Origin: a virus
Strand: one strand, 5' to 3'
DNA: 53,692 bases
IMG/VR virus record: IMGVR_UViG_3300050190_000114
A model generated the notes under the pieces. The model saw only the letters and a list, made by a program, of their open reading frames with translations. It did not search any database and was not told where the DNA came from. Below are positions 1 through 53,692 of this stretch, in pieces. Both the position numbers and the translations under genes were made by a program. The first letter of the stretch is position 1, and every line of letters begins with the position of its first letter.

Positions 1-127
1 CGGATATTACCAGGATGCGAACGTTGAACGGGGCGCAGTGGGCAAAGGGTAAAGAGCCTCATCTTTGCCCCCTCCAGTTCGACATTGTGAACCGCGTTAT
101 CAATCAGTGCTCCCAGCCGGGCGAGAC
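1..127. repeat. Terminal overlap: nt 1-127 are identical to nt 53566-53692 (circular closure, unique length about 53,565 bp)
   Basis: Direct comparison of both window ends. An ORF reads through the junction in frame. Confidence 0.95.
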
Positions 128-350
128 GGTCCTGGATTTCTTCGGGGGACTGTTCACCGTGCCCTATTGCGCAGTACCGTTAAACCGAAGGTCTATTGCC
201 GTCGAACTGAATCCGGGTTATTTTCGGGATGGAGTTGACTACATTCGAGCGCAGGAAGAAAAGGCCGCCATGCCCACGCTATTCGACGTTTCGGAGTGGA
301 CTGAAAAGCTAGAGGCCGAGTTTCCCGACGAAGTAGCCGAAACATCTTGA
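1..350 (+). CDS. C-terminal end of the helicase-DNA methyltransferase fusion (continuation of 51078..53692 across the circular junction)
   Basis: Same frame as the 51078 ORF through the 127-nt overlap. Carries the MTase motif I-like segment VLDFFGGLF. Stop at 348-350. Confidence 0.85.
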   Translation, partial: DITRMRTLNGAQWAKGKEPHLCPLQFDIVNRVINQCSQPGETVLDFFGGLFTVPYCAVPLNRRSIAVELNPGYFRDGVDYIRAQEEKAAMPTLFDVSEWTEKLEAEFPDEVAETS

Positions 351-1057
351 GAACCAACAGCGGAATTCCCTATATCCATCCGAGCGCGGAATGGCTCCGG
401 CAGCAATACGAAACGGAGGGACTGGACTGCGTACAAATCGCCGCCATCTTCGGTTGCGATTCAAAGACCGCGTGGGAATGGGTCAAGGCCGCTGGCATCG
501 AAACGCGCAAGCGCGGCCACGGTCACCCCGCGAACCATTTCAAACCGGGCCATAGAAACAGCGTCGGCCGTAAATATTCGGCAGCGACCATCGCTAAAGT
601 TAAAGCGAGCACCATCGCACGCGGGCAAGTTCCATATCTGAAAAATGGAATCCATTGGCTCAAGCATCCAGGCGCCGTAAACGGGAGATGGCTGGGCGGA
701 ATCACGCCAGAGCGCCAAACCTTGTACCGTAGCGCAGAATGGAAAGAAGCCGTGAAGGCCGTTTGGAAACGGGACAATGCAATTTGCCAGCGATGCGGGC
801 TAGACCATCGGACGGTAAAGCGCACATTCCGTTCAAAGTTCCAACTCCATCACATCGACGGCTTCCAGATAGTGGAACGGCGGGTAGCGCTCGATAACCT
901 GATCCTCGTCTGCCGCTCGTGTCATCTTTGGATTCACAGCAAAGAGAATGCCGAGCACCTGTTCTTGGGCGCGGGCCATGACTTTGACCCGGCTCCGTTT
1001 TGGAAATCAGGCGCGATTCTGCCAGAAAATCCGCCAAAGGGTATTGACTCCCGCTGA
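347..1057 (+). CDS. HNH endonuclease with an N-terminal HTH-like region
   Basis: Motifs NAICQRCG, QLHHIDG and LVCRSCHLWIH. The TTG start overlaps the upstream stop. Confidence 0.75.
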   Translation: MRTNSGIPYIHPSAEWLRQQYETEGLDCVQIAAIFGCDSKTAWEWVKAAGIETRKRGHGHPANHFKPGHRNSVGRKYSAATIAKVKASTIARGQVPYLKNGIHWLKHPGAVNGRWLGGITPERQTLYRSAEWKEAVKAVWKRDNAICQRCGLDHRTVKRTFRSKFQLHHIDGFQIVERRVALDNLILVCRSCHLWIHSKENAEHLFLGAGHDFDPAPFWKSGAILPENPPKGIDSR

Positions 1058-1106
1058 GAGTAGGTATACCATCGTGTACGATCCTGTTTAGTTCGGTAAC
1101 GATCCT

Positions 1107-1334
1107 ATGGCAAAGCCTCACAAACTAGCAGATGGGCGGTATGAATGCCAGAACTGCCTAAGGAAATTCAGCAAAACCCCGCACACCTACAAAGACCCGC
1201 TGTTCTGTTCAAACCCCTGCCGCTACGAGTTTCATCACCAGGGCGGAATCAGCTTGAAGCGAATCGAATCGAAGGTGAAGCGCTGGGTACGCGAAGAGTG
1301 GGCCGCTATCAAGGCGGAAGAGGCGCGCGCATGA
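1107..1334 (+). CDS. Small zinc-ribbon-like protein
   Basis: Cys/His pattern YECQNCLRKF...FCSNPCRYEFHH. Coupled to the next ORF by ATGA. Confidence 0.5.
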   Translation: MAKPHKLADGRYECQNCLRKFSKTPHTYKDPLFCSNPCRYEFHHQGGISLKRIESKVKRWVREEWAAIKAEEARA

Positions 1335-1576
1335 AGACGGCTCACGGTATTGCGCTGGACATCCTTTCAAACGCGGCGGCCAAAACGTTCGACGCGGCTA
1401 AGCGCAAAGCTTACGAGCAAGGCGTATCAGACTTTGAAAACTCCACCCGAGATCATCCCCCTTATGGATTCAGCGACCTTCAACAAGCATGGAGATTAGG
1501 ATGGTTAGCAGGTAAGCAGAAGGCCGAGGGTTTGAATTCGGGCCGTCGCGCCTGTTTGGATGGGAAGTCCGCGTAA
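1331..1576 (+). CDS. Hypothetical protein
   Basis: ATGA overlap with the upstream stop. Protein-like composition. Confidence 0.55.
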   Translation: MKTAHGIALDILSNAAAKTFDAAKRKAYEQGVSDFENSTRDHPPYGFSDLQQAWRLGWLAGKQKAEGLNSGRRACLDGKSA

Positions 1577-1767
1577 TGACGTGGATACCTCAGCGAGCGC
1601 CAGGAGGCGGTAGGCGGCGATCATGCAATTGTGAAACGTGGGGCTGTGTTAAATGTATGGCGCGATTCTTGACGAACCACTTTACGATGCTGAGGCGCAA
1701 CCGGGGAACGACGCGACCGAAACCGAACACGCAGCCGATGCGGAGGTACGAATGGGATCGAACGTAG
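1576..1767 (+). CDS. Hypothetical small Arg/Cys-rich protein (weak)
   Basis: TAATG coupling to the upstream gene. Overlaps the next start by 16 nt. Confidence 0.3.
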   Translation: MTWIPQRAPGGGRRRSCNCETWGCVKCMARFLTNHFTMLRRNRGTTRPKPNTQPMRRYEWDRT

Positions 1768-2186
1768 TCAAAACGCATAAATTCGTACCGAGCGGTGGAG
1801 ACGGTTGCCAACAGTGCGGATTCGGGCCGGGAGCGCTTGAGCACAACACCAGCCAGTCAGAATGGAAACGAATCACCGACCCGGAGACATTCCACGAGCC
1901 GCCGAACTATTACAACCGGGGCGGATACCATTGCTTCGACGTGATGGACGCGCTCGGACTGTTCACAAAATACTACATCGCTTCCGCGTTCACCTATATC
2001 TGGCGGTGTGATTTCAAAGGTGACGCCGCCGAAGCGCTCCGCGATCTGAAGAAAGCGCGCCGATACATCGACTGGGAAATTAAGCGGCGAGAGACAGCCG
2101 ACGAGCGGACCTCACACCCCGACCCGCAGCCCACCTCCATTCAACAACCAAACCGAGAAGAAGGCTTCCCAATTCTCCCAACATGA
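1752..2186 (+). CDS. DUF3310-like phage protein
   Basis: SD GGAGGT lies 5 nt before ATG 1752. The track ORF 1653..2186 is in the same frame. YYNRGGYHCFDVMDALGL...FTYIWRCDFKG...DLKKARRYIDWEI resembles the DUF3310 signature as I recall it. Confidence 0.6.
   Translation: MGSNVVKTHKFVPSGGDGCQQCGFGPGALEHNTSQSEWKRITDPETFHEPPNYYNRGGYHCFDVMDALGLFTKYYIASAFTYIWRCDFKGDAAEALRDLKKARRYIDWEIKRRETADERTSHPDPQPTSIQQPNREEGFPILPT
2103..2145 (+). repeat. R1 repeat copy 1 (GCGGACCTC..ATTCAAC)
   Basis: Member of the 15-copy family. Lies in the 3' end of 1752..2186, 38 nt before the next start. Confidence 0.85.
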
Positions 2187-2431
2187 CCCCCACCCGTCTA
2201 CGTGAGATAGCTTCCCGTGTCGAAAGAGTCTGCTCCAATTATCAGGAGTTGATCGGAGGCGGGTACATGCCTTGCCGGGGATGTCAGGAAGCAGCCCTTG
2301 AACTGAGAGCGCTTGCCGCGGCGGGGTTATCGCCTGGCCCGACGCCAGTGAAACGGAAGCCATCAAACGAAATGGATCATCAACCGCGCAATACGCAACC
2401 AGAACCGCAGCAACCGGAGCCAGCCGCATGA
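2183..2431 (+). CDS. Hypothetical protein
   Basis: ATGA overlaps at both ends. Confidence 0.55.
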   Translation: MTPTRLREIASRVERVCSNYQELIGGGYMPCRGCQEAALELRALAAAGLSPGPTPVKRKPSNEMDHQPRNTQPEPQQPEPAA

Positions 2432-2826
2432 AATTCTGGAACTGGATTCTCACCAAACTCGGCAAACGCTTCCCGTTACCACCCCGGCATATCTTGACCT
2501 ATGAGGAAATCAGCCGGTATTGGATGTCGATGAGCGAGTGTTGGCAGAGGCAGTGCTTGATTACCGTGTTGCGGATTCGGAAGCCGGTAAAGGGCGATGA
2601 GCGTCCGAATATCTGGGTGGTACCGCCTTTGTTCTCGCCTACGCAATGGTGGCCGAGCCGAGTCGATATCCTCGGCAAGCTTGGGCGGCCCGAGCCTAAC
2701 AAGGATCTGATCGACCCGAACAACAGGGAGCGCGACCCGTTCACCATCCGTATCGATCGAGAATGGGAACGTCAGCCAGGAATAAAAGTAAAAGAAGAGG
2801 TATGCATAGCTAATTTTGAGTTATGA
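2428..2826 (+). CDS. Hypothetical protein
   Basis: ATGA overlaps at both ends. Confidence 0.6.
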   Translation: MKFWNWILTKLGKRFPLPPRHILTYEEISRYWMSMSECWQRQCLITVLRIRKPVKGDERPNIWVVPPLFSPTQWWPSRVDILGKLGRPEPNKDLIDPNNRERDPFTIRIDREWERQPGIKVKEEVCIANFEL

Positions 2827-3140
2827 CAGAGAATGAGTGTTTGAATGGAGGTGGTCTGCAAGGTTTCGGAAGCGTGGTCCGCTCGTGTACTTGGCAGGAC
2901 ATTCTTAATACTCGGGGCTACGTCATTATTGTCCCAACATGTCGAGACGAGCGGGTCGAAATTGGCGTACCCATTACCTTCACAGTGACAAGTGGGAACC
3001 TGGGAGACTTGGCACCCGGTTTGCTTCTCCCAATTATGGAAACGACATTTGCCGATTTTTTAGAGCAAGCTAAGATGTATCCTAACCCTGCCATATGGTG
3101 CGGAGAAACAGATAGGTATTACCGATGCATAGCCGAATAA
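2823..3140 (+). CDS. Hypothetical protein
   Basis: ATGA overlap with the upstream stop. The N-terminus is encoded by a reverse-oriented R1 copy. Confidence 0.55.
   Translation: MTENECLNGGGLQGFGSVVRSCTWQDILNTRGYVIIVPTCRDERVEIGVPITFTVTSGNLGDLAPGLLLPIMETTFADFLEQAKMYPNPAIWCGETDRYYRCIAE
2839..2884 (-). repeat. R1 repeat, reverse orientation (GTTTGAATGGAGG..GGTCCGCTC)
   Basis: Its reverse complement matches the R1 consensus. Confidence 0.8.
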
Positions 3141-3145
3141 ATCAG

Positions 3146-3190
3146 GGCGGACCTCACTTCCCAACACGCAGACTGCCTCCATTCAAAAAC
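3146..3190 (+). repeat. R1 repeat, intergenic copy at the convergent junction
   Basis: Sequence GGCGGACCTCACTTCCCAAC..CCTCCATTCAAAAAC. Not inside any plausible ORF. Confidence 0.85.
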
Positions 3191-3201
3191 AAAAAGAATA
3201 G

Positions 3202-3531
3202 CTAACGCCCAATAATAATCATGGGTGTCTTCCGTTCCTCTTTGGTTAAATCGAGCTCGTCAGCATCTCTCCAGATCATTCTGAATACGGGTGTCGCTCC
3301 GTTGGTTCGTACTTTGTATTCCATCTGGTAGGCTACGTCGTCTAGGAAAGATCGGTCGGCGCAGAGGATTGCTTTTGCTCGAGGGCAGTTGGGGGAGCGG
3401 TCTCGGTGGGAGTCTTCGACGTAGCGGCAGATTACTTGAATCTTGGAGCCGAGAGGGATATCGACTCTCCAGGCTTTCTTGCAGCCGTCACATACTCCTG
3501 ATACTGGGAATTGGTTTAGTATTTGCATCAC
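3202..3531 (-). CDS. Hypothetical protein (last gene of the leftward operon)
   Basis: 4-nt overlap with the upstream gene. Cys-rich. Confidence 0.55.
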   Translation of the reverse strand: MMQILNQFPVSGVCDGCKKAWRVDIPLGSKIQVICRYVEDSHRDRSPNCPRAKAILCADRSFLDDVAYQMEYKVRTNGATPVFRMIWRDADELDLTKEERKTPMIIIGR

Positions 3532-3893
3532 TGAACCGATTCGGGTTTGGGCTCGACGGGCGGCGCGGACTCTTGCTCGTCAGTGCGCGGTAGCGTGATG
3601 GCGTGGAGATATGTGCGCCACTCCTCTTGTTTAGCGAGCGAGTATGCATCAAGCGAATCGAGACACGCCAGCAAGCGCCAGCGCTGAAACCAGCCGTTAT
3701 CCTGAACCAGCATGTTGAAGCGGCTAACCGGGAGTTTCTGATTGTTCGCGGTGCATCGCTTGTTGCGCGGGTCGATGTGAAAAGCGATCCGATTGAAGAA
3801 GGCGGTACGCTCCCGCTTCTCGTGGTCTTCATCCATGATTGGATCGGGATCTGTTTCGATCACGGCGCCGCAGAGTTTGCAGGAGCCTTTCAC
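3528..3893 (-). CDS. Hypothetical protein
   Basis: 4-nt overlaps at both ends. Confidence 0.6.
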   Translation of the reverse strand: MKGSCKLCGAVIETDPDPIMDEDHEKRERTAFFNRIAFHIDPRNKRCTANNQKLPVSRFNMLVQDNGWFQRWRLLACLDSLDAYSLAKQEEWRTYLHAITLPRTDEQESAPPVEPKPESVQ

Positions 3894-4177
3894 TGCATCC
3901 CCTTTCGTTTTGCCTGAGCGGCCATGTCGTCAAGCGTGCCCAAGTTGCGCCGTAGAGCATCCATTGTCAGATCTATCACTTTTGCTAGAAGGCATCCTGG
4001 GTTATGCCGAAAGTCGGCTTGATGGCATTCTGGACAGGCCGCAAGGTCGCGGGCGAGGATGGCCCCTTGAGATTTCAAGAACCCGTTAAAATCGGCCTCC
4101 GTCAATCCCGAATCGTGCAACTGTTCCTGACGCACGCCCATGGCAATATAGAAATAGAGTTTTGCCTGAATCGTCAT
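3890..4177 (-). CDS. Hypothetical protein
   Basis: Operon packing. Protein-like composition. Confidence 0.55.
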   Translation of the reverse strand: MTIQAKLYFYIAMGVRQEQLHDSGLTEADFNGFLKSQGAILARDLAACPECHQADFRHNPGCLLAKVIDLTMDALRRNLGTLDDMAAQAKRKGMQ

Positions 4178-4179
4178 CG

Positions 4180-4458
4180 CTAGACCGGCTCCGCGTCCCC
4201 TTCATCGTCCGAATCATCGTCCTCGTCGAACTCACAATCGAGTTCAAACCCTACGGGCTGAGAGGTGGTCGAATTATGAGCGTACCCGTCGCATTCTCCG
4301 TTTTCATCAATTTCTGCGTACCAGGGATCTGCGACGGTTTCGTCCAGGTAGGACTTTCCTCCGTACGGTTCTATGGTTCCTGTGATGTAGGAGTCTGTAC
4401 CTTCTTCTCCGTCTACTAGGCGAAAGGTGTCGTCAGAATTAGAGATTTCAATTTTCAT
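4180..4458 (-). CDS. Strongly acidic small protein (possible DNA mimic)
   Basis: About one third Asp/Glu, including the tail DEDDDSDDEGDAEPV. Confidence 0.55.
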   Translation of the reverse strand: MKIEISNSDDTFRLVDGEEGTDSYITGTIEPYGGKSYLDETVADPWYAEIDENGECDGYAHNSTTSQPVGFELDCEFDEDDDSDDEGDAEPV

Positions 4459-4940
4459 TGTGGTGAACCTCCGTTCGCCGGGCTGCTCAGGTCCGTGGCT
4501 GGGCTTTGCGCGGTGGAATTCTGCGCGGAGTCGGCGCGAGTTACAAGAGCGCAGATGCGCGATATGAGCATCTTGTTCGATTTGGTTTTCCGGCCTTTAT
4601 TCTCCAAGACACAAACGGACTCTTCAAGTGCGTTAGCCATCTCGGTTACAAGATCCGCTAAATCATCCTGTGTCCGTTGATGGGGACTGCCAATCCTGTC
4701 GGCCATGTCGCTAAACTTGGACAGGATTTCATTCATTCCTGGAACAGGCGGCGGTTCGATGGCGTGGGCATCTTCGTACTCGCCCCATGCATCAATCGCG
4801 GCTTCGGCGTCCTTCAGAGCTTCATCTGGCCGCTTCCCGCCCGCTACCATAGTCGCGAATAACTGAAAGGTCTGCGCGTTCCGAAGTGAGGCGCGTTGTG
4901 AAATCTTGATGTGTTCCAATTGTTCCGGTGAAGGTGTCAT
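4455..4940 (-). CDS. Hypothetical protein
   Basis: 4-nt overlap with the downstream gene. Confidence 0.6.
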   Translation of the reverse strand: MTPSPEQLEHIKISQRASLRNAQTFQLFATMVAGGKRPDEALKDAEAAIDAWGEYEDAHAIEPPPVPGMNEILSKFSDMADRIGSPHQRTQDDLADLVTEMANALEESVCVLENKGRKTKSNKMLISRICALVTRADSAQNSTAQSPATDLSSPANGGSPQ

Positions 4941-4947
4941 GTGCTCC

Positions 4948-5220
4948 TCATTTCGGTTGAAACTCGTTACAGCGGAATTCGGCGTGAGTTGCGAGTATCC
5001 CGGTTACCTTCGGGCTTCCGATGGCGATAAAGCGGGGCCGCTCCTCCGGGTGCTCGGAAAAGTAGACGGTCTCGGTTTGCTCTTGCGCTCGTTTGCAGTG
5101 GCCCCAGTTTGGATGCACGGTGTTTTTGTATTTCCAGAATCGGCACGTTGAGCAAGGGCCGGTCACAATCGCCACCGAGCGGACCACGCGCCGGAAACCT
5201 TTTTGTACAGCCGATGCCAA
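4948..5220 (-). CDS. Small Cys-containing protein
   Basis: Pattern CSTCRFW..GHC..FRC. Operon position. Confidence 0.5.
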   Translation of the reverse strand: MASAVQKGFRRVVRSVAIVTGPCSTCRFWKYKNTVHPNWGHCKRAQEQTETVYFSEHPEERPRFIAIGSPKVTGILATHAEFRCNEFQPK

Positions 5221-5233
5221 ACCATAATCGTAC

Positions 5234-6865
5234 TCACTGAACTGCTACCGCACTATACCCTATAAACTCATCTAAGAACTTCTGAAACTGCGGAAGCCTC
5301 TGCGGAGCGATCTGATTCCACACTGGCGGATAGTTCTGAATCATCGCAAAGATTGTTTCCTTGCCAGTGTTCTGAAGTAACGCAAAGGCGGGCGGGCCAT
5401 AGTTCTCGATCACGAACCGGGCAAAGTCGGCGCCTGTTTTGTTTCGAGCCATGTGAGACAGCATCGGAGACGCCAGCGCGGTTAATTGATTGGCGACGTT
5501 TTGCATGTGATCCATTCTAGCCTGATCTTCCGGCGAAAGGGCAGGCTCGTTATCTTCACCCTCGGCCGGCGCGAGCGGCTCGGTACCGGGCTGGCCCGTG
5601 GCCGGATTCAAGGGCACGGCTCCTACTCCGTTCAGCTTGTAGTTGTACAGCATCACGTTGCCTTCCCGGAGTAATTCAACGCCACTCTTCATAATCTGAG
5701 GCAGGGCTCCCAGTAGACCTCCCCAGAAGCCTGCCGCGGTGGAGGGCTTTTCCTCTTCGTCCTCTTCTGGCTTTTCTTTCTTGCCCGTCATGCGGTCGAA
5801 TCGTTTCGCGGCGCGCTCCAATTCATCCCACTGTTCATCGACGGTTTTGGGTTGAGGCAGGGCGGCGCGATACTGGGCGGCTTCCTCTTTGGCCCTTGAG
5901 GCTTCAGCTTCGGCGCGCTCCACGTCTTTGCGCATCAACTCCCGGACAAGGGAATTATTCTCGCGCTGAAGCTCGATGTAAGGTCCCATGTCGGCGGCCG
6001 GGGCAGGGGCTGGCGTCATGGTCTTTGCGAGCGTGACGAGCCCCTCTAGTTGCTCCTTGACGGTTCCTTGCTGGGCTGGTGGACGGTTCACGTTGATCTG
6101 TTCCCGGAGAAGTCCTACCAGTTCGGTTCCGACGCCTCCGGCGATATCGGATTGTACAACCTGCGGGCCAGGCTGGCCCATTTTGTCGAATGCCTTGGAG
6201 GCGATTTCGCCTAAGACGCTGGTAGCTGCCATTTCTTCCTCTGCTCCTTGCTGAGTATCGGTTGCTTTCAGCATCCCTTTCGATACGAGAATCGTTTTGT
6301 ACCGTTCGTTTGCAGGATCGCTGAAATCGACCTTTCGGTCTGGCGGAATGATCGGCATGTGCTCATTCCAGTTGTCACGGTCAGTATCGAGTCGGGCATT
6401 GGTGAGCGTGCCGTAGGGCCGTTTCAAATTCTGATTCAGCCGAAAACTGTACGTCCCGAGCCCACAACGCTTCAAAACCAACTCAAGGCTTAAGGGCGGG
6501 TCGAGGTGACTGAACTTATCGGCGCATGGGTTCGAGAAATCCGGGTTGCCGGCCGCCGTGGTGGTCTCGACCGGCTCCAAAATCGGCCAATGCCGGTAGC
6601 AATAAACGACTCCGCGCTCCCGTTGCTCGGTGTTCAAGGTCTGATTCCAGTATTCGCAGAGCTGATCGAAGCTTAATTTACGTGGAGTGCGGGGATACTC
6701 TGGAATTTCGGCGGTTTCAGGGGTATCCGGGCTCGACTGGTCTGCCATAGTCGATTCCGCGGCTTTTTTGGGCGTCTCGGGAGTCGCGTTTTCGGCTTCC
6801 GCTGCGTATTTTGATCCCTTGCGCGGCTTCTTTTTGATCTCTTCGACCGTCGAAACGCCTACCAA
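5234..6865 (-). CDS. Large hypothetical protein (543 aa) with a coiled-coil/acidic central region
   Basis: Longest ORF in the region. GAGGG lies 5 nt before the TTG start. No recognisable catalytic motif. Confidence 0.7.
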   Translation of the reverse strand: MVGVSTVEEIKKKPRKGSKYAAEAENATPETPKKAAESTMADQSSPDTPETAEIPEYPRTPRKLSFDQLCEYWNQTLNTEQRERGVVYCYRHWPILEPVETTTAAGNPDFSNPCADKFSHLDPPLSLELVLKRCGLGTYSFRLNQNLKRPYGTLTNARLDTDRDNWNEHMPIIPPDRKVDFSDPANERYKTILVSKGMLKATDTQQGAEEEMAATSVLGEIASKAFDKMGQPGPQVVQSDIAGGVGTELVGLLREQINVNRPPAQQGTVKEQLEGLVTLAKTMTPAPAPAADMGPYIELQRENNSLVRELMRKDVERAEAEASRAKEEAAQYRAALPQPKTVDEQWDELERAAKRFDRMTGKKEKPEEDEEEKPSTAAGFWGGLLGALPQIMKSGVELLREGNVMLYNYKLNGVGAVPLNPATGQPGTEPLAPAEGEDNEPALSPEDQARMDHMQNVANQLTALASPMLSHMARNKTGADFARFVIENYGPPAFALLQNTGKETIFAMIQNYPPVWNQIAPQRLPQFQKFLDEFIGYSAVAVQ

Positions 6866-7032
6866 GTAGCCCTCATCTCTTTGTGGGACAAGTATTTATA
6901 TATAGATATAAACCTACATGATTGGCAAACGGGCGTCAAGGGGGTTATGGTTAAGCCTGTTGTCGTGTCTCTCGTTCGGATGTCTCCAGCCGGGGCCGTC
7001 ACGCAAGCGGTCCCGGTGCAAAAAACTTTTGA
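6866..7032. promoter_or_regulatory. Divergent intergenic control region with an AT-rich core
   Basis: Separates the leftward and rightward operons. Contains TATTTATATATAGATATAAA. A leftward TTGCCA-N18-TATATA candidate is present. Confidence 0.4.
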
Positions 7033-7707
7033 ATGCGGGTTTACGAACCATCCTTCGGTGGAGTCATCAACGTTGACGCCACGCCTCTCTCTGAAGACCC
7101 CGACACCCAAGTAGCGCAAGTGATCGACATGATGGTCGATTACTCGGATGCGGATTCGTTCTCTCCCGAGATCCGCGCCGATGCGTTGCGAGGGTGTGCG
7201 TTAGGGAACGGGGATTGCATCGCCGGCAACTGGCAGGACGTGAAAAACTCGATCCGCTTTGTTCAGGACGAAGACACAGGGGAACCGTTCAGCGCCTGGC
7301 TGAAGCAAGCGCACGATGGCGACGGCGTGCCAGAGGTGCTTGTTCGTCCGGTGGACATGCGCAGAATGGCCGATCCGAAAGGGGATTGCGATTGCTTCTC
7401 GATGACGATGAGAGCTCGCTTGCTTGCTTTGGGAATTCCGGCCGGCTTCGTGACGGTAGCAGTGGATCCTGAAGACCCTGGCCGTTATTCGCATGTGTAC
7501 AACTTCGCGGATTGTTCCGGGGGTCAATGCGGGCCGAATTGGTCAGGACGTGTAGCGCTCGATACGTCGCATGGTCAGTATCCGGGATGGGAAGCTCCTA
7601 ACCCGTATGGGAAACGAGCGGAGTGGCCGCAATCGGGATGGAAAGTTCTTGGAGCTGTAGCTTTAGTAGCGGCTCTTGGGTTTGTTGCGTGGAGGGTGTG
7701 GGCATGA
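7033..7707 (+). CDS. Transglutaminase-like cysteine protease fold protein with a C-terminal TM anchor
   Basis: C-H-D pattern: GDCDCFSMTMRARLLALGIPAGFV, YSHVY, ALDTS. Hydrophobic C-terminus. Confidence 0.65.
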   Translation: MRVYEPSFGGVINVDATPLSEDPDTQVAQVIDMMVDYSDADSFSPEIRADALRGCALGNGDCIAGNWQDVKNSIRFVQDEDTGEPFSAWLKQAHDGDGVPEVLVRPVDMRRMADPKGDCDCFSMTMRARLLALGIPAGFVTVAVDPEDPGRYSHVYNFADCSGGQCGPNWSGRVALDTSHGQYPGWEAPNPYGKRAEWPQSGWKVLGAVALVAALGFVAWRVWA

Positions 7708-7907
7708 CGCATCCTTATATATTGGCCGCGTCACTGTGCCCGATCCGTGCGAACCATTGCGCGGCCGCAGAATACTCGGTCAGAATATCGAAAACAAGCG
7801 TTGCCCAACATTCTCAAGCGGCATTCTATGTTTCCGCGCTCCCGCAAGCCGGAAACCTTCCTTTGCTGGTCAACGGCGGTTTATCCACAGTCGAGGAAAA
7901 CCTGTGA
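7704..7907 (+). CDS. Bridge ORF A (sense ORF filling late cassette A)
   Basis: ATGA overlap with the upstream stop and GTGA overlap with the downstream start. L5 core at 7747-7764. L3 block at 7851-7886. Confidence 0.45.
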   Translation: MTHPYILAASLCPIRANHCAAAEYSVRISKTSVAQHSQAAFYVSALPQAGNLPLLVNGGLSTVEENL

Positions 7908-8554
7908 TACTCCCGATCACCTTAACCGGCAGGCTCGGGCTACCAGGTGGAGGTGTTCCCAACTTCGCACTCGATTCCCAAGGAAACGTAATCGGCGCCG
8001 AGTTCTGGCCTTCAGGATCAGACGCCAGTGGAGTGGATCCGGCAACCGGCGAACCGATGACCGCGGAATCCGGCAGCTCGTCACCGTTTACTAACGATGC
8101 CTCCGTGTGGACCGGAGAAACCCCAGGAGCCCCCAGCATCCTCGATATCGGCTCAAGCGTTCTCAACGTCGGATCGCGGCGCAACACCAGGGGTACGCAG
8201 TGGGACCGGATAGGATCGCAGCGAAGCGAATCGCAGTTTGATAAATGGCGAAGAGCAGGACGTCCGACCGCTTGCTCCAAAGGAATCGGCGATTACACAT
8301 TGTCGAACGGAATGCCGTGCGATCCAACCGTATACGGAGCCGTGCTGTGCCAGGACACAACGCAGCGGATTCTCAACGCGATCGCTGCAGGCGCGAGCGT
8401 AGCGGCCGGCACTCAGGTTCAGCCAGCATACGGAACGCCGGGATATGTCGGCACGCTTCCGCAAGTGGCAGTAGCAGGCTCAGCTTCACCTGGCGCATGG
8501 ATTGTTGGGATAGCAGCCGTAGCAGCAGTTATCTATCTGGTGAAGAACCGATGA
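7904..8554 (+). CDS. Late protein with a C-terminal TM anchor
   Basis: GTG start preceded by GAGGAA and the L3 block. Same frame as track ORF 7676..8554, whose N-terminal extension covers cassette A. Confidence 0.65.
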   Translation: MILPITLTGRLGLPGGGVPNFALDSQGNVIGAEFWPSGSDASGVDPATGEPMTAESGSSSPFTNDASVWTGETPGAPSILDIGSSVLNVGSRRNTRGTQWDRIGSQRSESQFDKWRRAGRPTACSKGIGDYTLSNGMPCDPTVYGAVLCQDTTQRILNAIAAGASVAAGTQVQPAYGTPGYVGTLPQVAVAGSASPGAWIVGIAAVAAVIYLVKNR

Positions 8555-9123
8555 ATCAGGTTTTGAATACAGGCGGCGCAGGCGGTCAAGGCAAACGGGA
8601 GCGCGGCGGCTGTGCTCGCACCCGGAAACAGAAGGTCACCGACCGGGCAAAGCGGTACCGGGCCAATCAACAGGCTTGCCGTCCATCCGGTTCTCGAGAA
8701 TGCGCCATCTGTGGTTCGACTCGTTTTCTAACCATCGACCACAAAGACGGTGACGAATCGAACGGCGCGAAATCTAACCTCCGCTGGCTCTGCAAATCAT
8801 GCAACACGCGGGAAGGGGCGAAGATGGCCAGAAAGGGCAAGGGCCGAAGAACGGCTCAGTACAACCCAGGCGCTCAATCGCTGGGCGAATACGTCAACGC
8901 CGTTCTGCAGCATACCCGCAAGGCGCATGACGAAGGCGGGCGCATCATCCACGAAACCCCGAAGTCTAAGCGCAGGGAATACGCTTCGGAAATCTGGAGC
9001 GCCCGTCAAGCGCGCGGCAACCCGCTGAAGAAGTGGACGCCGGCGACACTGAACGGCGCACGGGTACGGATTCGGGCGGTGGGCAAGGGGCTGCAGATTG
9101 ATCTCGGCAAGGTGGGGCGCTGA
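8551..9123 (+). CDS. HNH-motif basic protein in the structural module
   Basis: ATGA overlap. Motif CAICGS..LTIDHKDGDESNGAKSNLRWLCKSCN. The C-terminal WTPATLNGARVRIR segment is shared with the next protein. Confidence 0.6.
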   Translation: MNQVLNTGGAGGQGKRERGGCARTRKQKVTDRAKRYRANQQACRPSGSRECAICGSTRFLTIDHKDGDESNGAKSNLRWLCKSCNTREGAKMARKGKGRRTAQYNPGAQSLGEYVNAVLQHTRKAHDEGGRIIHETPKSKRREYASEIWSARQARGNPLKKWTPATLNGARVRIRAVGKGLQIDLGKVGR

Positions 9124-9536
9124 TGGCGAAGCAAACACGAGCAAGCGTCGAAGCGAAAATCCAGCGCTTGAATGATCTGATGAGCCGACGGATGCTCACA
9201 GCCAAAGAAAGACAGCGCTGGAGGCAATTAGTCGCATTGGCGGAACGATTGAAAAGGAATCCCGTGGCAACCAAGAAGAAAAAGAAGAAAGCGAAGCGCC
9301 CGGCCAAGAAGAACTGCAAGACAGCCCGGAACAAAAAACAGACGCGCGCCAAAACCAAGAAGCGCTCCACCGCGCGCAAAAAGTCTAATCCGGCGAAGAA
9401 TCTACGGGCCAAAATCTCTCAAATGAAACCCGGAAGCTGGTACCCCACTACTTTATCTGGCGCCCGTGTAAAAGTTCAAAGGAAAGGAAACAACAGTCTG
9501 CTAATCCGTCCCGCAGGTAAAAAACGCAGCCGATGA
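9123..9536 (+). CDS. Highly basic Lys/Arg-rich protein (possible DNA-condensing or internal protein)
   Basis: KKKKKKAKRPAKK tracts. C-terminal WYPTTLSGARVKVQ is paralogous to the 8551..9123 C-terminus. Confidence 0.6.
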   Translation: MAKQTRASVEAKIQRLNDLMSRRMLTAKERQRWRQLVALAERLKRNPVATKKKKKKAKRPAKKNCKTARNKKQTRAKTKKRSTARKKSNPAKNLRAKISQMKPGSWYPTTLSGARVKVQRKGNNSLLIRPAGKKRSR

Positions 9537-10252
9537 GCACAGTTCCACAATACGAATGGACCGGCTGGAGACGCACCGGCTATCAGATGCCTCACTGGGG
9601 ACTCTCCGGGAGTTCTCAGCAGGGAGACGCGAAAGCTGTAGCCGGATCATTGCAGCAGATGGCATCGGCAGCCACCAAGGCCGGCATCCCGATCGCGGGC
9701 GCAGTGTTGGAAGCGGGCGCCGCGCTGGCAAATATCGTCTCGCTGTTTGGCCCCAATCCAAACAACACCATCACAACCGAATGGGTAAACCAGATGGAAG
9801 CGGACGTAATGAAGCCGAACCTTGCAGCGTGGCAATCTCTCGCACCGGAAGAAAAGACACCCCAAGCTCAGCAGTACGCCCTGGAAGTTTTCAGCCAGGG
9901 CTGGAATCAGATCGTGCAATTATGCTCCAATCCCCAGCTCGGCTCGGCAGGATCAAACTGTCTGAAGGATCGGCAGCGTGGCGGTAAGTGGGACTGGTTT
10001 GGATACTACTACGATCCGATTGCAAACGATCCGGCAGTAGCGGCCAATGTCGCAGCGGCAAAAGTGGCGGCGCAAAGTTCCACACCGGGCGCACCTGTCA
10101 ACACTAGCACGCCGGGCTCGGCGGGCGGCAGCAACACCGCATCCGCTTCAGGCTCTACAACTGTTTCCAACTCAAGCACGAATCTCTACTTGTGGGGCGG
10201 GCTTGCTTTAATCGCTTTCGGATTGGGTTACGTCCTCACGGAGAACGACTGA
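9533..10252 (+). CDS. Late membrane protein (C-terminal TM, Ser/Thr-rich linker)
   Basis: ATGA overlap. C-terminal LWGGLALIAFGLGYVL. Confidence 0.65.
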   Translation: MSTVPQYEWTGWRRTGYQMPHWGLSGSSQQGDAKAVAGSLQQMASAATKAGIPIAGAVLEAGAALANIVSLFGPNPNNTITTEWVNQMEADVMKPNLAAWQSLAPEEKTPQAQQYALEVFSQGWNQIVQLCSNPQLGSAGSNCLKDRQRGGKWDWFGYYYDPIANDPAVAANVAAAKVAAQSSTPGAPVNTSTPGSAGGSNTASASGSTTVSNSSTNLYLWGGLALIAFGLGYVLTEND

Positions 10253-10935
10253 TGAACGTCCAACTCCGCAACGGAAACGGCTACCCCTCGCGTGGAGGCT
10301 TCCGCTACCCCGGCAGACAGAGACGATCCGGAATCGGCGCCGATCCTGGAGTGAACGTCACAACGATCTGGACACCCTCAGGCGGATGGAGCGGAAGCGG
10401 CAGCGGACCAGCGGTGTATCAAGCCCCCACACCCATAGCGCCTCCGGCTTGTAGCCAGGACACGCGACCGGGCGGCGCGGCATTCTCGTCGGCATGCATC
10501 GCGCAACTGCTAGCGACACAGCAGCAGAACATGGCGCAAGGAACCGCAGCGAACTACAACGTGGACGTACAGAACTGCTTGAATACCTTCCCGCAACCGC
10601 CAGACTGCTACTCGCGAACCTTCGGGCTCACCCTTCCAGGAACAACAGGCGGATCGACTGCCGATATTGTAAACGCAGCGGCTCTCTTGGGAGACCCAGC
10701 GGCGAAAGCGCTAGCCGCGGAAGGTGTACCGCCTACCCCTCCAGTGACAACGCCGCAGCAGACGCCGAAAGCAACACCTCCGCAGCAAGGCGGGACCACG
10801 GCAGATAGCACGAACGCCACAAGTTCATCGAGTTCAAGTTCCGGCGCAGCGCTAGTTTCGGCTCCCATCAATCCGATGCTGTATTGGATTGCGGGACTAG
10901 CAGCAGTAGCCTTGATTATTTCGGCGGTTAAATGA
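10252..10935 (+). CDS. Late membrane protein (C-terminal TM, Pro/Thr/Ser-rich linker)
   Basis: ATG 10252 overlaps the upstream stop. C-terminal YWIAGLAAVALIISAV. Confidence 0.65.
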   Translation: MNVQLRNGNGYPSRGGFRYPGRQRRSGIGADPGVNVTTIWTPSGGWSGSGSGPAVYQAPTPIAPPACSQDTRPGGAAFSSACIAQLLATQQQNMAQGTAANYNVDVQNCLNTFPQPPDCYSRTFGLTLPGTTGGSTADIVNAAALLGDPAAKALAAEGVPPTPPVTTPQQTPKATPPQQGGTTADSTNATSSSSSSSGAALVSAPINPMLYWIAGLAAVALIISAVK

Positions 10936-11459
10936 TGAGGGACTTCTCAGGCATGGGACAAGTCGGAATGGGGGATGCATCGTACGATTCCCTTGTCGCG
11001 GCCTTTGCGACTCGCGCGGTCGATCCGGCAGGCTTCGCGCGTATCCGCCCGGGCCGTCCGATTCCCAATCCTGAAACGTGCCTGAAGATCCAGTGTGGAG
11101 CGATTACGCAGGAAGAAGCCGGGATCGACCTCTTAGCCGATTGTTCGTTTGGAGGATTCGCCGGCGCGATGAGCTGCGCTTCGCCTCTCTGCGCTCCGTA
11201 TTGCGGATCAATGGCGACCGTTGCCCGAGCGTCCCAACCTTTACCCGTGGCGCCGCGTGTCGAGCAGATGTTCGTCGATGCGATTCAGAGGAACGGATGC
11301 GAGCCGGTTTATTGGGGCGCGAAGTTTGGCGGGCCGTATCCTGATTCTTCTCCGTGTGGATGTGGAGCGGGAGGGTTTATCAGGGAGCATCCGTTTGTAG
11401 CTGTAGCTCTACTTGGAGCGGCGGCTTATGGAATATACAGGTGGAGGGCCAGAAGATGA
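10932..11459 (+). CDS. Cys-rich late membrane protein (C-terminal TM)
   Basis: ATGA overlap. C-terminal FVAVALLGAAAYGIY. Confidence 0.65.
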   Translation: MMRDFSGMGQVGMGDASYDSLVAAFATRAVDPAGFARIRPGRPIPNPETCLKIQCGAITQEEAGIDLLADCSFGGFAGAMSCASPLCAPYCGSMATVARASQPLPVAPRVEQMFVDAIQRNGCEPVYWGAKFGGPYPDSSPCGCGAGGFIREHPFVAVALLGAAAYGIYRWRARR

Positions 11460-11542
11460 GGACTCGGGCTAAATTTAGTTGTTGGGCTCAACTGTTCTCA
11501 CGACTCCATGCTCGGCTTTGCGCGGCGGTGTTCTATGGATAG
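11456..11542 (+). CDS. Bridge ORF C (28 codons, L5 block only)
   Basis: ATGA overlap with the upstream stop. Its stop lies 5 nt past the downstream ATG 11535. L5 block at 11474-11526. Confidence 0.4.
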   Translation: MRTRAKFSCWAQLFSRLHARLCAAVFYG

Positions 11543-12149
11543 TCGCGTCAAATATGGTGTTCTTATCGTCGTCGGGGGAGTGGGAGTGTATCTGATCTGG
11601 AAGGGCGGATATTTGGCGCAGTGGTTCCCTAGTCTGTTTGGTCCAGGCGCTCCGCTGGCGACGGCCCCGGTTACCACTCCAACGGGAGTAACCCCGGCGC
11701 AGGTTGCGGCCATCATGGCGCAGCAGCCATCTAGCCTACCTGCCATCAGTGCGCCTACAGCTCCGGTCCCCGCACCGACGCCCACCACACCTGTCTCGGT
11801 TCCATCGACACCAGCAAGTCCCGTAAATCCCGCACCAGCGGCAACACAATTGATTTCGCAAAAGATGACAGCGCTGGCGGGAACATCTACCGGGCTTGGG
11901 ATGGATCAGTGGTGCTACTTCTATACAGCGGCCACGGGGCAGGATTGCCCCTTCGATCCGGGTTCGATCGATCCGCAGACCTACCAGGACGCCGGCATAC
12001 TCGCAGCCGATGGCTCAGCGGGAGACAGAAGCACCCCGACCGACATTGGAACATGGCTGGCAATGGCGCAACTTCAGGCTCCCCAGCTCGGCTTGACCGG
12101 CATCGAAGGACTGGCAGCGTTACACGTTGCGAATGCGTGGCTGGTATGA
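11535..12149 (+). CDS. Late membrane protein (N-terminal TM, Pro/Ala/Thr-rich)
   Basis: Hydrophobic YGVLIVVGGVGVYLIW. An alternative ATG exists at 11508. Confidence 0.6.
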   Translation: MDSRVKYGVLIVVGGVGVYLIWKGGYLAQWFPSLFGPGAPLATAPVTTPTGVTPAQVAAIMAQQPSSLPAISAPTAPVPAPTPTTPVSVPSTPASPVNPAPAATQLISQKMTALAGTSTGLGMDQWCYFYTAATGQDCPFDPGSIDPQTYQDAGILAADGSAGDRSTPTDIGTWLAMAQLQAPQLGLTGIEGLAALHVANAWLV

Positions 12150-12313
12150 GAAAAGGCTTTCTGTATCGCACGATGATGGCGGCATTCCGGTTCCGACGTT
12201 GGACTCCGCTCGTTAAATTCGGCTTGTTCACATTGCTAGTCGTTTTCGCGCTCGTTTTCGCGCTGGAGACTTTGGGACTCTCAATCTTCTGGTTGAATGG
12301 AGGCGGGTTTTGA
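12146..12313 (+). CDS. Small TM protein (55 aa)
   Basis: ATGA overlap. Hydrophobic FGLFTLLVVFALVFAL. The 3' end contains a degenerate reverse R1-like GGTTGAATGGAGG. Confidence 0.5.
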   Translation: MRKGFLYRTMMAAFRFRRWTPLVKFGLFTLLVVFALVFALETLGLSIFWLNGGGF

Positions 12314-12531
12314 GCGCCATCATCAGTTTATCGAGTGGTCACGCGAAGGCGGATCTTATCTTGCAATTCGGAGTGGGTACCGAGAATCCAAGCGTGATGA
12401 TTATCAACCACGTGGGCGAAGAGACCATCGAATTCGGCGACATTCAGCGGTTTTCCGATGAAGAGTTGGAAGTAAAAGCCACCGCGCTTGGACCCAAAAC
12501 GAAGGGCAAGACTGCAAAGGCCAAATCATGA
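12310..12531 (+). CDS. Hypothetical small late protein
   Basis: The TTG start overlaps the upstream stop. Confidence 0.5.
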   Translation: MSAIISLSSGHAKADLILQFGVGTENPSVMIINHVGEETIEFGDIQRFSDEELEVKATALGPKTKGKTAKAKS

Positions 12532-12704
12532 AGAACCTCGGAGGCTACGGGTATCAATGGAGGCATTCCCCGGGATGCTGTAAAGCCGGAGCGATTGCAG
12601 CCGGAGACGTGAGGCCAGATTGTGAATCCTCATGCTGGTTTTGGATTCTCGCGTTAGGAGCGGTGGGACTGGCGATGATTCTTCCAAAAAAGGGGCAGAA
12701 GTGA
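12528..12704 (+). CDS. Small Cys-rich TM protein (58 aa, below the track cutoff)
   Basis: ATGA overlap with the upstream stop. Translation MKNLGGYGYQWRHSPGCCKAG..WFWILALGAVGLAMIL. Confidence 0.5.
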   Translation: MKNLGGYGYQWRHSPGCCKAGAIAAGDVRPDCESSCWFWILALGAVGLAMILPKKGQK

Positions 12705-13009
12705 AATCAGTTTTTGGGCTGATCGGGATGTTGCGGCTCTGTGCTCGGCATTGCGCGGAGGCGTTGAAATTCCGGTCCCCAGCGTTGCGCCAATTCAGGA
12801 ACAGAGCATACCGGGCATTCCGAACTCGTACGTATGCTGAATTCGCTGTGGCGATGAATTGTGAAGAATGCGCCACAGTCGGGACAGGTGACAGTTTCGG
12901 ACATTTCGGAAATGCGTCCGAGCATCAAGGCCTCCGCGCACTGATGGCCAGAATAGCAGAAATCTTCAACGGCGGTTTACCCCTAATCCCAATTGAGGCG
13001 CTGACATGA
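12701..13009 (+). CDS. Bridge ORF B (sense ORF spanning late cassette B)
   Basis: GTGA overlap upstream and ATGA overlap downstream. L5 block at 12711-12758. L3 block at 12967-12983. Same frame as track ORF 12632..13009. Confidence 0.4.
   Translation: MKSVFGLIGMLRLCARHCAEALKFRSPALRQFRNRAYRAFRTRTYAEFAVAMNCEECATVGTGDSFGHFGNASEHQGLRALMARIAEIFNGGLPLIPIEALT
12707..12928 (-). CDS. Antisense zinc-ribbon protein inside cassette B
   Basis: Pattern CPDCGAFF..CPVC. Its C-terminus RAMPSTEPQHPDQPKN is encoded by the reverse complement of the L5 block. Confidence 0.45.
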   Translation of the reverse strand: MMLGRISEMSETVTCPDCGAFFTIHRHSEFSIRTSSECPVCSVPELAQRWGPEFQRLRAMPSTEPQHPDQPKN

Positions 13010-13692
13010 TCTACCCCACCACTCTCAGCTCAGCGTTACGCACCTCTCCGAATCTATCCAGCCCTCTCTATCGCCGATGGTTTCCAGGTGCAGGACAAAG
13101 AGGCGGCGGATTCGCCGGTATGGGATTGTGCGACCCGGCATCGGATCCGACCTGCGGAGTAGTGGATGTAAGCACCGACCCAAGCATTACTCCGATTGTG
13201 GCAGTTCCCAGTAGCGATCCAGGCGCATCCCTTTATAGCCAGTTGATCGCCCAAGGAGTGGCGCCAGCCGACGCCTACCAATACGATCCAACAGGAGCTA
13301 TCGCGGCCGGCGTCGATCCAAGCACTTTGTATGCGGCGCCGGGCTACAACATCACGAACGTCACGCCCGGTACCGCCTTGACTCCCGCGCAACTCACAGC
13401 CCAGCAGGTAGCGGCGCAAGCGGCGCTTTTAAAGATGGTTCCCGCGGCTTCCAGCGCAGCACTCACAGCAGCGCAAATCGCAGCAGGGCTCACAACGGGA
13501 ACAGTTTCCCAAGTTGCTACGACAGTCTGCCCCAGCGGATACAGGTCCTCGACGGGCGCATGCGTTGCCGCAGCGGGCCAGTGGTTCTCTTTTGCCACGA
13601 ATGCCCAAGTGATGACCTATGGCGCCGTGATTCTCGGAGCGCTGGTTATCCTGCCGATGCTTTCGGGCGGCGGCGGAAGGCGGCGGCGATGA
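13006..13692 (+). CDS. Late membrane protein (C-terminal TM, CPSGY motif)
   Basis: Preceded by the L3 block. Motif VCPSGYRSSTGAC. C-terminal TM followed by RRRR. Confidence 0.65.
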   Translation: MIYPTTLSSALRTSPNLSSPLYRRWFPGAGQRGGGFAGMGLCDPASDPTCGVVDVSTDPSITPIVAVPSSDPGASLYSQLIAQGVAPADAYQYDPTGAIAAGVDPSTLYAAPGYNITNVTPGTALTPAQLTAQQVAAQAALLKMVPAASSAALTAAQIAAGLTTGTVSQVATTVCPSGYRSSTGACVAAAGQWFSFATNAQVMTYGAVILGALVILPMLSGGGGRRRR

Positions 13693-13961
13693 CAGCACCT
13701 ACTCCCATCACCATGACGCAGGCGCAACTCGACGCGCAGACCCAGAGCGGAGCATTGCTTGTGGTCGATCCAAGCATCTGCCCCTCTGGCTATACGCAAG
13801 CCATCGGTGGTTGCTTGGATACACCGGCACCCGCGGCGGGTCCCTCGATTACTACGTGGCTCATCGGGCTTGCAATCGTGGGCGGGCTCGCGTGGTACTT
13901 CTGGCCGCAGATCACTGCCCAAATCCGGGAATGGATTCCCAGTCTGGAGGCGCAGCAATGA
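13689..13961 (+). CDS. Small late membrane protein (CPSGY paralog)
   Basis: ATGA overlap. Motif ICPSGYTQAIGGC. TM segment WLIGLAIVGGLAWYFW. Confidence 0.6.
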   Translation: MTAPTPITMTQAQLDAQTQSGALLVVDPSICPSGYTQAIGGCLDTPAPAAGPSITTWLIGLAIVGGLAWYFWPQITAQIREWIPSLEAQQ

Positions 13962-14218
13962 AAGCTGTTGTACCTCCAGGCCGATTAGATATCCTCGGCC
14001 ACGAAATGTTGAAAGCGGGGCTGAAAGCAAACGGGGATCCGCTATTACGCATCGCCGAAAAGATGATGGAGAACCAGATCCGGCAAGCCTTGACGGAAAC
14101 GCTGGGACCCGGCACGAAGGCCGGCGAGTTCGCAATCAAGGCAATCAGCGCGGTGGAAGAATTCAAAAAGCGCTACCTGGAAGCGCAGGCTCAGATTCAA
14201 GCGGAGGATTCCGAGTGA
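13958..14218 (+). CDS. Small soluble late protein
   Basis: ATGA overlap. Helical-looking composition. Confidence 0.55.
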   Translation: MKAVVPPGRLDILGHEMLKAGLKANGDPLLRIAEKMMENQIRQALTETLGPGTKAGEFAIKAISAVEEFKKRYLEAQAQIQAEDSE

Positions 14219-14790
14219 ATCGACCTCGATCCAATCTGGCGCGCCCGCATGCTCCAGGAATGGGAGCCATCGACGCCAACGGTGTTCCGTACAACGATAC
14301 CGGCGACGGAATCACGCCCGCGAATTTCCAGTCACTATGCTGCGCGGATGCAGGAGCACTGGCAACCCCATCCTGCTCGGCATTCGTTCAAGAGAATCCG
14401 GCGAAGTTCGGCGGATACACGCCCTGCTCAGCAGCAGCGCAAGAGGCTTTACAGTTCAAGAATCTTCCAGGGCCGACCGCGCCACCTCCACCGGCCGGGG
14501 CGTATTCTCCGAGCACCATTCCTGGAGATCCGAACGCGATTATTAATCAGATCATCGCGGCGGGAGCGGCCGGAGACGTGACGCAGAACAGAGCGGCGGC
14601 GGCAGACATTCTAGCGGCCCTCTGCGCCTCACAGACGGCTACCTGCCAATCGAGTTTCTGGAGTTGGTTCGTCTCACCCAGCGCCGATTGTACGGGCTGT
14701 TCTTTCGACTGGAGCAAACCGGCGTCACTGTTTTTGATCGCAGGATTGGGACTCTTGGGACTCGCGCTGGTAAAGGGGATCGTGAAATGA
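14215..14790 (+). CDS. Cys-rich late membrane protein (C-terminal TM)
   Basis: GTGA overlap. C-terminal LFLIAGLGLLGLALV. Confidence 0.6.
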   Translation: MNRPRSNLARPHAPGMGAIDANGVPYNDTGDGITPANFQSLCCADAGALATPSCSAFVQENPAKFGGYTPCSAAAQEALQFKNLPGPTAPPPPAGAYSPSTIPGDPNAIINQIIAAGAAGDVTQNRAAAADILAALCASQTATCQSSFWSWFVSPSADCTGCSFDWSKPASLFLIAGLGLLGLALVKGIVK

Positions 14791-14975
14791 AAGCTGCCGC
14801 GCTCACACCCGATACCGGATCGTCAACAATGACGCGGCCAATCACTAATCGAACCGGCATGGAGCCATTCTTCGAATTCCTGAACGCCATACTCTACGCC
14901 TTCGTTCAGATTCGAATCGAGTGGCAAGCCTTCAAATCGTATCGGCGGAACATTCCGCAAGGAGCAAGTTTATGA
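14787..14975 (+). CDS. Small late protein
   Basis: ATGA overlaps at both ends. Confidence 0.5.
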   Translation: MKAAALTPDTGSSTMTRPITNRTGMEPFFEFLNAILYAFVQIRIEWQAFKSYRRNIPQGASL

Positions 14976-15346
14976 TGGGAGCAATTGCCAAACGTCGAGG
15001 GCTGAGAGATTTCGTCTCAGCAAACTTCCCGGAGCCCTACAACCCGATCTATCACCCCGCACTGGGAGACCTGCGCGACTTCGTAAGCGCAGAATTTCCC
15101 GAACCCTACAACCCGATCTACCCGGATACCCACACCGGGATTCGAGGGATGGGATGCGGCGGCGGTTGCGGCTGCGCGGAGTGCGGCATGGGCGCGCTCG
15201 CCGTGCCAGCCTGGGCGATGACCTTACCGGCTCCGCTGAATGGAGTGGACCCGGCATTGAGTATTCCGTGGGTGTATTGGGGACTCGGGATTGGCGGCCT
15301 ATTGGTTGTCGGGCCGATGCTGTTCGGTCGGAAAGGAAGGCGGTAA
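14972..15346 (+). CDS. Late membrane protein with a duplicated LRDFVSAxFPEPYNPIY motif
   Basis: ATGA overlap. Two tandem motif copies, a Gly/Cys cluster, and a C-terminal TM. Confidence 0.65.
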   Translation: MMGAIAKRRGLRDFVSANFPEPYNPIYHPALGDLRDFVSAEFPEPYNPIYPDTHTGIRGMGCGGGCGCAECGMGALAVPAWAMTLPAPLNGVDPALSIPWVYWGLGIGGLLVVGPMLFGRKGRR

Positions 15347-15352
15347 AAACGT

Positions 15353-15526
15353 ATGACGACGCAATCTATTTTCTGTATCGTGCTGGCGTGCTTGTGCATC
15401 TTGCTCGCCTTGTTCGATTACTTTCGGACCCCACCGGCGAATCCACCGGGCAGAGAGCCTCTATTCTGGCCGCTGCTCGGCATTCTCATTATCGAGACAT
15501 GCCGGATGTTTGGAGCCCACGCATGA
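15353..15526 (+). CDS. Small two-TM membrane protein (57 aa, below the track cutoff)
   Basis: Translation MTTQSIFCIVLACLCILLALF..LFWPLLGILIIETC. ATGA overlap with the next gene. Confidence 0.5.
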   Translation: MTTQSIFCIVLACLCILLALFDYFRTPPANPPGREPLFWPLLGILIIETCRMFGAHA

Positions 15527-16032
15527 AAAGCATCATCAGCATCATCCCGATTGTGTTCCTGATTCTGGCGCTCCTAAGTGTGGGCTGTCAGACCTCCACG
15601 GTGATTTCAACCCTTGAAAGTGTTGTTTCTGCCGCCGAGATCGCGATACCTGTGATCGGCGCCGCTACGGGATTGAGTTCCGCGACCTCGGCTAAGATCG
15701 TCCAGTATTTGCAGGAGGTGAATATTGCGACCGCACAAGCATCGACTATTCTCGCGGGTACTGGAACATCTGCGCAAAAAGCGGCGGAGATCGCGAAAGC
15801 ATTTGCCGCTATCGCTCAAGGGTGTAACTGTGTTCCCGCGGGTACACCGCAAGAAGTTGTAGCCGTGGTGAACGCGGTAGCGCAGGCAGTCCTGCAATTC
15901 TTAACCAACTTCCCACCGACGCCAGCGCCGCCTCCAGTTGTGAAGGTCACAGCAGCGAATAGGATGGCCCTTGCGAACATCCGTGTCAGGGCGGAAGCGA
16001 ACGCAGGTAAATTGAAAGGAGTCAAAAAGTGA
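15523..16032 (+). CDS. Putative lipoprotein
   Basis: Signal peptide with a lipobox-like LLSVGC. Confidence 0.6.
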   Translation: MKSIISIIPIVFLILALLSVGCQTSTVISTLESVVSAAEIAIPVIGAATGLSSATSAKIVQYLQEVNIATAQASTILAGTGTSAQKAAEIAKAFAAIAQGCNCVPAGTPQEVVAVVNAVAQAVLQFLTNFPPTPAPPPVVKVTAANRMALANIRVRAEANAGKLKGVKK

Positions 16033-16424
16033 CTGAACCAATCGAACCAATCGACAACAAGGCAGCGCCAGCCGTAACCTGGACTTTCAACCCGGCGCAA
16101 CTGGCGACCTGGGACGACGCCCGCGCACTAGCGGCACAGATTGAATCCTTCCGCATCACCCAAGGCGTTCCGATGGGCGGGGGAGTCAGAATCGAAACGA
16201 AAGACGCGACGACTTCAGGCATCTACGTTCCGAGCTGGGTAGGAGGGCCGGGAGGATTCCCAGAGCCGAACGACCTGGAGAATTTGAAGTACTGGCTTCA
16301 CTTCCGATTCAATAACGGGGCGTCCGGGCTCAACGTGGGGCTGATTCTCGACAAGCTGGCGAGGTACGGCGGAAATACGCTGTACGTGTTCGGATCGCTG
16401 GCGAACGATTTACAGCAGGGCTAA
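16029..16424 (+). CDS. Hypothetical late protein
   Basis: GTGA overlap with the upstream stop. Confidence 0.6.
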   Translation: MTEPIEPIDNKAAPAVTWTFNPAQLATWDDARALAAQIESFRITQGVPMGGGVRIETKDATTSGIYVPSWVGGPGGFPEPNDLENLKYWLHFRFNNGASGLNVGLILDKLARYGGNTLYVFGSLANDLQQG

Positions 16425-16426
16425 CG

Positions 16427-17014
16427 ATGCGTGTTTTTCTATGTGTGGTGGTTCTGATGACCTTTGAGCAATATCTGGCCGCGATGCGGAAGACGCCGGA
16501 GTTCGTCAAGAACCATCGGAACCCCTACGCCGATTCGCTCGCTCAGGACCTAGACGCGCATCTGAAGACCGTCCGCGCCTGGTTATTGGGAAACATCCAC
16601 ACGGCCAAAATGCTCGACGCGATGAAGTTTTTCAATACCGTCTTTCCGGGCCACTACGACGCCAAGGAAGGGAAGAAACTCTATCGCGGGCAGAATACGG
16701 ACCAGTTTGACGGGACGCCGCGCTCCTACTCCTACGACCGCTGGATAGCGGACAGTTTCTCCTGTGAACCGACAGCGGGGCCTTTCGTCAAGCTATTTTC
16801 CAAGCATACGGAATCGTTTGTGATCGAGCGGAAGGTCTGTAAAGCATGTCCAGACCGGGGCGCTTTCAAATATTCTCTTGACCTCGCCAAGATCCTCAGC
16901 GAGTACGGGACGGGCAAGCACAAGTATGCGGTGGAAAGTGAAGTGGTGATCTTGAACACGAAGCCAAAAGGCAAAACGGCCAGCGTGGTCAACATCGAGT
17001 GTGAACGGACGTAA
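16427..17014 (+). CDS. Candidate R-S-ExE ADP-ribosyltransferase (virion-associated?)
   Basis: Motifs KLYRG, RSYSYDRWIADSF and AVESEVVIL appear in the canonical order. The R-to-S spacing is shorter than in classical toxins. Confidence 0.35.
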   Translation: MRVFLCVVVLMTFEQYLAAMRKTPEFVKNHRNPYADSLAQDLDAHLKTVRAWLLGNIHTAKMLDAMKFFNTVFPGHYDAKEGKKLYRGQNTDQFDGTPRSYSYDRWIADSFSCEPTAGPFVKLFSKHTESFVIERKVCKACPDRGAFKYSLDLAKILSEYGTGKHKYAVESEVVILNTKPKGKTASVVNIECERT

Positions 17015-18396
17015 TGGCTCAAGCGGCTCAATCTCGCGGATTCTTCGGCTTCCTGCCCAAACAGCAGAAGCGGAACATCTTCGGCTGGTCAAAGAAAGAG
17101 AAGACAGCCAGGCGCAAGCACGTGGGAGCCAGCGCGACCGAAGCGCGCGGCGCGGGGTATCGCTACGCCACACACAAGAGCGACGAGAACTTTTCGGAAT
17201 GGATGGACCGGAAAGACTTCGGCGGCAAGATCAAATCGAACGAGAAGGAACGCCTAGCCAGCGCCTTTTCCATGGGCTTTGATCGCGGCAAGAAAGAACT
17301 GGAATTCAAAGCGTCAAAGGCTGTTCGAAAGGAAGAGAAGCGCAAAAAGAAAAAAGAGGACGCCACCGCAAAACGCCAGAAGCGCTCCACGGACGCGAAG
17401 AAATCAGGCATTGGCAAAAAGTCGTTTTGGACAGCGGCGGGACTGGCAGCAGATGAAAAGTGGAACCCGGCCCGCTCCGCTGCTCAATACCGCCTGGCGC
17501 AAGCAGTTCTCTCCGGTACCGCCAGATCCTCGATGCCCCGCAAGGTTGCTCAGGAGATCGTAGACCGGACACCGGCGAAGATGCGCAGCCAGTACATGAA
17601 AAACCCAACGTCTCGCAACATTCGGCGCAACCCGCCGAATCGAAGATTTGTTGTTGTCTGGGAAACCGGAGAGACTATTCGATACTTTGTCGAAGATAGA
17701 AATACCGGGATATTCATCGCTGGACCGTTTAGAACAAAATCCTCTGCGCAACAGAAGGCCGATTCGCTGGAGCGTGCGAGTCGGAGAAATCCGAAGCGCA
17801 ACCCGGCAGCGGATGCCGCCGCGCTATCGACAAAGTTTCACGGGAGGCAATCTACAAGCCAAAAACGAATCGTTGAACAGATGCACGAGCATAAACACTT
17901 GATGGAAATAGGCCCACTGGTAAGACTGGTAGTGGACACCCCCACCAACAAAGTAGCCGTGCTGAACTTCAACACGTCGGACCCAAAGAAGATCGTATAT
18001 TTATCCAGCTCCGAAAAGGATCCGAAAACGGGAAAGATCGTCGGCAAGCAATTGTACCTGAGGGGCGGGGACCAGGAAGTGAACCTGAAAGGCCTGGGTA
18101 TGGATTCAGCGCTCTGGATACGCGACAAGATGGAGCTCGGCAGGCTCCACGAATTCAAACGGGGCGATCCAAAACTGATCGTCGACGGGGAAGAGGTGAA
18201 AGGCTCGATCACCTACCGAACAAGGAAAGGGATGGACGATTTCAAGCTGATCGACTACTGGCACAGGTCAGGGGAAGAAACTAGCCGGAAGGCGGGACCG
18301 GCAGCGCGGCCACTGGTGATCTACGACTATCGAAACAAGAAACTCGAACTCGCCGGCGGCCAGTACGTCGTTGATCGGCCCGGCATTATAAATTAG
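17014..18396 (+). CDS. Large basic late protein (460 aa), function unknown
   Basis: TAATG overlap. Lys-rich N-terminal third. Confidence 0.7.
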   Translation: MAQAAQSRGFFGFLPKQQKRNIFGWSKKEKTARRKHVGASATEARGAGYRYATHKSDENFSEWMDRKDFGGKIKSNEKERLASAFSMGFDRGKKELEFKASKAVRKEEKRKKKKEDATAKRQKRSTDAKKSGIGKKSFWTAAGLAADEKWNPARSAAQYRLAQAVLSGTARSSMPRKVAQEIVDRTPAKMRSQYMKNPTSRNIRRNPPNRRFVVVWETGETIRYFVEDRNTGIFIAGPFRTKSSAQQKADSLERASRRNPKRNPAADAAALSTKFHGRQSTSQKRIVEQMHEHKHLMEIGPLVRLVVDTPTNKVAVLNFNTSDPKKIVYLSSSEKDPKTGKIVGKQLYLRGGDQEVNLKGLGMDSALWIRDKMELGRLHEFKRGDPKLIVDGEEVKGSITYRTRKGMDDFKLIDYWHRSGEETSRKAGPAARPLVIYDYRNKKLELAGGQYVVDRPGIIN

Positions 18397-18593
18397 CGTC
18401 TGAGTTTCGGCGCACGAGATTAGGAAGAGGTTCGCAGCCTTTCGACGGCCGTCGGGGGAAGCGGATAGTAAACCAGAAGGCAACCTTCTAGAAGGGGTTG
18501 CTGGATTCGACCAACCATCGGATCTGGCAGCCCCTTTTGCTTTCTGGGAACGATTTTGAAAACGAAGCGCCACGGCGCACAGGAGAAAAACGA

Positions 18594-19268
18594 ATGCTAC
18601 TGCTCAACACTTTAAGCCGGACATTGAACCGGATGATCCAGGACGAAAAGCGCCGGGCCGATGCACGACACCGGCTGCTAACCTTGGGGCTCGACGAAGC
18701 GAGACGAATTCCCATCATCAAGAACGCTGTCGAACTTCCGCCCAATTCAACGGGCTCGATCATCGGCACGCTGACATCAGGCGGAAAGGAATACCAGCAA
18801 GTCATCATCGTTGACGCCACCACGCCCACCGGGCCGGGATCGGCTCTGGCAAATGCTGCAAATCTCGGAGCGAAATCGAGCGCCGGAGCTCAACTCATCA
18901 CACGGCCCGGAGATTGGGCCATCGGTCAGACGCCCGCTGCCGCGACTCAGGCCACGATTTCCAGGGCCGCTGGCGCAGCCGGAGTGAGTCACGTAGCGAC
19001 CTCTATCTCGGTAGCTGTCTCAACGGTGGGAACAGCCCAAACCGCTGCGCTGGTATTCGTACTCCGGGATGGAGCCACCGGCGCAGGTACGGTTCTTTGG
19101 ACTCTTCAGGTCTCGCTACCAGTCAACACCACCTGGAGTTTCGCACTATCGAGCCTGAACATCGTCGGCACGGCGGCTACCGCCATGACCCTCGAAACCG
19201 TCGCGGCTCCGGCCGCCGCTGTGTTCGCCAGCGTATCGCTGACCGGCTACGACACGCCGAACGCCTAA
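18594..19268 (+). CDS. Ala/Thr/Gly-rich beta-type structural protein
   Basis: SD AGGAGAAAAA before ATG 18594. Follows a 197-nt untranslated gap. Confidence 0.65.
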   Translation: MLLLNTLSRTLNRMIQDEKRRADARHRLLTLGLDEARRIPIIKNAVELPPNSTGSIIGTLTSGGKEYQQVIIVDATTPTGPGSALANAANLGAKSSAGAQLITRPGDWAIGQTPAAATQATISRAAGAAGVSHVATSISVAVSTVGTAQTAALVFVLRDGATGAGTVLWTLQVSLPVNTTWSFALSSLNIVGTAATAMTLETVAAPAAAVFASVSLTGYDTPNA

Positions 19269-19291
19269 CCAGGCGAAAAGGAGAAACGAAA

Positions 19292-19693
19292 ATGCTGGCT
19301 TTAGAAATGGCATTCTTCTGGCTGAGCGGGTCCTGGGTATCCGGGACCTTCGCAGCCGTACCCAGCGTACCGCTCGCAGGCACAGACGGGCAGGGAGCGC
19401 CCGGCGCAGGAAGTTACGCCTCCTGGCTGATTTCGGCGGCCGATGGAGACACGCTAATGGTTTTTCCGCACGGCTTCAAGCAAACCTCACCATCGGGGAA
19501 TCCGAGCTTGGGCTTCACGCCGGATCTGGCGCAAATTCAGCCTTTGGCAAGTGTCGCGCTGGGTGCCCGTCCCAACTGGGGAGTCACCTTGGATACAACC
19601 AACGTGACTCTTCTGAAACAAGGCGTAGCAGGATCGGGCGGTACACCGGCGGCAAAGCTCGTTATCATGCGCCCGCAGTCGCACATCGAGTAA
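19292..19693 (+). CDS. PHGFKQ-domain protein, paralog 1
   Basis: SD AAAGGAGAAA. Motif FPHGFKQTSPSGNP..NVTLLKQG..GSGG. Shared with 19706..20038 and the C-terminus of 20051..21034. Confidence 0.7.
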   Translation: MLALEMAFFWLSGSWVSGTFAAVPSVPLAGTDGQGAPGAGSYASWLISAADGDTLMVFPHGFKQTSPSGNPSLGFTPDLAQIQPLASVALGARPNWGVTLDTTNVTLLKQGVAGSGGTPAAKLVIMRPQSHIE

Positions 19694-19705
19694 ACGGAGA
19701 CAATT

Positions 19706-20038
19706 ATGGGAATCGTCGTTACACCCGTCGTCAACAAGACAGATTACAAATCTTGGACCGTGACCGCATTAGACGGTGACACGGTTCTCATCTTTCCGCA
19801 CGGATTTAAGCAAGTCGCGCCTAGTGGAAATCCCTTGACCGGATTCGCGCCGGATTTCTGCATGCTTCAGAGATTTGTCAGCTACGCCAATGCGGCCTTG
19901 CCGGATTGGGGCTGTGTAGCCGATGCAGCCAATATCACTCTCACCAAACAGGGTTCGGCGGGGTCGGGTGGAGCCGTACCGGGAACTACGCTTATAGCAA
20001 AAGTCTTCGCGTGGCGCCCGCATTCCATCGGCGAGTAA
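19706..20038 (+). CDS. PHGFKQ-domain protein, paralog 2
   Basis: Motifs TDYKSWTVTALDGDT, FPHGFKQVAPSGNP, WRPHSIGE. Confidence 0.7.
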   Translation: MGIVVTPVVNKTDYKSWTVTALDGDTVLIFPHGFKQVAPSGNPLTGFAPDFCMLQRFVSYANAALPDWGCVADAANITLTKQGSAGSGGAVPGTTLIAKVFAWRPHSIGE

Positions 20039-20050
20039 AGGAGAAAAATA

Positions 20051-21034
20051 ATGGCAAATCCAGCACCCATAAATCTTAACTCCGCGGCCAGTTTCTCAGT
20101 CCTGGGGGCCTCTACGGTCACCAACACCGGGGCATCAGTCGTCAATGGAAACCTGGGACTAAGCCCCGGCACGTCCATTGTCGGCTTTCCGCCTGGCACG
20201 GTTGTCTCAGGTTCCATTCACGATACAGACGCCGCAGCGGCCAATGCCCAAGTGGACTTGACCGCGGCTTACGTTGATGCCGCAGGGCGCACCGGGGCGG
20301 TTATCGTCTCGGGCGACATTGGCGGCCAGACCTTAGGACCCGGAGTATACAAGTCCACATCCTCACTCGGCATCACCGGGACTCTCACACTGGACGGGCA
20401 AGGAAGCGCGGCAAGCGTCTTTATCTTCCAGATCGCCAGCACCCTCACAACCGCGAGCGCCGCGAGGATCGTTCTCATCAACGGAGCGATCGCGGCTAAC
20501 GTGTTTTTCCAGGTGGGCAGCTCGGCAACCCTGGGAACCACTACCGCTTTCATCGGCACGATCATGGCGCAAGCTTCGGTCACGCTCACAACCGGCGCAA
20601 CACTCAGCGGGCGAGCTCTCGCACGGACCGGAGCCGTCACGATGGACACCAACACCATCACCAACCCGGCGTTACTTCCAGGACCGCCTCCGGCTCCTCC
20701 GGCGTGTGTTACCGCGGCAACCCAGATCGTCAACCGGACCGATTACAAATCGTGGACGATCACCATGCTCGACGCCGATACGACTCTGGTGATTCCGCAC
20801 GGCTTCAAGCAAACCGCGCCATCGGGGAATCCGCTGCTTGGCCTCATGCCGGATTTCGTGATGTTGCAGGAAATGATCACGTACCTCAACGCGGCGCTTC
20901 CGAACTTTGGATGCGTGGCCGATGCGACCAACATCACGGTATCGAAAACCAACGCAGTCGGATCGGGCGGACCTGGACCGTGTACCGTCATCGCAAAAAT
21001 CGAAGCCTGGCGGGCGCATTCGATAGCCGAGTAA
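20051..21034 (+). CDS. DUF3494/ice-binding-like domain fused to a PHGFKQ domain (spike or adhesin candidate)
   Basis: SD AAAGGAGAAAAA. The N-terminal ~210 aa (LNSAASFSVLGASTVTNTG..VNGNLGLSPGTSIVGFPPG..DLTAAYVDAAG..LGPGVYKS..LTLDGQG..VFIFQI..LSGRALARTGAVTMDTN) closely follow the DUF3494 pattern. Confidence 0.8.
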   Translation: MANPAPINLNSAASFSVLGASTVTNTGASVVNGNLGLSPGTSIVGFPPGTVVSGSIHDTDAAAANAQVDLTAAYVDAAGRTGAVIVSGDIGGQTLGPGVYKSTSSLGITGTLTLDGQGSAASVFIFQIASTLTTASAARIVLINGAIAANVFFQVGSSATLGTTTAFIGTIMAQASVTLTTGATLSGRALARTGAVTMDTNTITNPALLPGPPPAPPACVTAATQIVNRTDYKSWTITMLDADTTLVIPHGFKQTAPSGNPLLGLMPDFVMLQEMITYLNAALPNFGCVADATNITVSKTNAVGSGGPGPCTVIAKIEAWRAHSIAE

Positions 21035-21042
21035 GGGAACTT

Positions 21043-21123
21043 ATGACGATATCACCGGGCTCGGGTATTTCCGAATCGGTTGGACAGCACGACGGCGGTT
21101 CACCCAAAGAAGGTGTCGCATGA
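21043..21123 (+). CDS. Bridge ORF K (26 codons, L3 block only)
   Basis: AAGGGA SD. The stop overlaps the next ATG (ATGA). L3 block at 21082-21105. Confidence 0.4.
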   Translation: MTISPGSGISESVGQHDGGSPKEGVA

Positions 21124-21908
21124 TCCAACCCCGCATCACCGACTTGCATAACCCTTCCTACGGCTACAAGGAATCAAAGCCGAAGAAGAAGCGCTCGAAA
21201 CATCGCAGTAGAAGTAACCCCGGCCCATTCGCCTTAACGCTCGGGCTCATAGGGGCAAATCCAAAAAAAGGAGAAAGAACAATGGCAAAGAAACGGAAGA
21301 AGAACAAGAAAAAAGCCACCCGAGCGCCAGCAAAGGCGAATCGGTCACGGAAAAACAGAAAAGGAAAGCGCAAGAATCCCGGCGTGTCCATGGCGACCAT
21401 TAAGCGCATCATGGGCAAGAAAAAGGGCAAGGGCCGCAGAGGAAAGCGGAACCCGGCCTGGTTGGGCATGAGTTCCAGTGACGCCATTGGAAACTCGGTC
21501 GCGATTTTGGGAGCAGTCACAGGTGCGAAACTCATTCCGCCCATGCTGCCGGCTAACTGGTCGAATACCGATCTCGGCCGATTCCTGACAACGCTCGGCG
21601 TGGCAGTAGGCGAGGTGACGCTCGCTCACTTCATGTTCCCGAAGTACCGCACGATGGTACTCGCCGGAGCCGGCGCCCAGACAATCTCGACCGCGCTCAA
21701 TCCGCTCCTGCGGAAAATCTCGAGCACTATCACGCTCGGACGCATTCAGCAGGCGCGCGCCATGGGCCAGTTGCGGGACTTCGTACCGGGGAACTTCCCC
21801 GAGCCGCATAACCCCATCTACCAGCAGATGATGCTGGCCGCGGCCATGAACCCCGGCGCAACGGCGGGCGGCGGGAGTGTCGGCCGCTACCGCGGGCGCT
21901 TCCGCTAA
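21120..21908 (+). CDS. Basic N-terminus plus hydrophobic core protein carrying the LRDFVPGNFPEPHNPIY motif
   Basis: Lys/Arg tracts, hydrophobic middle, and the motif shared with 14972..15346. A strong alternative start is ATG 21282 after AAAAAGGAGAAAG. Confidence 0.65.
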   Translation: MIQPRITDLHNPSYGYKESKPKKKRSKHRSRSNPGPFALTLGLIGANPKKGERTMAKKRKKNKKKATRAPAKANRSRKNRKGKRKNPGVSMATIKRIMGKKKGKGRRGKRNPAWLGMSSSDAIGNSVAILGAVTGAKLIPPMLPANWSNTDLGRFLTTLGVAVGEVTLAHFMFPKYRTMVLAGAGAQTISTALNPLLRKISSTITLGRIQQARAMGQLRDFVPGNFPEPHNPIYQQMMLAAAMNPGATAGGGSVGRYRGRFR

Positions 21909-21980
21909 ACCGAATTCGAGGGAGCCGCGCAAGATAAACGGCGACTCCCATTGAACTAGCAAAAAGGAGAAAACACAAAC

Positions 21981-22712
21981 ATGCCACGCTATTCGGGAAT
22001 GGGTATGTACACCGGGGCTCTCGGTGGCATCACCCCAACAAAGGTTCTGACCCCTCCGCAAATGACGGACCAGCAAGCCTACATCGTGCAGTCTTTCCAA
22101 TCGCAGGTCTACATCCAGGATATGATGGATGTACAGGACGAACCTATCTATGATACGGTTTCGTTCCTGACCGGCCAGACCATGAGCGTTACCACCGTCT
22201 CGTTCTTTACGAACGTCGGCGACTCGGCGCCCATGTTCCTGACCGCAACCATCAACAAGACGCTGGCCAATACGAATATGTCGGCCAGCGGCAAGTTGAT
22301 CGCACCTGAAGCTCAAGCGATCTTCCAGCATCGCTTGCAGTTCAACGAAAACATCGATCCGCGCGACATGCTGTCGATCACCGGCGCCAACGTCGCCGCG
22401 GGACTCGGCACGCTCCCCACTGGTTTCGCCTACGTCTTCAAGATGGGGACAAAGGAATATCAAACCGGCCCGATCATCGACTACGCCGGCGGGGGAGGGA
22501 TCTACTTCACTGGCACCGCCGACACGCAATCGTATCTCTCGAACGGGATGCCTTGCGCCAATTGCGCGGAATCGCTCAGCGTCAATACCGTGATCGAGAA
22601 CGAAGAGACCTTCAAGGCAAACTTCGTCGGCAATCCCTACATCGTGCTAGGAGCCAGCGGCGTCTCGATCAAAGGTCAGCTCATGGGTTTGCACGCCCGT
22701 CCGATCCGGTAA
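21981..22712 (+). CDS. Candidate major capsid protein (beta-rich, possibly jelly-roll-like)
   Basis: Best SD in the late region (AAAAAGGAGAAAA). Followed by a terminator hairpin. The fold assignment is inference only. Confidence 0.5.
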   Translation: MPRYSGMGMYTGALGGITPTKVLTPPQMTDQQAYIVQSFQSQVYIQDMMDVQDEPIYDTVSFLTGQTMSVTTVSFFTNVGDSAPMFLTATINKTLANTNMSASGKLIAPEAQAIFQHRLQFNENIDPRDMLSITGANVAAGLGTLPTGFAYVFKMGTKEYQTGPIIDYAGGGGIYFTGTADTQSYLSNGMPCANCAESLSVNTVIENEETFKANFVGNPYIVLGASGVSIKGQLMGLHARPIR

Positions 22713-22749
22713 ACGGATCCGGGGCAATGCTTGCAATTGCAGGCGATTT

Positions 22750-22786
22750 CAGGGCCGATCTTCGAGGGCGGCCCTGATTACTTTTC
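22750..22786 (+). terminator. Rho-independent terminator or attenuator after the capsid candidate
   Basis: Perfect 8-bp stem CAGGGCCG/CGGCCCTG with an 11-nt loop, followed by ATTACTTTTC. Confidence 0.6.
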
Positions 22787-22802
22787 AAGGAGACGTTTCG
22801 AG

Positions 22803-23402
22803 ATGAAAGCGTTTTTAGTTTGGGCTCAACTGTACGTTACGCTCTGTGCTTGCCAGTGCGCGGGGAAAGTCGCGTCAGTATCTCAACAGCCCGCTAAGGA
22901 TCAACATCGGGCCGGGTTCACTACTCTTCATTTCGAGACTGGAGCCAGCGCGGGCAATAATCGGAAGCGCGAAGTCACAAGCTGGCCCCATACTCATGCA
23001 CAATGGGCGCCGGAAGATAGCTCTATCGTTGACGCTGAATTCCAGAACGGCATCCAACAATCTTGCACACTCGCTGACCGGCATTTCCGAAGACAAGTAG
23101 ACCCGCATGGAATGGATAGCAAAGTCGGATGGCAATGTAAGTTTAGAGGATGGACTGCCCGTCCAAAACATATAGGGCATCCAAATATCGCCAGCACGTG
23201 GGCTTTCAGGCGGCGCTGCTTTGCCAGTCAACGGCGTGGCAATTGCGCCAGCCAACGCCATGAAGAATTCGCGCCGGTCCATGTCCATGCGCCTATCCTA
23301 GCGGTCCAGCACGGCCCGCGCAACCCATCGCCGCGCTCGGGTATTTACGAATCGGCGCGACTAGTCAACGGCGGTTTATCCCTCATCCAAGGAGCCTTCT
23401 AA
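22803..23402 (+). CDS. Bridge ORF D (200 codons, sense ORF spanning cassette D)
   Basis: SD AAGGAGA before ATG 22803. Its stop lies 2 nt before the next ATG. L5 block at 22812-22863. L3 block at 23366-23382. The composition looks antisense-like. Confidence 0.35.
   Translation: MKAFLVWAQLYVTLCACQCAGKVASVSQQPAKDQHRAGFTTLHFETGASAGNNRKREVTSWPHTHAQWAPEDSSIVDAEFQNGIQQSCTLADRHFRRQVDPHGMDSKVGWQCKFRGWTARPKHIGHPNIASTWAFRRRCFASQRRGNCASQRHEEFAPVHVHAPILAVQHGPRNPSPRSGIYESARLVNGGLSLIQGAF
22875..23288 (-). CDS. Antisense accessory protein with a twin-arginine (Tat) signal peptide
   Basis: N-terminus MDMDRREFFMALAGAIATPLTGKA, followed by a beta-rich body. Confidence 0.55.
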   Translation of the reverse strand: MDMDRREFFMALAGAIATPLTGKAAPPESPRAGDIWMPYMFWTGSPSSKLTLPSDFAIHSMRVYLSSEMPVSECARLLDAVLEFSVNDRAIFRRPLCMSMGPACDFALPIIARAGSSLEMKSSEPGPMLILSGLLRY

Positions 23403-23404
23403 GA

Positions 23405-23839
23405 ATGCAACAGCAAGTACGAATCATCAACCCCTACGCCCCACCAGCCTACAACGGCATGATGAACGCCACACCGGAGGGGTACGTCGATGTGGATTTT
23501 AAAATTCCCTTCGATATCACGCTGACCGCGTTTCAGGAGCTTCCGAACCTGGCCAGGGACGTTCCCACCGATGCGGATTTTATCTGGAGAGCCACAATTG
23601 CAAATCTTCAGACCGGCGCCTACTCGGTGAAGTTCAAAGACTCGCAAGGATACGAGTTTTCGAACGGCCTCATTCATTACATCAACCTTTCAGCGTCAGC
23701 GATCGCGCCCAGCGTGAACGGGCATGAAATCGTAATTCCAGCAGGAGGGCAGATCGGTATTCATATTCTGGACTTGTCAGGATTCGGAAACACAATTGAG
23801 ATTCTATTCTTAGGAGTGAAGCGGTACAAGCTAAACTAA
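23405..23839 (+). CDS. Small beta-rich capsid-associated protein (ADFxWR paralog family)
   Basis: Preceded by the L3 block and AAGGAG. Motifs DADFIWRATIA and ILFLGVKRYKL. Confidence 0.6.
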   Translation: MQQQVRIINPYAPPAYNGMMNATPEGYVDVDFKIPFDITLTAFQELPNLARDVPTDADFIWRATIANLQTGAYSVKFKDSQGYEFSNGLIHYINLSASAIAPSVNGHEIVIPAGGQIGIHILDLSGFGNTIEILFLGVKRYKLN

Positions 23840-23845
23840 GGGGCG

Positions 23846-24538
23846 ATGCGAATTATTTTTTGTTGGCTGATACTTTCGGTGACGGGCTTAACAGGACTGC
23901 GCGCGGCGGATCAATTCACGATCCGAACGAGAATCTCGAGCCGTTCATTCGGGCCGTCCTGCGTTCGAGCCGCGAGAAACGTGCCTGTTTCGGCATTCAC
24001 GATGCAAAGCAGTGGATTTAACTCGCCTCGCCGCTCAGCTTCTGCCATCGTGATCGAAGGCGGCTCCGGTACATCGCTACTGCTGATGTGTTGCCAATCG
24101 CCGGCCATGTCACCGCTCCCGCGTGTCGATTTCGGCCGGCGTGTCGGAGTGCGGACGAGTCGCTACCTGGATAATGTCAAGGCGCTTGCGGCCATGGCAG
24201 ACGACCACACCGCGCTCGCCGTGGCCCGCGTCGACCAGTCTCGCCAAGGTCATATACAGTTCGTAAACGGTTGGTTGGTTCAAGGTGTGGACGTTCACAG
24301 ATTCAATATGCGGCAGTGGCGCTGTGTCTTCGGAGTCGCCGGCGACTCGTTGTTTCCTGCGCTTTCAGGCCGTGGCGCCTGCTCCCGATTTGTCCAGATT
24401 GTCGGAACCTCATACGCTGCCGAATCTATAGTAGCGGAACAGCACGACCGGCGCAACCCATCACAGGGCTCGGGTATTTCACGAAGCGTGAGAACTGGTC
24501 AACGGCGGTTTACCCCAAAGGATTCGGCCAATGGCTAA
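23846..24538 (+). CDS. Bridge ORF E (231 codons, sense ORF spanning cassette E)
   Basis: Starts 6 nt after the upstream stop. Stops 5 nt past the downstream ATG. Degenerate L5 block at 23856-23906. L3 block at 24498-24516. Confidence 0.35.
   Translation: MRIIFCWLILSVTGLTGLRAADQFTIRTRISSRSFGPSCVRAARNVPVSAFTMQSSGFNSPRRSASAIVIEGGSGTSLLLMCCQSPAMSPLPRVDFGRRVGVRTSRYLDNVKALAAMADDHTALAVARVDQSRQGHIQFVNGWLVQGVDVHRFNMRQWRCVFGVAGDSLFPALSGRGACSRFVQIVGTSYAAESIVAEQHDRRNPSQGSGISRSVRTGQRRFTPKDSANG
23911..24108 (-). CDS. Antisense small ORF 2 of a coupled pair in cassette E
   Basis: 65 aa. Starts 1 nt after the stop of 24110..24298. Confidence 0.35.
   Translation of the reverse strand: MAGDWQHISSSDVPEPPSITMAEAERRGELNPLLCIVNAETGTFLAARTQDGPNERLEILVRIVN
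24110..24298 (-). CDS. Antisense small ORF 1 of a coupled pair in cassette E
   Basis: 62 aa. TGAcATG junction with the next antisense ORF. Confidence 0.35.
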   Translation of the reverse strand: MNVHTLNQPTVYELYMTLARLVDAGHGERGVVVCHGRKRLDIIQVATRPHSDTPAEIDTRER

Positions 24539-25415
24539 ACCCTTCCTCTACTCCCCAGCAGGTCAATGCTGCGAATTGGACGAACCTTACCAAGCCCCAG
24601 TAGGCTACTTCGACCAGCCCTTCCTGTACGTATATGACCTCGCCAGTCCCAACGGAAACCCCGTCCCAGTCCCAGACGGACAGGACCGTCGACGCGCCAC
24701 GGTTACGACCTTCACCGGCGCCGATTTTCTAATGAGACGAGTGGCCGGGATCGACCGAGCATGCGAAAACTTCCAGATGCGAGACCAACTCGCCCGGCTC
24801 ATCTTCGATGAGAACATCGACACCAATTATCGGGATTTCCCGCTCGTGCCGGAACTTCTCTACGACGGCGGCAACGGGATCAGCTTCGACCTTTTGAACG
24901 TCCAGAAAGCCGTCAACACCTCGGGAAGCATCATTTCCCAAGTCGCCTTTCAAGGCGTCCGAAGATTCAAGGGCTACCGCAGACCTCCGAGTTATCCATA
25001 TTGGGAAGACGAATTCAAGTATGAAATCGACATTGCCATCGATGGAAGCTGGCCGCTAGGCGCTGTTCGCCCTTTCGGTCTGGACGTGTACGATTACGAT
25101 TTCGAGCTGCTCGAGATTCTGGAGTGCATCATCAACCCGGTAAACGGAGGCCCGCCGTGTGCTCCGGGAGGCGTTAACCAAGCGTTCAAAATCCAGTTGT
25201 ACGACCAGTTGAACGAGACGGTTTTCTCCGCGCCAGTTCTTGACGATCTGATCGTTTCGAATTCCGTCAGCTATCTGGGAGTCGTTCCCGTTCCAGGAAT
25301 CGTCTACCGGATCGGGCAGAGAATCAAATTTGATTTGGTGAATCTGGTTACACCAGGGGCTTGTGCGGTTCAGGTACAGCTCACGTTTCATGGAGTGAGG
25401 AGACGGCCGTGTTGA
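24531..25415 (+). CDS. Beta-rich capsid-associated protein (ADFxxR paralog family, 294 aa)
   Basis: Preceded by the L3 block. Motifs GADFLMRRVAG and VQVQLTFHGVRRR. Confidence 0.6.
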   Translation: MAKPFLYSPAGQCCELDEPYQAPVGYFDQPFLYVYDLASPNGNPVPVPDGQDRRRATVTTFTGADFLMRRVAGIDRACENFQMRDQLARLIFDENIDTNYRDFPLVPELLYDGGNGISFDLLNVQKAVNTSGSIISQVAFQGVRRFKGYRRPPSYPYWEDEFKYEIDIAIDGSWPLGAVRPFGLDVYDYDFELLEILECIINPVNGGPPCAPGGVNQAFKIQLYDQLNETVFSAPVLDDLIVSNSVSYLGVVPVPGIVYRIGQRIKFDLVNLVTPGACAVQVQLTFHGVRRRPC

Positions 25416-26026
25416 GCGCCTTATTGTTTGGGCTGATCGGGATGTTGCGGGTCCGTGCTCGGCATTGCGCGGCGGCAATCGGGAAGCCGTTCGAAGATGA
25501 GCAAACCCTTCGGCGTTACGCCGCAGGGCTTGAATCCAGCCCTCAGGAATCACCGGCCAGGGTCGCGCTTATGTCGAACCTTGGAAGCATCAACGAACGT
25601 AAAGAGGCGCTCTCCGGGCCAGCGTTGCCATGCTTCCGAGACGGCGGCTTCAATCAGATCACTGGCGCGGCCGGCGCTCGATCCCTCGTTACGAAACACT
25701 GCATTATTGACGCCGATTTGACCATCAAGCCGATACCGTTCTTTCCGCCACACGAACAGAGCGCGCGCGTCGGGGCTCAGCAGCACAATCGACTCACCGG
25801 GTCCAACGAATTGCGCCTGCATTTCTGGCTTCCGCTTAGCAGAATAGTGGCGCGAGAAGATCGAAAGCGCGCTCACGTTTCCGTCACGAATCAGAATCCA
25901 TGGCCCATCGGAAAACAAGAACGGCTGTTCAGGCATGGCGCTATTGTACAGCTCCCGCGCACTGGCTTGCACGCATCGGGCAACCCGGCGAACGGCGGTT
26001 CACCCCTAATCCAAGGAGCGCTCTAA
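25409..26026 (+). CDS. Bridge ORF F (206 codons, sense ORF spanning cassette F)
   Basis: GTG/TTG start overlaps the upstream stop. Its stop lies 3 nt before the next ATG. L5 block at 25421-25472. L3 block at 25990-26006. Confidence 0.35.
   Translation: MLSALLFGLIGMLRVRARHCAAAIGKPFEDEQTLRRYAAGLESSPQESPARVALMSNLGSINERKEALSGPALPCFRDGGFNQITGAAGARSLVTKHCIIDADLTIKPIPFFPPHEQSARVGAQQHNRLTGSNELRLHFWLPLSRIVAREDRKRAHVSVTNQNPWPIGKQERLFRHGAIVQLPRTGLHASGNPANGGSPLIQGAL
25550..25972 (-). CDS. Antisense accessory gene with RHYS..FVGPG..FRNE motifs (GNAT-like family suspected), ending at an in-frame TGA
   Basis: The motif order matches an uncharacterised phage/actinobacterial family as I recall it. The frame stays open for 42 more codons after the TGA (to 25421). 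Confidence 0.5.
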   Translation of the reverse strand: MQASARELYNSAMPEQPFLFSDGPWILIRDGNVSALSIFSRHYSAKRKPEMQAQFVGPGESIVLLSPDARALFVWRKERYRLDGQIGVNNAVFRNEGSSAGRASDLIEAAVSEAWQRWPGERLFTFVDASKVRHKRDPGR

Positions 26027-26029
26027 CCC

Positions 26030-27283
26030 ATGCCAGGCATGATCACAGCCCCAGCGGTGAAGATACTCTCAGCGCTCTTCGGTACAACTGGAGAGCTCTC
26101 TAATCCAGGAGGAGTTTTTCAACTGGGAAACGGAAACGCACTCTACATCCCGGTAACCAATCCCTGCGAAGGTAACGGGCTACAGCAGCTCTGGGCCGAC
26201 AATGTACCGCCTCCGCTTCCGTCGAACGCCCGGATGCTGAAATCGATCGACAACGGGGCAACCTGGGCGGAAATCGACGCAGCGCACGCGCCGGCAGTCT
26301 CCCTGACAAACCACACGGCCAACACCGGGGCCACAAGTCCGCTCACTGCGGTGCTTCAGGATGCCAATACCATCCTCGTGGCTTACGTCAAGTGGGATTA
26401 TCACTCAGCCGACGCGCCCGTCCTGGCGTTTTCCATCTTCCACATGGATACAGGGCTATGGGGGGCTGAAACCACCGGAGGGCCGGCGTTTCCTAATGCT
26501 TTGCAAGGCGGTAGCGGAAAGATCCACATGGCTTACCGCGCCACGGATGGTTCGGTGATCATCGCTTGGGCCGGCGTGCCGGAAACCGTGGGGGGCACAC
26601 CCTATCTCCGCATCTTCTATACGATCTATAACGCGGGATGGTCCGCGGCGGCGCCCATCGACGCAACGCAGACCGGCGCCACTCTGAATTACGATCTGGG
26701 GGGAGTTGTCTCGGGAACCGCCGGACGGTCGCATTTTTTCTATACGATTCAGAATCCCCCAGTATCGAACGCGGTGAATAGTCGAACGTTGAATGGGGCG
26801 AATGCCCTGCTTACGGTAGTGGTCGTCGCGCCGCTCGATCCGAGCGCCGGTATCAATTTCCCGATTTCGTATGCCGGGAACATCGGCGTAGCCTACATTC
26901 GCGGTTTTCCTGTTAGCTTTTTTTCCACTGCGGTCTCGGCCGATGTGCCTGTCTTTTCAGAACAAGCCTTGCCTAACATAGGCGGGAATCCGGGCGGCGT
27001 TGCGACGGTCTACGTATCCAGCAGCCTTGGTGGCGTCGACGGTGCAGGGCAAAATGCCTGGTCCAATCCGAGCGCTACAGCATTGGGATGGAGTGGGGTA
27101 ACATTCGTTTTTATGGCCGATCCGATGTTTCCGTCAACAAGCCCGACCGTTGGCTCCCCGATTTCATTAGGCATGGGGGTAGTAGTCACGGCGAATCTTC
27201 CAGGGGAAACGACGAACGATACTCAGCTCTACTTCTTTGCCTTTAGTCAAGGTGCCTGCCCAAAGAATGCGCAGGGAGTATGA
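26030..27283 (+). CDS. Asp-box (BNR) beta-propeller-like protein, spike or receptor-binding candidate
   Basis: Preceded by the L3 block and AAGGAG. Asp-box motif SIDNGATW. Repetitive beta-strand pattern. Confidence 0.55.
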   Translation: MPGMITAPAVKILSALFGTTGELSNPGGVFQLGNGNALYIPVTNPCEGNGLQQLWADNVPPPLPSNARMLKSIDNGATWAEIDAAHAPAVSLTNHTANTGATSPLTAVLQDANTILVAYVKWDYHSADAPVLAFSIFHMDTGLWGAETTGGPAFPNALQGGSGKIHMAYRATDGSVIIAWAGVPETVGGTPYLRIFYTIYNAGWSAAAPIDATQTGATLNYDLGGVVSGTAGRSHFFYTIQNPPVSNAVNSRTLNGANALLTVVVVAPLDPSAGINFPISYAGNIGVAYIRGFPVSFFSTAVSADVPVFSEQALPNIGGNPGGVATVYVSSSLGGVDGAGQNAWSNPSATALGWSGVTFVFMADPMFPSTSPTVGSPISLGMGVVVTANLPGETTNDTQLYFFAFSQGACPKNAQGV

Positions 27284-27291
27284 TCGGGTTT

Positions 27292-27441
27292 ATGAAAGTG
27301 CTTTTAGTTTGGGCTGAACGCGGATTGACGGGCCGTGCTCGGCATTGCGCGGTGACAGTCTCCGCGCGCACGACAATCGGAAACCTTCGCGGAATGTGCG
27401 ACGGCGGTTCACCACAAAGGCGGCCATGCTTACCAACATAG
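27292..27441 (+). CDS. Bridge ORF G (49 aa), minimal complete cassette
   Basis: L5 block at 27301-27352. Hairpin GCGCGG-N9-CCGCGC. L3 block at 27379-27413. Its stop lies 13 nt past the downstream ATG 27426. Confidence 0.4.
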   Translation: MKVLLVWAERGLTGRARHCAVTVSARTTIGNLRGMCDGGSPQRRPCLPT

Positions 27442-27989
27442 TAGACGGCTGGGCATTGAACCCCTCAATCAGATACTTACCCTACCGTGCGATCGCCATG
27501 CTCCTGGGGCAACTGGATCCCCTGAGGCGGGCGCACAACTACCGGGAGAGAATCTGGGTCTTGCCTGACGATCTGACAATTCCAATCCCGGCTCGAGGGC
27601 AGTTCAACCGGCAGATCCGTATCACGCCGAATTCGTATTTGTGGGGAGCCACCTGCTACAAGTTTACGGTGGAAGGCGGCCACTTCTTCGGAGTTGCGGC
27701 GCCATCGCTTCTTTCAATTCAGATCACCGACGATGCGACAGGATGTCAGTTTGGAAGCGAGTTCATCAACGCGCAGGCGGTCTATCCGCGGCCGGATGTT
27801 TCGGTTGCCGGGATCGTTCTCCCCTCGGGCTCGACGCCATGCCTTTTGACGCAGCCGCGGCTGTTCGTGAAACCGGGATTGCTTTCGGTGGAAATTGCAA
27901 ACCTGGATACGGTTCCTGTGAATTGCCAACTGGCGCTTTATTTTTCAGAACCGTGTGACATGATCGATAGAGGAGCTCAGTGTACGTGA
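27426..27989 (+). CDS. Beta-rich capsid-associated protein (187 aa)
   Basis: ATG follows the L3 block. C-terminal strands LLSVEIANLDTVPVNCQLALYF. Confidence 0.6.
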   Translation: MLTNIVDGWALNPSIRYLPYRAIAMLLGQLDPLRRAHNYRERIWVLPDDLTIPIPARGQFNRQIRITPNSYLWGATCYKFTVEGGHFFGVAAPSLLSIQITDDATGCQFGSEFINAQAVYPRPDVSVAGIVLPSGSTPCLLTQPRLFVKPGLLSVEIANLDTVPVNCQLALYFSEPCDMIDRGAQCT

Positions 27990-28117
27990 TGAAGCGGTTT
28001 ATAGGTTGGGTAGTACTGGCTGCTCGGCTTCATCGAAGTCTTTGCGCGGTGAGACGCGCTATCGGTGAAGCGGGTCGCAGACCAATTCGAATTCGGAAAG
28101 CCGGAGAGTGCCCATGA
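27989..28117 (+). CDS. Bridge ORF H (42 aa, L5 block)
   Basis: TGATG overlap upstream and ATGA overlap with the next ORF. L5 block at 27996-28049. Confidence 0.4.
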   Translation: MKRFIGWVVLAARLHRSLCAVRRAIGEAGRRPIRIRKAGECP

Positions 28118-28413
28118 TCGCCTATCACGGAACCACTACAGAACGGCTGCGATCCATCCGAGCGTTTGGATTACGTAAGGGCTCATGGTGTTCTTCGCTA
28201 AAATTGGTAGCGGAGCACTTCGCGGCCCGTCGCGCGGAATGGAACGGCGGAACACCTATCGTGATCATGATCGAGATCGAGCGCATCCCAACCGAGCGTA
28301 TGGACCGTTCGGACCGGCCAGAATTCCAACTGACTGCCACCGCGCTCCCCTCTACCTTAACCTTCGCGGACAGCACGACGGCGGTTTACCACCAAGAGGT
28401 TTCATGCCCCTAG
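28114..28413 (+). CDS. Mini ART-fold protein (Tpt1/KptA-like or diphtheria-toxin-like YHGT motif) in cassette H
   Basis: SD GGAGAG. N-terminus MIAYHGTTTERLRSIRAFGLRKGS. The L3 block (28359-28390) lies in its 3' end. The track ORF starts at GTG 28108. Confidence 0.4.
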   Translation: MIAYHGTTTERLRSIRAFGLRKGSWCSSLKLVAEHFAARRAEWNGGTPIVIMIEIERIPTERMDRSDRPEFQLTATALPSTLTFADSTTAVYHQEVSCP

Positions 28414-28985
28414 TCGAATCCTGCCTCTCCCTCCAAAACCGAATCTGGGAACAACCCAACGCCTTCAACCACTGCTTAAACCAGGAATGCCAACTCTGGG
28501 AACAAATCATCCTCCGCGGTGGACTCGAAATGGTCTGCCAGACCATGCGTAAAAAGCGCTACCTGAAAGCACCTTGGGTTGAAATGCCACCGGAGGGAGA
28601 GAGGCTGCAGAAAGTCGGATCGATCCCACTTCCGGCCGCGGAGCTCGTCGATACGCAAATTCTCGATTTCACCATGCCCATCGGATGGGATGGAGTCGGA
28701 ACCAATGTCATGATGACGGTCGCGGGTTCCGGTTTCGTCGAGGGCTCGGGCGACGTCATCTGGCGAATGCAGGTGGGTCAGCGCTGGATACCGGATTTCT
28801 CAAACGTGATCTTTTCACTTAACGATCTGCGAAACCCGCATGCGCTTGTAGGCGGGTACATCCGTTTGCTTTCCTTGCAACGGGTCCAAATCTTCGCAAG
28901 TTTGGGCGCCGGGGCGCTCGGGAGACTGGATCCTGCAGACCGGCTGAATGCGGCTGTAGTGGGATGGCAGTATCCAAAGAGGTAA
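28404..28985 (+). CDS. Beta-rich capsid-associated protein (193 aa)
   Basis: ATG follows the L3 block and AAGAGG. Motifs GDVIWRMQVG and AAVVGWQYPKR. The track ORF 28185 is an N-terminal over-extension. Confidence 0.6.
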   Translation: MPLVESCLSLQNRIWEQPNAFNHCLNQECQLWEQIILRGGLEMVCQTMRKKRYLKAPWVEMPPEGERLQKVGSIPLPAAELVDTQILDFTMPIGWDGVGTNVMMTVAGSGFVEGSGDVIWRMQVGQRWIPDFSNVIFSLNDLRNPHALVGGYIRLLSLQRVQIFASLGAGALGRLDPADRLNAAVVGWQYPKR

Positions 28986-28986
28986 A

Positions 28987-30033
28987 ATGCCGACGATTAG
29001 AGCCCCTAGGACGAATCGCAGGAGCCTCTGCCATGGTTTACTATGGCTAAAACAGGGTTCCAGTCGTTGGGCCGTGCTCTTGTGCGCCCTTCTTGCGGGT
29101 GGGAGCGCGGGGGCTTTTCTTTTCGATCCGTGCTGGAGGCTGGACAGGTGGGGCGGGAATGTCGAAGGTCATCAGGCGATGCTCTCGGATCAATCCGGCG
29201 ACCAGATCTCCACTGAAGTCGAACAGCAGATTATTTTTCTCTTCGCTGGCTTCGAACCGTTGGCCGCCCTTTTCGATTACGCCCCTCTTCAGCCGAACGC
29301 AAATGACTGGCATATCTGCCGTGCAAGCGCTCAACTCAGGGCAAACGACGGCCAGAGTCGCGCCCTTGTATTCGAACAGGTCTCCGATTCCGACCTCGAC
29401 CTCTCCGTACTGATCGCGCAGCGTCATGCTAGTCACGGCCTCGATTCCATTTGGCCCGTCGCAGATCATGCTTCCAGCCGTTTCAGAATCGCTTTTGTCA
29501 TCCGCCGATTGTACAATTTCCAGAACCAGTTTAACAGCATCGTTTTATTCTCCTGCCTTAGAGACGTGCGAAATGGTACCAGCGTGTCCGATTTTGGTTC
29601 TATTTCTTGCCCTAGGCCGTTGGTTCTACGTACCTACGGGATGAGGACCTTAGTTTGGGCTCGACATTCGACGCAGGCTCAGGATCGGCATTGCGCGGGG
29701 GCGGTCAATGCCTGGCAACCTCTAGCCGAGTTATCCGCTCACCCTGGCTGGCTAACCGCTGTTCGATGCGATCAAGAATCCCTTCGATGCGATCCAGACG
29801 GCGCGCGAAGTCATCCAGCCGCTTATTATTCGCCCACGTGCCAAAAAGAACGGCGATCACTATCGGCAGCGCGGTCGAAAGAGCGATCACTATCGGCAGC
29901 GCGGTCGAAAGAAAGGATTGCAGCATCGGATTGTTCACCCGTCAAGTATGCGCCGAATCAGCAGCGGGCGCAATACGCCACAGCGCACTTCAGTACTGAA
30001 ACCCTCGACCGACTGTCGAGCCCAACAACATGA
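28987..30033 (+). CDS. Bridge ORF I (349 codons, sense ORF spanning a 1-kb double cassette)
   Basis: ATG 1 nt after the upstream stop. ATGA overlap with the downstream start. Internal L5 block at 29649-29698, where an internal Met (29641) restarts the family N-terminus. Confidence 0.35.
   Translation: MPTIRAPRTNRRSLCHGLLWLKQGSSRWAVLLCALLAGGSAGAFLFDPCWRLDRWGGNVEGHQAMLSDQSGDQISTEVEQQIIFLFAGFEPLAALFDYAPLQPNANDWHICRASAQLRANDGQSRALVFEQVSDSDLDLSVLIAQRHASHGLDSIWPVADHASSRFRIAFVIRRLYNFQNQFNSIVLFSCLRDVRNGTSVSDFGSISCPRPLVLRTYGMRTLVWARHSTQAQDRHCAGAVNAWQPLAELSAHPGWLTAVRCDQESLRCDPDGARSHPAAYYSPTCQKERRSLSAARSKERSLSAARSKERIAASDCSPVKYAPNQQRAQYATAHFSTETLDRLSSPTT
29047..29469 (-). CDS. Antisense accessory protein (140 aa) in cassette I
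   Basis: Balanced protein-like composition. Codon-aligned antisense to the bridge ORF. Confidence 0.45.
   Translation of the reverse strand: MICDGPNGIEAVTSMTLRDQYGEVEVGIGDLFEYKGATLAVVCPELSACTADMPVICVRLKRGVIEKGGQRFEASEEKNNLLFDFSGDLVAGLIREHRLMTFDIPAPPVQPPARIEKKSPRAPTRKKGAQEHGPTTGTLF
29705..29938 (-). CDS. Antisense TM plus coiled-coil protein (77 aa) in cassette I
   Basis: Duplicated TM segment STALPIVIA x2, then the heptad-like LDDFARRLDRIEGILDRIEQRL. Confidence 0.45.
   Translation of the reverse strand: MNNPMLQSFLSTALPIVIALSTALPIVIAVLFGTWANNKRLDDFARRLDRIEGILDRIEQRLASQGERITRLEVARH
29853..29912. repeat. Perfect 30-bp tandem duplication (2 copies)
   Basis: GCGATCACTATCGGCAGCGCGGTCGAAAGA occurs twice back to back. 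This is 10 codons, so it is in frame on both strands. Confidence 0.95.
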
Positions 30034-31076
30034 AAACTCTCTTACTCGCACTCCTCATCATCCCCTTAGCCTACGCTCAGCAACTCCAGCCCGTCTCTAG
30101 CGTTCAAGCGGACTGCGGCAAATTCCTGCAACCGGCGATCACCACGGCGGGAACCTTCAACAGCGCGACGGTCGACAATCGATTCGCAGCGTGCGACGGC
30201 TGGGTAGTCACCTACTCTTCATTTGGCTTCGCTACGGTCTCCGTATTGCTTCAGAGCGCTCCTTTGACAACGGCAGGAGCGGCAGGAACCTTCGTATCGT
30301 TCGCCGGCACGATCGTAACCGGCTCAGTGAATCCCACCACGGCAACCAACCAGGGCGAGATTCGAGCTACCGGGTACTTTCCTTACGTGCGGGTTCAGAT
30401 CACCACCACGGGAGCCGGGTACTTGACGGCGGAATTCCACGGCTTCAAAACGAATCCAAATTCGGGAAGCGGAGCGCCGGCCGGAACAGGCTGCCCTAAT
30501 CCCTGCCCGGTAATCGGTCCCACTGCCTCAGGAAGCCCGCCTACGACTCCTCCAGTGCTGGTAGCAGGGCTCGATACGAATGCAGGTAATATCGAGCCAC
30601 TCCTGGTCGATTTCTTCGGGGGGCTGATACTAGGGGCACGAACTACCCAGCCACCCGATTTAGGAACCACAACCAGCATGCCATTCTTGCAATCGAGCAA
30701 CATGCTAGGGGGGATGGGTATTTACAGTTTGCCGATTATCACTACTGCGGATGGAAATCATTTTTCGCAAGCGCCAGGCGATGAAACACATGGACCTTTG
30801 GTACAACTCTCAGGCAATAGCGCGGTACGCTCCGCTCAGCAGGCAGTGACGAATGCGGCTGTGGCTCTGACTTCAGGAGCAGCGAAGAATATCTGCGTTA
30901 AAGGGCTTTCGACCAACACCGCATCGGTCTACATCGGTCCAACGGGAATTACGACGTCTACAGGAATGGAACTAGCGCCGGGAGACGCTTATTGTGGGCC
31001 AGTTTCGAACACCAATCTCATTTTCGTCATCGCGACAGCGGGAGGTCAGAGCATCTCATGGATCGCCACAAATTAA
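30030..31076 (+). CDS. Late protein with a Sec-type signal peptide (348 aa)
   Basis: N-terminus MKTLLLALLIIPLAYAQQ. Pro/Thr linker. C-terminal beta domain. Confidence 0.65.
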   Translation: MKTLLLALLIIPLAYAQQLQPVSSVQADCGKFLQPAITTAGTFNSATVDNRFAACDGWVVTYSSFGFATVSVLLQSAPLTTAGAAGTFVSFAGTIVTGSVNPTTATNQGEIRATGYFPYVRVQITTTGAGYLTAEFHGFKTNPNSGSGAPAGTGCPNPCPVIGPTASGSPPTTPPVLVAGLDTNAGNIEPLLVDFFGGLILGARTTQPPDLGTTTSMPFLQSSNMLGGMGIYSLPIITTADGNHFSQAPGDETHGPLVQLSGNSAVRSAQQAVTNAAVALTSGAAKNICVKGLSTNTASVYIGPTGITTSTGMELAPGDAYCGPVSNTNLIFVIATAGGQSISWIATN

Positions 31077-31594
31077 TCTGGCTGTTTCTTTGCTTCTTTG
31101 CTCTGACCGGCCAGGCGCAAGGGCCATCATTCGTCTCGCGTGGCAGGATAACGGGAGCGTTTACAATTGGAAATTGCGTGAAAGTCGGTGCCGCTGGAAG
31201 CCTCATCGACAACGGCACCACCTGTGCGGGAGCAGGAAGTTCTCAACTCCACTCCATAAGCTTCGTAATCGACGGCGGCGGCTCGGTCATCGTCCTTGGG
31301 GATGCGAAGGTCTACCCGACAGCGGATTTCACTTGTACCATAAACCGCTGGGATATCTCGGCTGATCAATCCGGTTCGATTACCGTGGATGTTTGGAAAG
31401 CGGCCGGGGCGATTCCGACTTCAGGCAACAAGATTTCCGCGTCGGCTCCGCTAACTCTCTCCACGGCGCAACTGGCGCAAAATGGTTCTAGATCAGGATG
31501 GACGGCGGCGGTTTCGACTGGGGATGTGTTTGGATTTTCGGTCGCAACGGCTACAACGGTAACACGGGTAACCGGGCAGATTTGGTGTCAGTGA
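31058..31594 (+). CDS. Late protein with a Sec-type signal peptide (178 aa)
   Basis: N-terminus MDRHKLIWLFLCFFALTGQAQG. Overlaps the upstream gene by 19 nt. Confidence 0.6.
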   Translation: MDRHKLIWLFLCFFALTGQAQGPSFVSRGRITGAFTIGNCVKVGAAGSLIDNGTTCAGAGSSQLHSISFVIDGGGSVIVLGDAKVYPTADFTCTINRWDISADQSGSITVDVWKAAGAIPTSGNKISASAPLTLSTAQLAQNGSRSGWTAAVSTGDVFGFSVATATTVTRVTGQIWCQ

Positions 31595-33102
31595 TGAAGG
31601 GATTGTTTCTTATTCTAATCTCTGCGCCGTGCTTTGCTGCCATATCGAGCAACACTGCCTGGGAAGTCCGCACGGTTTCGAGCGACACCAACGGCGGCGG
31701 CTTCGTGCAAGGCGCGACCGGGACGGACATGTCCCAGTTCAACAACAAGAACGCTGCGGCCTGCTCCTCTTGCCAATCCGCCACGGTCAACATTTCCACC
31801 ACTGACGCGGTAGCGATCGGAACAACCACCATCACCAGCATTACGGGGAATTTTTCAGCGGCCATCGTTGGAAACATCGTGGAGTTTTCCGGGGGGACGG
31901 GTAGCATTACAGCGGTTTGGAAGCAAGTGACCGCTTTCACGAACGCGACCACCATCACCATCGACTCCTCCATCGCCGCTTCCACCGGCATGACGATGAA
32001 CATCGGCGGCGCGCTGGCCACGATCGGCAAGGCCCTTGCGGTCATGACCGCGCAGAATATCATCTTCGTGAAGGCCACGGCTACCTATTCCATCACGGCG
32101 AATCTCACGCTCGCCAATCAGTTCACGCCAACCAATGCCGCACCGCCCAACCAACTCATCGGCTATACGACCAGCCGCACCGACACGGGCCGCGCGACGA
32201 TCCAACTCACAACCAACTCCAATCTCACGGCCCTCGACGGAACCAACGGGCAAGGATGGTGGATCAGTAATTTCGTGATCGACTGCAATAGCTTGACCGG
32301 ATCGCTCGGCGCGCGCATCAATTCGCATTCGGTGCTACGAAACCTGCTGGTGAAGAACTGCCTGGCTATCGGCGTCAATCTGGCCAACGGCACGTCCAGG
32401 CTGATGGACTCGGAAATCACCGCCAATACCGCAAGCGCCGGCAATGGCGCCGTGAATAGCGGAGGAGCTCAAAATTCCATCGAGCGCAACTACATCCACG
32501 ACAATACCGGATCGGGAATCGTGCTGGCGGGAGGCGGATCGATGGCCAGCTTCAACGTGATTGCGAACAATTCCGGCGCGTCGAGTCAGGGCATTTTGGT
32601 GAACAATTCAGGCATAAACGTCATTTTTAACAACACTATCTACAATAATGGTCAGGATGGAATCCAGTTCACTAATAACGCTTCGCTCGGGTCCGATTCA
32701 ACGGCGCGCAACAATCTGCTGATCTCCAACGCCCGCTATGGACTGAACGGCTACAACGTCAATCCAGGCTGGGGAAAGTTCCCGCAGTGGGACGGTAACG
32801 CTTATTTCGGGAACACGACAGCCGCAAGGAACAACGCCGACGATACAGGAACAACGAATCCGATCAACGCAGCTAACCCCTACACGAACACATTGGACGT
32901 GACCCTGACAGCGAGTCCGTTCACCAACGCCGGAACGCACGATTTCACTCTGAATTCCACGGCGGGCGGCGGGGCGGCGGCGAAAGGAACGGCTACACCT
33001 GGAGCGCTTCCGGGGCTTTCGCAGTCGGGCGCTCTGAGTTTCGGAGCGTTGCAGCAAGCAAGTTCCACCAGTACGGGATCGAATTCCGCTTTTGCGCAGT
33101 GA
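31594..33102 (+). CDS. Right-handed beta-helix (pectate-lyase-like) protein with a signal peptide, depolymerase or spike candidate
   Basis: N-terminus MKGLFLILISAPCFA. PbH1-like repeats (NYIHDNTGSGIVL, VIANNSGASSQGILV, NNTIYNNGQDGIQF, NNLLISNARYGL). Confidence 0.65.
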   Translation: MKGLFLILISAPCFAAISSNTAWEVRTVSSDTNGGGFVQGATGTDMSQFNNKNAAACSSCQSATVNISTTDAVAIGTTTITSITGNFSAAIVGNIVEFSGGTGSITAVWKQVTAFTNATTITIDSSIAASTGMTMNIGGALATIGKALAVMTAQNIIFVKATATYSITANLTLANQFTPTNAAPPNQLIGYTTSRTDTGRATIQLTTNSNLTALDGTNGQGWWISNFVIDCNSLTGSLGARINSHSVLRNLLVKNCLAIGVNLANGTSRLMDSEITANTASAGNGAVNSGGAQNSIERNYIHDNTGSGIVLAGGGSMASFNVIANNSGASSQGILVNNSGINVIFNNTIYNNGQDGIQFTNNASLGSDSTARNNLLISNARYGLNGYNVNPGWGKFPQWDGNAYFGNTTAARNNADDTGTTNPINAANPYTNTLDVTLTASPFTNAGTHDFTLNSTAGGGAAAKGTATPGALPGLSQSGALSFGALQQASSTSTGSNSAFAQ

Positions 33103-33107
33103 GTAAA

Positions 33108-33227
33108 ATGAGGGTTTGGGTTCAACGCGGATTTACGGGCCGTACTCGGCATTACGCGGCGACTATCTCCGCGCTCCCAGAGCTGGAAACCTTGGCATAC
33201 TGGTGGACGGCGGTTTACCACTTATGA
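33108..33227 (+). CDS. Bridge ORF J (39 aa), second minimal complete cassette
   Basis: Starts 5 nt after the upstream stop. ATGA overlap with the next start. L5 block at 33112-33159. L3 block at 33185-33219. Alignable end to end with cassette G. Confidence 0.4.
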   Translation: MRVWVQRGFTGRTRHYAATISALPELETLAYWWTAVYHL

Positions 33228-33709
33228 TGCTCATCACCTTCGAAGACATGCCCCAACCATCTCAGCAGAACCCACCCTCCAATTGGCCTTATGCCCTCAC
33301 CGGCGTACTCATGGCATGCCTGGGAGTGATCGCCATCCTCGTGTTGACCTCGCTGCGCCCGACTCAGGACAATAGCGTTCTCATCGCGACCGTGATCGGC
33401 TTTCTGAGCACGACGACCGGCGTCATTATGACCTTCATGAAGGCGCAGGAAACGCACCTGGCGGTGAATTCGCGACTGGATGCTTTCATGGCAAGCGCTC
33501 GCAAAGTCGGACATCTGGAAGGGGAAGTATCGGGCCGAATGGCGGGAATCGCCGAAGGGGAGCTCCGGCGCCCTCTCGCTGCTCCCGCTGTTCCAACTAC
33601 CCTGGAAGTGGATACCAACCTCACGGCGCATAAGATCGACAACGATGCCACCGCGCGCCAAGCGCCCAAACCGTCACCCACTAACGCGGCCAAAAACAAG
33701 GATTTATGA
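33224..33709 (+). CDS. Two-TM membrane protein, holin candidate
   Basis: Two hydrophobic helices followed by a charged tail. Lies immediately upstream of the muramidase-like gene. Confidence 0.45.
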   Translation: MMLITFEDMPQPSQQNPPSNWPYALTGVLMACLGVIAILVLTSLRPTQDNSVLIATVIGFLSTTTGVIMTFMKAQETHLAVNSRLDAFMASARKVGHLEGEVSGRMAGIAEGELRRPLAAPAVPTTLEVDTNLTAHKIDNDATARQAPKPSPTNAAKNKDL

Positions 33710-34233
33710 GCTTAACCGATTCCATAGCCCAATCCATCGCCAGTGTCGAATCAGGCGGAAACCCCAACGCCTTGTCGTACCGAAATAACAATCCGGGAAA
33801 CTTGCGCTCCTGGGGATCGAATCCGATCGTAAACGGCTATGCCCAGTTTCCAACCCTGCAAGCAGGCTGGGACGCCCTATACTCGCAGATCAATCTGAAC
33901 ATCAGCCGCGGCCTCACGCTGGTGGAATTCTTCGCCGGTAAACCAGGAGTGTACGCGGGATTCGCGCCAGGCGGATCAGGTGGAAACGATCCGCAGAGTT
34001 ACGCTGCCTTCGTGGCTGGACAAGTCGGCATCGACCCGAATACCCCCTTAAACGCGCTCGGATCGACGGCCGCGCCCAGCATCGATCCGACAACGGGACT
34101 ACCCGCCATCGATCCAACGACCGGGCTCCCGCCCGATACTTCTCCAGCAGGATCGATAGATTGGGCTACGATTGGGCTTGTGGGATTGGGAGCTTTAGTA
34201 CTTTTCTATATATTTAATTCGTTAAGTGATTGA
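33706..34233 (+). CDS. Peptidoglycan hydrolase-like protein with a C-terminal TM anchor (endolysin candidate)
   Basis: Motifs VESGGNPNA and NNPGNLR..GY..F. Repeated DPTTGLP. C-terminal TM. Confidence 0.45.
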   Translation: MSLTDSIAQSIASVESGGNPNALSYRNNNPGNLRSWGSNPIVNGYAQFPTLQAGWDALYSQINLNISRGLTLVEFFAGKPGVYAGFAPGGSGGNDPQSYAAFVAGQVGIDPNTPLNALGSTAAPSIDPTTGLPAIDPTTGLPPDTSPAGSIDWATIGLVGLGALVLFYIFNSLSD

Positions 34234-34257
34234 CCGACCGCCTCTCATCCTGCGCAA

Positions 34258-34292
34258 ATAAAAACCGGGCGGAAAAATTCCCGCCCGGTGGA
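34258..34292 (-). terminator. Rho-independent terminator of the leftward small-gene unit (the hairpin may also stop the late operon)
   Basis: Stem CCGGGCGG-N8-CCGCCCGG. The U-tract (TTTTTATTT) is on the minus strand. Confidence 0.75.
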
Positions 34293-34323
34293 GTGAACTT
34301 GCTTTAGATTTTACCCTCACGCC

Positions 34324-34599
34324 TCAGCCGAGGCACGGCGCTGATTGGCCGGATGTACCGCCCGCCGTTGCGAAGACGATACCGCGAAAAGCTTTCATTA
34401 GTGTGGACAGCGCTGAACGGACCCGAAAGCGTTCTTTGATCGAGACCCGCAGCGCTGGAGTTTTGCCGGCCTTTTGGCAAAAGCCGAGCATCGCGAGCAG
34501 CGGACGCCCGCGCGGAGCGAACGGCTGAAGCGCAAGCGCCAGCACGAACGCAAATATAAACAGCATCAAAGTGAGCATGTTCGTTTGATCCTTTTTCAC
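34324..34599 (-). CDS. Small membrane protein
   Basis: TM segment LTLMLFIFAFVLALAL. An alternative internal ATG start exists. Confidence 0.45.
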   Translation of the reverse strand: MKKDQTNMLTLMLFIFAFVLALALQPFAPRGRPLLAMLGFCQKAGKTPALRVSIKERFRVRSALSTLMKAFRGIVFATAGGTSGQSAPCLG

Positions 34600-34668
34600 G
34601 TCGAAAACATCTGTTACGATCAGATTATACCGCCCCTTAGACGCGCAGAACGAGAGGCGGTCAAACCC

Positions 34669-34794
34669 CTACCCGAAAATATCCAGAATACTGACCACTA
34701 GAAGCGTGAAATCAACCCACAGTTGCACGATTGGCGCGCTGGCGTCGATGACTGGATTGCTCGGATAGTTGCTTGGCGTAGGATCGTTTCCCAT
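34669..34794 (-). CDS. 41-aa membrane peptide (below the track cutoff)
   Basis: SD AAAAGGAGAA lies 8 nt before the ATG. Translation MGNDPTPSNYPSNPVIDASAPIVQLWVDFTLLVVSILDIFG. Confidence 0.5.
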   Translation of the reverse strand: MGNDPTPSNYPSNPVIDASAPIVQLWVDFTLLVVSILDIFG

Positions 34795-34844
34795 ACGTTT
34801 TGAATTCTCCTTTTCTGTTAGAATTGTAGCGCAAAATCTCCCCC

Positions 34845-34873
34845 TTGCGATGCTTTCAGAAGCATGCTAGACT
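34845..34873 (+). promoter_or_regulatory. Early rightward promoter with an embedded operator palindrome
   Basis: TTGCGA-N17-TAGACT. The spacer is ATGCTT-TCAG-AAGCAT (34850-34865), the same palindrome as at 41403 and 41464. Confidence 0.55.
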
Positions 34874-35010
34874 TTTCCCAACTAGTGAAATCAAAAAAGG
34901 ACAGCCCGAAGGCGATGAATTCGATACGTAACTCAAAGCTGAGCGCCAAGAAGCGCAAGGAAATAGCGCAAAAGGCGGCAAGGGCCAGATGGGGGAAGAG
35001 AAAACCATGA
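34864..35010 (+). CDS. Small basic protein with a KKRKEIAQKAARARWGK tail (DNA-binding-like)
   Basis: ATGA-coupled to the next ORF. If the promoter call is right, the real start is ATG 34915. Confidence 0.4.
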   Translation: MLDFSQLVKSKKDSPKAMNSIRNSKLSAKKRKEIAQKAARARWGKRKP

Positions 35011-35255
35011 ACATAGAAGCCTTACTGCAAAAGCACGATTGGAATTTATTCTTCGCGAACTTCCCGAACTTCGAAGACGGTAAGCCATACCGTATCTACA
35101 AGAGCCACAGATCCGACCAGAACGAACTGTTGGGATGCGGCAAGACTCCCGAAGAAGCAATCCAGATGGCCGCCGCTGAACCCGAAGGCGAAGGCGCAGC
35201 GGACGAGCGGACCTCCGATCCCAACGAGAGCGACAGCCCGAATTCAAACACGTAA
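35007..35255 (+). CDS. Hypothetical early protein
   Basis: ATGA overlap. The 3' end is an R1 repeat. Confidence 0.55.
   Translation: MNIEALLQKHDWNLFFANFPNFEDGKPYRIYKSHRSDQNELLGCGKTPEEAIQMAAAEPEGEGAADERTSDPNESDSPNSNT
35205..35249 (+). repeat. R1 repeat
   Basis: Sequence GAGCGGACCTCCGATCCCAAC..CCGAATTCAAAC. Ends 12 nt before the next ATG. Confidence 0.85.
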
Positions 35256-35261
35256 AATCCT

Positions 35262-36425
35262 ATGGCCGACCCCTTCAAATTCCTACCAGATCATTCGACC
35301 AACCCTGACCACTCCCCCCTCAGGAGGCACACCCCAACTCCCCACCCCGACAGTTTTATCGACGATTACAGCCACGCCAAACCGGGAATCTGGCCACTCC
35401 CCGATAAGCTCCACGTCATGACGGTTCTCTCGAATCCTCCAAGATTCAGAAGCCGGTACAACCTTTATCGGGAATACGCCAAGCGCGTGCTCGACTCCTC
35501 AGCCATCCTGCATACGTGTGAAATCGCATTCGGCCAGAGGCACTTTGAAATCACCGACCCTGGGAATCCGCACCATCTGCAACTCCGCACGAAACATGAG
35601 CTCTGGCATAAAGAGAACGGCCTGAATCTGCTGATCGCCAACGCGCGGCGGCTCTACCCTGAAATGCGGTATGTGGCGTGGATCGATGCGGATATTCAAT
35701 TCGCCCGGCCCGACTTCGCGCAAGAAACCCTCCATCAGCTCCAGCACTACGATTTCGTCCAGATGTTTTCTCACGCTCAGAACTTGGGCCCGGAAGGCCA
35801 GCCGATCGATGAGAAAACCACACCCGGTTTTATGTGGAGCTACGCCAACGACCGGCCAAACCCTCACGACGCCCCGGACGGATGGGACTGGGCAACCCAG
35901 TTTCAAACCTCATCCGCCGATGGCGTAAGCCCCATGTGCTACTACTCCATGCTGCCCGAGAAGGCCGGCCCGATCTCCTGGAAGTTCACACACCCCGGAT
36001 TCTGCTGGGCGGCCCGCGTCGATGCCCTCGACAAAGTAGGCGGCTTGATCGATTTCGGAATTCTGGGATCTGGAGATTATCACATGGCGTGCGCCCTCGT
36101 CGGACACGTCGAATACTCCCTCGCAAAGGAAATGCCGGAGCGGTACAAATACCTCTGCTACCAGTGGCAAGAACGGGCGGAAAAGCACATTCGCCGAAAC
36201 GTTGGCTACGTGCCCGGTTTGGTCAATCACGGATGGCACGGCCGGCGCGCAGCAAGGCTCTATGACAAGCGCTGGAAATTCCTGAAGGTCTCAGGCTTCG
36301 ACCCGGATTTGGACCTCAAGAAGGACTCTCAAGGGCTCTGGCAGTTGACAGACCGGAGCTACCAATTGAGGGATGGACTGAGGGATTACGCGCGCTTGCG
36401 GAACGAGGATTCCATCGACCTATGA
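35262..36425 (+). CDS. Glycosyltransferase-like protein (GT-A, DxD)
   Basis: Motifs YVAWIDADIQF and HGWHGRRAARLYDKRW..GFDPDLDL, a pattern I recall from phage GT2-like proteins. Confidence 0.5.
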   Translation: MADPFKFLPDHSTNPDHSPLRRHTPTPHPDSFIDDYSHAKPGIWPLPDKLHVMTVLSNPPRFRSRYNLYREYAKRVLDSSAILHTCEIAFGQRHFEITDPGNPHHLQLRTKHELWHKENGLNLLIANARRLYPEMRYVAWIDADIQFARPDFAQETLHQLQHYDFVQMFSHAQNLGPEGQPIDEKTTPGFMWSYANDRPNPHDAPDGWDWATQFQTSSADGVSPMCYYSMLPEKAGPISWKFTHPGFCWAARVDALDKVGGLIDFGILGSGDYHMACALVGHVEYSLAKEMPERYKYLCYQWQERAEKHIRRNVGYVPGLVNHGWHGRRAARLYDKRWKFLKVSGFDPDLDLKKDSQGLWQLTDRSYQLRDGLRDYARLRNEDSIDL

Positions 36426-36667
36426 CCATCGAAGAATTCCACTCACTTCAATTCGGCGATATTATCGCGGATGAACAAGGGAATGAATTTATGGTAACGC
36501 ACTCGCTGGAAAACGACCAGGGGCAAACGGCTTACGTCGCTATCATTCCAGCGCTGGGAGATCCCGTGCCGACGAACTACACGATCATCCGTCACGCACT
36601 ACCGAACCAAGACCCGACTACAAAGGTTGAGTCGCTCGGTCCACTCCCATTTGAGCCAAAATTATGA
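36422..36667 (+). CDS. Hypothetical early protein
   Basis: ATGA overlaps at both ends. Confidence 0.55.
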   Translation: MTIEEFHSLQFGDIIADEQGNEFMVTHSLENDQGQTAYVAIIPALGDPVPTNYTIIRHALPNQDPTTKVESLGPLPFEPKL

Positions 36668-37107
36668 CCGACTGGCAAGAACGCGCCGGGAAAGCCGAAG
36701 CCCGCATCGTCCAACTAGAAGCCCTCATTCAGCAGTACGAGGAGAAGCTGAAACTCGCACGGCTGATTACGTGGCGCGCTGGCGATGAAGGAATCTCACC
36801 TTTAGCCAGCCCGATTCTGAGTGATAAACCGCCGTTGACCAGTCTGCCCGATTCAGGATCGGCGTTGCGCGGCGATGATCCAGACCCGGCCGGCATTGCC
36901 GCGTGTCTTCGATCCTGCGCGCAGACGATCATCGAAAACATTATGGATGGCCCCAGCGCCGCAAGGTATCTACACGCGTACGCCGACACCGTAGCAGGCG
37001 CATTGCAGCGGACGAGCGGACCTCCCACCGAAGACCTTGCGGCGAGCCTGAATTCAAACACTGAGGCCGCGCCCGACCCGCAAACGAAAGGTGAACCCAA
37101 ACCATGA
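36664..37107 (+). CDS. Hypothetical early protein carrying three repeat elements
   Basis: Contains a reverse L3 block, a forward L5 core and an R1 copy. Confidence 0.55.
   Translation: MTDWQERAGKAEARIVQLEALIQQYEEKLKLARLITWRAGDEGISPLASPILSDKPPLTSLPDSGSALRGDDPDPAGIAACLRSCAQTIIENIMDGPSAARYLHAYADTVAGALQRTSGPPTEDLAASLNSNTEAAPDPQTKGEPKP
36823..36872. repeat. Reverse L3 block (GATAAACCGCCGTTGACC) followed by a forward L5 core (GGATCGGCGTTGCGCGG)
   Basis: Lies inside 36664..37107. Confidence 0.7.
37014..37059 (+). repeat. R1 repeat
   Basis: Sequence GAGCGGACCTCCCACCGAAGACC..CTGAATTCAAAC. Confidence 0.85.
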
Positions 37108-37463
37108 AACGTTTCTTTTGGCTGATCCTCGTTCCCTTATTCGCCTGGTTCGGACGGGATGGAGTTCGAACCATCCAAGCCCAAGGTCCGACCGTAACCC
37201 AATCATACGGGCTCACCTTGGAGCGAGATGATTTTCCGCCATCCAACGCCGGGGATTCGACATTTTCAACGCCTGTATCGGCCCGCAGCTCGTTCGTGTT
37301 GGTCTACCGCAACGGACTTCTGCAGCGTGCAGGATTGAATTGTGCGCCAGTTCCCCCCGCGCCCGCGCCATGCGATTACACGCAATCTGGCAACGTGATC
37401 GTAACGTACCCGTCTGGAGCGATTCAAGCGGGAGACTTGGTGACGATTTTGTTTCAGAGATGA
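37104..37463 (+). CDS. Early protein with an N-terminal signal/TM segment
   Basis: N-terminus MKRFFWLILVPLFAWFG. ATGA overlap. Confidence 0.55.
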   Translation: MKRFFWLILVPLFAWFGRDGVRTIQAQGPTVTQSYGLTLERDDFPPSNAGDSTFSTPVSARSSFVLVYRNGLLQRAGLNCAPVPPAPAPCDYTQSGNVIVTYPSGAIQAGDLVTILFQR

Positions 37464-37465
37464 GG

Positions 37466-37512
37466 GTTTGAATGGAGGCTGCGGATAAAGGTTTTCGGCG
37501 CATGGTCCGCTC
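37466..37512 (-). repeat. R1 repeat, reverse orientation
   Basis: GTTTGAATGGAGG..GGTCCGCTC. The ATG of 37472..37708 lies inside it. Confidence 0.8.
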
Positions 37513-37708
37513 ATCGGCTGAATTAACCGACCGGCAGATTTCACGCATTCTCTATTTTAAATGGCATCCCTACAAGTCAGAGCGTTTGGAACGCACGGCG
37601 GCCAAGATGCGGGCGACCCAGCAGCGGATACGGGAGGCCAACAAGCGGGCATCCCGCCAGAACTTTAAAACACAGCCCGAATTCAACCACAAAAGGAACG
37701 ATTTATGA
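37472..37708 (+). CDS. Small basic early protein
   Basis: ORF from the track. ATGA-coupled to the next gene. Confidence 0.5.
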   Translation: MEAADKGFRRMVRSSAELTDRQISRILYFKWHPYKSERLERTAAKMRATQQRIREANKRASRQNFKTQPEFNHKRNDL

Positions 37709-37947
37709 CAAACAGCGAATTCAACCAACTGAAGTACGGAAACGTAATCACCTCCGGAGGATTTTCAGGAGTCCCACCCCGGCGACTACTTGTCTTGCAC
37801 GTCAAGAAAAACGCCAACGGCGACGTCATCGAGATAGGCGTGATCGACTCCATTCGACTCGCCGATACAGCAGACTACACACTAGTGGACGCCACAGCGG
37901 AAGAAACACTAGTAGTAAATGGCATTTTGCAGTCCAAGACAATTTAG
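37705..37947 (+). CDS. Hypothetical early protein
   Basis: ATGA overlap. Confidence 0.55.
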   Translation: MTNSEFNQLKYGNVITSGGFSGVPPRRLLVLHVKKNANGDVIEIGVIDSIRLADTADYTLVDATAEETLVVNGILQSKTI

Positions 37948-37977
37948 AGGTTGACCGCCTCTCATTCTGCCCTTCTT

Positions 37978-38346
37978 ATGAGCCGCACGACCGTGCTTGA
38001 ATGGAACGGACAGCAGCCCCCCGAACTTATTCCGCTGATAGGGCGCAAGGTTCAGAGAGCATGGGTATTCGGTGACACCTTGGCTATTCTGATCGACGGT
38101 GGAAGATTTCTGCAAGTAGACCCGGTACCCTTCTTCGGCGAAGGAGCCGCTGTTGCACTCAAAGTCGGGACAGTAAAGGACACCGCAAACCTGGTAAGCG
38201 ACCTCGACGCCCGCATTGAACAGAATCCGCACACGGAAGAATTGCGGGCTATGACGTTCACCGGCATAGACGCCAATATCGTGATGTTTGGCGATTACGG
38301 CGCACGTGTCACCCCGGCCGGCGTCGAATGGATGAAAACGAAATGA
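37978..38346 (+). CDS. Hypothetical early protein
   Basis: First ATG in the frame of track ORF 37951..38346. The TTG at 37951 is part of a TTGACCGCCTCTC motif. Confidence 0.5.
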   Translation: MSRTTVLEWNGQQPPELIPLIGRKVQRAWVFGDTLAILIDGGRFLQVDPVPFFGEGAAVALKVGTVKDTANLVSDLDARIEQNPHTEELRAMTFTGIDANIVMFGDYGARVTPAGVEWMKTK

Positions 38347-38822
38347 ACGAAAACAGCACCTACGAAGGCTGGGCCATTCTCGAGATTTTCGGCCATCAGA
38401 AGTACGCCGGATTCGTCAAGACAGAATACTACGGGACCGCTTGTATGTTCCGCTGCGACGTGCCCCCGCTGAAAGAACGGGAGCAAGTCACCAAAAGCGG
38501 GACCTACGTCGAGACCGAAAACGATTCGAGCACCTGGGTACCGCCCGGCTCCACGGTCAAGAAAGCGGCCACCATCGGCTACTCGAAGCTGTTCGGCGTC
38601 GGGGCGATCTACTCCATGACTCCCTGCGACGAGGCGGCGGCATTGCGGGCCGTGGAAGAGTTGCAGCCTCGTTCCCTGATGCTGGTAAGCCTGCCGGTTG
38701 GGAAAGCGCTGGCAGCGGCCGCTGAGCCAGTATCTCGCGATTATTCTTGCTGCGCGGGCAACCCGGAAGACGGCCACGAGATGGGATGCATGAACGACGA
38801 CGACGGCGAGGAATTGCGGTGA
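38343..38822 (+). CDS. Conserved phage protein (GWAILEIFGHQKYAG motif family)
   Basis: ATGA overlap at 38343, same frame as track ORF 38328. The motif recalls a widespread uncharacterised phage family. Confidence 0.55.
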   Translation: MNENSTYEGWAILEIFGHQKYAGFVKTEYYGTACMFRCDVPPLKEREQVTKSGTYVETENDSSTWVPPGSTVKKAATIGYSKLFGVGAIYSMTPCDEAAALRAVEELQPRSLMLVSLPVGKALAAAAEPVSRDYSCCAGNPEDGHEMGCMNDDDGEELR

Positions 38823-39010
38823 CATGCTTTCTTCACGACGAGACGACAACTGTCAACTATCGTTGCATTCTTTGTGACCAGCGGTTCAACCAAGATGACC
38901 GCGTAACACCCTGTCCAAATTCCGCAACGAATGCCCATACCGTCCTGATCGAGACAGTCCCACAAGCGGACCTCCCACCCCAACCCGCATCCCACCTCGA
39001 TTCAAACTAA
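38819..39010 (+). CDS. Small Cys-containing protein
   Basis: GTGA overlap. Pattern CILCDQRF..TPCPNS. The 3' end is an R1 repeat. Confidence 0.45.
   Translation: MTCFLHDETTTVNYRCILCDQRFNQDDRVTPCPNSATNAHTVLIETVPQADLPPQPASHLDSN
38965..39007 (+). repeat. R1 repeat
   Basis: Sequence AGCGGACCTCCCACCCCAACCCGCATCCCACCTCGATTCAAAC. Followed by AAAAAGGAG and an ATG. Confidence 0.9.
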
Positions 39011-39022
39011 AAAGGAGAATTC

Positions 39023-39769
39023 ATGACTACTAAACGATTCGGATGGATACGAGATATCCCAGACCAGAGAGACCACAAGTATGGGCGACTCACTGCGCGC
39101 ATCGCCCTTCCCTTCGCCGTCTCACTCCGTCAAAACGCCGGCCCAATCTACGACCAGGGGCAACTGGGAAGTTGCACAGCCCAAGCGATCGCGGCAGCCA
39201 TCGTCTACGAGGAGAAGAAACAGAAGCTCCCCGAAATCTTCCCCTCGCGGCTATTCATCTACTACAACGAGCGGGTCATGGAAGGAAGCGTCTCGAGCGA
39301 CTCCGGCGCCCAGATCCGGGACGGCATCAAGAGCGTCGTATTCCAAGGCGTTTGTCCTGAAACAGAGTGGGGGTACGAGCATGCTTTTGACGACGTGCCG
39401 TGGGGAAAGTGCTACCTCGAAGCCAAGCTAGGACTCGTCAAACAATATTTGAGCCTGGACCCCGACCTGAACCAGATGCAAACCTGCCTCGCGGCCGGCT
39501 TCCCGTTCATCGTGGGATTCACGGTGTACGATTCGTTCCAATCGGACGCCGTAGCGAGCTCCGGACACGTGCCGATGCCAGGGCCCAGTGAGCAAGTGAT
39601 CGGCGGCCATGCGGTGTTGTGCTTGGGGTACGACAATGCAAGCCAGACGTTTCTACTGCAGAATTCCTGGGGGAAGGATTGGGGGATGAACGGATTTTTC
39701 ACGATGCCGTATGCGTATTTGACCGATTCGAACCTAGCTGGAGATTTTTGGTCTATCCGGTTGGTTTGA
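39023..39769 (+). CDS. Papain-like (C1 family) cysteine peptidase
   Basis: Motifs QGQLGSCTAQA, GGHAVLCLGYD and LLQNSWGKDWGMNGFF (the Q-C-H-N catalytic set). Confidence 0.9.
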   Translation: MTTKRFGWIRDIPDQRDHKYGRLTARIALPFAVSLRQNAGPIYDQGQLGSCTAQAIAAAIVYEEKKQKLPEIFPSRLFIYYNERVMEGSVSSDSGAQIRDGIKSVVFQGVCPETEWGYEHAFDDVPWGKCYLEAKLGLVKQYLSLDPDLNQMQTCLAAGFPFIVGFTVYDSFQSDAVASSGHVPMPGPSEQVIGGHAVLCLGYDNASQTFLLQNSWGKDWGMNGFFTMPYAYLTDSNLAGDFWSIRLV

Positions 39770-39775
39770 GATTTT

Positions 39776-39810
39776 GGGGTAAACCGCCGTCGTGCTGTCC
39801 GCCAAGGTTT
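39776..39810 (-). repeat. Reverse-oriented L3 block at the convergent gene junction
   Basis: The minus strand reads AAACCTTGGCGGACAGCACGACGGCGGTTTACCCC immediately after the stop of 39810..40181. Confidence 0.75.
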
Positions 39811-40181
39811 TATTCTGTGGGGAGCGCGGCGAGTGTCGATTTCAGCGCGGCATCGGCAACAGATTCCCGAACCGATTTCTTGACTCGCTCCCAATCGGAG
39901 TGCGGCGCAGGCGGATCGGGTTTTATGGCAGGCACCGGCTCCGGCGGATTCCCCGACCCGCCCATAAATTCATTCAGCAATCGAATTGCGCATGCCTGCC
40001 CGCAGATGTGCTTGTAGGGCTTTGAGCGATCCTCGGCCGGATAGTCCCACGGCCAAAGCAGAAAGCACGGATTTTCTTCCGCTGCGGAATAAGGACGAAT
40101 TTCCGCATAGTGCCAGTGGTTCGATGGCTGCTTTTGGACTCCGCACACGTCGCAGATTATCGGATTGGGGAGCCAAGCCAT
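39810..40181 (-). CDS. Hypothetical Cys-containing protein
   Basis: Pattern CDVCG..HW..CGQAC. Last gene of the leftward 3-gene unit. Confidence 0.55.
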   Translation of the reverse strand: MAWLPNPIICDVCGVQKQPSNHWHYAEIRPYSAAEENPCFLLWPWDYPAEDRSKPYKHICGQACAIRLLNEFMGGSGNPPEPVPAIKPDPPAPHSDWERVKKSVRESVADAALKSTLAALPTE

Positions 40182-40627
40182 TACTGTTTTGCCGCTGGAA
40201 GCATCTTCATCTGGTTTTCCATGAGCGAATCAAAGAGCCGCTGATTCGTAGAGGGATTCAGGACAATGTAGGGCATGAAGACTTCGGCAGTCTGGGCCAT
40301 GCCAATATCGATCATGGCGTTTTGAGCCTGTACCCAGCGTAGAAGTTGACGCCAGGCGACCCGTTCCGCTTTCTCGCGGAGCCGTTCGTTATTGTGGCCC
40401 GGAGATTCGCGCTGTAATCGTTTGAACACCGGATCTACTCGCGCTGGCATGTCAAAGAGAATATCCAGGCCGTTGATTCGCATGATCCATCGTAGTCCGA
40501 CGATTTTTCCCGCTTCATAGTCTGTGTTGATGGACTTCGCGCCGTGGGCCACAAGTTGAGCTACGATTTCGGCGGCGCTTTGACTCGCTGGCACCTTCGT
40601 CGTTTCCATGAACAGCCGGTTTTTCAT
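40181..40627 (-). CDS. Hypothetical protein
   Basis: ATG 40627 (MKNRLF) lies downstream of the reverse L5 block. The track ORF extends to 40642. Confidence 0.55.
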   Translation of the reverse strand: MKNRLFMETTKVPASQSAAEIVAQLVAHGAKSINTDYEAGKIVGLRWIMRINGLDILFDMPARVDPVFKRLQRESPGHNNERLREKAERVAWRQLLRWVQAQNAMIDIGMAQTAEVFMPYIVLNPSTNQRLFDSLMENQMKMLPAAKQ

Positions 40628-40634
40628 ACAGCCC

Positions 40635-40684
40635 CCGCGCAATGCCGAGCATAAATAGTTCCCAGCCTTGAGCCCAACAACTGA
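40635..40684 (-). promoter_or_regulatory. Reverse-oriented L5 block directly upstream of a leftward gene (candidate promoter plus leader)
   Basis: The minus strand reads GTTGTTGGGCTCAAGG..TATTTATGCTCGGCATTGCGCGG. It fits TTGTTG-N17-TATTTA. Confidence 0.45.
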
Positions 40685-40730
40685 AAATCATCCGTGAACA
40701 ATTGGAGAGGTTTGAAGTGAGCGTTTAGCA

Positions 40731-41399
40731 TCAGACTGTTCCGTTGTAGATCTTGCTCGCCGGGATGAGCGGTTTTCTCTTTTTTGTTTGGCTTGTAGAT
40801 TCAGCGAGCTCTGTTTCTGTTTCGAGCGCGGCGGCTGTCCCGTTCCGTTTTCCCCAGCGCGAAGCCATGCCGCGGCGCCCAGCTTCGGCGAAGTCTTCGC
40901 GGCTGCGCTTTGATGCGGCCAACTTGCCGAGCGCGACAGCGGCCGCGTTTTTCTTCCCTTTTAACGGGTGTGGGTTTCTGGCCTTCTGAATGACCGGATC
41001 AACCACCATTAAACCAAGTTGAGCAATGAAGGACATGAGCGCATCTGAACACCGGAACCATTCCCCGCGTTCGTGATCGTGGGTGAATCTGCCATGAAGC
41101 CAGCGCTCCGTACCGCGCGTTCCTGGAATATATCCCAATAGCTTCATACCTGGGAGTAATTGCCCTATTTGTGTCACACGCGACAGCACAGAACGGGCAG
41201 TGAAACCGATTTTCACGAAAGCACCGTCTGGGCTTCGGATGAAGTAGACGCAACCCGCGCCGGACCCCAACGCGTCCGAGCTGCCTGTTGCGCAATCTCG
41301 CGGCGCCGCTCCGGGCTCAACTTCCTGTTCCGCATCGCCGTCAATGACTGCGCGGCTGAATTCTTCTTGGTTGGTTTCTTGCTCATCCTGTACCATCAT
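40731..41399 (-). CDS. T5orf172/GIY-YIG-like domain protein with a basic ..SRWGKR tail
   Basis: Motif VYFIRSPDGAFVKIGFT..R..QI..PG..LLGYIPG..ERWLHGRF..ERGEWF. First gene of the leftward unit at the switch. Confidence 0.6.
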   Translation of the reverse strand: MMVQDEQETNQEEFSRAVIDGDAEQEVEPGAAPRDCATGSSDALGSGAGCVYFIRSPDGAFVKIGFTARSVLSRVTQIGQLLPGMKLLGYIPGTRGTERWLHGRFTHDHERGEWFRCSDALMSFIAQLGLMVVDPVIQKARNPHPLKGKKNAAAVALGKLAASKRSREDFAEAGRRGMASRWGKRNGTAAALETETELAESTSQTKKRKPLIPASKIYNGTV

Positions 41400-41402
41400 A
41401 CA

Positions 41403-41487
41403 ATGCTTTCGGAAGTATAGCTAAGGCAATTTTATTTGTCAATACTACCGAAAGCATCTTGACTTGCTTTCGGAAGCATGGCAAAAT
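41403..41487. promoter_or_regulatory. Divergent promoter/operator switch
   Basis: Leftward TTGACA-N17-TATACT (41442-41414). Rightward TTGACT-N17-CAAAAT (41459-41487). Palindromes ATGCTT-TCGG-AAGTAT (41403-41418) and TTGCTT-TCGG-AAGCAT (41464-41479). Half-site at 41448-41457. Confidence 0.6.
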
Positions 41488-41493
41488 CAATTC

Positions 41494-41640
41494 ATGAATT
41501 GCAACTGCTACTACTGGACACTGAAGTTTCACCAGTGTAAAGCGCTCGCGGGTAAGCCAGTGCAAGCACCAGCCGACAAGCGGACCTCCGATCCCAACCC
41601 GCAGCCGACCTCGATTCAAACCCAAAAGGAAGGTCTCTAA
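41494..41640 (+). CDS. 48-aa first rightward ORF (below the track cutoff, possibly leaderless)
   Basis: The ATG lies 6 nt after the -10. Translation MNCNCYYWTLKFHQCK. The 3' end is an R1 repeat. Confidence 0.4.
   Translation: MNCNCYYWTLKFHQCKALAGKPVQAPADKRTSDPNPQPTSIQTQKEGL
41579..41621 (+). repeat. R1 repeat
   Basis: Sequence AGCGGACCTCCGATCCCAACCCGCAGCCGACCTCGATTCAAAC. Confidence 0.9.
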
Positions 41641-41642
41641 CC

Positions 41643-41858
41643 ATGGATAACGATCAACTACTAAATCAGATTCAAGGGCTCTTGGAAGGGATGGAGCGGC
41701 GCTTCGATCAGAAGATTGCCGATCTTGGAACCCGCCTCACGGCCCGCATCGATCGCTTAGACAACCGCCTTGAAATGCTGGCCGGTATCGTCGCCATTCT
41801 CACTCCGGTTGTCATCCGGCTCGACTCCCGCGTTCAAAAACTGGAGGATGCAAAGTGA
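41643..41858 (+). CDS. Small coiled-coil protein
   Basis: SD AAAGGAAGG. Heptad-like sequence. Confidence 0.55.
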   Translation: MDNDQLLNQIQGLLEGMERRFDQKIADLGTRLTARIDRLDNRLEMLAGIVAILTPVVIRLDSRVQKLEDAK

Positions 41859-42094
41859 CCTTTGAAATCCCCTGCCAGGGATGCTCCGGCGCTGGATTCT
41901 TCGGCGGCAACGGCCCCACTGTTGAACGCAAGTGCGAAGCGTGCGACGGAAGAGGCGTACTCGTCGAAGATACGCTAGCTAATGTATGGCCCGTTCCGAA
42001 GTCTGTTTTCGCGTCAATGACCAGAGACGAAGGGCAAAAGCTGTTCAATCAGATTCAGGAGAATAGGATGCATCGGGAGGATTTTGGTGTCTAA
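41855..42094 (+). CDS. DnaJ-type CxxCxGxG zinc-finger protein
   Basis: Motifs CQGCSGAG and CEACDGRG. GTGA overlap. Confidence 0.6.
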   Translation: MTFEIPCQGCSGAGFFGGNGPTVERKCEACDGRGVLVEDTLANVWPVPKSVFASMTRDEGQKLFNQIQENRMHREDFGV

Positions 42095-42761
42095 AAGAAA
42101 ATTTAATAGTCTGGGTACGCCACCCAAGAAAGCTCAGAAGTTGGCCGCGTCAGTCGCTACGGACTCGGACTCGGCATTGCGCGAAGGCAACCGTGCGCCG
42201 GGTAAAAAACATGAGCTCGTAACCGCTGCCCGCGCGAAACAAATACGGGACTTTGCCCGCTCATTCAAACAACTCTGCGACGTTTACCAGTTGGATGTTT
42301 TCGCCAGCATCGACGGAGACTTCATCGAGATCGTGGAGCGCAATGTCAAGTATCCGAATGGGTACGAATACAGCGGCATGATGAAGGGCATTTATGGCGG
42401 AAGGTTGCAGGGTCTCTATATCGAGCGCGAATGTGAAGACGACGAAGCCGACGCCGCGTCTGTTTCCGCAGGTTCGGAAATACCCGAGCGCGGAAGTCCC
42501 TGGACCCTCGATGAAATAATCGAACTGGCGAAAACGGCTATCGATAATGGGCTGGACTATGTAAGCGTCGCACCGGGCACGCTACCTTCATTCCAGGAGG
42601 AGTTTGAATTCCAATTGCACGCCCCCGAGCACAGCGGGCGACCATTACCGACGCCGGCTCAACTCGCCGTAGCGCTTGCCATCTGGAACGCCGACGAACG
42701 GACCTCTGGCCCAAAATTCCCGCACGCGCCCGAATTCAAACCCAAAGGAGACACCGCGTGA
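42084..42761 (+). CDS. Hypothetical early protein
   Basis: ORF from the track. Contains an L5 core (42169-42183) and an R1 copy. Confidence 0.55.
   Translation: MVSKRKFNSLGTPPKKAQKLAASVATDSDSALREGNRAPGKKHELVTAARAKQIRDFARSFKQLCDVYQLDVFASIDGDFIEIVERNVKYPNGYEYSGMMKGIYGGRLQGLYIERECEDDEADAASVSAGSEIPERGSPWTLDEIIELAKTAIDNGLDYVSVAPGTLPSFQEEFEFQLHAPEHSGRPLPTPAQLAVALAIWNADERTSGPKFPHAPEFKPKGDTA
42696..42741 (+). repeat. R1 repeat
   Basis: Sequence GAACGGACCTCTGGCCC..CCCGAATTCAAAC. Ends 16 nt before the next start. Confidence 0.8.
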
Positions 42762-43306
42762 TAATCAGACCAGAACCCAACAAGCCTCTAACTGTAAACT
42801 TGCTCTACCCTTCCGCCAAAGAGAAGCCAGGCCGAAGTGGAATCGATTTCATGTACACCCTAGTGGGCGGAAACGCGCTCTTCGTCCCACCAGTGGCTCA
42901 CGATGAAATCCAGAAGCTCCACGCCGGCCCAGGCGAACCGTTCACGCTTCTGAAAACCATCGGGCAAGGAAATCAGGCGCAATGGAAAGTGGAGAGGATT
43001 GTACAACCGAGCGCCCCGCCTTCGGAGGAAGAAACGAGACGCCCGGTTCCTAGCACAATTGCCCCACGGTCTATCACAAACCGGACCAATGGCAAGGTCC
43101 CAGTTTCAGTCATGCCAGCCGCACCGACTTTGAGCACTCCGCAATCGCGGACTCTCGTTAAGCAACTCTTTGCATCGGTCGATGCCTGGAAGTTGACGAA
43201 AGAATACGCCAGGAGTCAGGGAATCGAGCTAGAACCCACCAGCCGGGATATCTGCGCGCTGGCGATCACGGGCGGAATTCAGGTATTTAAGGAGGGGGTG
43301 TACTGA
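42758..43306 (+). CDS. Hypothetical early protein
   Basis: GTGA overlap. Confidence 0.6.
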   Translation: MIIRPEPNKPLTVNLLYPSAKEKPGRSGIDFMYTLVGGNALFVPPVAHDEIQKLHAGPGEPFTLLKTIGQGNQAQWKVERIVQPSAPPSEEETRRPVPSTIAPRSITNRTNGKVPVSVMPAAPTLSTPQSRTLVKQLFASVDAWKLTKEYARSQGIELEPTSRDICALAITGGIQVFKEGVY

Positions 43307-44283
43307 TGGAGCCCGGTACCGTACATTCGATTTGGGAGTTGGCAGAGAATCTGAATCAGCGCGTGAAGAAGTTGGAGGTGTCGTTGGCATCAGCGGTACC
43401 GCCCGGTTCAGAGTCGGGATTGCGCGGGAAATATTTACACCGAATCCGGAGGGTCAAAACCCATTTAGGATCGCCATCAGAGATTCCGGTGGGCTGTATC
43501 GGCGCCGACTTCGTGCTTTTTAGTGACCAAGAATACCAGACCTTGATCCACACTCCGCTGCCAACAAGCGGACCTCCCACTCCAGACCTCGCAGACAGCC
43601 CGAATTCAAACACTGAAAATCCCGACACCCTAGTTCCTGTCTGGATAAGAGAATACGTTCAGCGGCAGATAGATCAGAGGTTGGGCTCAACGGTACCGCC
43701 CGGTTCAGAGTCGGCATTGCGCGAACAATGGAGCCTGCCGGGATCTGTAGAGAGTGGCCTAGCTCCACTTGACCAATGGGACCTACTTGGTGAACTGGCG
43801 AGAATCGCGAAGGATCGAGATCAAGTACGTAAGACGTGTAACGAATACGCGGGACATCTTCATTCTGGCGGCGCGTTTATCGGCGGGAAGCCAGCATCAG
43901 TAGAAGATGTACGCGCATGGATGGCCCGGCGCGATGCCAACTCACGACAGCCAGCGGGCGGACCTCCCACACCAGACCTTGCGGGCAGCCCGGATTCAAA
44001 CACTCAACCATACCTGGACCCGTATTATGGAACACCACCGTCTGAAATTGTCGATAAAACTCCACAGCATCGCATCGGAGTTCACGACTACGCCTCTTTA
44101 GTCTCCGCATTGCGATCTAATTTTAAGCAAGTATTTGGAGACGATCAGCCGTTGACTGATCCACAAGACATGATCCAGCGGTTGACGGCAGAAATTCGGA
44201 GATTGAAGGGAGGCAGTGAGCAAGGTTTCGGTCGTGCGGTCCGCCTGCCGACTGAGGAAAACGGGCCGGAGGACGAGGCATGA
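43306..44283 (+). CDS. Early protein built from two repeat-containing modules
   Basis: Contains two L5-like blocks and two R1 copies in the order L5-R1-L5-R1. Confidence 0.6.
   Translation: MEPGTVHSIWELAENLNQRVKKLEVSLASAVPPGSESGLRGKYLHRIRRVKTHLGSPSEIPVGCIGADFVLFSDQEYQTLIHTPLPTSGPPTPDLADSPNSNTENPDTLVPVWIREYVQRQIDQRLGSTVPPGSESALREQWSLPGSVESGLAPLDQWDLLGELARIAKDRDQVRKTCNEYAGHLHSGGAFIGGKPASVEDVRAWMARRDANSRQPAGGPPTPDLAGSPDSNTQPYLDPYYGTPPSEIVDKTPQHRIGVHDYASLVSALRSNFKQVFGDDQPLTDPQDMIQRLTAEIRRLKGGSEQGFGRAVRLPTEENGPEDEA
43383..43427 (+). repeat. L5-like block inside a coding sequence
   Basis: Sequence GTTGGCATCAGCGGTACCGCCCGGTTCAGAGTCGGGATTGCGCGG. Confidence 0.75.
43567..43611 (+). repeat. R1 repeat (mid-gene)
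   Basis: Sequence AGCGGACCTCCCACTCCAGACC..CCCGAATTCAAAC. Confidence 0.85.
43681..43723 (+). repeat. L5-like block inside a coding sequence
   Basis: Sequence TTGGGCTCAACGGTACCGCCCGGTTCAGAGTCGGCATTGCGCG. Confidence 0.8.
43957..44001 (+). repeat. R1 repeat (mid-gene)
   Basis: Sequence GGCGGACCTCCCACACCAGACC..CCCGGATTCAAAC. Confidence 0.85.
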
Positions 44284-44591
44284 GCAACGAACTACAAACC
44301 GCACTAGCTCTCGCTGTAACCGGGCTCGAGCAATCAAAACGTGAGCTACTGGAAATATTCGCATGGGCGAGCACACCTCGAATGATAAGCCCAGAGGAGC
44401 GATCCCGCCATGCAATGGCAATCGCCCTGGCACGTTCAAGCCTGCCGGTTATCGACAGCAGCTTACGTCAGTCCTTCAAGATTCTGACCGGCCATAATCC
44501 CCCGGCTATGGGAGACTGGCCGGAAACAGCGGACAAGCGGACCTCCGACCCCAACCCGGCATCCGGCCTCGATTCAGACAAAAAGGATTAA
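44280..44591 (+). CDS. Hypothetical early protein
   Basis: ATGA overlap. The 3' end is an R1 repeat. Confidence 0.55.
   Translation: MSNELQTALALAVTGLEQSKRELLEIFAWASTPRMISPEERSRHAMAIALARSSLPVIDSSLRQSFKILTGHNPPAMGDWPETADKRTSDPNPASGLDSDKKD
44536..44579 (+). repeat. R1 repeat
   Basis: Sequence AGCGGACCTCCGACCCCAACCCGG..CCTCGATTCAGAC. Confidence 0.85.
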
Positions 44592-44595
44592 ATCC

Positions 44596-44814
44596 GTGCT
44601 TCTTTGGGAAACTTCAGCCGATAAGAACTCCATGCCCCAAGCAGACCTTTTTGAAGCCCTTTCAGGATTCTACGATGCTGAAAAAGAGCAGGATTTATTA
44701 CGAGCAGCAACCTGGCTGAGACATCTGGAGTTTTTAAAATATATGCAGAGTTTGCAATCGACCAGTACCGCGACCCCAAGCGGGTACGAGGGCGGCGAGA
44801 GGCGGCGCGGGTGA
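44596..44814 (+). CDS. Hypothetical early protein
   Basis: GTG start. GTGA-coupled to the next gene. Confidence 0.5.
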   Translation: MLLWETSADKNSMPQADLFEALSGFYDAEKEQDLLRAATWLRHLEFLKYMQSLQSTSTATPSGYEGGERRRG

Positions 44815-45638
44815 CAAAGATCGAGTGGACTGATGAAACCTGGAACCCGACGCGCGGTTGTTCTCGAGTTTCGGAAGGTTGCCGATACTGTTACGCCGAG
44901 CGCCAGGCGGCTAGGAACCTGCCAGGTAGCCGATCCCCCACAACCGGCGAAGCCTTCGCCATTCTCACCGACTCCGGCCCGCGTTGGACCGGCAAAGTCG
45001 AACTGATCGAATCAAAACTAACCGAACCACTCCACTGGAAGACCCCCCGGCGTGTGTTCGTCAATTCGATGAGCGACCTATTCCATGAGCAGTTGCCGGA
45101 TGAGGCGATAGACCGCGTTTTCGCCGTGATGGAAGTCACCCGGCACATCACGTACCAGGTGCTCACAAAGCGCGCCGAACGGCAGCGGGCTTACATAATA
45201 AACCGATGGCGGCGCGTCGGTGGACTCTTGAGCGAACAGGGTAAACGGCCACTCGATAATGTCTGGCTCGGGGTATCGGTCGAAGACAAGACCAACAAAT
45301 ACAGGATCGATCTTTTGCGCCAGACGCCGGCCGCGGTTCGATTTTTGTCGATAGAACCTCTACTCGAAGACATCGGCGAACTGGACTTGACCGGCGTCCA
45401 CTGGGGTATCGTAGGCGGCGAATCCGGCCCGCAGGCGCGGCCGTGCGACCTCGCATGGATCGAATCCACCGTTGACCAGTTCGGATCCGCTGGCGTGCCT
45501 CTATTCGTCAAGCAGGTAGGCACAAGGCCGGGATATCAACGTAAAAACGGCTGGCGAGATATCGACCTGAAAGATTCCAAGGGCGGCAACTGGGATGAGT
45601 GGCCGCAAAAGCTCCGCGTCCGGGAGTTTCCCCGATGA
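44811..45638 (+). CDS. Phage Gp37/Gp68 family protein (DUF5131-like)
   Basis: N-terminus KIEWTDETWNPTRGCSRVSEGCRYCYA, plus FLSIEPLL and GGESGP. Confidence 0.8.
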   Translation: MTKIEWTDETWNPTRGCSRVSEGCRYCYAERQAARNLPGSRSPTTGEAFAILTDSGPRWTGKVELIESKLTEPLHWKTPRRVFVNSMSDLFHEQLPDEAIDRVFAVMEVTRHITYQVLTKRAERQRAYIINRWRRVGGLLSEQGKRPLDNVWLGVSVEDKTNKYRIDLLRQTPAAVRFLSIEPLLEDIGELDLTGVHWGIVGGESGPQARPCDLAWIESTVDQFGSAGVPLFVKQVGTRPGYQRKNGWRDIDLKDSKGGNWDEWPQKLRVREFPR

Positions 45639-45865
45639 AACCACCCACCGAAGCCGATCTGATCGAAATCGAGAATCACGTTTTGAAAACGTGGCAGATC
45701 GCCGAAGCTGAAGGTGGAAACCGGCCCTGGCGCATAGTGAGGACCCTGGAATACTTGATAGAGATGGCCCGCCTTCGTGTAGTGCGACCAATTCCCCCGA
45801 TGCCACCGCGCAAAGCTAAGCCTAAACCCGTTTCCAGCGTTCAACCCAAACCCAAAAACCGTTAA
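45635..45865 (+). CDS. Hypothetical small protein
   Basis: ATGA overlap at 45635, same frame as track ORF 45599. Confidence 0.5.
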   Translation: MKPPTEADLIEIENHVLKTWQIAEAEGGNRPWRIVRTLEYLIEMARLRVVRPIPPMPPRKAKPKPVSSVQPKPKNR

Positions 45866-46023
45866 TGCCTATACTTTTATACAACTTAGAACTTACTGAA
45901 GATGAAATCATTCACCTCTGGGCTTTATTGGCCATGCGAACCTTGAAAATCTCGCCACTTATCAACCTGGAGGAGTCGATGTTGCAAAAAATAGAAGAGA
46001 TGCTCCAGGTTAAATCCCGATGA
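45865..46023 (+). CDS. 52-aa ORF in a locally AT-rich segment (below the track cutoff)
   Basis: TAATG and ATGA overlaps at its ends. Translation MPILLYNLELTEDEIIHLW. Confidence 0.4.
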   Translation: MPILLYNLELTEDEIIHLWALLAMRTLKISPLINLEESMLQKIEEMLQVKSR

Positions 46024-46346
46024 GAGCCTACGCCGTCGCCAATACAGCCCTTACAGCGCATCCGAAACTAACCCGGCACTCTGACTACCTCCGGTTTATC
46101 CGACGCCAGCCCTGCGTAGTCTGTGGCGCGCTGTATACCATCGAGGCGGCGCATTCAGGGGTTAGGGGATTGGGACAGAAGGCGGATGACTTATTCACCC
46201 TGCCACTTTGCCGGCATCACCACCGAACCGGACCTCATTCTCACCATAAGCTTGGGAAGAGGTTCTGGGGTCATCATGCGCTTGATAGAGTAACTCTCAT
46301 AAGGGAACTGCAACGCCTCTGGAAGTTGGAAAATGGAAACCTTTAG
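46020..46346 (+). CDS. DUF968-like Cys/His zinc-binding (HNH-related) protein
   Basis: Pattern QPCVVCG..AHS..LPLCRHHH. Confidence 0.5.
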   Translation: MRAYAVANTALTAHPKLTRHSDYLRFIRRQPCVVCGALYTIEAAHSGVRGLGQKADDLFTLPLCRHHHRTGPHSHHKLGKRFWGHHALDRVTLIRELQRLWKLENGNL

Positions 46347-47208
46347 GGCTGTTCCGGGGTACGAGGGCATTTATGAAGTTTCCGTTGATGGCACTATTCA
46401 GCGGATAGCCGGCGGAAAAGGTGCCGTTCCAGGCCGACATCTTCGCCCACGGATCGGAGACAACGGTTACCCGTATGTGAATCTATGGCGCAACTGTAAA
46501 GGTCGATCTTTGACTGTCCACAGTATTGTAGCCGCTGCTTTTCTCGGCGAGCGACCGCCAGGTTTTGAGGTTAACCACGAAGACGGCGACCGCACGAATC
46601 CAAAATTAGGAAACCTGGAGTACACCGCTCAGGACGATAACCGCCGACACTCTTGGAATGCTGGATTGTGCCCAGTTGGTGAACATCACGGTTCAGCCGT
46701 CCTGACCGAAGCGACCGTTCACTCCATCCGCGTACGCTACAAAACTGGCGAAAATCACATATCTATCGCCAAAAGCGTGAAGTTCCCGACCCGTTATGTC
46801 AAAGATGTACTTCGCGGGAAAAACTGGTTTTGGCTTCAGACTTCCGGTATAGACCTCATTGAATTGGCTGAATTGTTTCAAAATCGCTACCCTGCTGAAC
46901 GCTCTGGAAAATGGAGGTTGAAACCGTGTCCCGAAATCATAACAGGCTCAAATCTCAACCCTTCGTACAGGATGACTCAAAGAACGCGCCGATACGACCC
47001 GATCAAGCCGGAAGATCGCCAATTTCTCATGGATAAATTTGCTGGGTTATGCGCCTACTGCGGAAATCTGGCTTCGACTCTCGATCACGTTCTAGCTGTG
47101 AAACTCGGCGGCAGAAGTGTCCGAGAGAATCTCCTACCCGCCTGCCAATCGTGCAACAGCCGTAAAAATGATCGAACCTTAGAAAACTTCATACTGTCCA
47201 CTAAGTAG
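46333..47208 (+). CDS. Free-standing homing-type endonuclease: NUMOD4/HNH_3-like N-terminus plus a second C-terminal HNH
   Basis: Motifs VPGYEGIYEVSVDGTI, VHSIVAAAF, VNHEDGDRTNPKLGNLEY and CAYCG..LDHV..CQSCNSRKND. Confidence 0.8.
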   Translation: METFRAVPGYEGIYEVSVDGTIQRIAGGKGAVPGRHLRPRIGDNGYPYVNLWRNCKGRSLTVHSIVAAAFLGERPPGFEVNHEDGDRTNPKLGNLEYTAQDDNRRHSWNAGLCPVGEHHGSAVLTEATVHSIRVRYKTGENHISIAKSVKFPTRYVKDVLRGKNWFWLQTSGIDLIELAELFQNRYPAERSGKWRLKPCPEIITGSNLNPSYRMTQRTRRYDPIKPEDRQFLMDKFAGLCAYCGNLASTLDHVLAVKLGGRSVRENLLPACQSCNSRKNDRTLENFILSTK

Positions 47209-47255
47209 GCGGACCTCCCACCCGTAACCCAGCAGCCGACCTCCTATTCAAAAAC
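47208..47255 (+). repeat. R1 repeat, intergenic copy
   Basis: Sequence GGCGGACCTCCCACCCGTAACCC..CCTCCTATTCAAAAAC, immediately after the stop of 46333..47208. Confidence 0.85.
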
Positions 47256-47557
47256 TGAAAACCCAGTTCGTAAAATAGTCCAGTCCAAGAGCAGGAAACA
47301 TCCAGCCGAGTTCCTTTTTAAAAACTCTATCTATATTGTCTTTAAGAAGTAACCGTAAGAACCGCTTGCGGGAGAAAAAATCCTTCTTGCCGAAACACTA
47401 TGAATGGGTGTATGGTGGGTGAGTCTGAAAATGACTCCAAAAAGCAGAAAGGCCGGAGCGGTTAAACTTTTCCCAAAGTCCGCATCCAGCCTCACCGAAC
47501 AATGTCACCATACCACACTAATTTAGCGAAGGCAAGTAGAAACTGGGGGATTCACCA

Positions 47558-48580
47558 GTGACGGCCCCGGTTCCACCATCAGAATCCATCCAAACCGGCA
47601 TAACCGGCAACTGGACCCGTACCAGGCCGGCATTCTTCCGCGGGCTCGCCCGACACCTGGAATACGCCGAGGATAAATGTTTCGGGCTAATTCTTCAATC
47701 AACGGTGGGCCGCGGCCGGAGTTGGGAAAAGGTCACCTGGAAACGATTCTGCGACGTGGCCGGCGTGACCCGGCGCAGATGTGAACAGGCGATAGCGTCC
47801 CTACTCGGCAAAGAAGATCCAGACCAACCAGGTGTCTATATGGACGGGTTAATCCGCCAAAGGAAAGCGGTCACGGGCGGCGGATTCGAGTACTCGATAG
47901 CAGCTCGGGCCGAAAATATCCAATCAAGTATCGCCAAATGCCGCGGCTGCGGGCAGACTGGCGAAGTGGACCTCGACCTCGATTTCATCCCCGTCCCTCA
48001 CTCCTTCTTCCTGAATCTGCCGGCATCCTGCGACCACGGCATGTACCTTGTCGTCAAAACCGTCGTAGAACGCACGATGCGATGGGACAAGGAAACAAAG
48101 CAAATCGTAATTGTCCCGTGCGAAATCACGATAGAGGAATTCGAGAGGGCCACCGGGAAGAAGCGGGCTGAAATTCTGAGCGACCTTCAAAAAGTACAGG
48201 CCGAGTGTTACCAATTCATCGGATCGGAAAGCGCCGGTCGCGGAAAGCGATACTGGGCCAGACCGGAAAACTTCGCATCAGCTCCGGCGCGCGCGGCTCG
48301 AGAAGTTAAGCAACCAAAAGAGCGAAAGAAACGGGAAACCGAAAAGACTCCAAATCCACCGCAACCGATTGAACCCACAAAGACCATACGTCCAGTTGAG
48401 TTCGTAACAGTTCCGTGTGGAGTTTGCCGGCATTGCCAGTGCTACGGGCCTGTAGATATCGTGGCCGAGGCGGATCGAGCGCCGAAAAAGCCAGCGGCCC
48501 GGGCGCGCGAGGGTCCAATACCCGAAATTTTTGCACCCGGCAAGCCCTGGCAAGCACCCTGGAAACAAAAACAAGCGTAG
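47558..48580 (+). CDS. Putative replication initiator or DNA-binding protein (function by position only)
   Basis: GTG start after a 350-nt AT-rich gap. Lies directly upstream of DnaB. Basic C-terminus. Confidence 0.35.
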   Translation: MTAPVPPSESIQTGITGNWTRTRPAFFRGLARHLEYAEDKCFGLILQSTVGRGRSWEKVTWKRFCDVAGVTRRRCEQAIASLLGKEDPDQPGVYMDGLIRQRKAVTGGGFEYSIAARAENIQSSIAKCRGCGQTGEVDLDLDFIPVPHSFFLNLPASCDHGMYLVVKTVVERTMRWDKETKQIVIVPCEITIEEFERATGKKRAEILSDLQKVQAECYQFIGSESAGRGKRYWARPENFASAPARAAREVKQPKERKKRETEKTPNPPQPIEPTKTIRPVEFVTVPCGVCRHCQCYGPVDIVAEADRAPKKPAARAREGPIPEIFAPGKPWQAPWKQKQA

Positions 48581-48603
48581 ATTTAGAAGAGGAGTGTGCG
48601 CAG

Positions 48604-49929
48604 TTGGACGAGATAGCCCTACCTTGCGACCTGCCAGCGGAGCGGCTGGTTTTAGGCTCGATCATTTTAGAGCACCAAAAGCACGCCGAAGTATTTCAAC
48701 TTTTGGCGGCCGATGATTTTATCCTCGAGAAACACCGGCGCATCTATGGCGCGTTACATGCGATGGACGCCACCGGCCTGGAAATCGACCGGGTCACCAT
48801 CGCCAGCTATCTCAATGATCGTCACGAGCTCCAATCGGTTGACGGAATCGCCTACCTGACCTCGCTCGACACCGGCTTACCGGAGATGCCCAGCGTGGAA
48901 TCCTACGTGGATATCATCCGCGAGAAAGCAGCGCTTCGAAAAATCATCGTCACGTCCCAGAATCTCATCAACCGTTGCGTATCAACTCAGGGCGATTCAA
49001 AAGAACTGATCGCGCTGGCGGAAGACGCGCTCACAAAGATCGGCTACAAGCCAGAGCAGACCGCCGAGGTGCTTGGATTGGAACAAGTGATTGAGCAGTC
49101 TGGCGGCCTCGACCGTTTTCTAAATCCGCATCAAACCGCGACCTTCGTGAAAACCCCTTGGGTGAAACTTACCGACATGACCGGGGGATACCGGCGCAAG
49201 GAACTATTTTTGCTCGCCGGCAACCCGTCGATGGGAAAAAGCGCGGCCGCGGTTCAGGTAGCCATGAGCGTAGCCCAGGCCGGCTTAGGTGTTCTCATCT
49301 TTTCGCTTGAGATGTCGCGCGCCTCTTTATTCACTCGGATGATGTGTACGCTTTCCCGCGTCGACGGGGCGAAACTCCGGGCCGGATATCTCAATCAGGA
49401 GGAACGCACTCGGATCCAGAAAGCTATCCAGCAGATTTTAAGCTGGCCGCTTTGGATCGCCGAGTATGGAATCTCGACAGTGAGCGCAATCCGCGCCGCG
49501 GTTCGGCGGAAGAAAACCAAGCAGCAGGATATTTTTATGGTAGTGATCGACTACCTTCAACTTTTGCAATCGATAGGGAAGCACGCCAACCGAAACGCGG
49601 AAGTGTCCGAGATCACCCGGCAGTTGAAACTTTTAGCGGCTGATGAGGATGTCAACGTACACCTCCTGTCGCAATTGAACCGGGATAACCTGAAAGAGCG
49701 CCGCGCGCCGGCCCTGCACGACCTCCGGGACTCCGGAAGTATTGAGCAAGACGCCGACGCGGTAGCCTTCGTATGGCGCCCGGAGATGCTCCACCGGGAA
49801 CGCGAGGACCTGCACGGCCTGGCGGAATTGTTGCTCTGGAAACAGCGCAACGGACCAACCGGGAAAATAGAGCTGACCTGGCTGGGTCACATTACAGCCT
49901 TTGAAAATCGAGCGGAGGATCTGGAATGA
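48604..49929 (+). CDS. dnaB: DnaB-type replicative helicase
   Basis: Motifs PAERLVLGSIIL, Walker A GNPSMGKS, VVIDYLQLL and RDSGSIEQDADAV. TTG 48604 follows GAGGAG. The track ORF 48415 is over-extended. Confidence 0.9.
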   Translation: MDEIALPCDLPAERLVLGSIILEHQKHAEVFQLLAADDFILEKHRRIYGALHAMDATGLEIDRVTIASYLNDRHELQSVDGIAYLTSLDTGLPEMPSVESYVDIIREKAALRKIIVTSQNLINRCVSTQGDSKELIALAEDALTKIGYKPEQTAEVLGLEQVIEQSGGLDRFLNPHQTATFVKTPWVKLTDMTGGYRRKELFLLAGNPSMGKSAAAVQVAMSVAQAGLGVLIFSLEMSRASLFTRMMCTLSRVDGAKLRAGYLNQEERTRIQKAIQQILSWPLWIAEYGISTVSAIRAAVRRKKTKQQDIFMVVIDYLQLLQSIGKHANRNAEVSEITRQLKLLAADEDVNVHLLSQLNRDNLKERRAPALHDLRDSGSIEQDADAVAFVWRPEMLHREREDLHGLAELLLWKQRNGPTGKIELTWLGHITAFENRAEDLE

Positions 49930-50102
49930 CGCGAGACGAAAAGCACGCCGACGCACACCTGATGCAAGCCAAAGAGGACGTGAAAGAAGCGTTCCGACTC
50001 ATCGACCCAGCCGCGATAGAACCCGCAGCGAAAGCCATCGTGAAGGCGATGGATTCCATCGACGCGGCCAGAAAAGCGTTAAAAGAGAGAGGCCCGAAAT
50101 GA
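49926..50102 (+). CDS. 58-aa helical protein (below the track cutoff)
   Basis: ATGA overlaps at both ends. Confidence 0.5.
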   Translation: MTRDEKHADAHLMQAKEDVKEAFRLIDPAAIEPAAKAIVKAMDSIDAARKALKERGPK

Positions 50103-50413
50103 GCGAGCATCAATGTCACGCGGTTGGATGCGGCGTCCCCGTTCCACCCAAGATGCATATGTGCCTCACACACTGGCGCATGGTCCCCAAGGCGGTGCAG
50201 GATTTAATCTGGCGGCATTACCGGCCCGGCCAAGAGATCGATAAGCAACCGAGCGCGGATTACATCGTCACAGCGTTCGTTTCTATTTCGTGCGTTGCGC
50301 TGAAAGAAGGGAAGCCACTGCCAACGATGGTTCCGCCAAAGACAGCGAACGAGCGGACCTCACTTTTGAACGGGAGTGCCGAGCCCGAATTCAAACACGG
50401 AGAATTTGTATGA
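50099..50413 (+). CDS. Small Cys/His protein
   Basis: Pattern CHAVGCG..MHMCLTHW. The 3' end is an R1 repeat. Confidence 0.55.
   Translation: MSEHQCHAVGCGVPVPPKMHMCLTHWRMVPKAVQDLIWRHYRPGQEIDKQPSADYIVTAFVSISCVALKEGKPLPTMVPPKTANERTSLLNGSAEPEFKHGEFV
50351..50396 (+). repeat. R1 repeat
   Basis: Sequence GAGCGGACCTCACTTTTGAACGGG..CCCGAATTCAAAC. Confidence 0.85.
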
Positions 50414-51077
50414 GCGCAGCCTCTGCAACCCCCACGCGGAACCGGACGCGCCGCGAGTGTCCAACTGCCCGGTACACGGAGGCAGACTAGGCGACTGGAT
50501 TCAAACTTTCACCGGGCTTGTTATGTATCCGCTCGATCCCCGGCCCGAAGAAATATGCATCGAGGATATCGCCCATGCGCTTTCAAACCTCTGCCGATTC
50601 ACCGGCCACTGCCGGGAGTTCTACAGCGTAGCCGATCACAGCGTCCGCGTGAGCTATACCTGCGATCCGAAGGATGCCCTGTGGGGATTATTGCACGATG
50701 CGCCGGAGGCGTACCTCGCGGATATGAGCCGGCCCGTCAAGCGATTCTCCGAGTTTGGCCGCATATATCAGGGGATTGAAGATCGTCTCATGGAAGTGAT
50801 TGCGGAGAAATTCGGCCTGCGACCGGGATACCTTGCGCCCGCCAATGTGAAACACGCCGATGCGGTTTTACTCGCGACTGAAAAGCGCGATTTGATGCAA
50901 GGTTGTTTCAAGCCGTGGGAAAACCCAGCCGAGCCGCTGCGGACTGTTATCAGGCCGCTCTCCCCAGGGGACGCGCGCCTAAACTTCATGCGCCGGTTTC
51001 GGCAGTTGACAGCCAACGAGCGGACCTCACTTCCCAACGGGAGCGACTGGTTAGATTCAAAATCGGAGAATAGTTAA
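50376..51077 (+). CDS. HD-domain phosphohydrolase (YfbR-like 5'-deoxynucleotidase family)
   Basis: Motifs DWIQTFTG, IEDIAHALSNLCRFTGH, SVADHS and LLHDAPEAYLADM. The start is uncertain (GTG 50376, TTG 50406 or GTG 50457). Confidence 0.75.
   Translation: MPSPNSNTENLYERSLCNPHAEPDAPRVSNCPVHGGRLGDWIQTFTGLVMYPLDPRPEEICIEDIAHALSNLCRFTGHCREFYSVADHSVRVSYTCDPKDALWGLLHDAPEAYLADMSRPVKRFSEFGRIYQGIEDRLMEVIAEKFGLRPGYLAPANVKHADAVLLATEKRDLMQGCFKPWENPAEPLRTVIRPLSPGDARLNFMRRFRQLTANERTSLPNGSDWLDSKSENS
51018..51062 (+). repeat. R1 repeat
   Basis: Sequence GAGCGGACCTCACTTCCCAACGGG..TTAGATTCAAAA. Ends 15 nt before ATG 51078. Confidence 0.85.
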
Positions 51078-53692
51078 ATGGAAAATCAAGATCAGAGCTT
51101 GGGATCAACTGTTGAGACGGACTCTCACCCGCCATTGCGCGAAGGGATGCGAGAGAACTGCCCATCCTGCAAAGTGCATCGCGGACACCGGGCAGGCTGC
51201 CCACTCGCACAGGAAAGGGCGGATGGCGACTACTCCATCGAAGCCTACCACGCCTTTCTACGCGCGAAATGTAACCTGCCGCAAGAACTCGGCATCCCCA
51301 TCGAGCCCGGCGACCTTCAGTCGCTTTTCGCACAGTTGATCTTCGCAAGCGGCTTCGAACTGAAACCCCACCAGGTGGCCGGCATCATCTGGGGAGCCCG
51401 CGGCGGAAGACGCGCGCTATTCGAAAGTTTCGGACTCGGGAAGACGGTCCAGCAACTTCTCATCATCTGGCTAATCTTGCGATACCTCGCAACCAAAGGA
51501 ACCAACGGCCGCGGCCTGATCGTGGCGCCACTAGGAGTCAGGCAGGAATTCACCAGAGACGCGGCCAAAATCGGCATCGAGTTGAAATTCGTCAGGCGCA
51601 TCGAAGAATGCGAAGAGACTGGGATTTACCTCACCAATTACGAAACCGTCCGCGACGGAAAACTCGATCCGCAAAAGTTTATCGTCACCAGCCTGGACGA
51701 AGCAACCATCCTCGCATCCTTCGGCGGGACGAAGACCTTCCGCGAGTTCATGCGCCTGTTTGAGAACGTGCCGTACCGCTTCGTTGCGACCGCAACACCG
51801 GACCCGAACGAGTATATCGAGCTGCTGGCTTTCGCGGCCTATCTCGGCATCATGGACGTGAGCCAGGCGAAAACCAGATTCTTTAAACGCGACTCGGTAC
51901 ACGCCGATAAGCTAACCCTACACCCTCACAAGGAGAAAGAATTCTGGCTCTGGGTTTCCACGTGGGCGCTATTCCTGAACACGCCATCGGACCTTGGTTA
52001 CTCGGATGAAGGCTATGCTCTGCCCCCGCTCGAAGTCATCAAGCACGAAGTCAAGGTAGACCACTCGACGGCGCACGAAGAAAAGGACGGGCAAGGAAGA
52101 ATGTTCCGCGAGGCATCCCACGGAGTTTCGGAAGCGGCTCGAGAAAAGCGTGACACGCTCCCGGAACGCATCGCCAAGATGGAGGAAATTCTCGAAGCCG
52201 AGCCCGAGAAACATTTTATCCTCTGGCATGATCTCGAAGCGGAGCGACTCGCGATCGAGAAGACTGTACCGAACGTAGTCAGCGTGTACGGCGCCATGCG
52301 CGCGAAGCCGGGAGGCGATGATGAGATTGCCGACGCCGTTGCCAGATTCTCCGATGGGGAGATCCAGTATATTGCCGGCAAACCCGTGATGCTCGGCGCG
52401 GGGGTTAATTGGCAGCGGCATTGCGCGGATGCTATCTTTCTCGGAATCGGTTTCAAATTCCGCGACTTTATCCAAGCCGTTCACCGGATCCGGCGTTTCT
52501 TGCAAACCAAGCCCGTCCGAATCCATCTGATCTATGCGGAGTCGGAACGCCTGATCCTCGAGAACCTGATGCAGAAGTGGGAGCGCCACAATCTCCAGGC
52601 CGCGCGGATGAGCGAGATCATCCGCGAGTACGGATTATCCCAGGCCGCAATCCAAAGCGTGCTGGTCAGGCAGATGGGTTGTGAACGTGCCGAGGTTACG
52701 ACCAAATCTTGCAAACTCGTCAACAATGACAGCGTGGAAGAATTGGAAACGATGGAGCCGAACAGCATAGATCTAGCCCTGACTTCGACCCCATTTTCCA
52801 ACCAGTACGAATTTGTTGCATCCTACAATGATTTTGGGCACACCGATAGTGCGGAGCACTTTTTCGAGCAGATGGACTTTCTAACCCATCGGGTTTTAAA
52901 GGTCCTGAAACCGGGTCGGCTTGCTGCGATCCATGTGAAGGATCGCATCGTACCGGGGGGGATCACGGGATTAGGATTTCAGACCGTCTACCCGTTCCAC
53001 TGCCGGATGATTGACCATTTCATCAAGCACGGCTTCGCGTACATGGGGATGAAGACCATCGTCACCGATGTGGTGAGGGAAAATAATCAGACCTACCGGC
53101 TCGGCTGGACGGAGCAATGCAAGGACGGAACAAAGATGGGCGTAGGCATGCCTGAATATCTTCTCATCTTTCGGAAACCGCCGACCGATACGACCAACGC
53201 GTACGCGGATGAGCCGGTAGTAAAACACAAGCCGATGTGTCTTGACGAAGAGACAGGCGAGACCGGGCCGTATGACAAGAACAATAAGCACCAGCACATT
53301 CTTTTGAATTCGGGATACTCGCGCGCACGTTGGCAACTTGACGCGCACGGGTTTGAGCGGTCGAGCGGTAACCGTCTCCTCACGGCGGAAGAGTTGATGG
53401 GGATCGCTCACCACGCGATCTATAAGAAGTTCCGCCACTACTCAAAAACGCAGCCGTACAATTACGAGCACCACGTCGCGCTAGCGGAGGCGCTGGAGCA
53501 GAAGAAGATTCTGCCAGTCAAGTTTATGCTCCTCCCGCCGCAATCGTGGCACCCCGACGTGTGGACGGATATTACCAGGATGCGAACGTTGAACGGGGCG
53601 CAGTGGGCAAAGGGTAAAGAGCCTCATCTTTGCCCCCTCCAGTTCGACATTGTGAACCGCGTTATCAATCAGTGCTCCCAGCCGGGCGAGAC
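51078..53692 (+). CDS. SNF2/DEAD-like helicase fused to an N6/N4-type DNA methyltransferase. The ORF runs off the window and continues at 1..350, about 945 codons in total.
   Basis: Absent from the supplied track because it has no stop in the window. Walker A FGLGKT, DEAT box SLDEATIL, helicase C-lobe. MTase motif IV-like IDLALTSTPF and motif I-like LDFFGGLF. All long minus ORFs here are shadows. Confidence 0.85.
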   Translation, partial: MENQDQSLGSTVETDSHPPLREGMRENCPSCKVHRGHRAGCPLAQERADGDYSIEAYHAFLRAKCNLPQELGIPIEPGDLQSLFAQLIFASGFELKPHQVAGIIWGARGGRRALFESFGLGKTVQQLLIIWLILRYLATKGTNGRGLIVAPLGVRQEFTRDAAKIGIELKFVRRIEECEETGIYLTNYETVRDGKLDPQKFIVTSLDEATILASFGGTKTFREFMRLFENVPYRFVATATPDPNEYIELLAFAAYLGIMDVSQAKTRFFKRDSVHADKLTLHPHKEKEFWLWVSTWALFLNTPSDLGYSDEGYALPPLEVIKHEVKVDHSTAHEEKDGQGRMFREASHGVSEAAREKRDTLPERIAKMEEILEAEPEKHFILWHDLEAERLAIEKTVPNVVSVYGAMRAKPGGDDEIADAVARFSDGEIQYIAGKPVMLGAGVNWQRHCADAIFLGIGFKFRDFIQAVHRIRRFLQTKPVRIHLIYAESERLILENLMQKWERHNLQAARMSEIIREYGLSQAAIQSVLVRQMGCERAEVTTKSCKLVNNDSVEELETMEPNSIDLALTSTPFSNQYEFVASYNDFGHTDSAEHFFEQMDFLTHRVLKVLKPGRLAAIHVKDRIVPGGITGLGFQTVYPFHCRMIDHFIKHGFAYMGMKTIVTDVVRENNQTYRLGWTEQCKDGTKMGVGMPEYLLIFRKPPTDTTNAYADEPVVKHKPMCLDEETGETGPYDKNNKHQHILLNSGYSRARWQLDAHGFERSSGNRLLTAEELMGIAHHAIYKKFRHYSKTQPYNYEHHVALAEALEQKKILPVKFMLLPPQSWHPDVWTDITRMRTLNGAQWAKGKEPHLCPLQFDIVNRVINQCSQPGE
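53566..53692. repeat. Terminal overlap (second copy of nt 1-127)
   Basis: Identical to the window start. Confidence 0.95.

What the first reader, a model, noticed from the sequence alone, without database searches (positions are those of the whole stretch)
7747..52428. Core motif CGGCATTGCGCG occurs about 18 times, is read in different frames, and is always co-oriented with transcription
Copies: the L5 core (GCTCGGCATTGCGCGG or 1-3 nt variants) is seen near 7755, 11516, 12747, 22853, 23898, 25461, 27341, 28040, 29687, 33148, 36862, 42173, 43417, 43709, 51135 and 52419 on the plus strand. It is reverse-complemented at 40635-40650. The 11-mer GGCATTGCGCG is exact at 8 of these sites.

Orientation: every plus-strand copy lies in a rightward transcription unit. 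The single minus-strand copy lies just upstream of a leftward gene (40627).

Frames: late cassettes read it as R-H-C-A. Early genes read it as S-A-L-R-E/G (42084, 43306 twice, 36664) or P-L-R-E (the helicase N-terminus). Conservation is therefore at the nucleic-acid level, not the peptide level.

Structure: in cassettes G, J, H and D the core is followed by a short GC hairpin, for example GCGCGG-N9-CCGCGC at 27347-27367.

Candidate roles: binding site for a phage regulator or antiterminator; RNA processing or standby site; an orientation-dependent DNA signal (Chi-, KOPS- or stoperator-like); or a recombination breakpoint.
Basis: seen in the sequence. Interest (0 to 1): 0.75.

Follow-up and report, generated by a model that had tools for sequence, protein, structure and literature searches.

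The report
Repeated gene-junction adaptor in a phage
The 12-base word is the best-conserved part of a roughly 65-base, two-box sequence that an uncultured phage lineage places at the boundaries between genes; there it opens a small reading frame that links one gene to the next and flanks swappable, backwards-facing accessory genes, which makes it a new example of the poorly understood junction repeats of phages.

Summary
The motif is real. GGCATTGCGCG occurs 8 times against 0.1 expected. It is box 2 of a bipartite element of about 65 nt, which I call A: (RTG)CTTTTAGTTTGGGCTSRAC, a spacer of 23±1 nt, then TCGGCATTGCGCGG followed by a G-run. The window holds 14 significant copies. About 57 more lie in metagenomic relatives. 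No representative bacterial genome carries it in more than one copy. A has no conserved RNA structure and no Rfam match.

A usually begins 3-30 nt after the stop codon of a gene on the same strand. After A comes one of four things:
- an SD-like G-run and an ATG;
- a second repeat, C3, which carries the ribosome site of the next late gene;
- a cassette of 200-850 nt that holds real genes on the opposite strand and ends in C3;
- in early genes, the rest of an ORF in which A is read as LGSTVPPGSESALRE.

The frame opened at A stays free of stops up to the next gene in 15 of 19 cassettes, and it often ends in an ATGA overlap. Cargo differs between relatives at the same junction.

Best reading (0.4): a translated junction adaptor that also serves as homology for recombination. 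A bipartite promoter or roadblock site is not excluded (0.28). "Always co-oriented" is overstated, because two copies are antisense.

The parts
3532..3596 (+). A copy with a diverged core (CGTCAGTGCGCG). It lies antisense inside the leftward gene 3528..3893, at its junction with gene 3202..3528.
   Evidence: nhmmer E=2e-11; gene map.
7714..7769 (+). Marginal A-like copy inside the small junction ORF 7704..7907. That ORF starts with an ATGA overlap on gene 7033..7707 and ends with a GTGA overlap on gene 7904. C3 lies at 7873.
   Evidence: nhmmer E=0.025; ORFs; sequence.
11469..11532 (+). A copy of the leader type. It begins 9 nt after the stop of gene 10932..11459. The small ORF 11441..11542 ends 8 nt past the ATG of gene 11535.
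12696..12764 (+). A copy that opens junction ORF 12701..13009. The ORF starts with a GTGA overlap on the upstream gene and ends with an ATGA overlap on gene 13006. C3 lies at 12969.
22803..22871 (+). A copy that opens bridging ORF 22803..23402, which stops 2 nt before the ATG at 23405. The cassette holds the opposite-strand ORF 22875..23288. C3 lies at 23368.
25420..25480 (+). A copy with a 44-nt box spacing. It opens bridging ORF 25409..26026, which stops 3 nt before the ATG at 26030. C3 lies at 25992.
27292..27360 (+). A copy in an 'empty' cassette: A, then the hairpin GCGCGG-N9-CCGCGC, then C3 (27401), then the ATG at 27426. The small ORF 27280..27441 starts with an ATGA overlap on gene 26030..27283.
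29639..29706 (+). A copy that opens ORF 29641..30033, which ends with an ATGA overlap on gene 30030. It sits next to the real opposite-strand gene 29047..29469. The same position in the relative is 89% identical.
33100..33167 (+). A copy in an 'empty' cassette: A, a hairpin, C3 (33207), then the ATG at 33227. The small ORF 33099..33227 ends on the start codon of the next gene.
40627..40693 (-). The only co-oriented minus-strand copy. It lies between the leftward genes 40731..41399 and 40181..40627. A GGGGG run and then an ATG follow 8 nt after the core.
42126..42190 (+). Early-type A copy at codons 14-35 of gene 42087..42761, read as KLAASVATDSDSALREG.
43368..43434 (+). Early-type A copy at codons 21-43 of ORF 43306..44283.
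43666..43727 (+). Early-type A copy at codons 120-141 of the same ORF. Compared with the relative, sequence is homologous only downstream of A, so this copy marks a mosaic junction.
45800..45864 (-). Diverged antisense A copy at the 3' end of rightward gene 45635..45865. It is kept at the same place in the relative, and it lies inside a segment that a 97-99.9% identical strain has replaced.
51084..51148 (+). Early-type A copy at codons 3-24 of the 945-aa SNF2-helicase/methylase gene (51078 to, after the wrap, 350). It is preceded by a B repeat at 51010-51071.
36841..36879 (+). Partial copy (box 2 half only) inside gene 36664..37107.
   Evidence: nhmmer E=7e-4.
52416..52427 (+). Exact 12-mer core without box 1, inside the helicase/methylase gene. 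Its status is unclear.
7873..7885 (+). C3 repeat (core ACGGCGGTTYACC, with an SD just downstream) before the start of gene 7904.
12969..12981 (+). C3 repeat before the ATG at 13006.
21092..21104 (+). C3 repeat before the ATG at 21120, with no A copy upstream.
23368..23380 (+). C3 repeat before the ATG at 23405.
24502..24514 (+). C3 repeat before the ATG at 24531; right end of cassette 23846-24538.
25992..26004 (+). C3 repeat before the ATG at 26030.
27401..27413 (+). C3 repeat before the ATG at 27426.
28378..28390 (+). C3 repeat before the ATG at 28404.
33207..33219 (+). C3 repeat before the ATG at 33227.
4462..4474 (-). C3 repeat on the minus strand, directly before the start (4458) of leftward gene 4180..4458.
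39778..39790 (-). C3 repeat on the minus strand, after the last gene of the leftward unit 40627..39810.
23846..24538 (+). Bridging ORF of a cassette with a degenerate A-like start. Its coding potential is about zero, and it overlaps the start of gene 24531.
24110..24298 (-). Real 62-aa cargo gene inside that cassette. Mismatches against the relative fall 16/7/28 by codon position, and there is a 3-nt indel. In the relative the gene sits at a different junction.
29047..29469 (-). Real opposite-strand gene next to A at 29639. Its coding score is 0.15 per codon, like the backbone genes.

Best explanation
The word is box 2 of a bipartite element of about 65 nt, which I call A. It is conserved as nucleic acid and forms the left-hand module of the gene junctions of this phage lineage.

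Proposed mechanism.
1. The genome is expressed as long chains of translationally coupled genes.
2. A sits just after the stop codon of one gene.
3. A supplies a start codon. In late copies this is an RTG 12 nt before box 1. In early copies the start comes from the preceding B repeat.
4. The reading frame opened there runs to the start codon of the next backbone gene, whatever lies in between. That can be nothing, a short spacer plus the C3 ribosome-site repeat, or up to about 850 nt carrying accessory genes on the other strand.
5. The frame typically ends in an ATGA overlap with the next gene.
6. The G-run after box 2 acts as the Shine-Dalgarno sequence (SD, the ribosome-binding site) when the next gene follows directly.

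In this way ribosomes are handed on across the junction, and the transcript is never left untranslated.

Side effect: the same A and C3 sequences stand in direct orientation at many junctions. They therefore provide portable homology through which cassettes are exchanged, gained and lost.

Shown: the anatomy, the positions, the open and coupled frames, the opposite-strand cargo, the mosaic breakpoints, and conservation as nucleic acid.

Inferred: that ribosomes really restart at A, that the two boxes are needed for this (as an unstructured start region or as the site of a factor), and that recombination uses A and C3.
For: (1) Enrichment and extent.
- Searches show the enrichment.
- The profile search finds 14 significant copies in the window.
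- About 57 non-redundant copies occur in relatives.

(2) Position.
- Box 1 starts 3-30 nt after the stop of a co-oriented gene in about 30 of 52 copies.
- In the window, 5 of 13 plus-strand copies start 0-30 nt after a plus-strand stop, and 2 more overlap the stop. The random expectation is 4.4%.

(3) Direct leaders. In at least 10 copies a GGGGG, GGAGG or GGTGG run follows the core, and the ATG of a well-coding gene lies 1-16 nt after it. The small ORF through A stops at or within a few nt of that ATG, for example TGACATG, TAGCATG, ATGGCTGA and GTATGA.

(4) Bridging frames.
- In 19 cassettes of 170-818 nt, the frame opened at A has no internal stop in 15. The other two frames manage this in 0 and 1 cassettes. 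Total stop counts are 10 against 91 and 60.
- In 11 of 19 the frame's stop overlaps the next start as ATGA.
- The window ORFs are 12701..13009, 22803..23402, 25409..26026, 27280..27441, 29641..30033 and 33099..33227.

(5) The bridging ORFs have about zero coding potential, while the opposite strand carries real genes. Mismatches by codon position are 16/7/28 and 39/20/98.

(6) Coupling is the rule in this genome. Of 78 adjacent same-strand gene pairs, 33 overlap by 4 nt and 54 have gaps of 10 nt or less.

(7) The A-encoded peptide appears dispensable. At the helicase-type junction it is fused in frame to the gene in the window, in L123 and in L163. In L178 it is a separate ORF that ends in GGATGA.

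(8) Recombination.
- Cargo differs at the same backbone junction.
- The same 62-aa cargo gene sits at another junction in the relative.
- Homology with the relative begins exactly at A in ORF 43306..44283.
- The differences between nearly identical strains coincide with A and B copies.
- The repeats are 85-97% identical between genomes whose genes are about 67-77% identical.
Against: - A need for an open frame does not explain why the two boxes are almost invariant as nucleic acid, or why their spacing is fixed to ±1 nt. That pattern is typical of a protein recognition site such as a promoter.
- Two copies, 3532+ and 45864-, are antisense to the local genes. One of them is conserved in a relative.
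- The codon-phase signal lies in the LGST..SALR frame, not in the RHCA frame that is kept open.
- Many copies have no clear SD before the RTG of A.
- The small ORF of copy 40693- is not coupled to the next gene.
- Part of the openness over cargo genes could be the usual stop-poor antisense frame of GC-rich genes.
- The extra copies were found with nucleotide patterns, which inflates the apparent conservation of the boxes.
- There are no expression data of any kind.
Confidence: 0.4

Rival explanations
1. A is a bipartite DNA site read by a protein of the transcription machinery. It could be a phage-specific (middle or late) promoter whose transcripts start at the G-run after box 2. It could instead be a polar roadblock or operator of the stoperator kind. 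On this view the start codons and open frames are only the price of sitting inside a genome that must stay translated.
For: - Two invariant boxes at a fixed distance of 43±1 nt, independent of reading frame.
- No RNA structure.
- Copies inside ORFs and in two frames.
- In the leader-type copies a gene starts 1-16 nt after the G-run.
- Both antisense copies, and all cassette copies, point into genes on the opposite strand. That would fit late antisense silencing.
- The element is restricted to this lineage and is absent as a repeat from 185,579 species genomes, as expected for a phage-specific signal.
- Stoperators show the same correlation between site orientation and direction of transcription (PMC9283540).
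Against: - There is no match to sigma-70 geometry. The scan finds canonical sigma-70-like promoters only at the early switch, 41414-41487. By inspection, the box spacing does not fit the -35/-10 or -24/-12 rules.
- Pfam and PHROGs find no RNA polymerase, sigma factor, repressor or integrase. Most proteins are of unknown function, however.
- The most conserved bases would fall between the -10 region and +1.
- This model does not by itself explain the frames that stay free of stops and end in ATGA.
Confidence: 0.28
2. A, together with C3 and B, has no role in expression of its own. It is a recombination linker, or the end of a selfish cassette, that persists because it spreads accessory genes between junctions and between co-infecting phages. 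This is the way PeSLs work in T4-type phages.
For: - Cargo is variable between constant flanks, the same cargo occurs at different junctions, and mosaic breakpoints fall at A.
- Strain-level indels coincide with the repeats; one is an insertion of about 290 nt that ends in a B repeat.
- Box 1 (TTTGGGSTNAAC) recurs as an inverted repeat inside C3, so cassettes are bracketed by a 12-nt inverted repeat.
- PeSL precedent: PMC2839356 and PMC4122927.
Against: - Copies at equivalent positions in genomes only about 70% identical keep the boxes while the spacers differ between paralogous copies. This points to purifying selection on the boxes rather than recent spread or gene conversion.
- Many copies flank no cargo at all (leader type and empty cassettes).
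- No target-site duplications are visible around the short cassettes (by inspection).
- No transposase, integrase or invertase was found.
- Homology of 7-13 nt per box is short for homologous recombination.
Confidence: 0.15
3. The element matters as a peptide, ..SLGST(x)5-6S.SALR(G/E)G. It would be an N-terminal tag or leader of several proteins, possibly cut after LRGG by the phage's papain-family protease.
For: - Early copies are in frame with long ORFs and none has a stop in this frame.
- Synonymous-type changes are in excess in this frame only, even among late copies: 0.50 against a null of 0.29, reached by 5 of 300 permutations.
- A Peptidase_C1 gene lies at 39023..39769.
- Late copies end in A-L-R-G-G.
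Against: - 3 of 21 late copies have stops in this frame. Another 16 copies have ±1-nt spacers that break the frame between the boxes.
- Only about 3 of 11 leader-type copies are in this frame with the downstream gene, which is the chance level.
- Upstream genes are in frame with it in 7 of 17 cases, again the chance level, so read-through is not supported.
- There is no SD before the TTG of box 1.
- Codon choice in S-A-L-R is invariant.
- The peptide is fused in some orthologues and separate in others.
Confidence: 0.07
4. A is a structured RNA: a processing site, an antitermination element of the nut or put kind, or a riboswitch-like leader.
For: - It is co-oriented with transcription and lies in leaders.
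- A GC hairpin follows the core in some copies (27347-27367 and 33154-33174).
Against: - Folding energies are no better than those of shuffled sequence.
- A consensus fold of 31 copies gives -2.0 kcal/mol and 5 pairs without covariation.
- Rfam gives no match at the gathering threshold or at E<=1.
- Pairing between A and C3 shows no covariation.
Confidence: 0.03
5. A is a host-type oriented repeat (Chi-, KOPS- or REP-like) that the phage merely shares with its host.
For: Strand bias of 13:1 for the core word.
Against: - The two-box pattern gives 17 single hits in 596 Gb of species-representative genomes, with about 6 expected by chance. None shows the flanking similarity.
- The element is 65 nt long, bipartite and tied to gene junctions.
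Confidence: 0.02

Closest known systems
Start-associated sequences (SAS) and extended SAS of Cluster K mycobacteriophages (Pope et al. 2011, PMC3203893)
   Same: - Both are asymmetric repeats restricted to one phage lineage.
- Both occur in 11-19 copies per genome, nearly all in one orientation, with a single reversed copy in some genomes.
- Both sit at the ribosome-binding position a few nt before start codons and contain an SD-like core.
- Both are absent from host genomes.
- In both cases the function is unproven and no RNA pairing is supported.
   Different: - SAS is 13 bp (GGGATAGGAGCCC). ESAS adds 17-bp inverted repeats.
- A is about 65 nt with two unrelated boxes. It has no dyad symmetry and is often translated.
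- A can lie hundreds of nt from the next start and flanks opposite-strand cargo.
- The SAS consensus is not present in the window.
- In this genome the C3 and B repeats are closer to SAS in position than A is.
Stoperators of Cluster A mycobacteriophages (L5 gp71 sites; PMC9283540)
   Same: - Both are dispersed asymmetric sites, with more than 20 per genome in L5.
- Both lie in short intergenic gaps.
- In both, orientation correlates with the direction of transcription.
- A monomeric repressor with two DNA-binding domains reads the two parts of the stoperator site.
   Different: - Stoperators are 13-mers bound by an identified immunity repressor of a temperate phage.
- Here no repressor or integrase is recognisable.
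- The element is five times longer, carries start codons and an SD, and also occurs inside ORFs.
PeSL cassettes (promoter-early stem-loop) of T4-type phages (PMC2839356, PMC4122927)
   Same: - Both are repeated junction motifs that flank variable accessory genes.
- Both coincide with the insertions, deletions and replacements that distinguish related phages.
   Different: - PeSLs are a sigma-70-like promoter plus a terminator stem-loop. A has neither.
- PeSL-flanked genes are co-oriented early ORFs. Here the cargo is on the opposite strand inside a late operon and is spanned by a translated bridging ORF.
Translational coupling through overlapping stop and start codons (ATGA) in phage and bacterial operons (established general knowledge)
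   Same: The junction ORFs use the same ATGA, GTGA and TGATG geometry as the 33 ordinary gene pairs of this genome.
   Different: Here the coupled ORF is a spacer with no coding potential, a conserved 5' module and a conserved 3' module. It is overprinted antisense on real genes. I did not find this arrangement described (a limited search).

Membership tests
SAS/ESAS (Cluster K mycobacteriophages) | 13-bp consensus GGGATAGGAGCCC | tested here: not met
   One match with 2 mismatches, at 8507, against 1.3 expected by chance. It is not at any A, B or C3 copy.
SAS/ESAS (Cluster K mycobacteriophages) | Located 3-7 bp upstream of the start codon, at the position of the ribosome-binding site | tested here: inconclusive
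   True for at least 10 leader-type A copies, where the G-run is followed by an ATG 1-16 nt after the core. Not true for cassette copies or for copies inside ORFs.
SAS/ESAS (Cluster K mycobacteriophages) | One orientation; lineage-restricted; absent from host genomes | tested here: met
   12 of 14 copies are co-oriented. Three IMG/VR contigs and one set of metagenome contigs carry it. Species genomes give only chance singles. The host is unknown.
Stoperators (Cluster A mycobacteriophages) | Short (13-14 bp) asymmetric site in intergenic gaps, oriented with transcription | tested here: inconclusive
   A is asymmetric, and its orientation and junction position fit. However, it is about 65 nt long, bipartite, and 4-5 copies lie inside ORFs.
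Stoperators (Cluster A mycobacteriophages) | Cognate immunity repressor, and a temperate life style with an integrase | tested here: not met
   No repressor, HTH regulator or integrase family was found among 85 proteins; the only HTH hit is in an HNH endonuclease. Most proteins are unannotated, so this is a weak negative.
Stoperators (Cluster A mycobacteriophages) | Repressor binding blocks transcription elongation, depending on site orientation | not testable with these tools
   Needs binding and transcription assays.
PeSL cassettes (T4-type phages) | Sigma-70-like early promoter within the motif | tested here: not met
   No promoter-like site at any A copy. The number of promoter-like sites is below shuffle expectation.
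PeSL cassettes (T4-type phages) | Stem-loop terminator within the motif | tested here: not met
   No terminator-like site at A, no stable fold and no consensus structure.
PeSL cassettes (T4-type phages) | Flank variable accessory genes and coincide with indels and replacements between relatives | tested here: met
PeSL cassettes (T4-type phages) | Recombination between copies yields mini-circles | not testable with these tools
   Needs PCR or long reads from phage DNA.
Known structured RNA families (Rfam 15) | Match to a covariance model, or a conserved fold with covariation | tested here: not met
TIR transposon or MITE | Terminal inverted repeats | tested here: inconclusive
   A 12-nt inverted repeat links box 1 of A to the C3 core (TTTGGGSTNAAC: 16 sites against 1.6 expected; the minus-strand hits are all C3 copies apart from the antisense A copy at 45839). 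The similarity does not extend further.
TIR transposon or MITE | Target-site duplication and a transposase | tested here: not met
   No duplication is visible next to the short cassettes at 27292-27425 and 33100-33226 (by inspection). No transposase or recombinase family was found.
Chi-, KOPS- or host-type oriented word | High copy number in the host chromosome | tested here: not met
   No genome with more than one hit among 185,579 species representatives. The host itself is unidentified.

The most novel reading that the evidence does not exclude
This uncultured phage lineage uses a junction system that has not been described.
- Accessory genes are carried backwards inside translationally coupled operons.
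- Each lies in a cassette bracketed by two conserved modules. A is the restart module and C3 is the stop plus ribosome site.
- The sense strand of each cassette is kept as a translated 'bridging ORF', overprinted antisense on the cargo, so that ribosomes and transcription pass through.
- The invariant two-box signal of A is read by a dedicated phage or host factor that controls this restart, or controls transcription from it.
- As a by-product, the cassettes become freely exchangeable.
Probability: 0.3. Interest if true: 0.8.

Novelty: new variant of a known kind. Interest (0 to 1): 0.62.

Why it matters
Genome-wide junction repeats are known in a few phage groups, namely SAS/ESAS, stoperators and PeSLs. 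For SAS/ESAS the function is still unknown.

This case adds a much larger, bipartite element in a lineage that has no cultured relative and almost no annotatable proteins.

It also comes with an unusually clear and testable regularity. The frame opened at the element stays free of stops across as much as 818 nt of antisense cargo, and it ends on the next gene's start codon.

If translation of these spacer ORFs is real, it shows how a compact, translationally coupled operon can tolerate and trade reverse-oriented accessory genes. It would also give annotation pipelines a reason not to call such ORFs ordinary genes.

If the element is instead a promoter or roadblock, it defines the regulatory code of an unknown phage group.

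Either way, the three repeat families give a nucleotide signature for finding relatives in metagenomes.

Tried and rejected
- **RNA structure.** Single-sequence folds of six copies or cassettes have z-scores from -1.3 to +0.5. A consensus fold of 31 copies gives -2 kcal/mol. Rfam gives nothing at gathering or E<=1 thresholds. No tRNA or tmRNA genes were found.
- **Long-range pairing of box 1 with C3.** The complementarity exists, but the variable positions do not covary across 17 A-C3 pairs.
- **Stop-codon read-through of the upstream gene into A.** The upstream stop is in frame in 7 of 17 cases, which is the chance level.
- **DNA inversion of the Hin/Gin type.** C3 shares CGGTTTAC with gix and hix half-sites (from memory). 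No invertase or other recombinase was found, and the sites are direct repeats rather than inverted pairs of the same element.
- **Transposon ends.** No target duplication and no transposase.
- **Promoter geometries.** Sigma-70, sigma-54, ECF-type and Bacteroidetes-type geometries were checked by hand. None fits the box spacing. The scanner finds canonical promoters only at 41414-41487.
- **Phage-encoded RNA polymerase or sigma factor.** None detected.
- **Host repeat.** The plain 14-mer gives only single chance hits in IMG/VR. The two-box pattern gives only chance singles in genomes.
- **Cultured relatives.** There is no nucleotide or protein match in 50,697 phage records, and no close relative of the 460-aa protein in IMG/VR.
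- **Cargo function.** No Pfam or PHROG family matches ten cargo proteins.
- **Complementarity of the boxes to conserved 16S rRNA segments.** This was only checked by eye and nothing convincing was seen.

Full report
**1. What the window is**

The first and last 127 nt are identical (family D11). The window is therefore a circularly assembled genome of about 53.57 kb. The same contig occurs in Logan, JGI and ENA assemblies at 99.8-100% identity.

The content is phage-like. It encodes:
- a DnaB helicase (48604..49929);
- a 945-aa SNF2-type helicase fused to an N6/N4 methylase (51078, wrapping to 350);
- three HNH endonucleases;
- DUF5131, DUF968 and DUF3310 proteins;
- a papain-family protease;
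- beta-helix and ice-binding-like proteins.

Most proteins match nothing. There is no nucleotide or protein match among 50,697 deposited phage genomes.

Genes are packed very tightly. Of 78 adjacent same-strand pairs, 33 overlap by 4 nt (ATGA or GTGA) and 54 have gaps of 10 nt or less. Canonical divergent sigma-70-like promoters lie at 41414-41487. Strong terminators lie at 18491-18537 and 34264-34289.

**2. Checking the observation**

The core word is strongly over-represented. The exact 11-mer occurs 8 times against 0.10 expected. The 12-mer with at most one mismatch occurs 14 times against 0.88 expected, 13 on the plus strand and 1 on the minus strand.

Printing the flanks shows that the word is only the 3' part of a longer repeat. 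A profile built from 13 copies finds 14 significant copies in the window.

- 3532-3596 (+) lies inside leftward gene 3528..3893.
- 45800-45864 (-) lies at the end of rightward gene 45635..45865.

Five listed sites are marginal, partial or undetected: 7755, 23898, 28040, 36862 and 52419. The hairpin at 27347-27367 exists but is not general.

**3. Anatomy of the element**

The consensus comes from 57 non-redundant copies in the window and its relatives:
- In late-type copies, an RTG lies 12 nt upstream of box 1.
- The sequence runs CTTTTAG-TTTGGGCT-SRAC (box 1).
- A variable spacer follows.
- Then comes TCGGCATTGCGCG (box 2).
- A G-rich run follows (GGGGGA, GGAGG or GAAGG).

The distance from box 1 to the end of box 2 is 43 nt in 33 copies, 44 nt in 13 and 42 nt in 3. 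The spacing is thus held to ±1 nt, not to multiples of three.

The spacers fall into subfamilies. They differ between paralogous copies but are kept between copies at equivalent positions in different genomes.

There is no stable or conserved RNA fold and no Rfam match at E<=1.

**4. Two companion repeat families**

C3 has the consensus GGAAACCTTSGCGGACAGCACGACGGCGGTTYACCCCAAAGG. Its 13-nt core (ACGGCGGTTYACC) occurs 12 times against 0.19 expected. In most copies it is followed within about 30 nt by the start codon of a gene: nine late plus-strand genes and the leftward gene that starts at 4458.

B has the form ..AGCGGACCTCC..CCCGAATTCAAAC..AAAGGA. It occurs 12-13 times, always on the plus strand. 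Most copies lie just before an early-gene start codon; some lie inside ORF 43306..44283 or in an intergenic gap.

Box 1 of A (TTTGGGSTNAAC) recurs as an inverted repeat inside C3. The pattern has 16 sites against 1.6 expected, and apart from the antisense A copy at 45839 the minus-strand hits are C3 copies.

**5. Distribution outside the window**

The plain 14-mer gives only single chance hits in IMG/VR.

The two-box pattern finds a 56-kb relative with at least 9 copies (IMGVR_UViG_3300021559_000001), two further viral contigs and 44 metagenome stretches, many with several copies.

In 185,579 species-representative genomes it gives 17 single hits without any flanking similarity. It is therefore not a host repeat.

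Between the window and the 56-kb relative, genes are about 67-77% identical in nucleotides (the helicase 85%). The repeats are 85-97% identical.

**6. Where A sits**

I used a codon-usage score trained on this genome. Box 1 starts 3-30 nt after the stop of a co-oriented, well-coding gene in about 30 of 52 copies.

In the window, 5 of 13 plus-strand copies start 0-30 nt after a plus-strand stop, and 2 more overlap the stop. The random expectation is 4.4%.

Four things can follow A.

(i) *Leader type.*
- The G-run serves as an SD, and the ATG of a good gene lies 1-16 nt after the core.
- Examples are window 11469 and 40693-, and L127_3587, L155, L167, L180, L189, L122_1075 and L178.
- The small ORF through A ends on or next to that ATG, as in TGACATG, TAGCATG, ATGGCTGA and GTATGA.

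(ii) *Empty cassette.* A is followed by a short hairpin, C3 and an ATG. Examples are window 27292 and 33100, and L122_2119 and L192_3021.

(iii) *Loaded cassette.* Here 170-850 nt separate A from C3.

(iv) *Early type.* A lies 3-40 codons into an ORF, just after a B repeat and a start codon. It is read as ..LGSTVPPGSESALRE...

**7. The loaded cassettes**

The plus-strand ORFs that span the cassettes have a coding potential of about zero: 22803..23402, 23846..24538 and 25409..26026 in the window, with many more in relatives. Backbone genes score 0.12-0.22 per codon. The products have odd compositions.

The opposite strand carries real genes:
- The 62-aa gene 24110..24298(-) differs from its homologue in the relative at 16, 7 and 28 sites by codon position and has one 3-nt indel.
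- A 173-aa cargo gene shared by three relatives differs at 39, 20 and 98 sites.
- None of ten cargo proteins matches Pfam or PHROGs.

Despite this, the sense-strand frame opened at A (the W-A..R-H-C-A frame) is kept open:
- It has no internal stop in 15 of 19 cassettes.
- The other two frames manage this in 0 and 1 cassettes.
- Total stops are 10 against 91 and 60.
- In 11 of 19 cassettes its stop codon overlaps the next backbone start as ATGA.

The window ORFs behave the same way.

Part of this openness may be the usual stop-poor antisense frame of GC-rich genes. That effect does not explain why it is always the frame set by A, or why the frame begins at the upstream stop and ends on the downstream start.

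**8. Evidence for exchange**

- Downstream of the homologue of gene 23405..23839, the window carries 65-aa and 62-aa cargo genes. Relative L191 carries the 173-aa gene at that junction.
- The 62-aa gene lies at another junction in the 56-kb relative, next to the homologue of gene 30030. It keeps the same A subfamily there.
- In ORF 43306..44283, homology with the relative begins exactly at A. The N-terminal parts are unrelated, and the window carries an extra A..B segment.
- A strain 97-99.9% identical to the window differs by a replaced block that contains the antisense A copy. It also has an insertion of about 290 nt that ends in a B repeat and is bounded by a 35-nt duplication.

**9. Nucleic acid or peptide?**

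Evidence for constraint as nucleic acid:
- two or three frames are used;
- the spacers vary by ±1 nt;
- some copies have stops;
- S-A-L-R is always TCGGCATTGCGC in the window.

One complication remains. Among 21 late-type copies with the 43-nt spacing, single-nucleotide differences are enriched for synonymous changes only in the L-G-S-T..S-A-L-R frame. The synonymous fraction is 0.50 against a null of 0.29, reached by 5 of 300 column permutations. The open RHCA frame gives 0.20, and no antisense frame is enriched. I labelled two frames wrongly in the output; one search carries the correct labels.

This test is not controlled for relatedness, and I cannot explain the result (notebook, unexplained).

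The peptide itself appears dispensable. At the helicase-type junction it is fused to the gene in three genomes and forms a separate ORF, coupled through a GGATGA overlap, in a fourth.

**10. Interpretation**

The best-supported account is the junction adaptor described under "best explanation".

The shown part is the anatomy and its regularities. The inferred part is that ribosomes restart at A and that this is why the element is kept.

The main weakness is that an open frame alone does not require two invariant boxes at a fixed distance. That feature, together with the two antisense copies, keeps a DNA-level reading alive: a phage-specific bipartite promoter, or a polar roadblock in the manner of stoperators.

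A role purely in recombination is less likely. The boxes are kept while the spacers diverge, and many copies flank no cargo.

The structured-RNA and host-repeat readings are essentially excluded.

**11. Comparison with known systems**

The closest published cases are these:
- the SAS/ESAS repeats of Cluster K mycobacteriophages, which sit at gene starts, keep one orientation and still have no known function (PMC3203893);
- the stoperators of Cluster A phages (PMC9283540);
- the PeSL cassettes of T4-type phages (PMC2839356 and PMC4122927).

A shares position and orientation with the first two, and cassette-flanking behaviour with the third. It fails the defining sequence or structural features of each one: the SAS consensus is absent, A has neither promoter nor stem-loop, and no repressor is recognisable.

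I therefore class it as a new variant of a known kind of feature, not as a member of any of these families. A limited literature search did not find the translated bridging ORF over reverse-oriented cargo described.

Noticed in passing
window 2098-2155, 3140-3197, 35197-35258, 37008-37065, 37637-37694, 38959-39016, 41573-41630, 42690-42747, 43560-43617, 43950-44007, 44530-44587, 50345-50402, 51010-51071: Repeat family B is about 58 nt long (..AGCGGACCTCC..CCCGAATTCAAAC..AAAGGA), and all copies are on the plus strand. Most copies end just before an early-gene start codon and overlap the 3' end of the preceding gene. B is read in at least two frames (SGPPT.. and KRTSD..). It contains ACCTCC, identical to the anti-Shine-Dalgarno end of 16S rRNA, about 40 nt upstream of the SD. 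AGCGGACCTCC with at most 1 mismatch occurs 12 times against 1.1 expected.
   Followed up: partly
window 1-127 and 53566-53692: An exact 127-nt terminal direct repeat. This is an assembly overlap of a circular or terminally redundant genome of about 53,565 bp.
   Followed up: partly
window 41414-41487: Back-to-back sigma-70-like promoters in the 244-nt gap between the leftward gene 40731..41399 and the rightward early genes. They read TTGACA-17-TATACT leftward and TTGACT-17-CAAAAT (with an upstream TG) rightward. This looks like the early switch region and shows that the host uses canonical promoters.
   Followed up: no
window 19414-19525, 19744-19855, 20743-20854: Three copies of a 112-nt repeat (62-71% identical) inside three consecutive late genes, including the ice-binding-like protein 20051..21034. 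This is probably a shared protein domain (family D5).
   Followed up: no
window 14997-15051, 15066-15120, 21766-21820: A 55-nt repeat encoding ..DFVSANFPEPYNPIY... It occurs twice in tandem in gene 14972..15346 and once in gene 21120..21908 (family D14).
   Followed up: no
L124 8022-8310, against window 42052-42090: A 99.9%-identical strain carries an insertion of about 290 nt with small ORFs and a B repeat. The insertion is bounded by a duplication of about 35 nt (GATTCAGGAGAATAGGATGCAT.GGGAGG.TTTTGG). This looks like the footprint of a cassette insertion.
   Followed up: partly
window 39023-39769 and the ends of late-type A copies: The phage encodes a papain-family cysteine protease (PF00112). 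In one frame the late A copies end in A-L-R-G-G, which resembles the LRGG cleavage motif of ubiquitin-type substrates. This is probably a coincidence and was not tested.
   Followed up: no
window 43306-44283: This 325-codon ORF has much lower coding potential (0.03 per codon) than its neighbours (0.11-0.17). It contains two A and two B copies. It may be a chain of junction modules fused to one real domain rather than an ordinary gene.
   Followed up: partly
window 7769-7827, against L125 1895-1953: A 59-nt stretch between the A-like copy at 7714 and the C3 copy at 7873 is 96.6% identical in the 56-kb relative. That is far above the surrounding genes. In the relative it lies in a cassette next to a C3 copy.
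   Followed up: no
window 18491-18537 and 34264-34289: Two strong terminator-like hairpins. One has 20 bp and lies after the 460-aa gene 17014..18396. The other has 11 bp, mostly G-C, and lies at the end of the late region.
   Followed up: no

Follow-up and report, generated by a model that had tools for sequence, protein, structure and literature searches.

The region 22803-23402 is, in the explanation that we regard as probable, a movable cassette with a real minus-strand gene for a Tat-type protein, across which one frame of the sense strand is free of stop codons. By the window we mean the whole stretch of DNA that was analysed, 53,692 nt with a G+C content of 56%. More tentatively, we propose that every gene inserted backwards into this operon is spanned by such a bridging ORF, which is kept open by the choice of synonymous codons and whose product is irrelevant; the bridge would then quite possibly be a translated spacer against polarity.

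The antisense gene and its product

On the minus strand of the cassette we place two features:

22875..23288, minus strand: gene of a 137-aa protein beginning MDMDRREFFMALAGAIATPLTGKAAPP, supported by the substitution pattern, the homologs P0002-P0005 and an AF2 model
23217..23288, minus strand: part coding for the putative signal peptide (residues 1-24), with motif and h-region kept in the homologs

Judged by its pattern of substitutions, the minus ORF is a real gene, that is, a protein-coding reading under purifying selection. When it is compared with its ~74-75% identical homolog in the related contig L001, the differences are distributed 14/9/36 over the three codon positions. Among the 46 changed codons, 26 are synonymous in the minus frame and 6 in the plus frame, and the amino-acid identity is 75% in the former and 50% in the latter. 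The third-position bias and the excess of synonymous changes bear out the first-pass annotation, which had called this ORF the best protein-like reading of the insert. Gene callers chose it in 9 contigs. The second ATG (23282) is the likely true start, in which case the protein begins MDRREFF... Three remote homologs with 26-38% identity were found in other phage contigs. In the contigs L010 and L011, a homolog of the Tat gene is part of an ordinary co-directional operon, and there the aligned antisense frame contains 3 stops each.

It had also been suggested to compare the codon usage and GC3 of both frames. This comparison does not discriminate: the strand-discriminating codon score of the minus ORF is 0.06 bits per codon (real genes of the window: 0.15-0.58), a value near zero within the gene body that does not decide between the strands, and the short flanks are too noisy; the GC3 of the cassette genes is ordinary.

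We were not able to find a match for either cassette ORF, or for the Tat homologs, in Pfam, PHROGs, NCBIfam or PADLOC; a homolog of the plus-strand product, which according to the first-pass annotation would have spoken against the minus gene, did not turn up in these databases. No match was obtained in a PDB sequence search with the Tat-family profile. Since the searches for relatives in phage records (blastn), in IMG/VR with the two flanking proteins, in metagenome contigs with the Tat protein and in GTDB genomes with the Tat-family alignment were all empty, there is neither a prophage nor a host assignment. A likeness of C-terminal motifs between the Tat protein and the 144-aa protein encoded next to the cassette was rejected (hhalign probability 0.5%).

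Tat signals carry the consensus (S/T)-R-R-x-F-L-K near the N-terminus, followed by an uncharged, moderately hydrophobic h-region of ~12-20 residues and then by a small-x-small site, often with a basic residue. In the minus protein, RR is found at residues 5-6, followed by an uncharged stretch of 15 residues (FFMALAGAIATPLTG) and by GKA/A as a possible cleavage site, in which K23 is the basic residue. The motif reads DRREFFM in the window, NRREFLS in P0003, TRRGFLE in P0004 and SRRDFFK in P0005, with RR between residues 3 and 6. All four full-length family members combine RRxF[LF] with an uncharged stretch of 12-23 residues (15 in the window, which is short, and 23, 19 and 12 in the others; mean Kyte-Doolittle 1.3-2.5). 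By TATFIND-type rules applied by hand, the consensus motif and the h-region are seen in the family and a cleavage site in the window protein, for which the first-pass annotation had described all three.

Since the homologs keep RRxF[LF] and the uncharged h-region, the predicted Tat-type export signal of the minus protein is well supported by motif. A profile check of the signal came out negative: neither the window protein nor its homologs match TIGR01409 (NCBIfam, E up to 10) or PF10518 (Pfam, E up to 0.05-0.1), two very short models for which weak matches are dropped by the HMMER filters. Compared with known Tat signals, the likeness lies in RR-x-F-[LF], in a mildly hydrophobic, A/G/T-rich h-region and in the basic residue before small-x-small; the differences are that two members have D or N instead of S/T at the first consensus position and that the signal is known from motif and conservation, with profile support absent. 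To our knowledge, few phage-encoded Tat substrates have been described, and the present proteins add a conserved phage family with a twin-arginine-type export signal.

The mature part (~113 aa) models as a small jelly-roll beta-sandwich. This AF2 model, built on 5 sequences, has a pLDDT of 77 and agrees with the beta-rich body noticed earlier. Its fold matches (nucleoplasmin-core, C1q/TNF and phage tail-fibre-tip; E 2e-4 to 1e-2) are weak and generic. The protein would fold, and perhaps oligomerise, in the cytoplasm before its export by Tat to the cell envelope. Being encoded by an exchangeable accessory gene, the family is a candidate for an envelope-acting factor in exclusion or receptor masking; by analogy, a modification of the envelope that blocks other phages is a possible function, though a doubtful one.

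Borders, mobility and expression of the cassette

The cassette site lies between two plus-strand genes for proteins of 243 and 144 aa, the first of which ends with TAA at 22710-22712, while the second begins with ATG at 23405. The first-pass annotation had called these genes capsid-like. This description found no support, since neither has a match in Pfam or PHROGs and a structural model, made for the 243-aa protein, has only weak C1q/TNF/jelly-roll matches (E > 0.03). That the insert sits in a co-directional block of virion-type genes is, on the other hand, supported by gene order and by relatives free of the insert. The features around the insert are:

22749..22777, plus strand: G+C-rich hairpin CAGGGCCG...CGGCCCTG, then ATTACTTTTC, after the 243-aa gene
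22787..22793, plus strand: Shine-Dalgarno sequence AAGGAGA, 9-10 nt before ATG 22803
22803..22871, plus strand: L element, left border (..GTTTGGGCTCAAC..N..GCGCGG), of a repeat family with ~15 copies
23318..23402, plus strand: R element, right border (CCGCGC..GGGTATTTACGAATCGG..GTCAACGGCGGTTTATCC..AAGGAG), one of 12 copies
23342..23368, minus strand: promoter-like pair TTGACT-N15-TAAATA of the first-pass annotation, a candidate from sequence inspection
23295..23323, minus strand: alternative promoter-like pair TTGCGC-N17-TAGGAT, 6 nt before an ATG, a candidate of leaderless-type layout

The hairpin has a stem of 6 bp and resembles a terminator or an attenuator; relatives have it in the same position. 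In the contig L016, the same Shine-Dalgarno sequence follows the same hairpin and is the one used directly by the 144-aa gene's homolog. Copies of the L element directly follow plus-strand genes, and the element is conserved beside the Tat gene in L001. Copies of the R element lie ~20-40 nt upstream of gene starts, and the one found here supplies the Shine-Dalgarno sequence of the 144-aa gene. Cassettes are located between GCGCGG at the end of L and CCGCGC at the start of R. When we folded the cassette borders as RNA, the energies were not better than those of shuffled sequence, and no Rfam family was found in the window.

To judge from the relatives, the region 22803-23402 is a movable cassette bounded by the repeated intergenic elements L and R. 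We examined the contigs of 7 among the 48 homologs of the 243-aa protein. There is no insert at the cassette site in L014, L015, L016 and L017; in L001 the site consists of a bare L|R element and the Tat gene is found one slot downstream, after the homolog of the 144-aa gene, and L013 has a different antisense gene (69-aa) at the same site. Besides the Tat gene in the window and L001, two further cassette genes change slots, namely E140 between the window and L016, and F140 between the window and both L013 and L016; these other slot-changing genes are also under minus-frame selection. Presence or absence at the same place of a syntenic operon is thus observed among the relatives, as for a moron. 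The base composition of a moron, on the other hand, is not seen: the G+C and purine contents and the C/G ratio of the cassette do not differ from those of the neighbouring genes, so that composition offers nothing independent in favour of foreign origin or richness in Rho sites.

The leftward promoter proposed in the first-pass annotation stands as far as the hexamers are concerned: TTGACT (23368-23363) and TAAATA (23347-23342) are present with a spacer of 15 nt, about 3 nt away from the coordinates first given. As a promoter it is unsupported: the hexamers belong to the R element, which also precedes plus genes without an antisense neighbour and does not fit the sigma-70 pattern, and the spacer is of 15 nt. 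Both promoter-like pairs are weak, and a sigma-70 scan with spacers of 16-18 nt found nothing for the minus gene. The similar pair reported for the second cassette (23846-24538), TTGACC-N16-GAAATA on the minus strand, is indeed there. Ahead of a neighbouring cassette gene, a candidate TACAAT lies 6 nt from the ATG (25947-25934). The neighbouring cassette gene at 25550-25972 has the only family match, phrog_24928 in PHROGs. We saw no intrinsic terminator for the minus strand.

The minus gene may be expressed from a promoter of its own at times when the operon is not transcribed, in early infection or lysogeny, and convergent transcription of the operon would later turn it down. We searched for an integrase or a repressor and recognised none, so that expression in lysogeny is without support.

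The open frame on the sense strand

On the plus strand, the whole cassette is covered by a single ORF:

22803..23402, plus strand: bridging sense ORF of 199 codons and a stop (ATG 22803, TAA 23400-23402, Shine-Dalgarno sequence AAGGAGA)

Its codons are in exact register with those of the minus ORF (22875-22803 = 72), and it stops 2 nt before ATG 23405; the frame is also open in L001. The first-pass annotation had pointed out this open, aligned frame from AAGGAGA and ATG 22803 to TAA 23400, and all of it can be read in the sequence. The aligned frame is open because the minus gene does without TTA, CTA and TCA codons, which at the codon usage of the genome has a probability of P = 0.0045 for its 15 Leu and 16 Ser. 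Among the real genes of the window, the aligned antisense frame is open in 3.5% of the segments of 137 codons and in 0.7% of those of 200 codons; any stop-free antisense frame is found in 0.7% of 600-nt segments and in 0/2505 segments of 690 nt. Note that long shadow ORFs do occur in the window (for example, 394 codons at 21345-22529), and therefore a single open antisense frame is by itself weak evidence.

The evidence becomes much larger when all antisense inserts are taken together. We collected eleven of them in five phages (five in the window, two each in L013 and L016, one in L001 and one, a Pfam-confirmed HNH gene, in L019), and every one is spanned by a stop-free sense ORF. The two longest bridges, of 346 and 449 codons, each cover three antisense genes, and 13 of the 15 antisense genes are codon-aligned with their bridge. 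Not one of their 206 Leu and Ser codons is TTA, CTA or TCA, where ~33 would be expected (given the codon usage of the genome, P is about 1e-16). For other amino acids, A-ending codons have a normal frequency (0.188 vs 0.206), and minus genes outside the operon contain 2.0-3.7 TTA/CTA/TCA codons per 100. Two further minus genes (51969-52589 and 52971-53438) were considered as controls with an open antisense frame and rejected, as they are shadows of a long plus gene that crosses the window end. In view of these codon counts, the openness of the plus frame is a systematic, selected feature of antisense inserts in this phage group, and not the puzzling competing reading as which the first-pass annotation had treated it.

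The bridging ORFs start at or next to the stop of the upstream gene and end at the downstream start or overlapping it; the one described here has a Shine-Dalgarno sequence, and this sequence and its spacing are like those of the real genes of the phage, while the plus genes of the operon are tightly packed and coupled. The sense frame is probably kept open so that ribosomes translate straight across the insert. As a translated spacer, the bridging ORF would let ribosomes stay on the operon mRNA all across the insert, so that Rho-type polarity or mRNA decay would be prevented and the ribosomes would reach the next gene.

It is unlikely, although it is the most serious alternative, that both strands code, as a true antisense overlapping pair with a secreted or membrane plus product whose N-terminus (MKAFLVWAQLYVTLCACQCAG...) comes from the L element. 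The plus ORF has a strong Shine-Dalgarno sequence and an ATG, gene callers took the plus ORF in two cassettes of the window, and gene 10/olg1 of phage Fc02 is a precedent (PMC9936078). In addition, most bridging ORFs begin with a basic residue and a signal-peptide-like hydrophobic stretch, one of them with a lipobox-like LLGC. However, 6/46 synonymous codons and 50% identity are what the constraint on the minus frame alone would give, and the same lack of plus-frame selection is seen in three other cassette genes. The plus product has no homolog at the minus gene in other phages, because the plus frames there carry stops; the bridge sequences are wholly different between cassettes, and copies of L and R are read in different frames. 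Being free of amino-acid constraint, the plus ORF is no rival gene. As an observation on its own, the signal-peptide-like starts of many bridging ORFs leave room for their products to matter after all.

Readthrough or frameshifting that extends the 243-aa structural protein is a very improbable account of the open frame. The plus ORF continues the frame of the 243-aa gene, with the single TAA at 22710-22712 between them and the frame open from 22713, and the same in-frame layout is seen at 23840-24538, in both L013 cassettes and in L001. On the other hand, 4 of 9 bridges do not share the frame of the upstream gene, stop and bridge are separated by a terminator-like hairpin and by a Shine-Dalgarno sequence and ATG of the bridge's own, and the extension would be unconstrained in sequence and wholly different between relatives.

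That the frame is open by chance, as the shadow of a gene with biased codons, is harder still to believe. With 56% G+C, this genome has many shadow ORFs of 130-394 codons, and for the minus gene alone the empirical chance is ~3.5%, but neither accounts for the eleven bridged inserts, the spans of 346 and 449 codons and the missing Leu and Ser codons. The flanks are open too, with ORFs that run exactly from one neighbouring gene to the next; the cassette genes have ordinary GC3 and no shortage of A-ending codons, whereas the remote homologs, the minus genes outside the operon and phage P22 all carry the expected stops. Finally, the notion that the plus ORF is the only real gene and the minus ORF its shadow, for which one could cite the near-zero codon score and the better plus-strand Shine-Dalgarno sequence, is refuted by the substitution pattern and by minus homologs down to 26% identity that keep RR in contigs where the plus frame is closed.

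We know of no previous description of a bridging-ORF adaptation with selection on codon usage. If the translated-spacer reading is true, then an operon can be adapted as a whole to tolerate antisense inserts without polarity, and selection on a long overlapping ORF can act on its translation and not on its product. This would be a clean natural case of a long antisense-overlapping ORF that is selected only to stay open. It bears on the dispute whether long overlapping ORFs of prokaryotes are genes, on gene-calling (the wrong strand was picked in two cassettes of the window) and on how an operon copes with antisense inserts by transcription-translation coupling and under Rho polarity.

Comparison with known systems

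A noncontiguous operon has an opposite-strand gene nested in a co-directional operon, as described for tha/ith of S. aureus phage 80alpha (PMC11087260). The same arrangement is found here, to judge from gene order and strands. With the antisense gene nested in the operon, transcription in one direction should preclude that in the other, and the insert would then be expressed in step with the phage life cycle. The difference is that none of the published cases is described with a sense ORF that is translated across the antisense gene.

In the late operon of P22, the 'ant moron' includes the antisense genes sieA, orf59a and mnt (PMC2629481; record BK000583). As in our case, genes without a role in morphogenesis lie among virion genes, some of them antisense, and vary among relatives; the P22 block includes a superinfection-exclusion gene. 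The cassette described here differs in its Tat-type cargo, in a promoter that is putative and a minus-strand terminator that was not seen, and in the sense frame, which is kept open here and closed in P22: the sieA/orf59a/mnt block of BK000583 has 20-30 stops in every sense frame.

The PeSL (promoter-early stem-loop) cassettes of T4-type phages (PMC2839356, PMC4122927) resemble the present ones in that short repeated motifs flank small variable genes which swap position and content between close relatives, and here, too, repeated motifs flank variable genes and the same gene is found in different slots. The borders here, however, are two unlike elements, L and R, which abut in empty sites (GCGCGG-N9-CCGCGC) and whose regulatory activity is only putative. 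Mini-circles are not known for these cassettes, and their inserts are antisense in a block of virion genes, whereas PeSL cassettes are found in early hyperplastic regions.

Antisense overlapping genes, such as gene 10/olg1 of phage Fc02 (PMC9936078) and the EHEC candidates (PMC9927249), share with our cassette two long ORFs on opposite strands of the same DNA in codon-aligned phase. An overlapping pair should show purifying selection in both frames, and this is not what we see (6/46 in the plus frame vs 26/46 in the minus frame). Amino-acid selection acts here, as far as substitutions tell, on the minus strand only, whereas the plus strand is constrained only to lack stops.

The antisense gene and its predicted export signal

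The insert between two plus-strand genes carries an ORF on the minus strand, which the first-pass annotation had taken for its protein-like reading, and a sense ORF codon-aligned with it.

Features at the insert
21981-22712, plus strand, upstream 243-aa gene
22803-23402, plus strand, sense ORF (plus ORF), ATG 22803 to TAA 23400-23402, AAGGAGA at 22787-22793, stop 2 nt before ATG 23405, codon-aligned with the minus ORF
22875-23288, minus strand, ORF of 137 aa starting MDMDRREFFMALAGAIATPLTGKAAPP... (Tat gene)
from ATG 23405, plus strand, downstream 144-aa gene

The comparison with homologs favours the minus strand. The only close homolog, P0002, is truncated where contig L001 ends. In an alignment of 80 codons the two differ at 14, 9 and 36 sites in minus-frame codon positions 1, 2 and 3; 26 of the 46 changed codons are synonymous in the minus frame versus 6 in the plus frame, and amino-acid identity is 75% versus 50%. 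An exhaustive HMMER search found three further relatives (38%, 33% and 26% identity). Two remote relatives lie on the phage-like contigs L010 and L011, within ordinary co-directional operons of small genes, and their aligned antisense frames hold 3 stops each. Given this substitution pattern, the remote homologs and these stops, the minus ORF is a real gene and belongs to a small family of phage proteins, and the plus product is not a conserved protein. In L010 (4048-4716 and 6497-7238) the same operon also encodes a signal-peptide-bearing collagen-repeat protein, and the Tat homolog is convergent with apparent lysis genes; accessory proteins for export seem to be concentrated in that region.

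The twin-arginine motif and hydrophobic region noticed earlier are present. The motif opens all four full-length family members (DRREFFM in the window, NRREFLS, TRRGFLE, SRRDFFK) and is followed in each by an uncharged A/G/T-rich stretch of 12-23 residues, then, in the window protein, by a lysine and GKA/A. The short curated profiles TIGR01409 and PF10518 matched neither this protein nor its homologs. The best evidence for the predicted Tat-type export signal, which we regard as supported, is that the N-terminus is kept at an overall identity of only 26-38%. A second ATG (23282) has a better-spaced AGGATAGG and yields MDRREFF, resembling the homologs.

The beta-rich body, too, was recovered by structure prediction. 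The AlphaFold2 model, from a five-sequence alignment (pLDDT 77, pTM 0.64), begins with a helix that corresponds to the signal; a disordered linker then leads to a sandwich of about nine strands and a single short helix. Its Foldseek matches are generic jelly-rolls only (E 2e-4 to 1e-2, TM 0.4-0.5), namely the nucleoplasmin core, C1q/TNF-like domains, single-jelly-roll coat proteins and tail-fibre tips. On this shallow alignment a jelly-roll fold class is plausible, but it points to no function. Obligate oligomers are common among the matched folds, and this would suit Tat export of a pre-folded protein.

The open sense frame over antisense inserts

The plus ORF is open as first annotated; AAGGAG stands about 10 nt before its ATG, a layout shared with the genes at 23405 and 26030. 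Moreover, a stop-free sense frame (bridge) spans every antisense insert found across the phage group.

Bridges and, in the window, the minus-strand genes under them
Window 12632-13009, plus strand, over 12707-12928 (73 aa, CxxC...CxxC, zinc-ribbon-like)
Window 22803-23402, plus strand, over the Tat gene
Window 23846-24538, plus strand, over 24110-24298 (62 aa) and perhaps 23911-24108
Window 25409-26026, plus strand, over 25550-25972 (140 aa)
Window 28987-30033, plus strand, over 29047-29469 (140 aa) and 29705-29926 (73 aa, membrane-like)
L001, at least 105 codons
L013, 8748-9104, and 9542-10582 (346 codons across three genes)
L016, 5079-5450, and 8826-10175 (449 codons across three genes)
L019, 7543-8478, across a Pfam HNH_3 gene

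Bridges start at the upstream stop or within a few codons of it, and stop 2-4 nt short of the next ATG or run into it. In two of the four other window cassettes, gene callers took the plus ORF.

Thirteen of the 15 antisense genes are codon-aligned with their bridge, a phase that allows stops to be removed through synonymous changes in the antisense gene. In the three window genes tested (the Tat gene and the two 140-aa genes), none of the 36 Leu and 35 Ser codons is TTA, CTA or TCA; genome-wide, 17.4% of Leu and 14.7% of Ser codons are of these stop-complementary kinds. Given the protein sequences, the probability of finding none is 0.0045, 0.016 and 0.055 for the three genes, and A-ending codons of other amino acids have a normal frequency (0.188 vs 0.206). 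In minus-strand genes located outside the operon, TTA, CTA and TCA together account for 2.0-3.7 codons per 100. For all codon-aligned genes together, the count is 0 of 206 Leu/Ser codons against about 33 expected. In L019, a distant relative, the HNH_3 homing-endonuclease gene (7660-8109) sits in antisense orientation between two virion genes; none of its 149 codons is TTA, CTA or TCA, and the frame of the downstream gene is open across all of it.

As a null we used real genes of the window genome, where any stop-free antisense frame was found in 0.7% of 600-nt windows and in 0 of 2505 690-nt windows, or in an estimated 1% and 0.3%, roughly, if the longest shadow ORF (394 codons) is included. 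This shadow ORF (21345-22529, minus strand), antisense to the 262-aa and 243-aa genes, is a warning that plain codon bias also yields long antisense ORFs here; the 243-aa gene has a GC3 of 0.76 and a single TTA/CTA/TCA codon.

Judged from these comparisons, the plus ORF is not a gene in the usual sense, and it is not chance either. As a bridging frame over antisense inserts it is maintained systematically, with its sequence unconstrained, and this was the real surprise. Many bridges open with a signal-peptide-like segment (MKAFLVWAQLYVTLCAC in the window, MGRMLLVWALLSVTLCAC in L016, ...FLALLGCGS in another), through which their products may be targeted somewhere, but such starts may also be a by-product of the T-rich L element, a repeat at the left cassette border. 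Readthrough from the upstream gene is very improbable: five of the nine bridges are in frame with it, but the other four are not, and the bridge has its own SD and ATG.

Cassette borders and movement between slots

We compared the insertion site in seven related contigs, out of 48 homologs of the 243-aa protein. In L014, L015, L016 and L017 only a hairpin and an SD separate the 243-aa and 144-aa homologs (gaps of 93-140 nt). In L001 the site is occupied by an L|R element alone (about 150 nt), with the Tat gene displaced one slot downstream, behind the 144-aa homolog; L013 has a different cassette there, with a 69-aa antisense gene, and antisense genes are absent throughout the virion-gene block of L018. 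Two repeat families form the borders.

L element, directly after plus genes: GTTTGGGCTCAAC...GCATTGCGCGG
R element, about 20-40 nt before gene starts, SD often within: CCGCGC...GGAAACC or GGGTATTT...GTCAACGGCGGTTTACC

At the "empty" sites 27292-27430 and 33113-33230, L abuts R as GCGCGG-N9-CCGCGC, and at filled sites the cargo lies exactly between the two hexamers. In L016 the post-hairpin SD TTCAAGGAGA directly serves the 144-aa homolog; in the window it precedes the plus-ORF ATG instead, and R provides a new AAGGAG for the 144-aa gene. The empty elements (about 112-150 nt; also L001 ~760-905, minus strand) are each spanned by a small ORF with its ATG within L; two of the three end overlapping the next gene's ATG and the third (27292) just past it.

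On this sequence comparison, the Tat-gene cassette is an insert that moves between slots. The earlier reading of the minus ORF as an exported accessory protein on an insert is supported. The other cassette genes are likewise real and likewise change slots: the 140-aa gene 25550-25972 matches phrog_24928 (E 1.5e-14) and has a 65-70% identical homolog in a different slot of L016, homologs of the 140-aa gene 29047-29469 occur in both L013 and L016, and the 62-aa gene has one in L016 (63%); codon-by-codon comparison with homologs shows minus-frame selection in both 140-aa genes. No recombinase is evident in the window, and no integrase was found in the genome.

In the otherwise identical contigs L003, L006, L007 and L008 from other samples, the 243-aa gene allele shows 82 differences over 732 positions (11%). 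The 692 nt next to it (hairpin, cassette, borders) show no difference in L003, L006 and L007 and one in L008 (C-to-T at 22794), which covers R only partly. For the 417-aa gene, L003 and L005 show 37 differences. The pattern indicates mosaic recombination with breakpoints at gene borders.

Genome setting, expression and comparison with known systems

The window ends in an exact direct repeat of 127 nt (1-127 = 53566-53692) and is therefore a complete phage-like genome, circular or terminally redundant, of 53,565 bp. From ~7 kb to 34 kb nearly every gene is on the plus strand and tightly packed; we call this block a late operon, going by gene order. Only a few products can be named, namely a beta-helix protein, an ice-binding-like protein, DnaB, two HNH endonucleases, DUF5131 and a papain-like protease. 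They suggest one module for the virion and another for replication. Most window proteins have no Pfam or PHROG match, and the virus was for this reason assigned to an uncharacterised group. The flanking genes had been called capsid-like, which we could not establish: modelled from 27 sequences (pLDDT 74), the 243-aa protein forms a beta-sandwich whose C1q/TNF and jelly-roll matches are all weak, and no HK97-type capsid, portal or terminase was recognised anywhere in the genome with Pfam and PHROGs.

Several other features were seen. The gene at 21120-21908 (L001 1743-2666, minus), which precedes the 243-aa gene, specifies a protein whose N-terminal half is extremely rich in Lys/Arg (KKRKKNKKKATRAPAKANRSRKNRKGKRKNP) and whose C-terminal half is hydrophobic; this protein could condense DNA or be internal. 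Three plus ORFs next to one another, one of them for the ice-binding-like 327-aa protein, share a repeat of about 110 nt (19414-19525, 19744-19855, 20743-20854) that encodes one C-terminal domain (..TDYKSWT.T.LD.DT.L..PHGFKQ.APSGNPL..); these are paralogous tips of neighbouring proteins. The motif FPEPYNPIY is repeated at 14997, 15066 and 21766. A long plus gene from ~51.3 kb onward crosses the window end; ORF lists therefore lack it and give only its shadows on the minus strand. A third repeat family of ~58 nt (GCGGACCTCC...N...GAATTCAAAC), probably an early or middle promoter or leader element, has at least 13 copies, all in the non-virion part and just upstream of genes (core starts 1563, 2105, 3147, 35207, 37016, 38966, 41580, 43568, 43958, 44537, 47209, 50353, 51020).

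Promoter-like hexamers had been described for two cassettes, and both are there, as putative promoters: TTGACT (23368-23363) and TAAATA (23347-23342) on the minus strand with a 15-nt spacer, and TTGACC-N16-GAAATA in the cassette at 23846-24538. An alternative pair for the Tat gene is TTGCGC-N17-TAGGAT, followed by 6 nt and the ATG. A -10-like hexamer stands exactly 6 nt before the ATG in two verified antisense genes, which hints at leaderless transcripts.

23295-23300, minus strand, Tat gene: TAGGAT-aggcgc-ATG
25942-25947, minus strand, neighbouring cassette gene: TACAAT-agcgcc-ATG

From sequence comparison we could show that the antisense gene is selected for its protein, and the sense frame only for its openness, wired as an operon gene. 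The sense ORF would be translated as a spacer, such that the operon mRNA is never ribosome-free across 0.3-1.3 kb. Untranslated mRNA is an established Rho substrate (reviewed in PMC12360218), and the spacer may avoid Rho-dependent polarity or decay and pass ribosomes on to the next cistron. In the late operon of P22, taken as an outgroup, every sense frame across the antisense block sieA-orf59a-mnt contains 20-30 stops, whereas the bridges here are stop-free. Late transcription in P22 is antiterminated, which fits the lack of a bridge there. The cargo protein itself would act at the envelope; the exclusion role proposed for it earlier is a tentative candidate function. The nested antisense layout should also make cargo and operon expression mutually exclusive; the noncontiguous operons of S. 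aureus phages likewise contain a nested antisense gene, and there mutually exclusive expression has been demonstrated (PMC11087260). For the repeat-bounded shuffling, the closest published analogy is the PeSL cassette of T4-type phages (PMC2839356).
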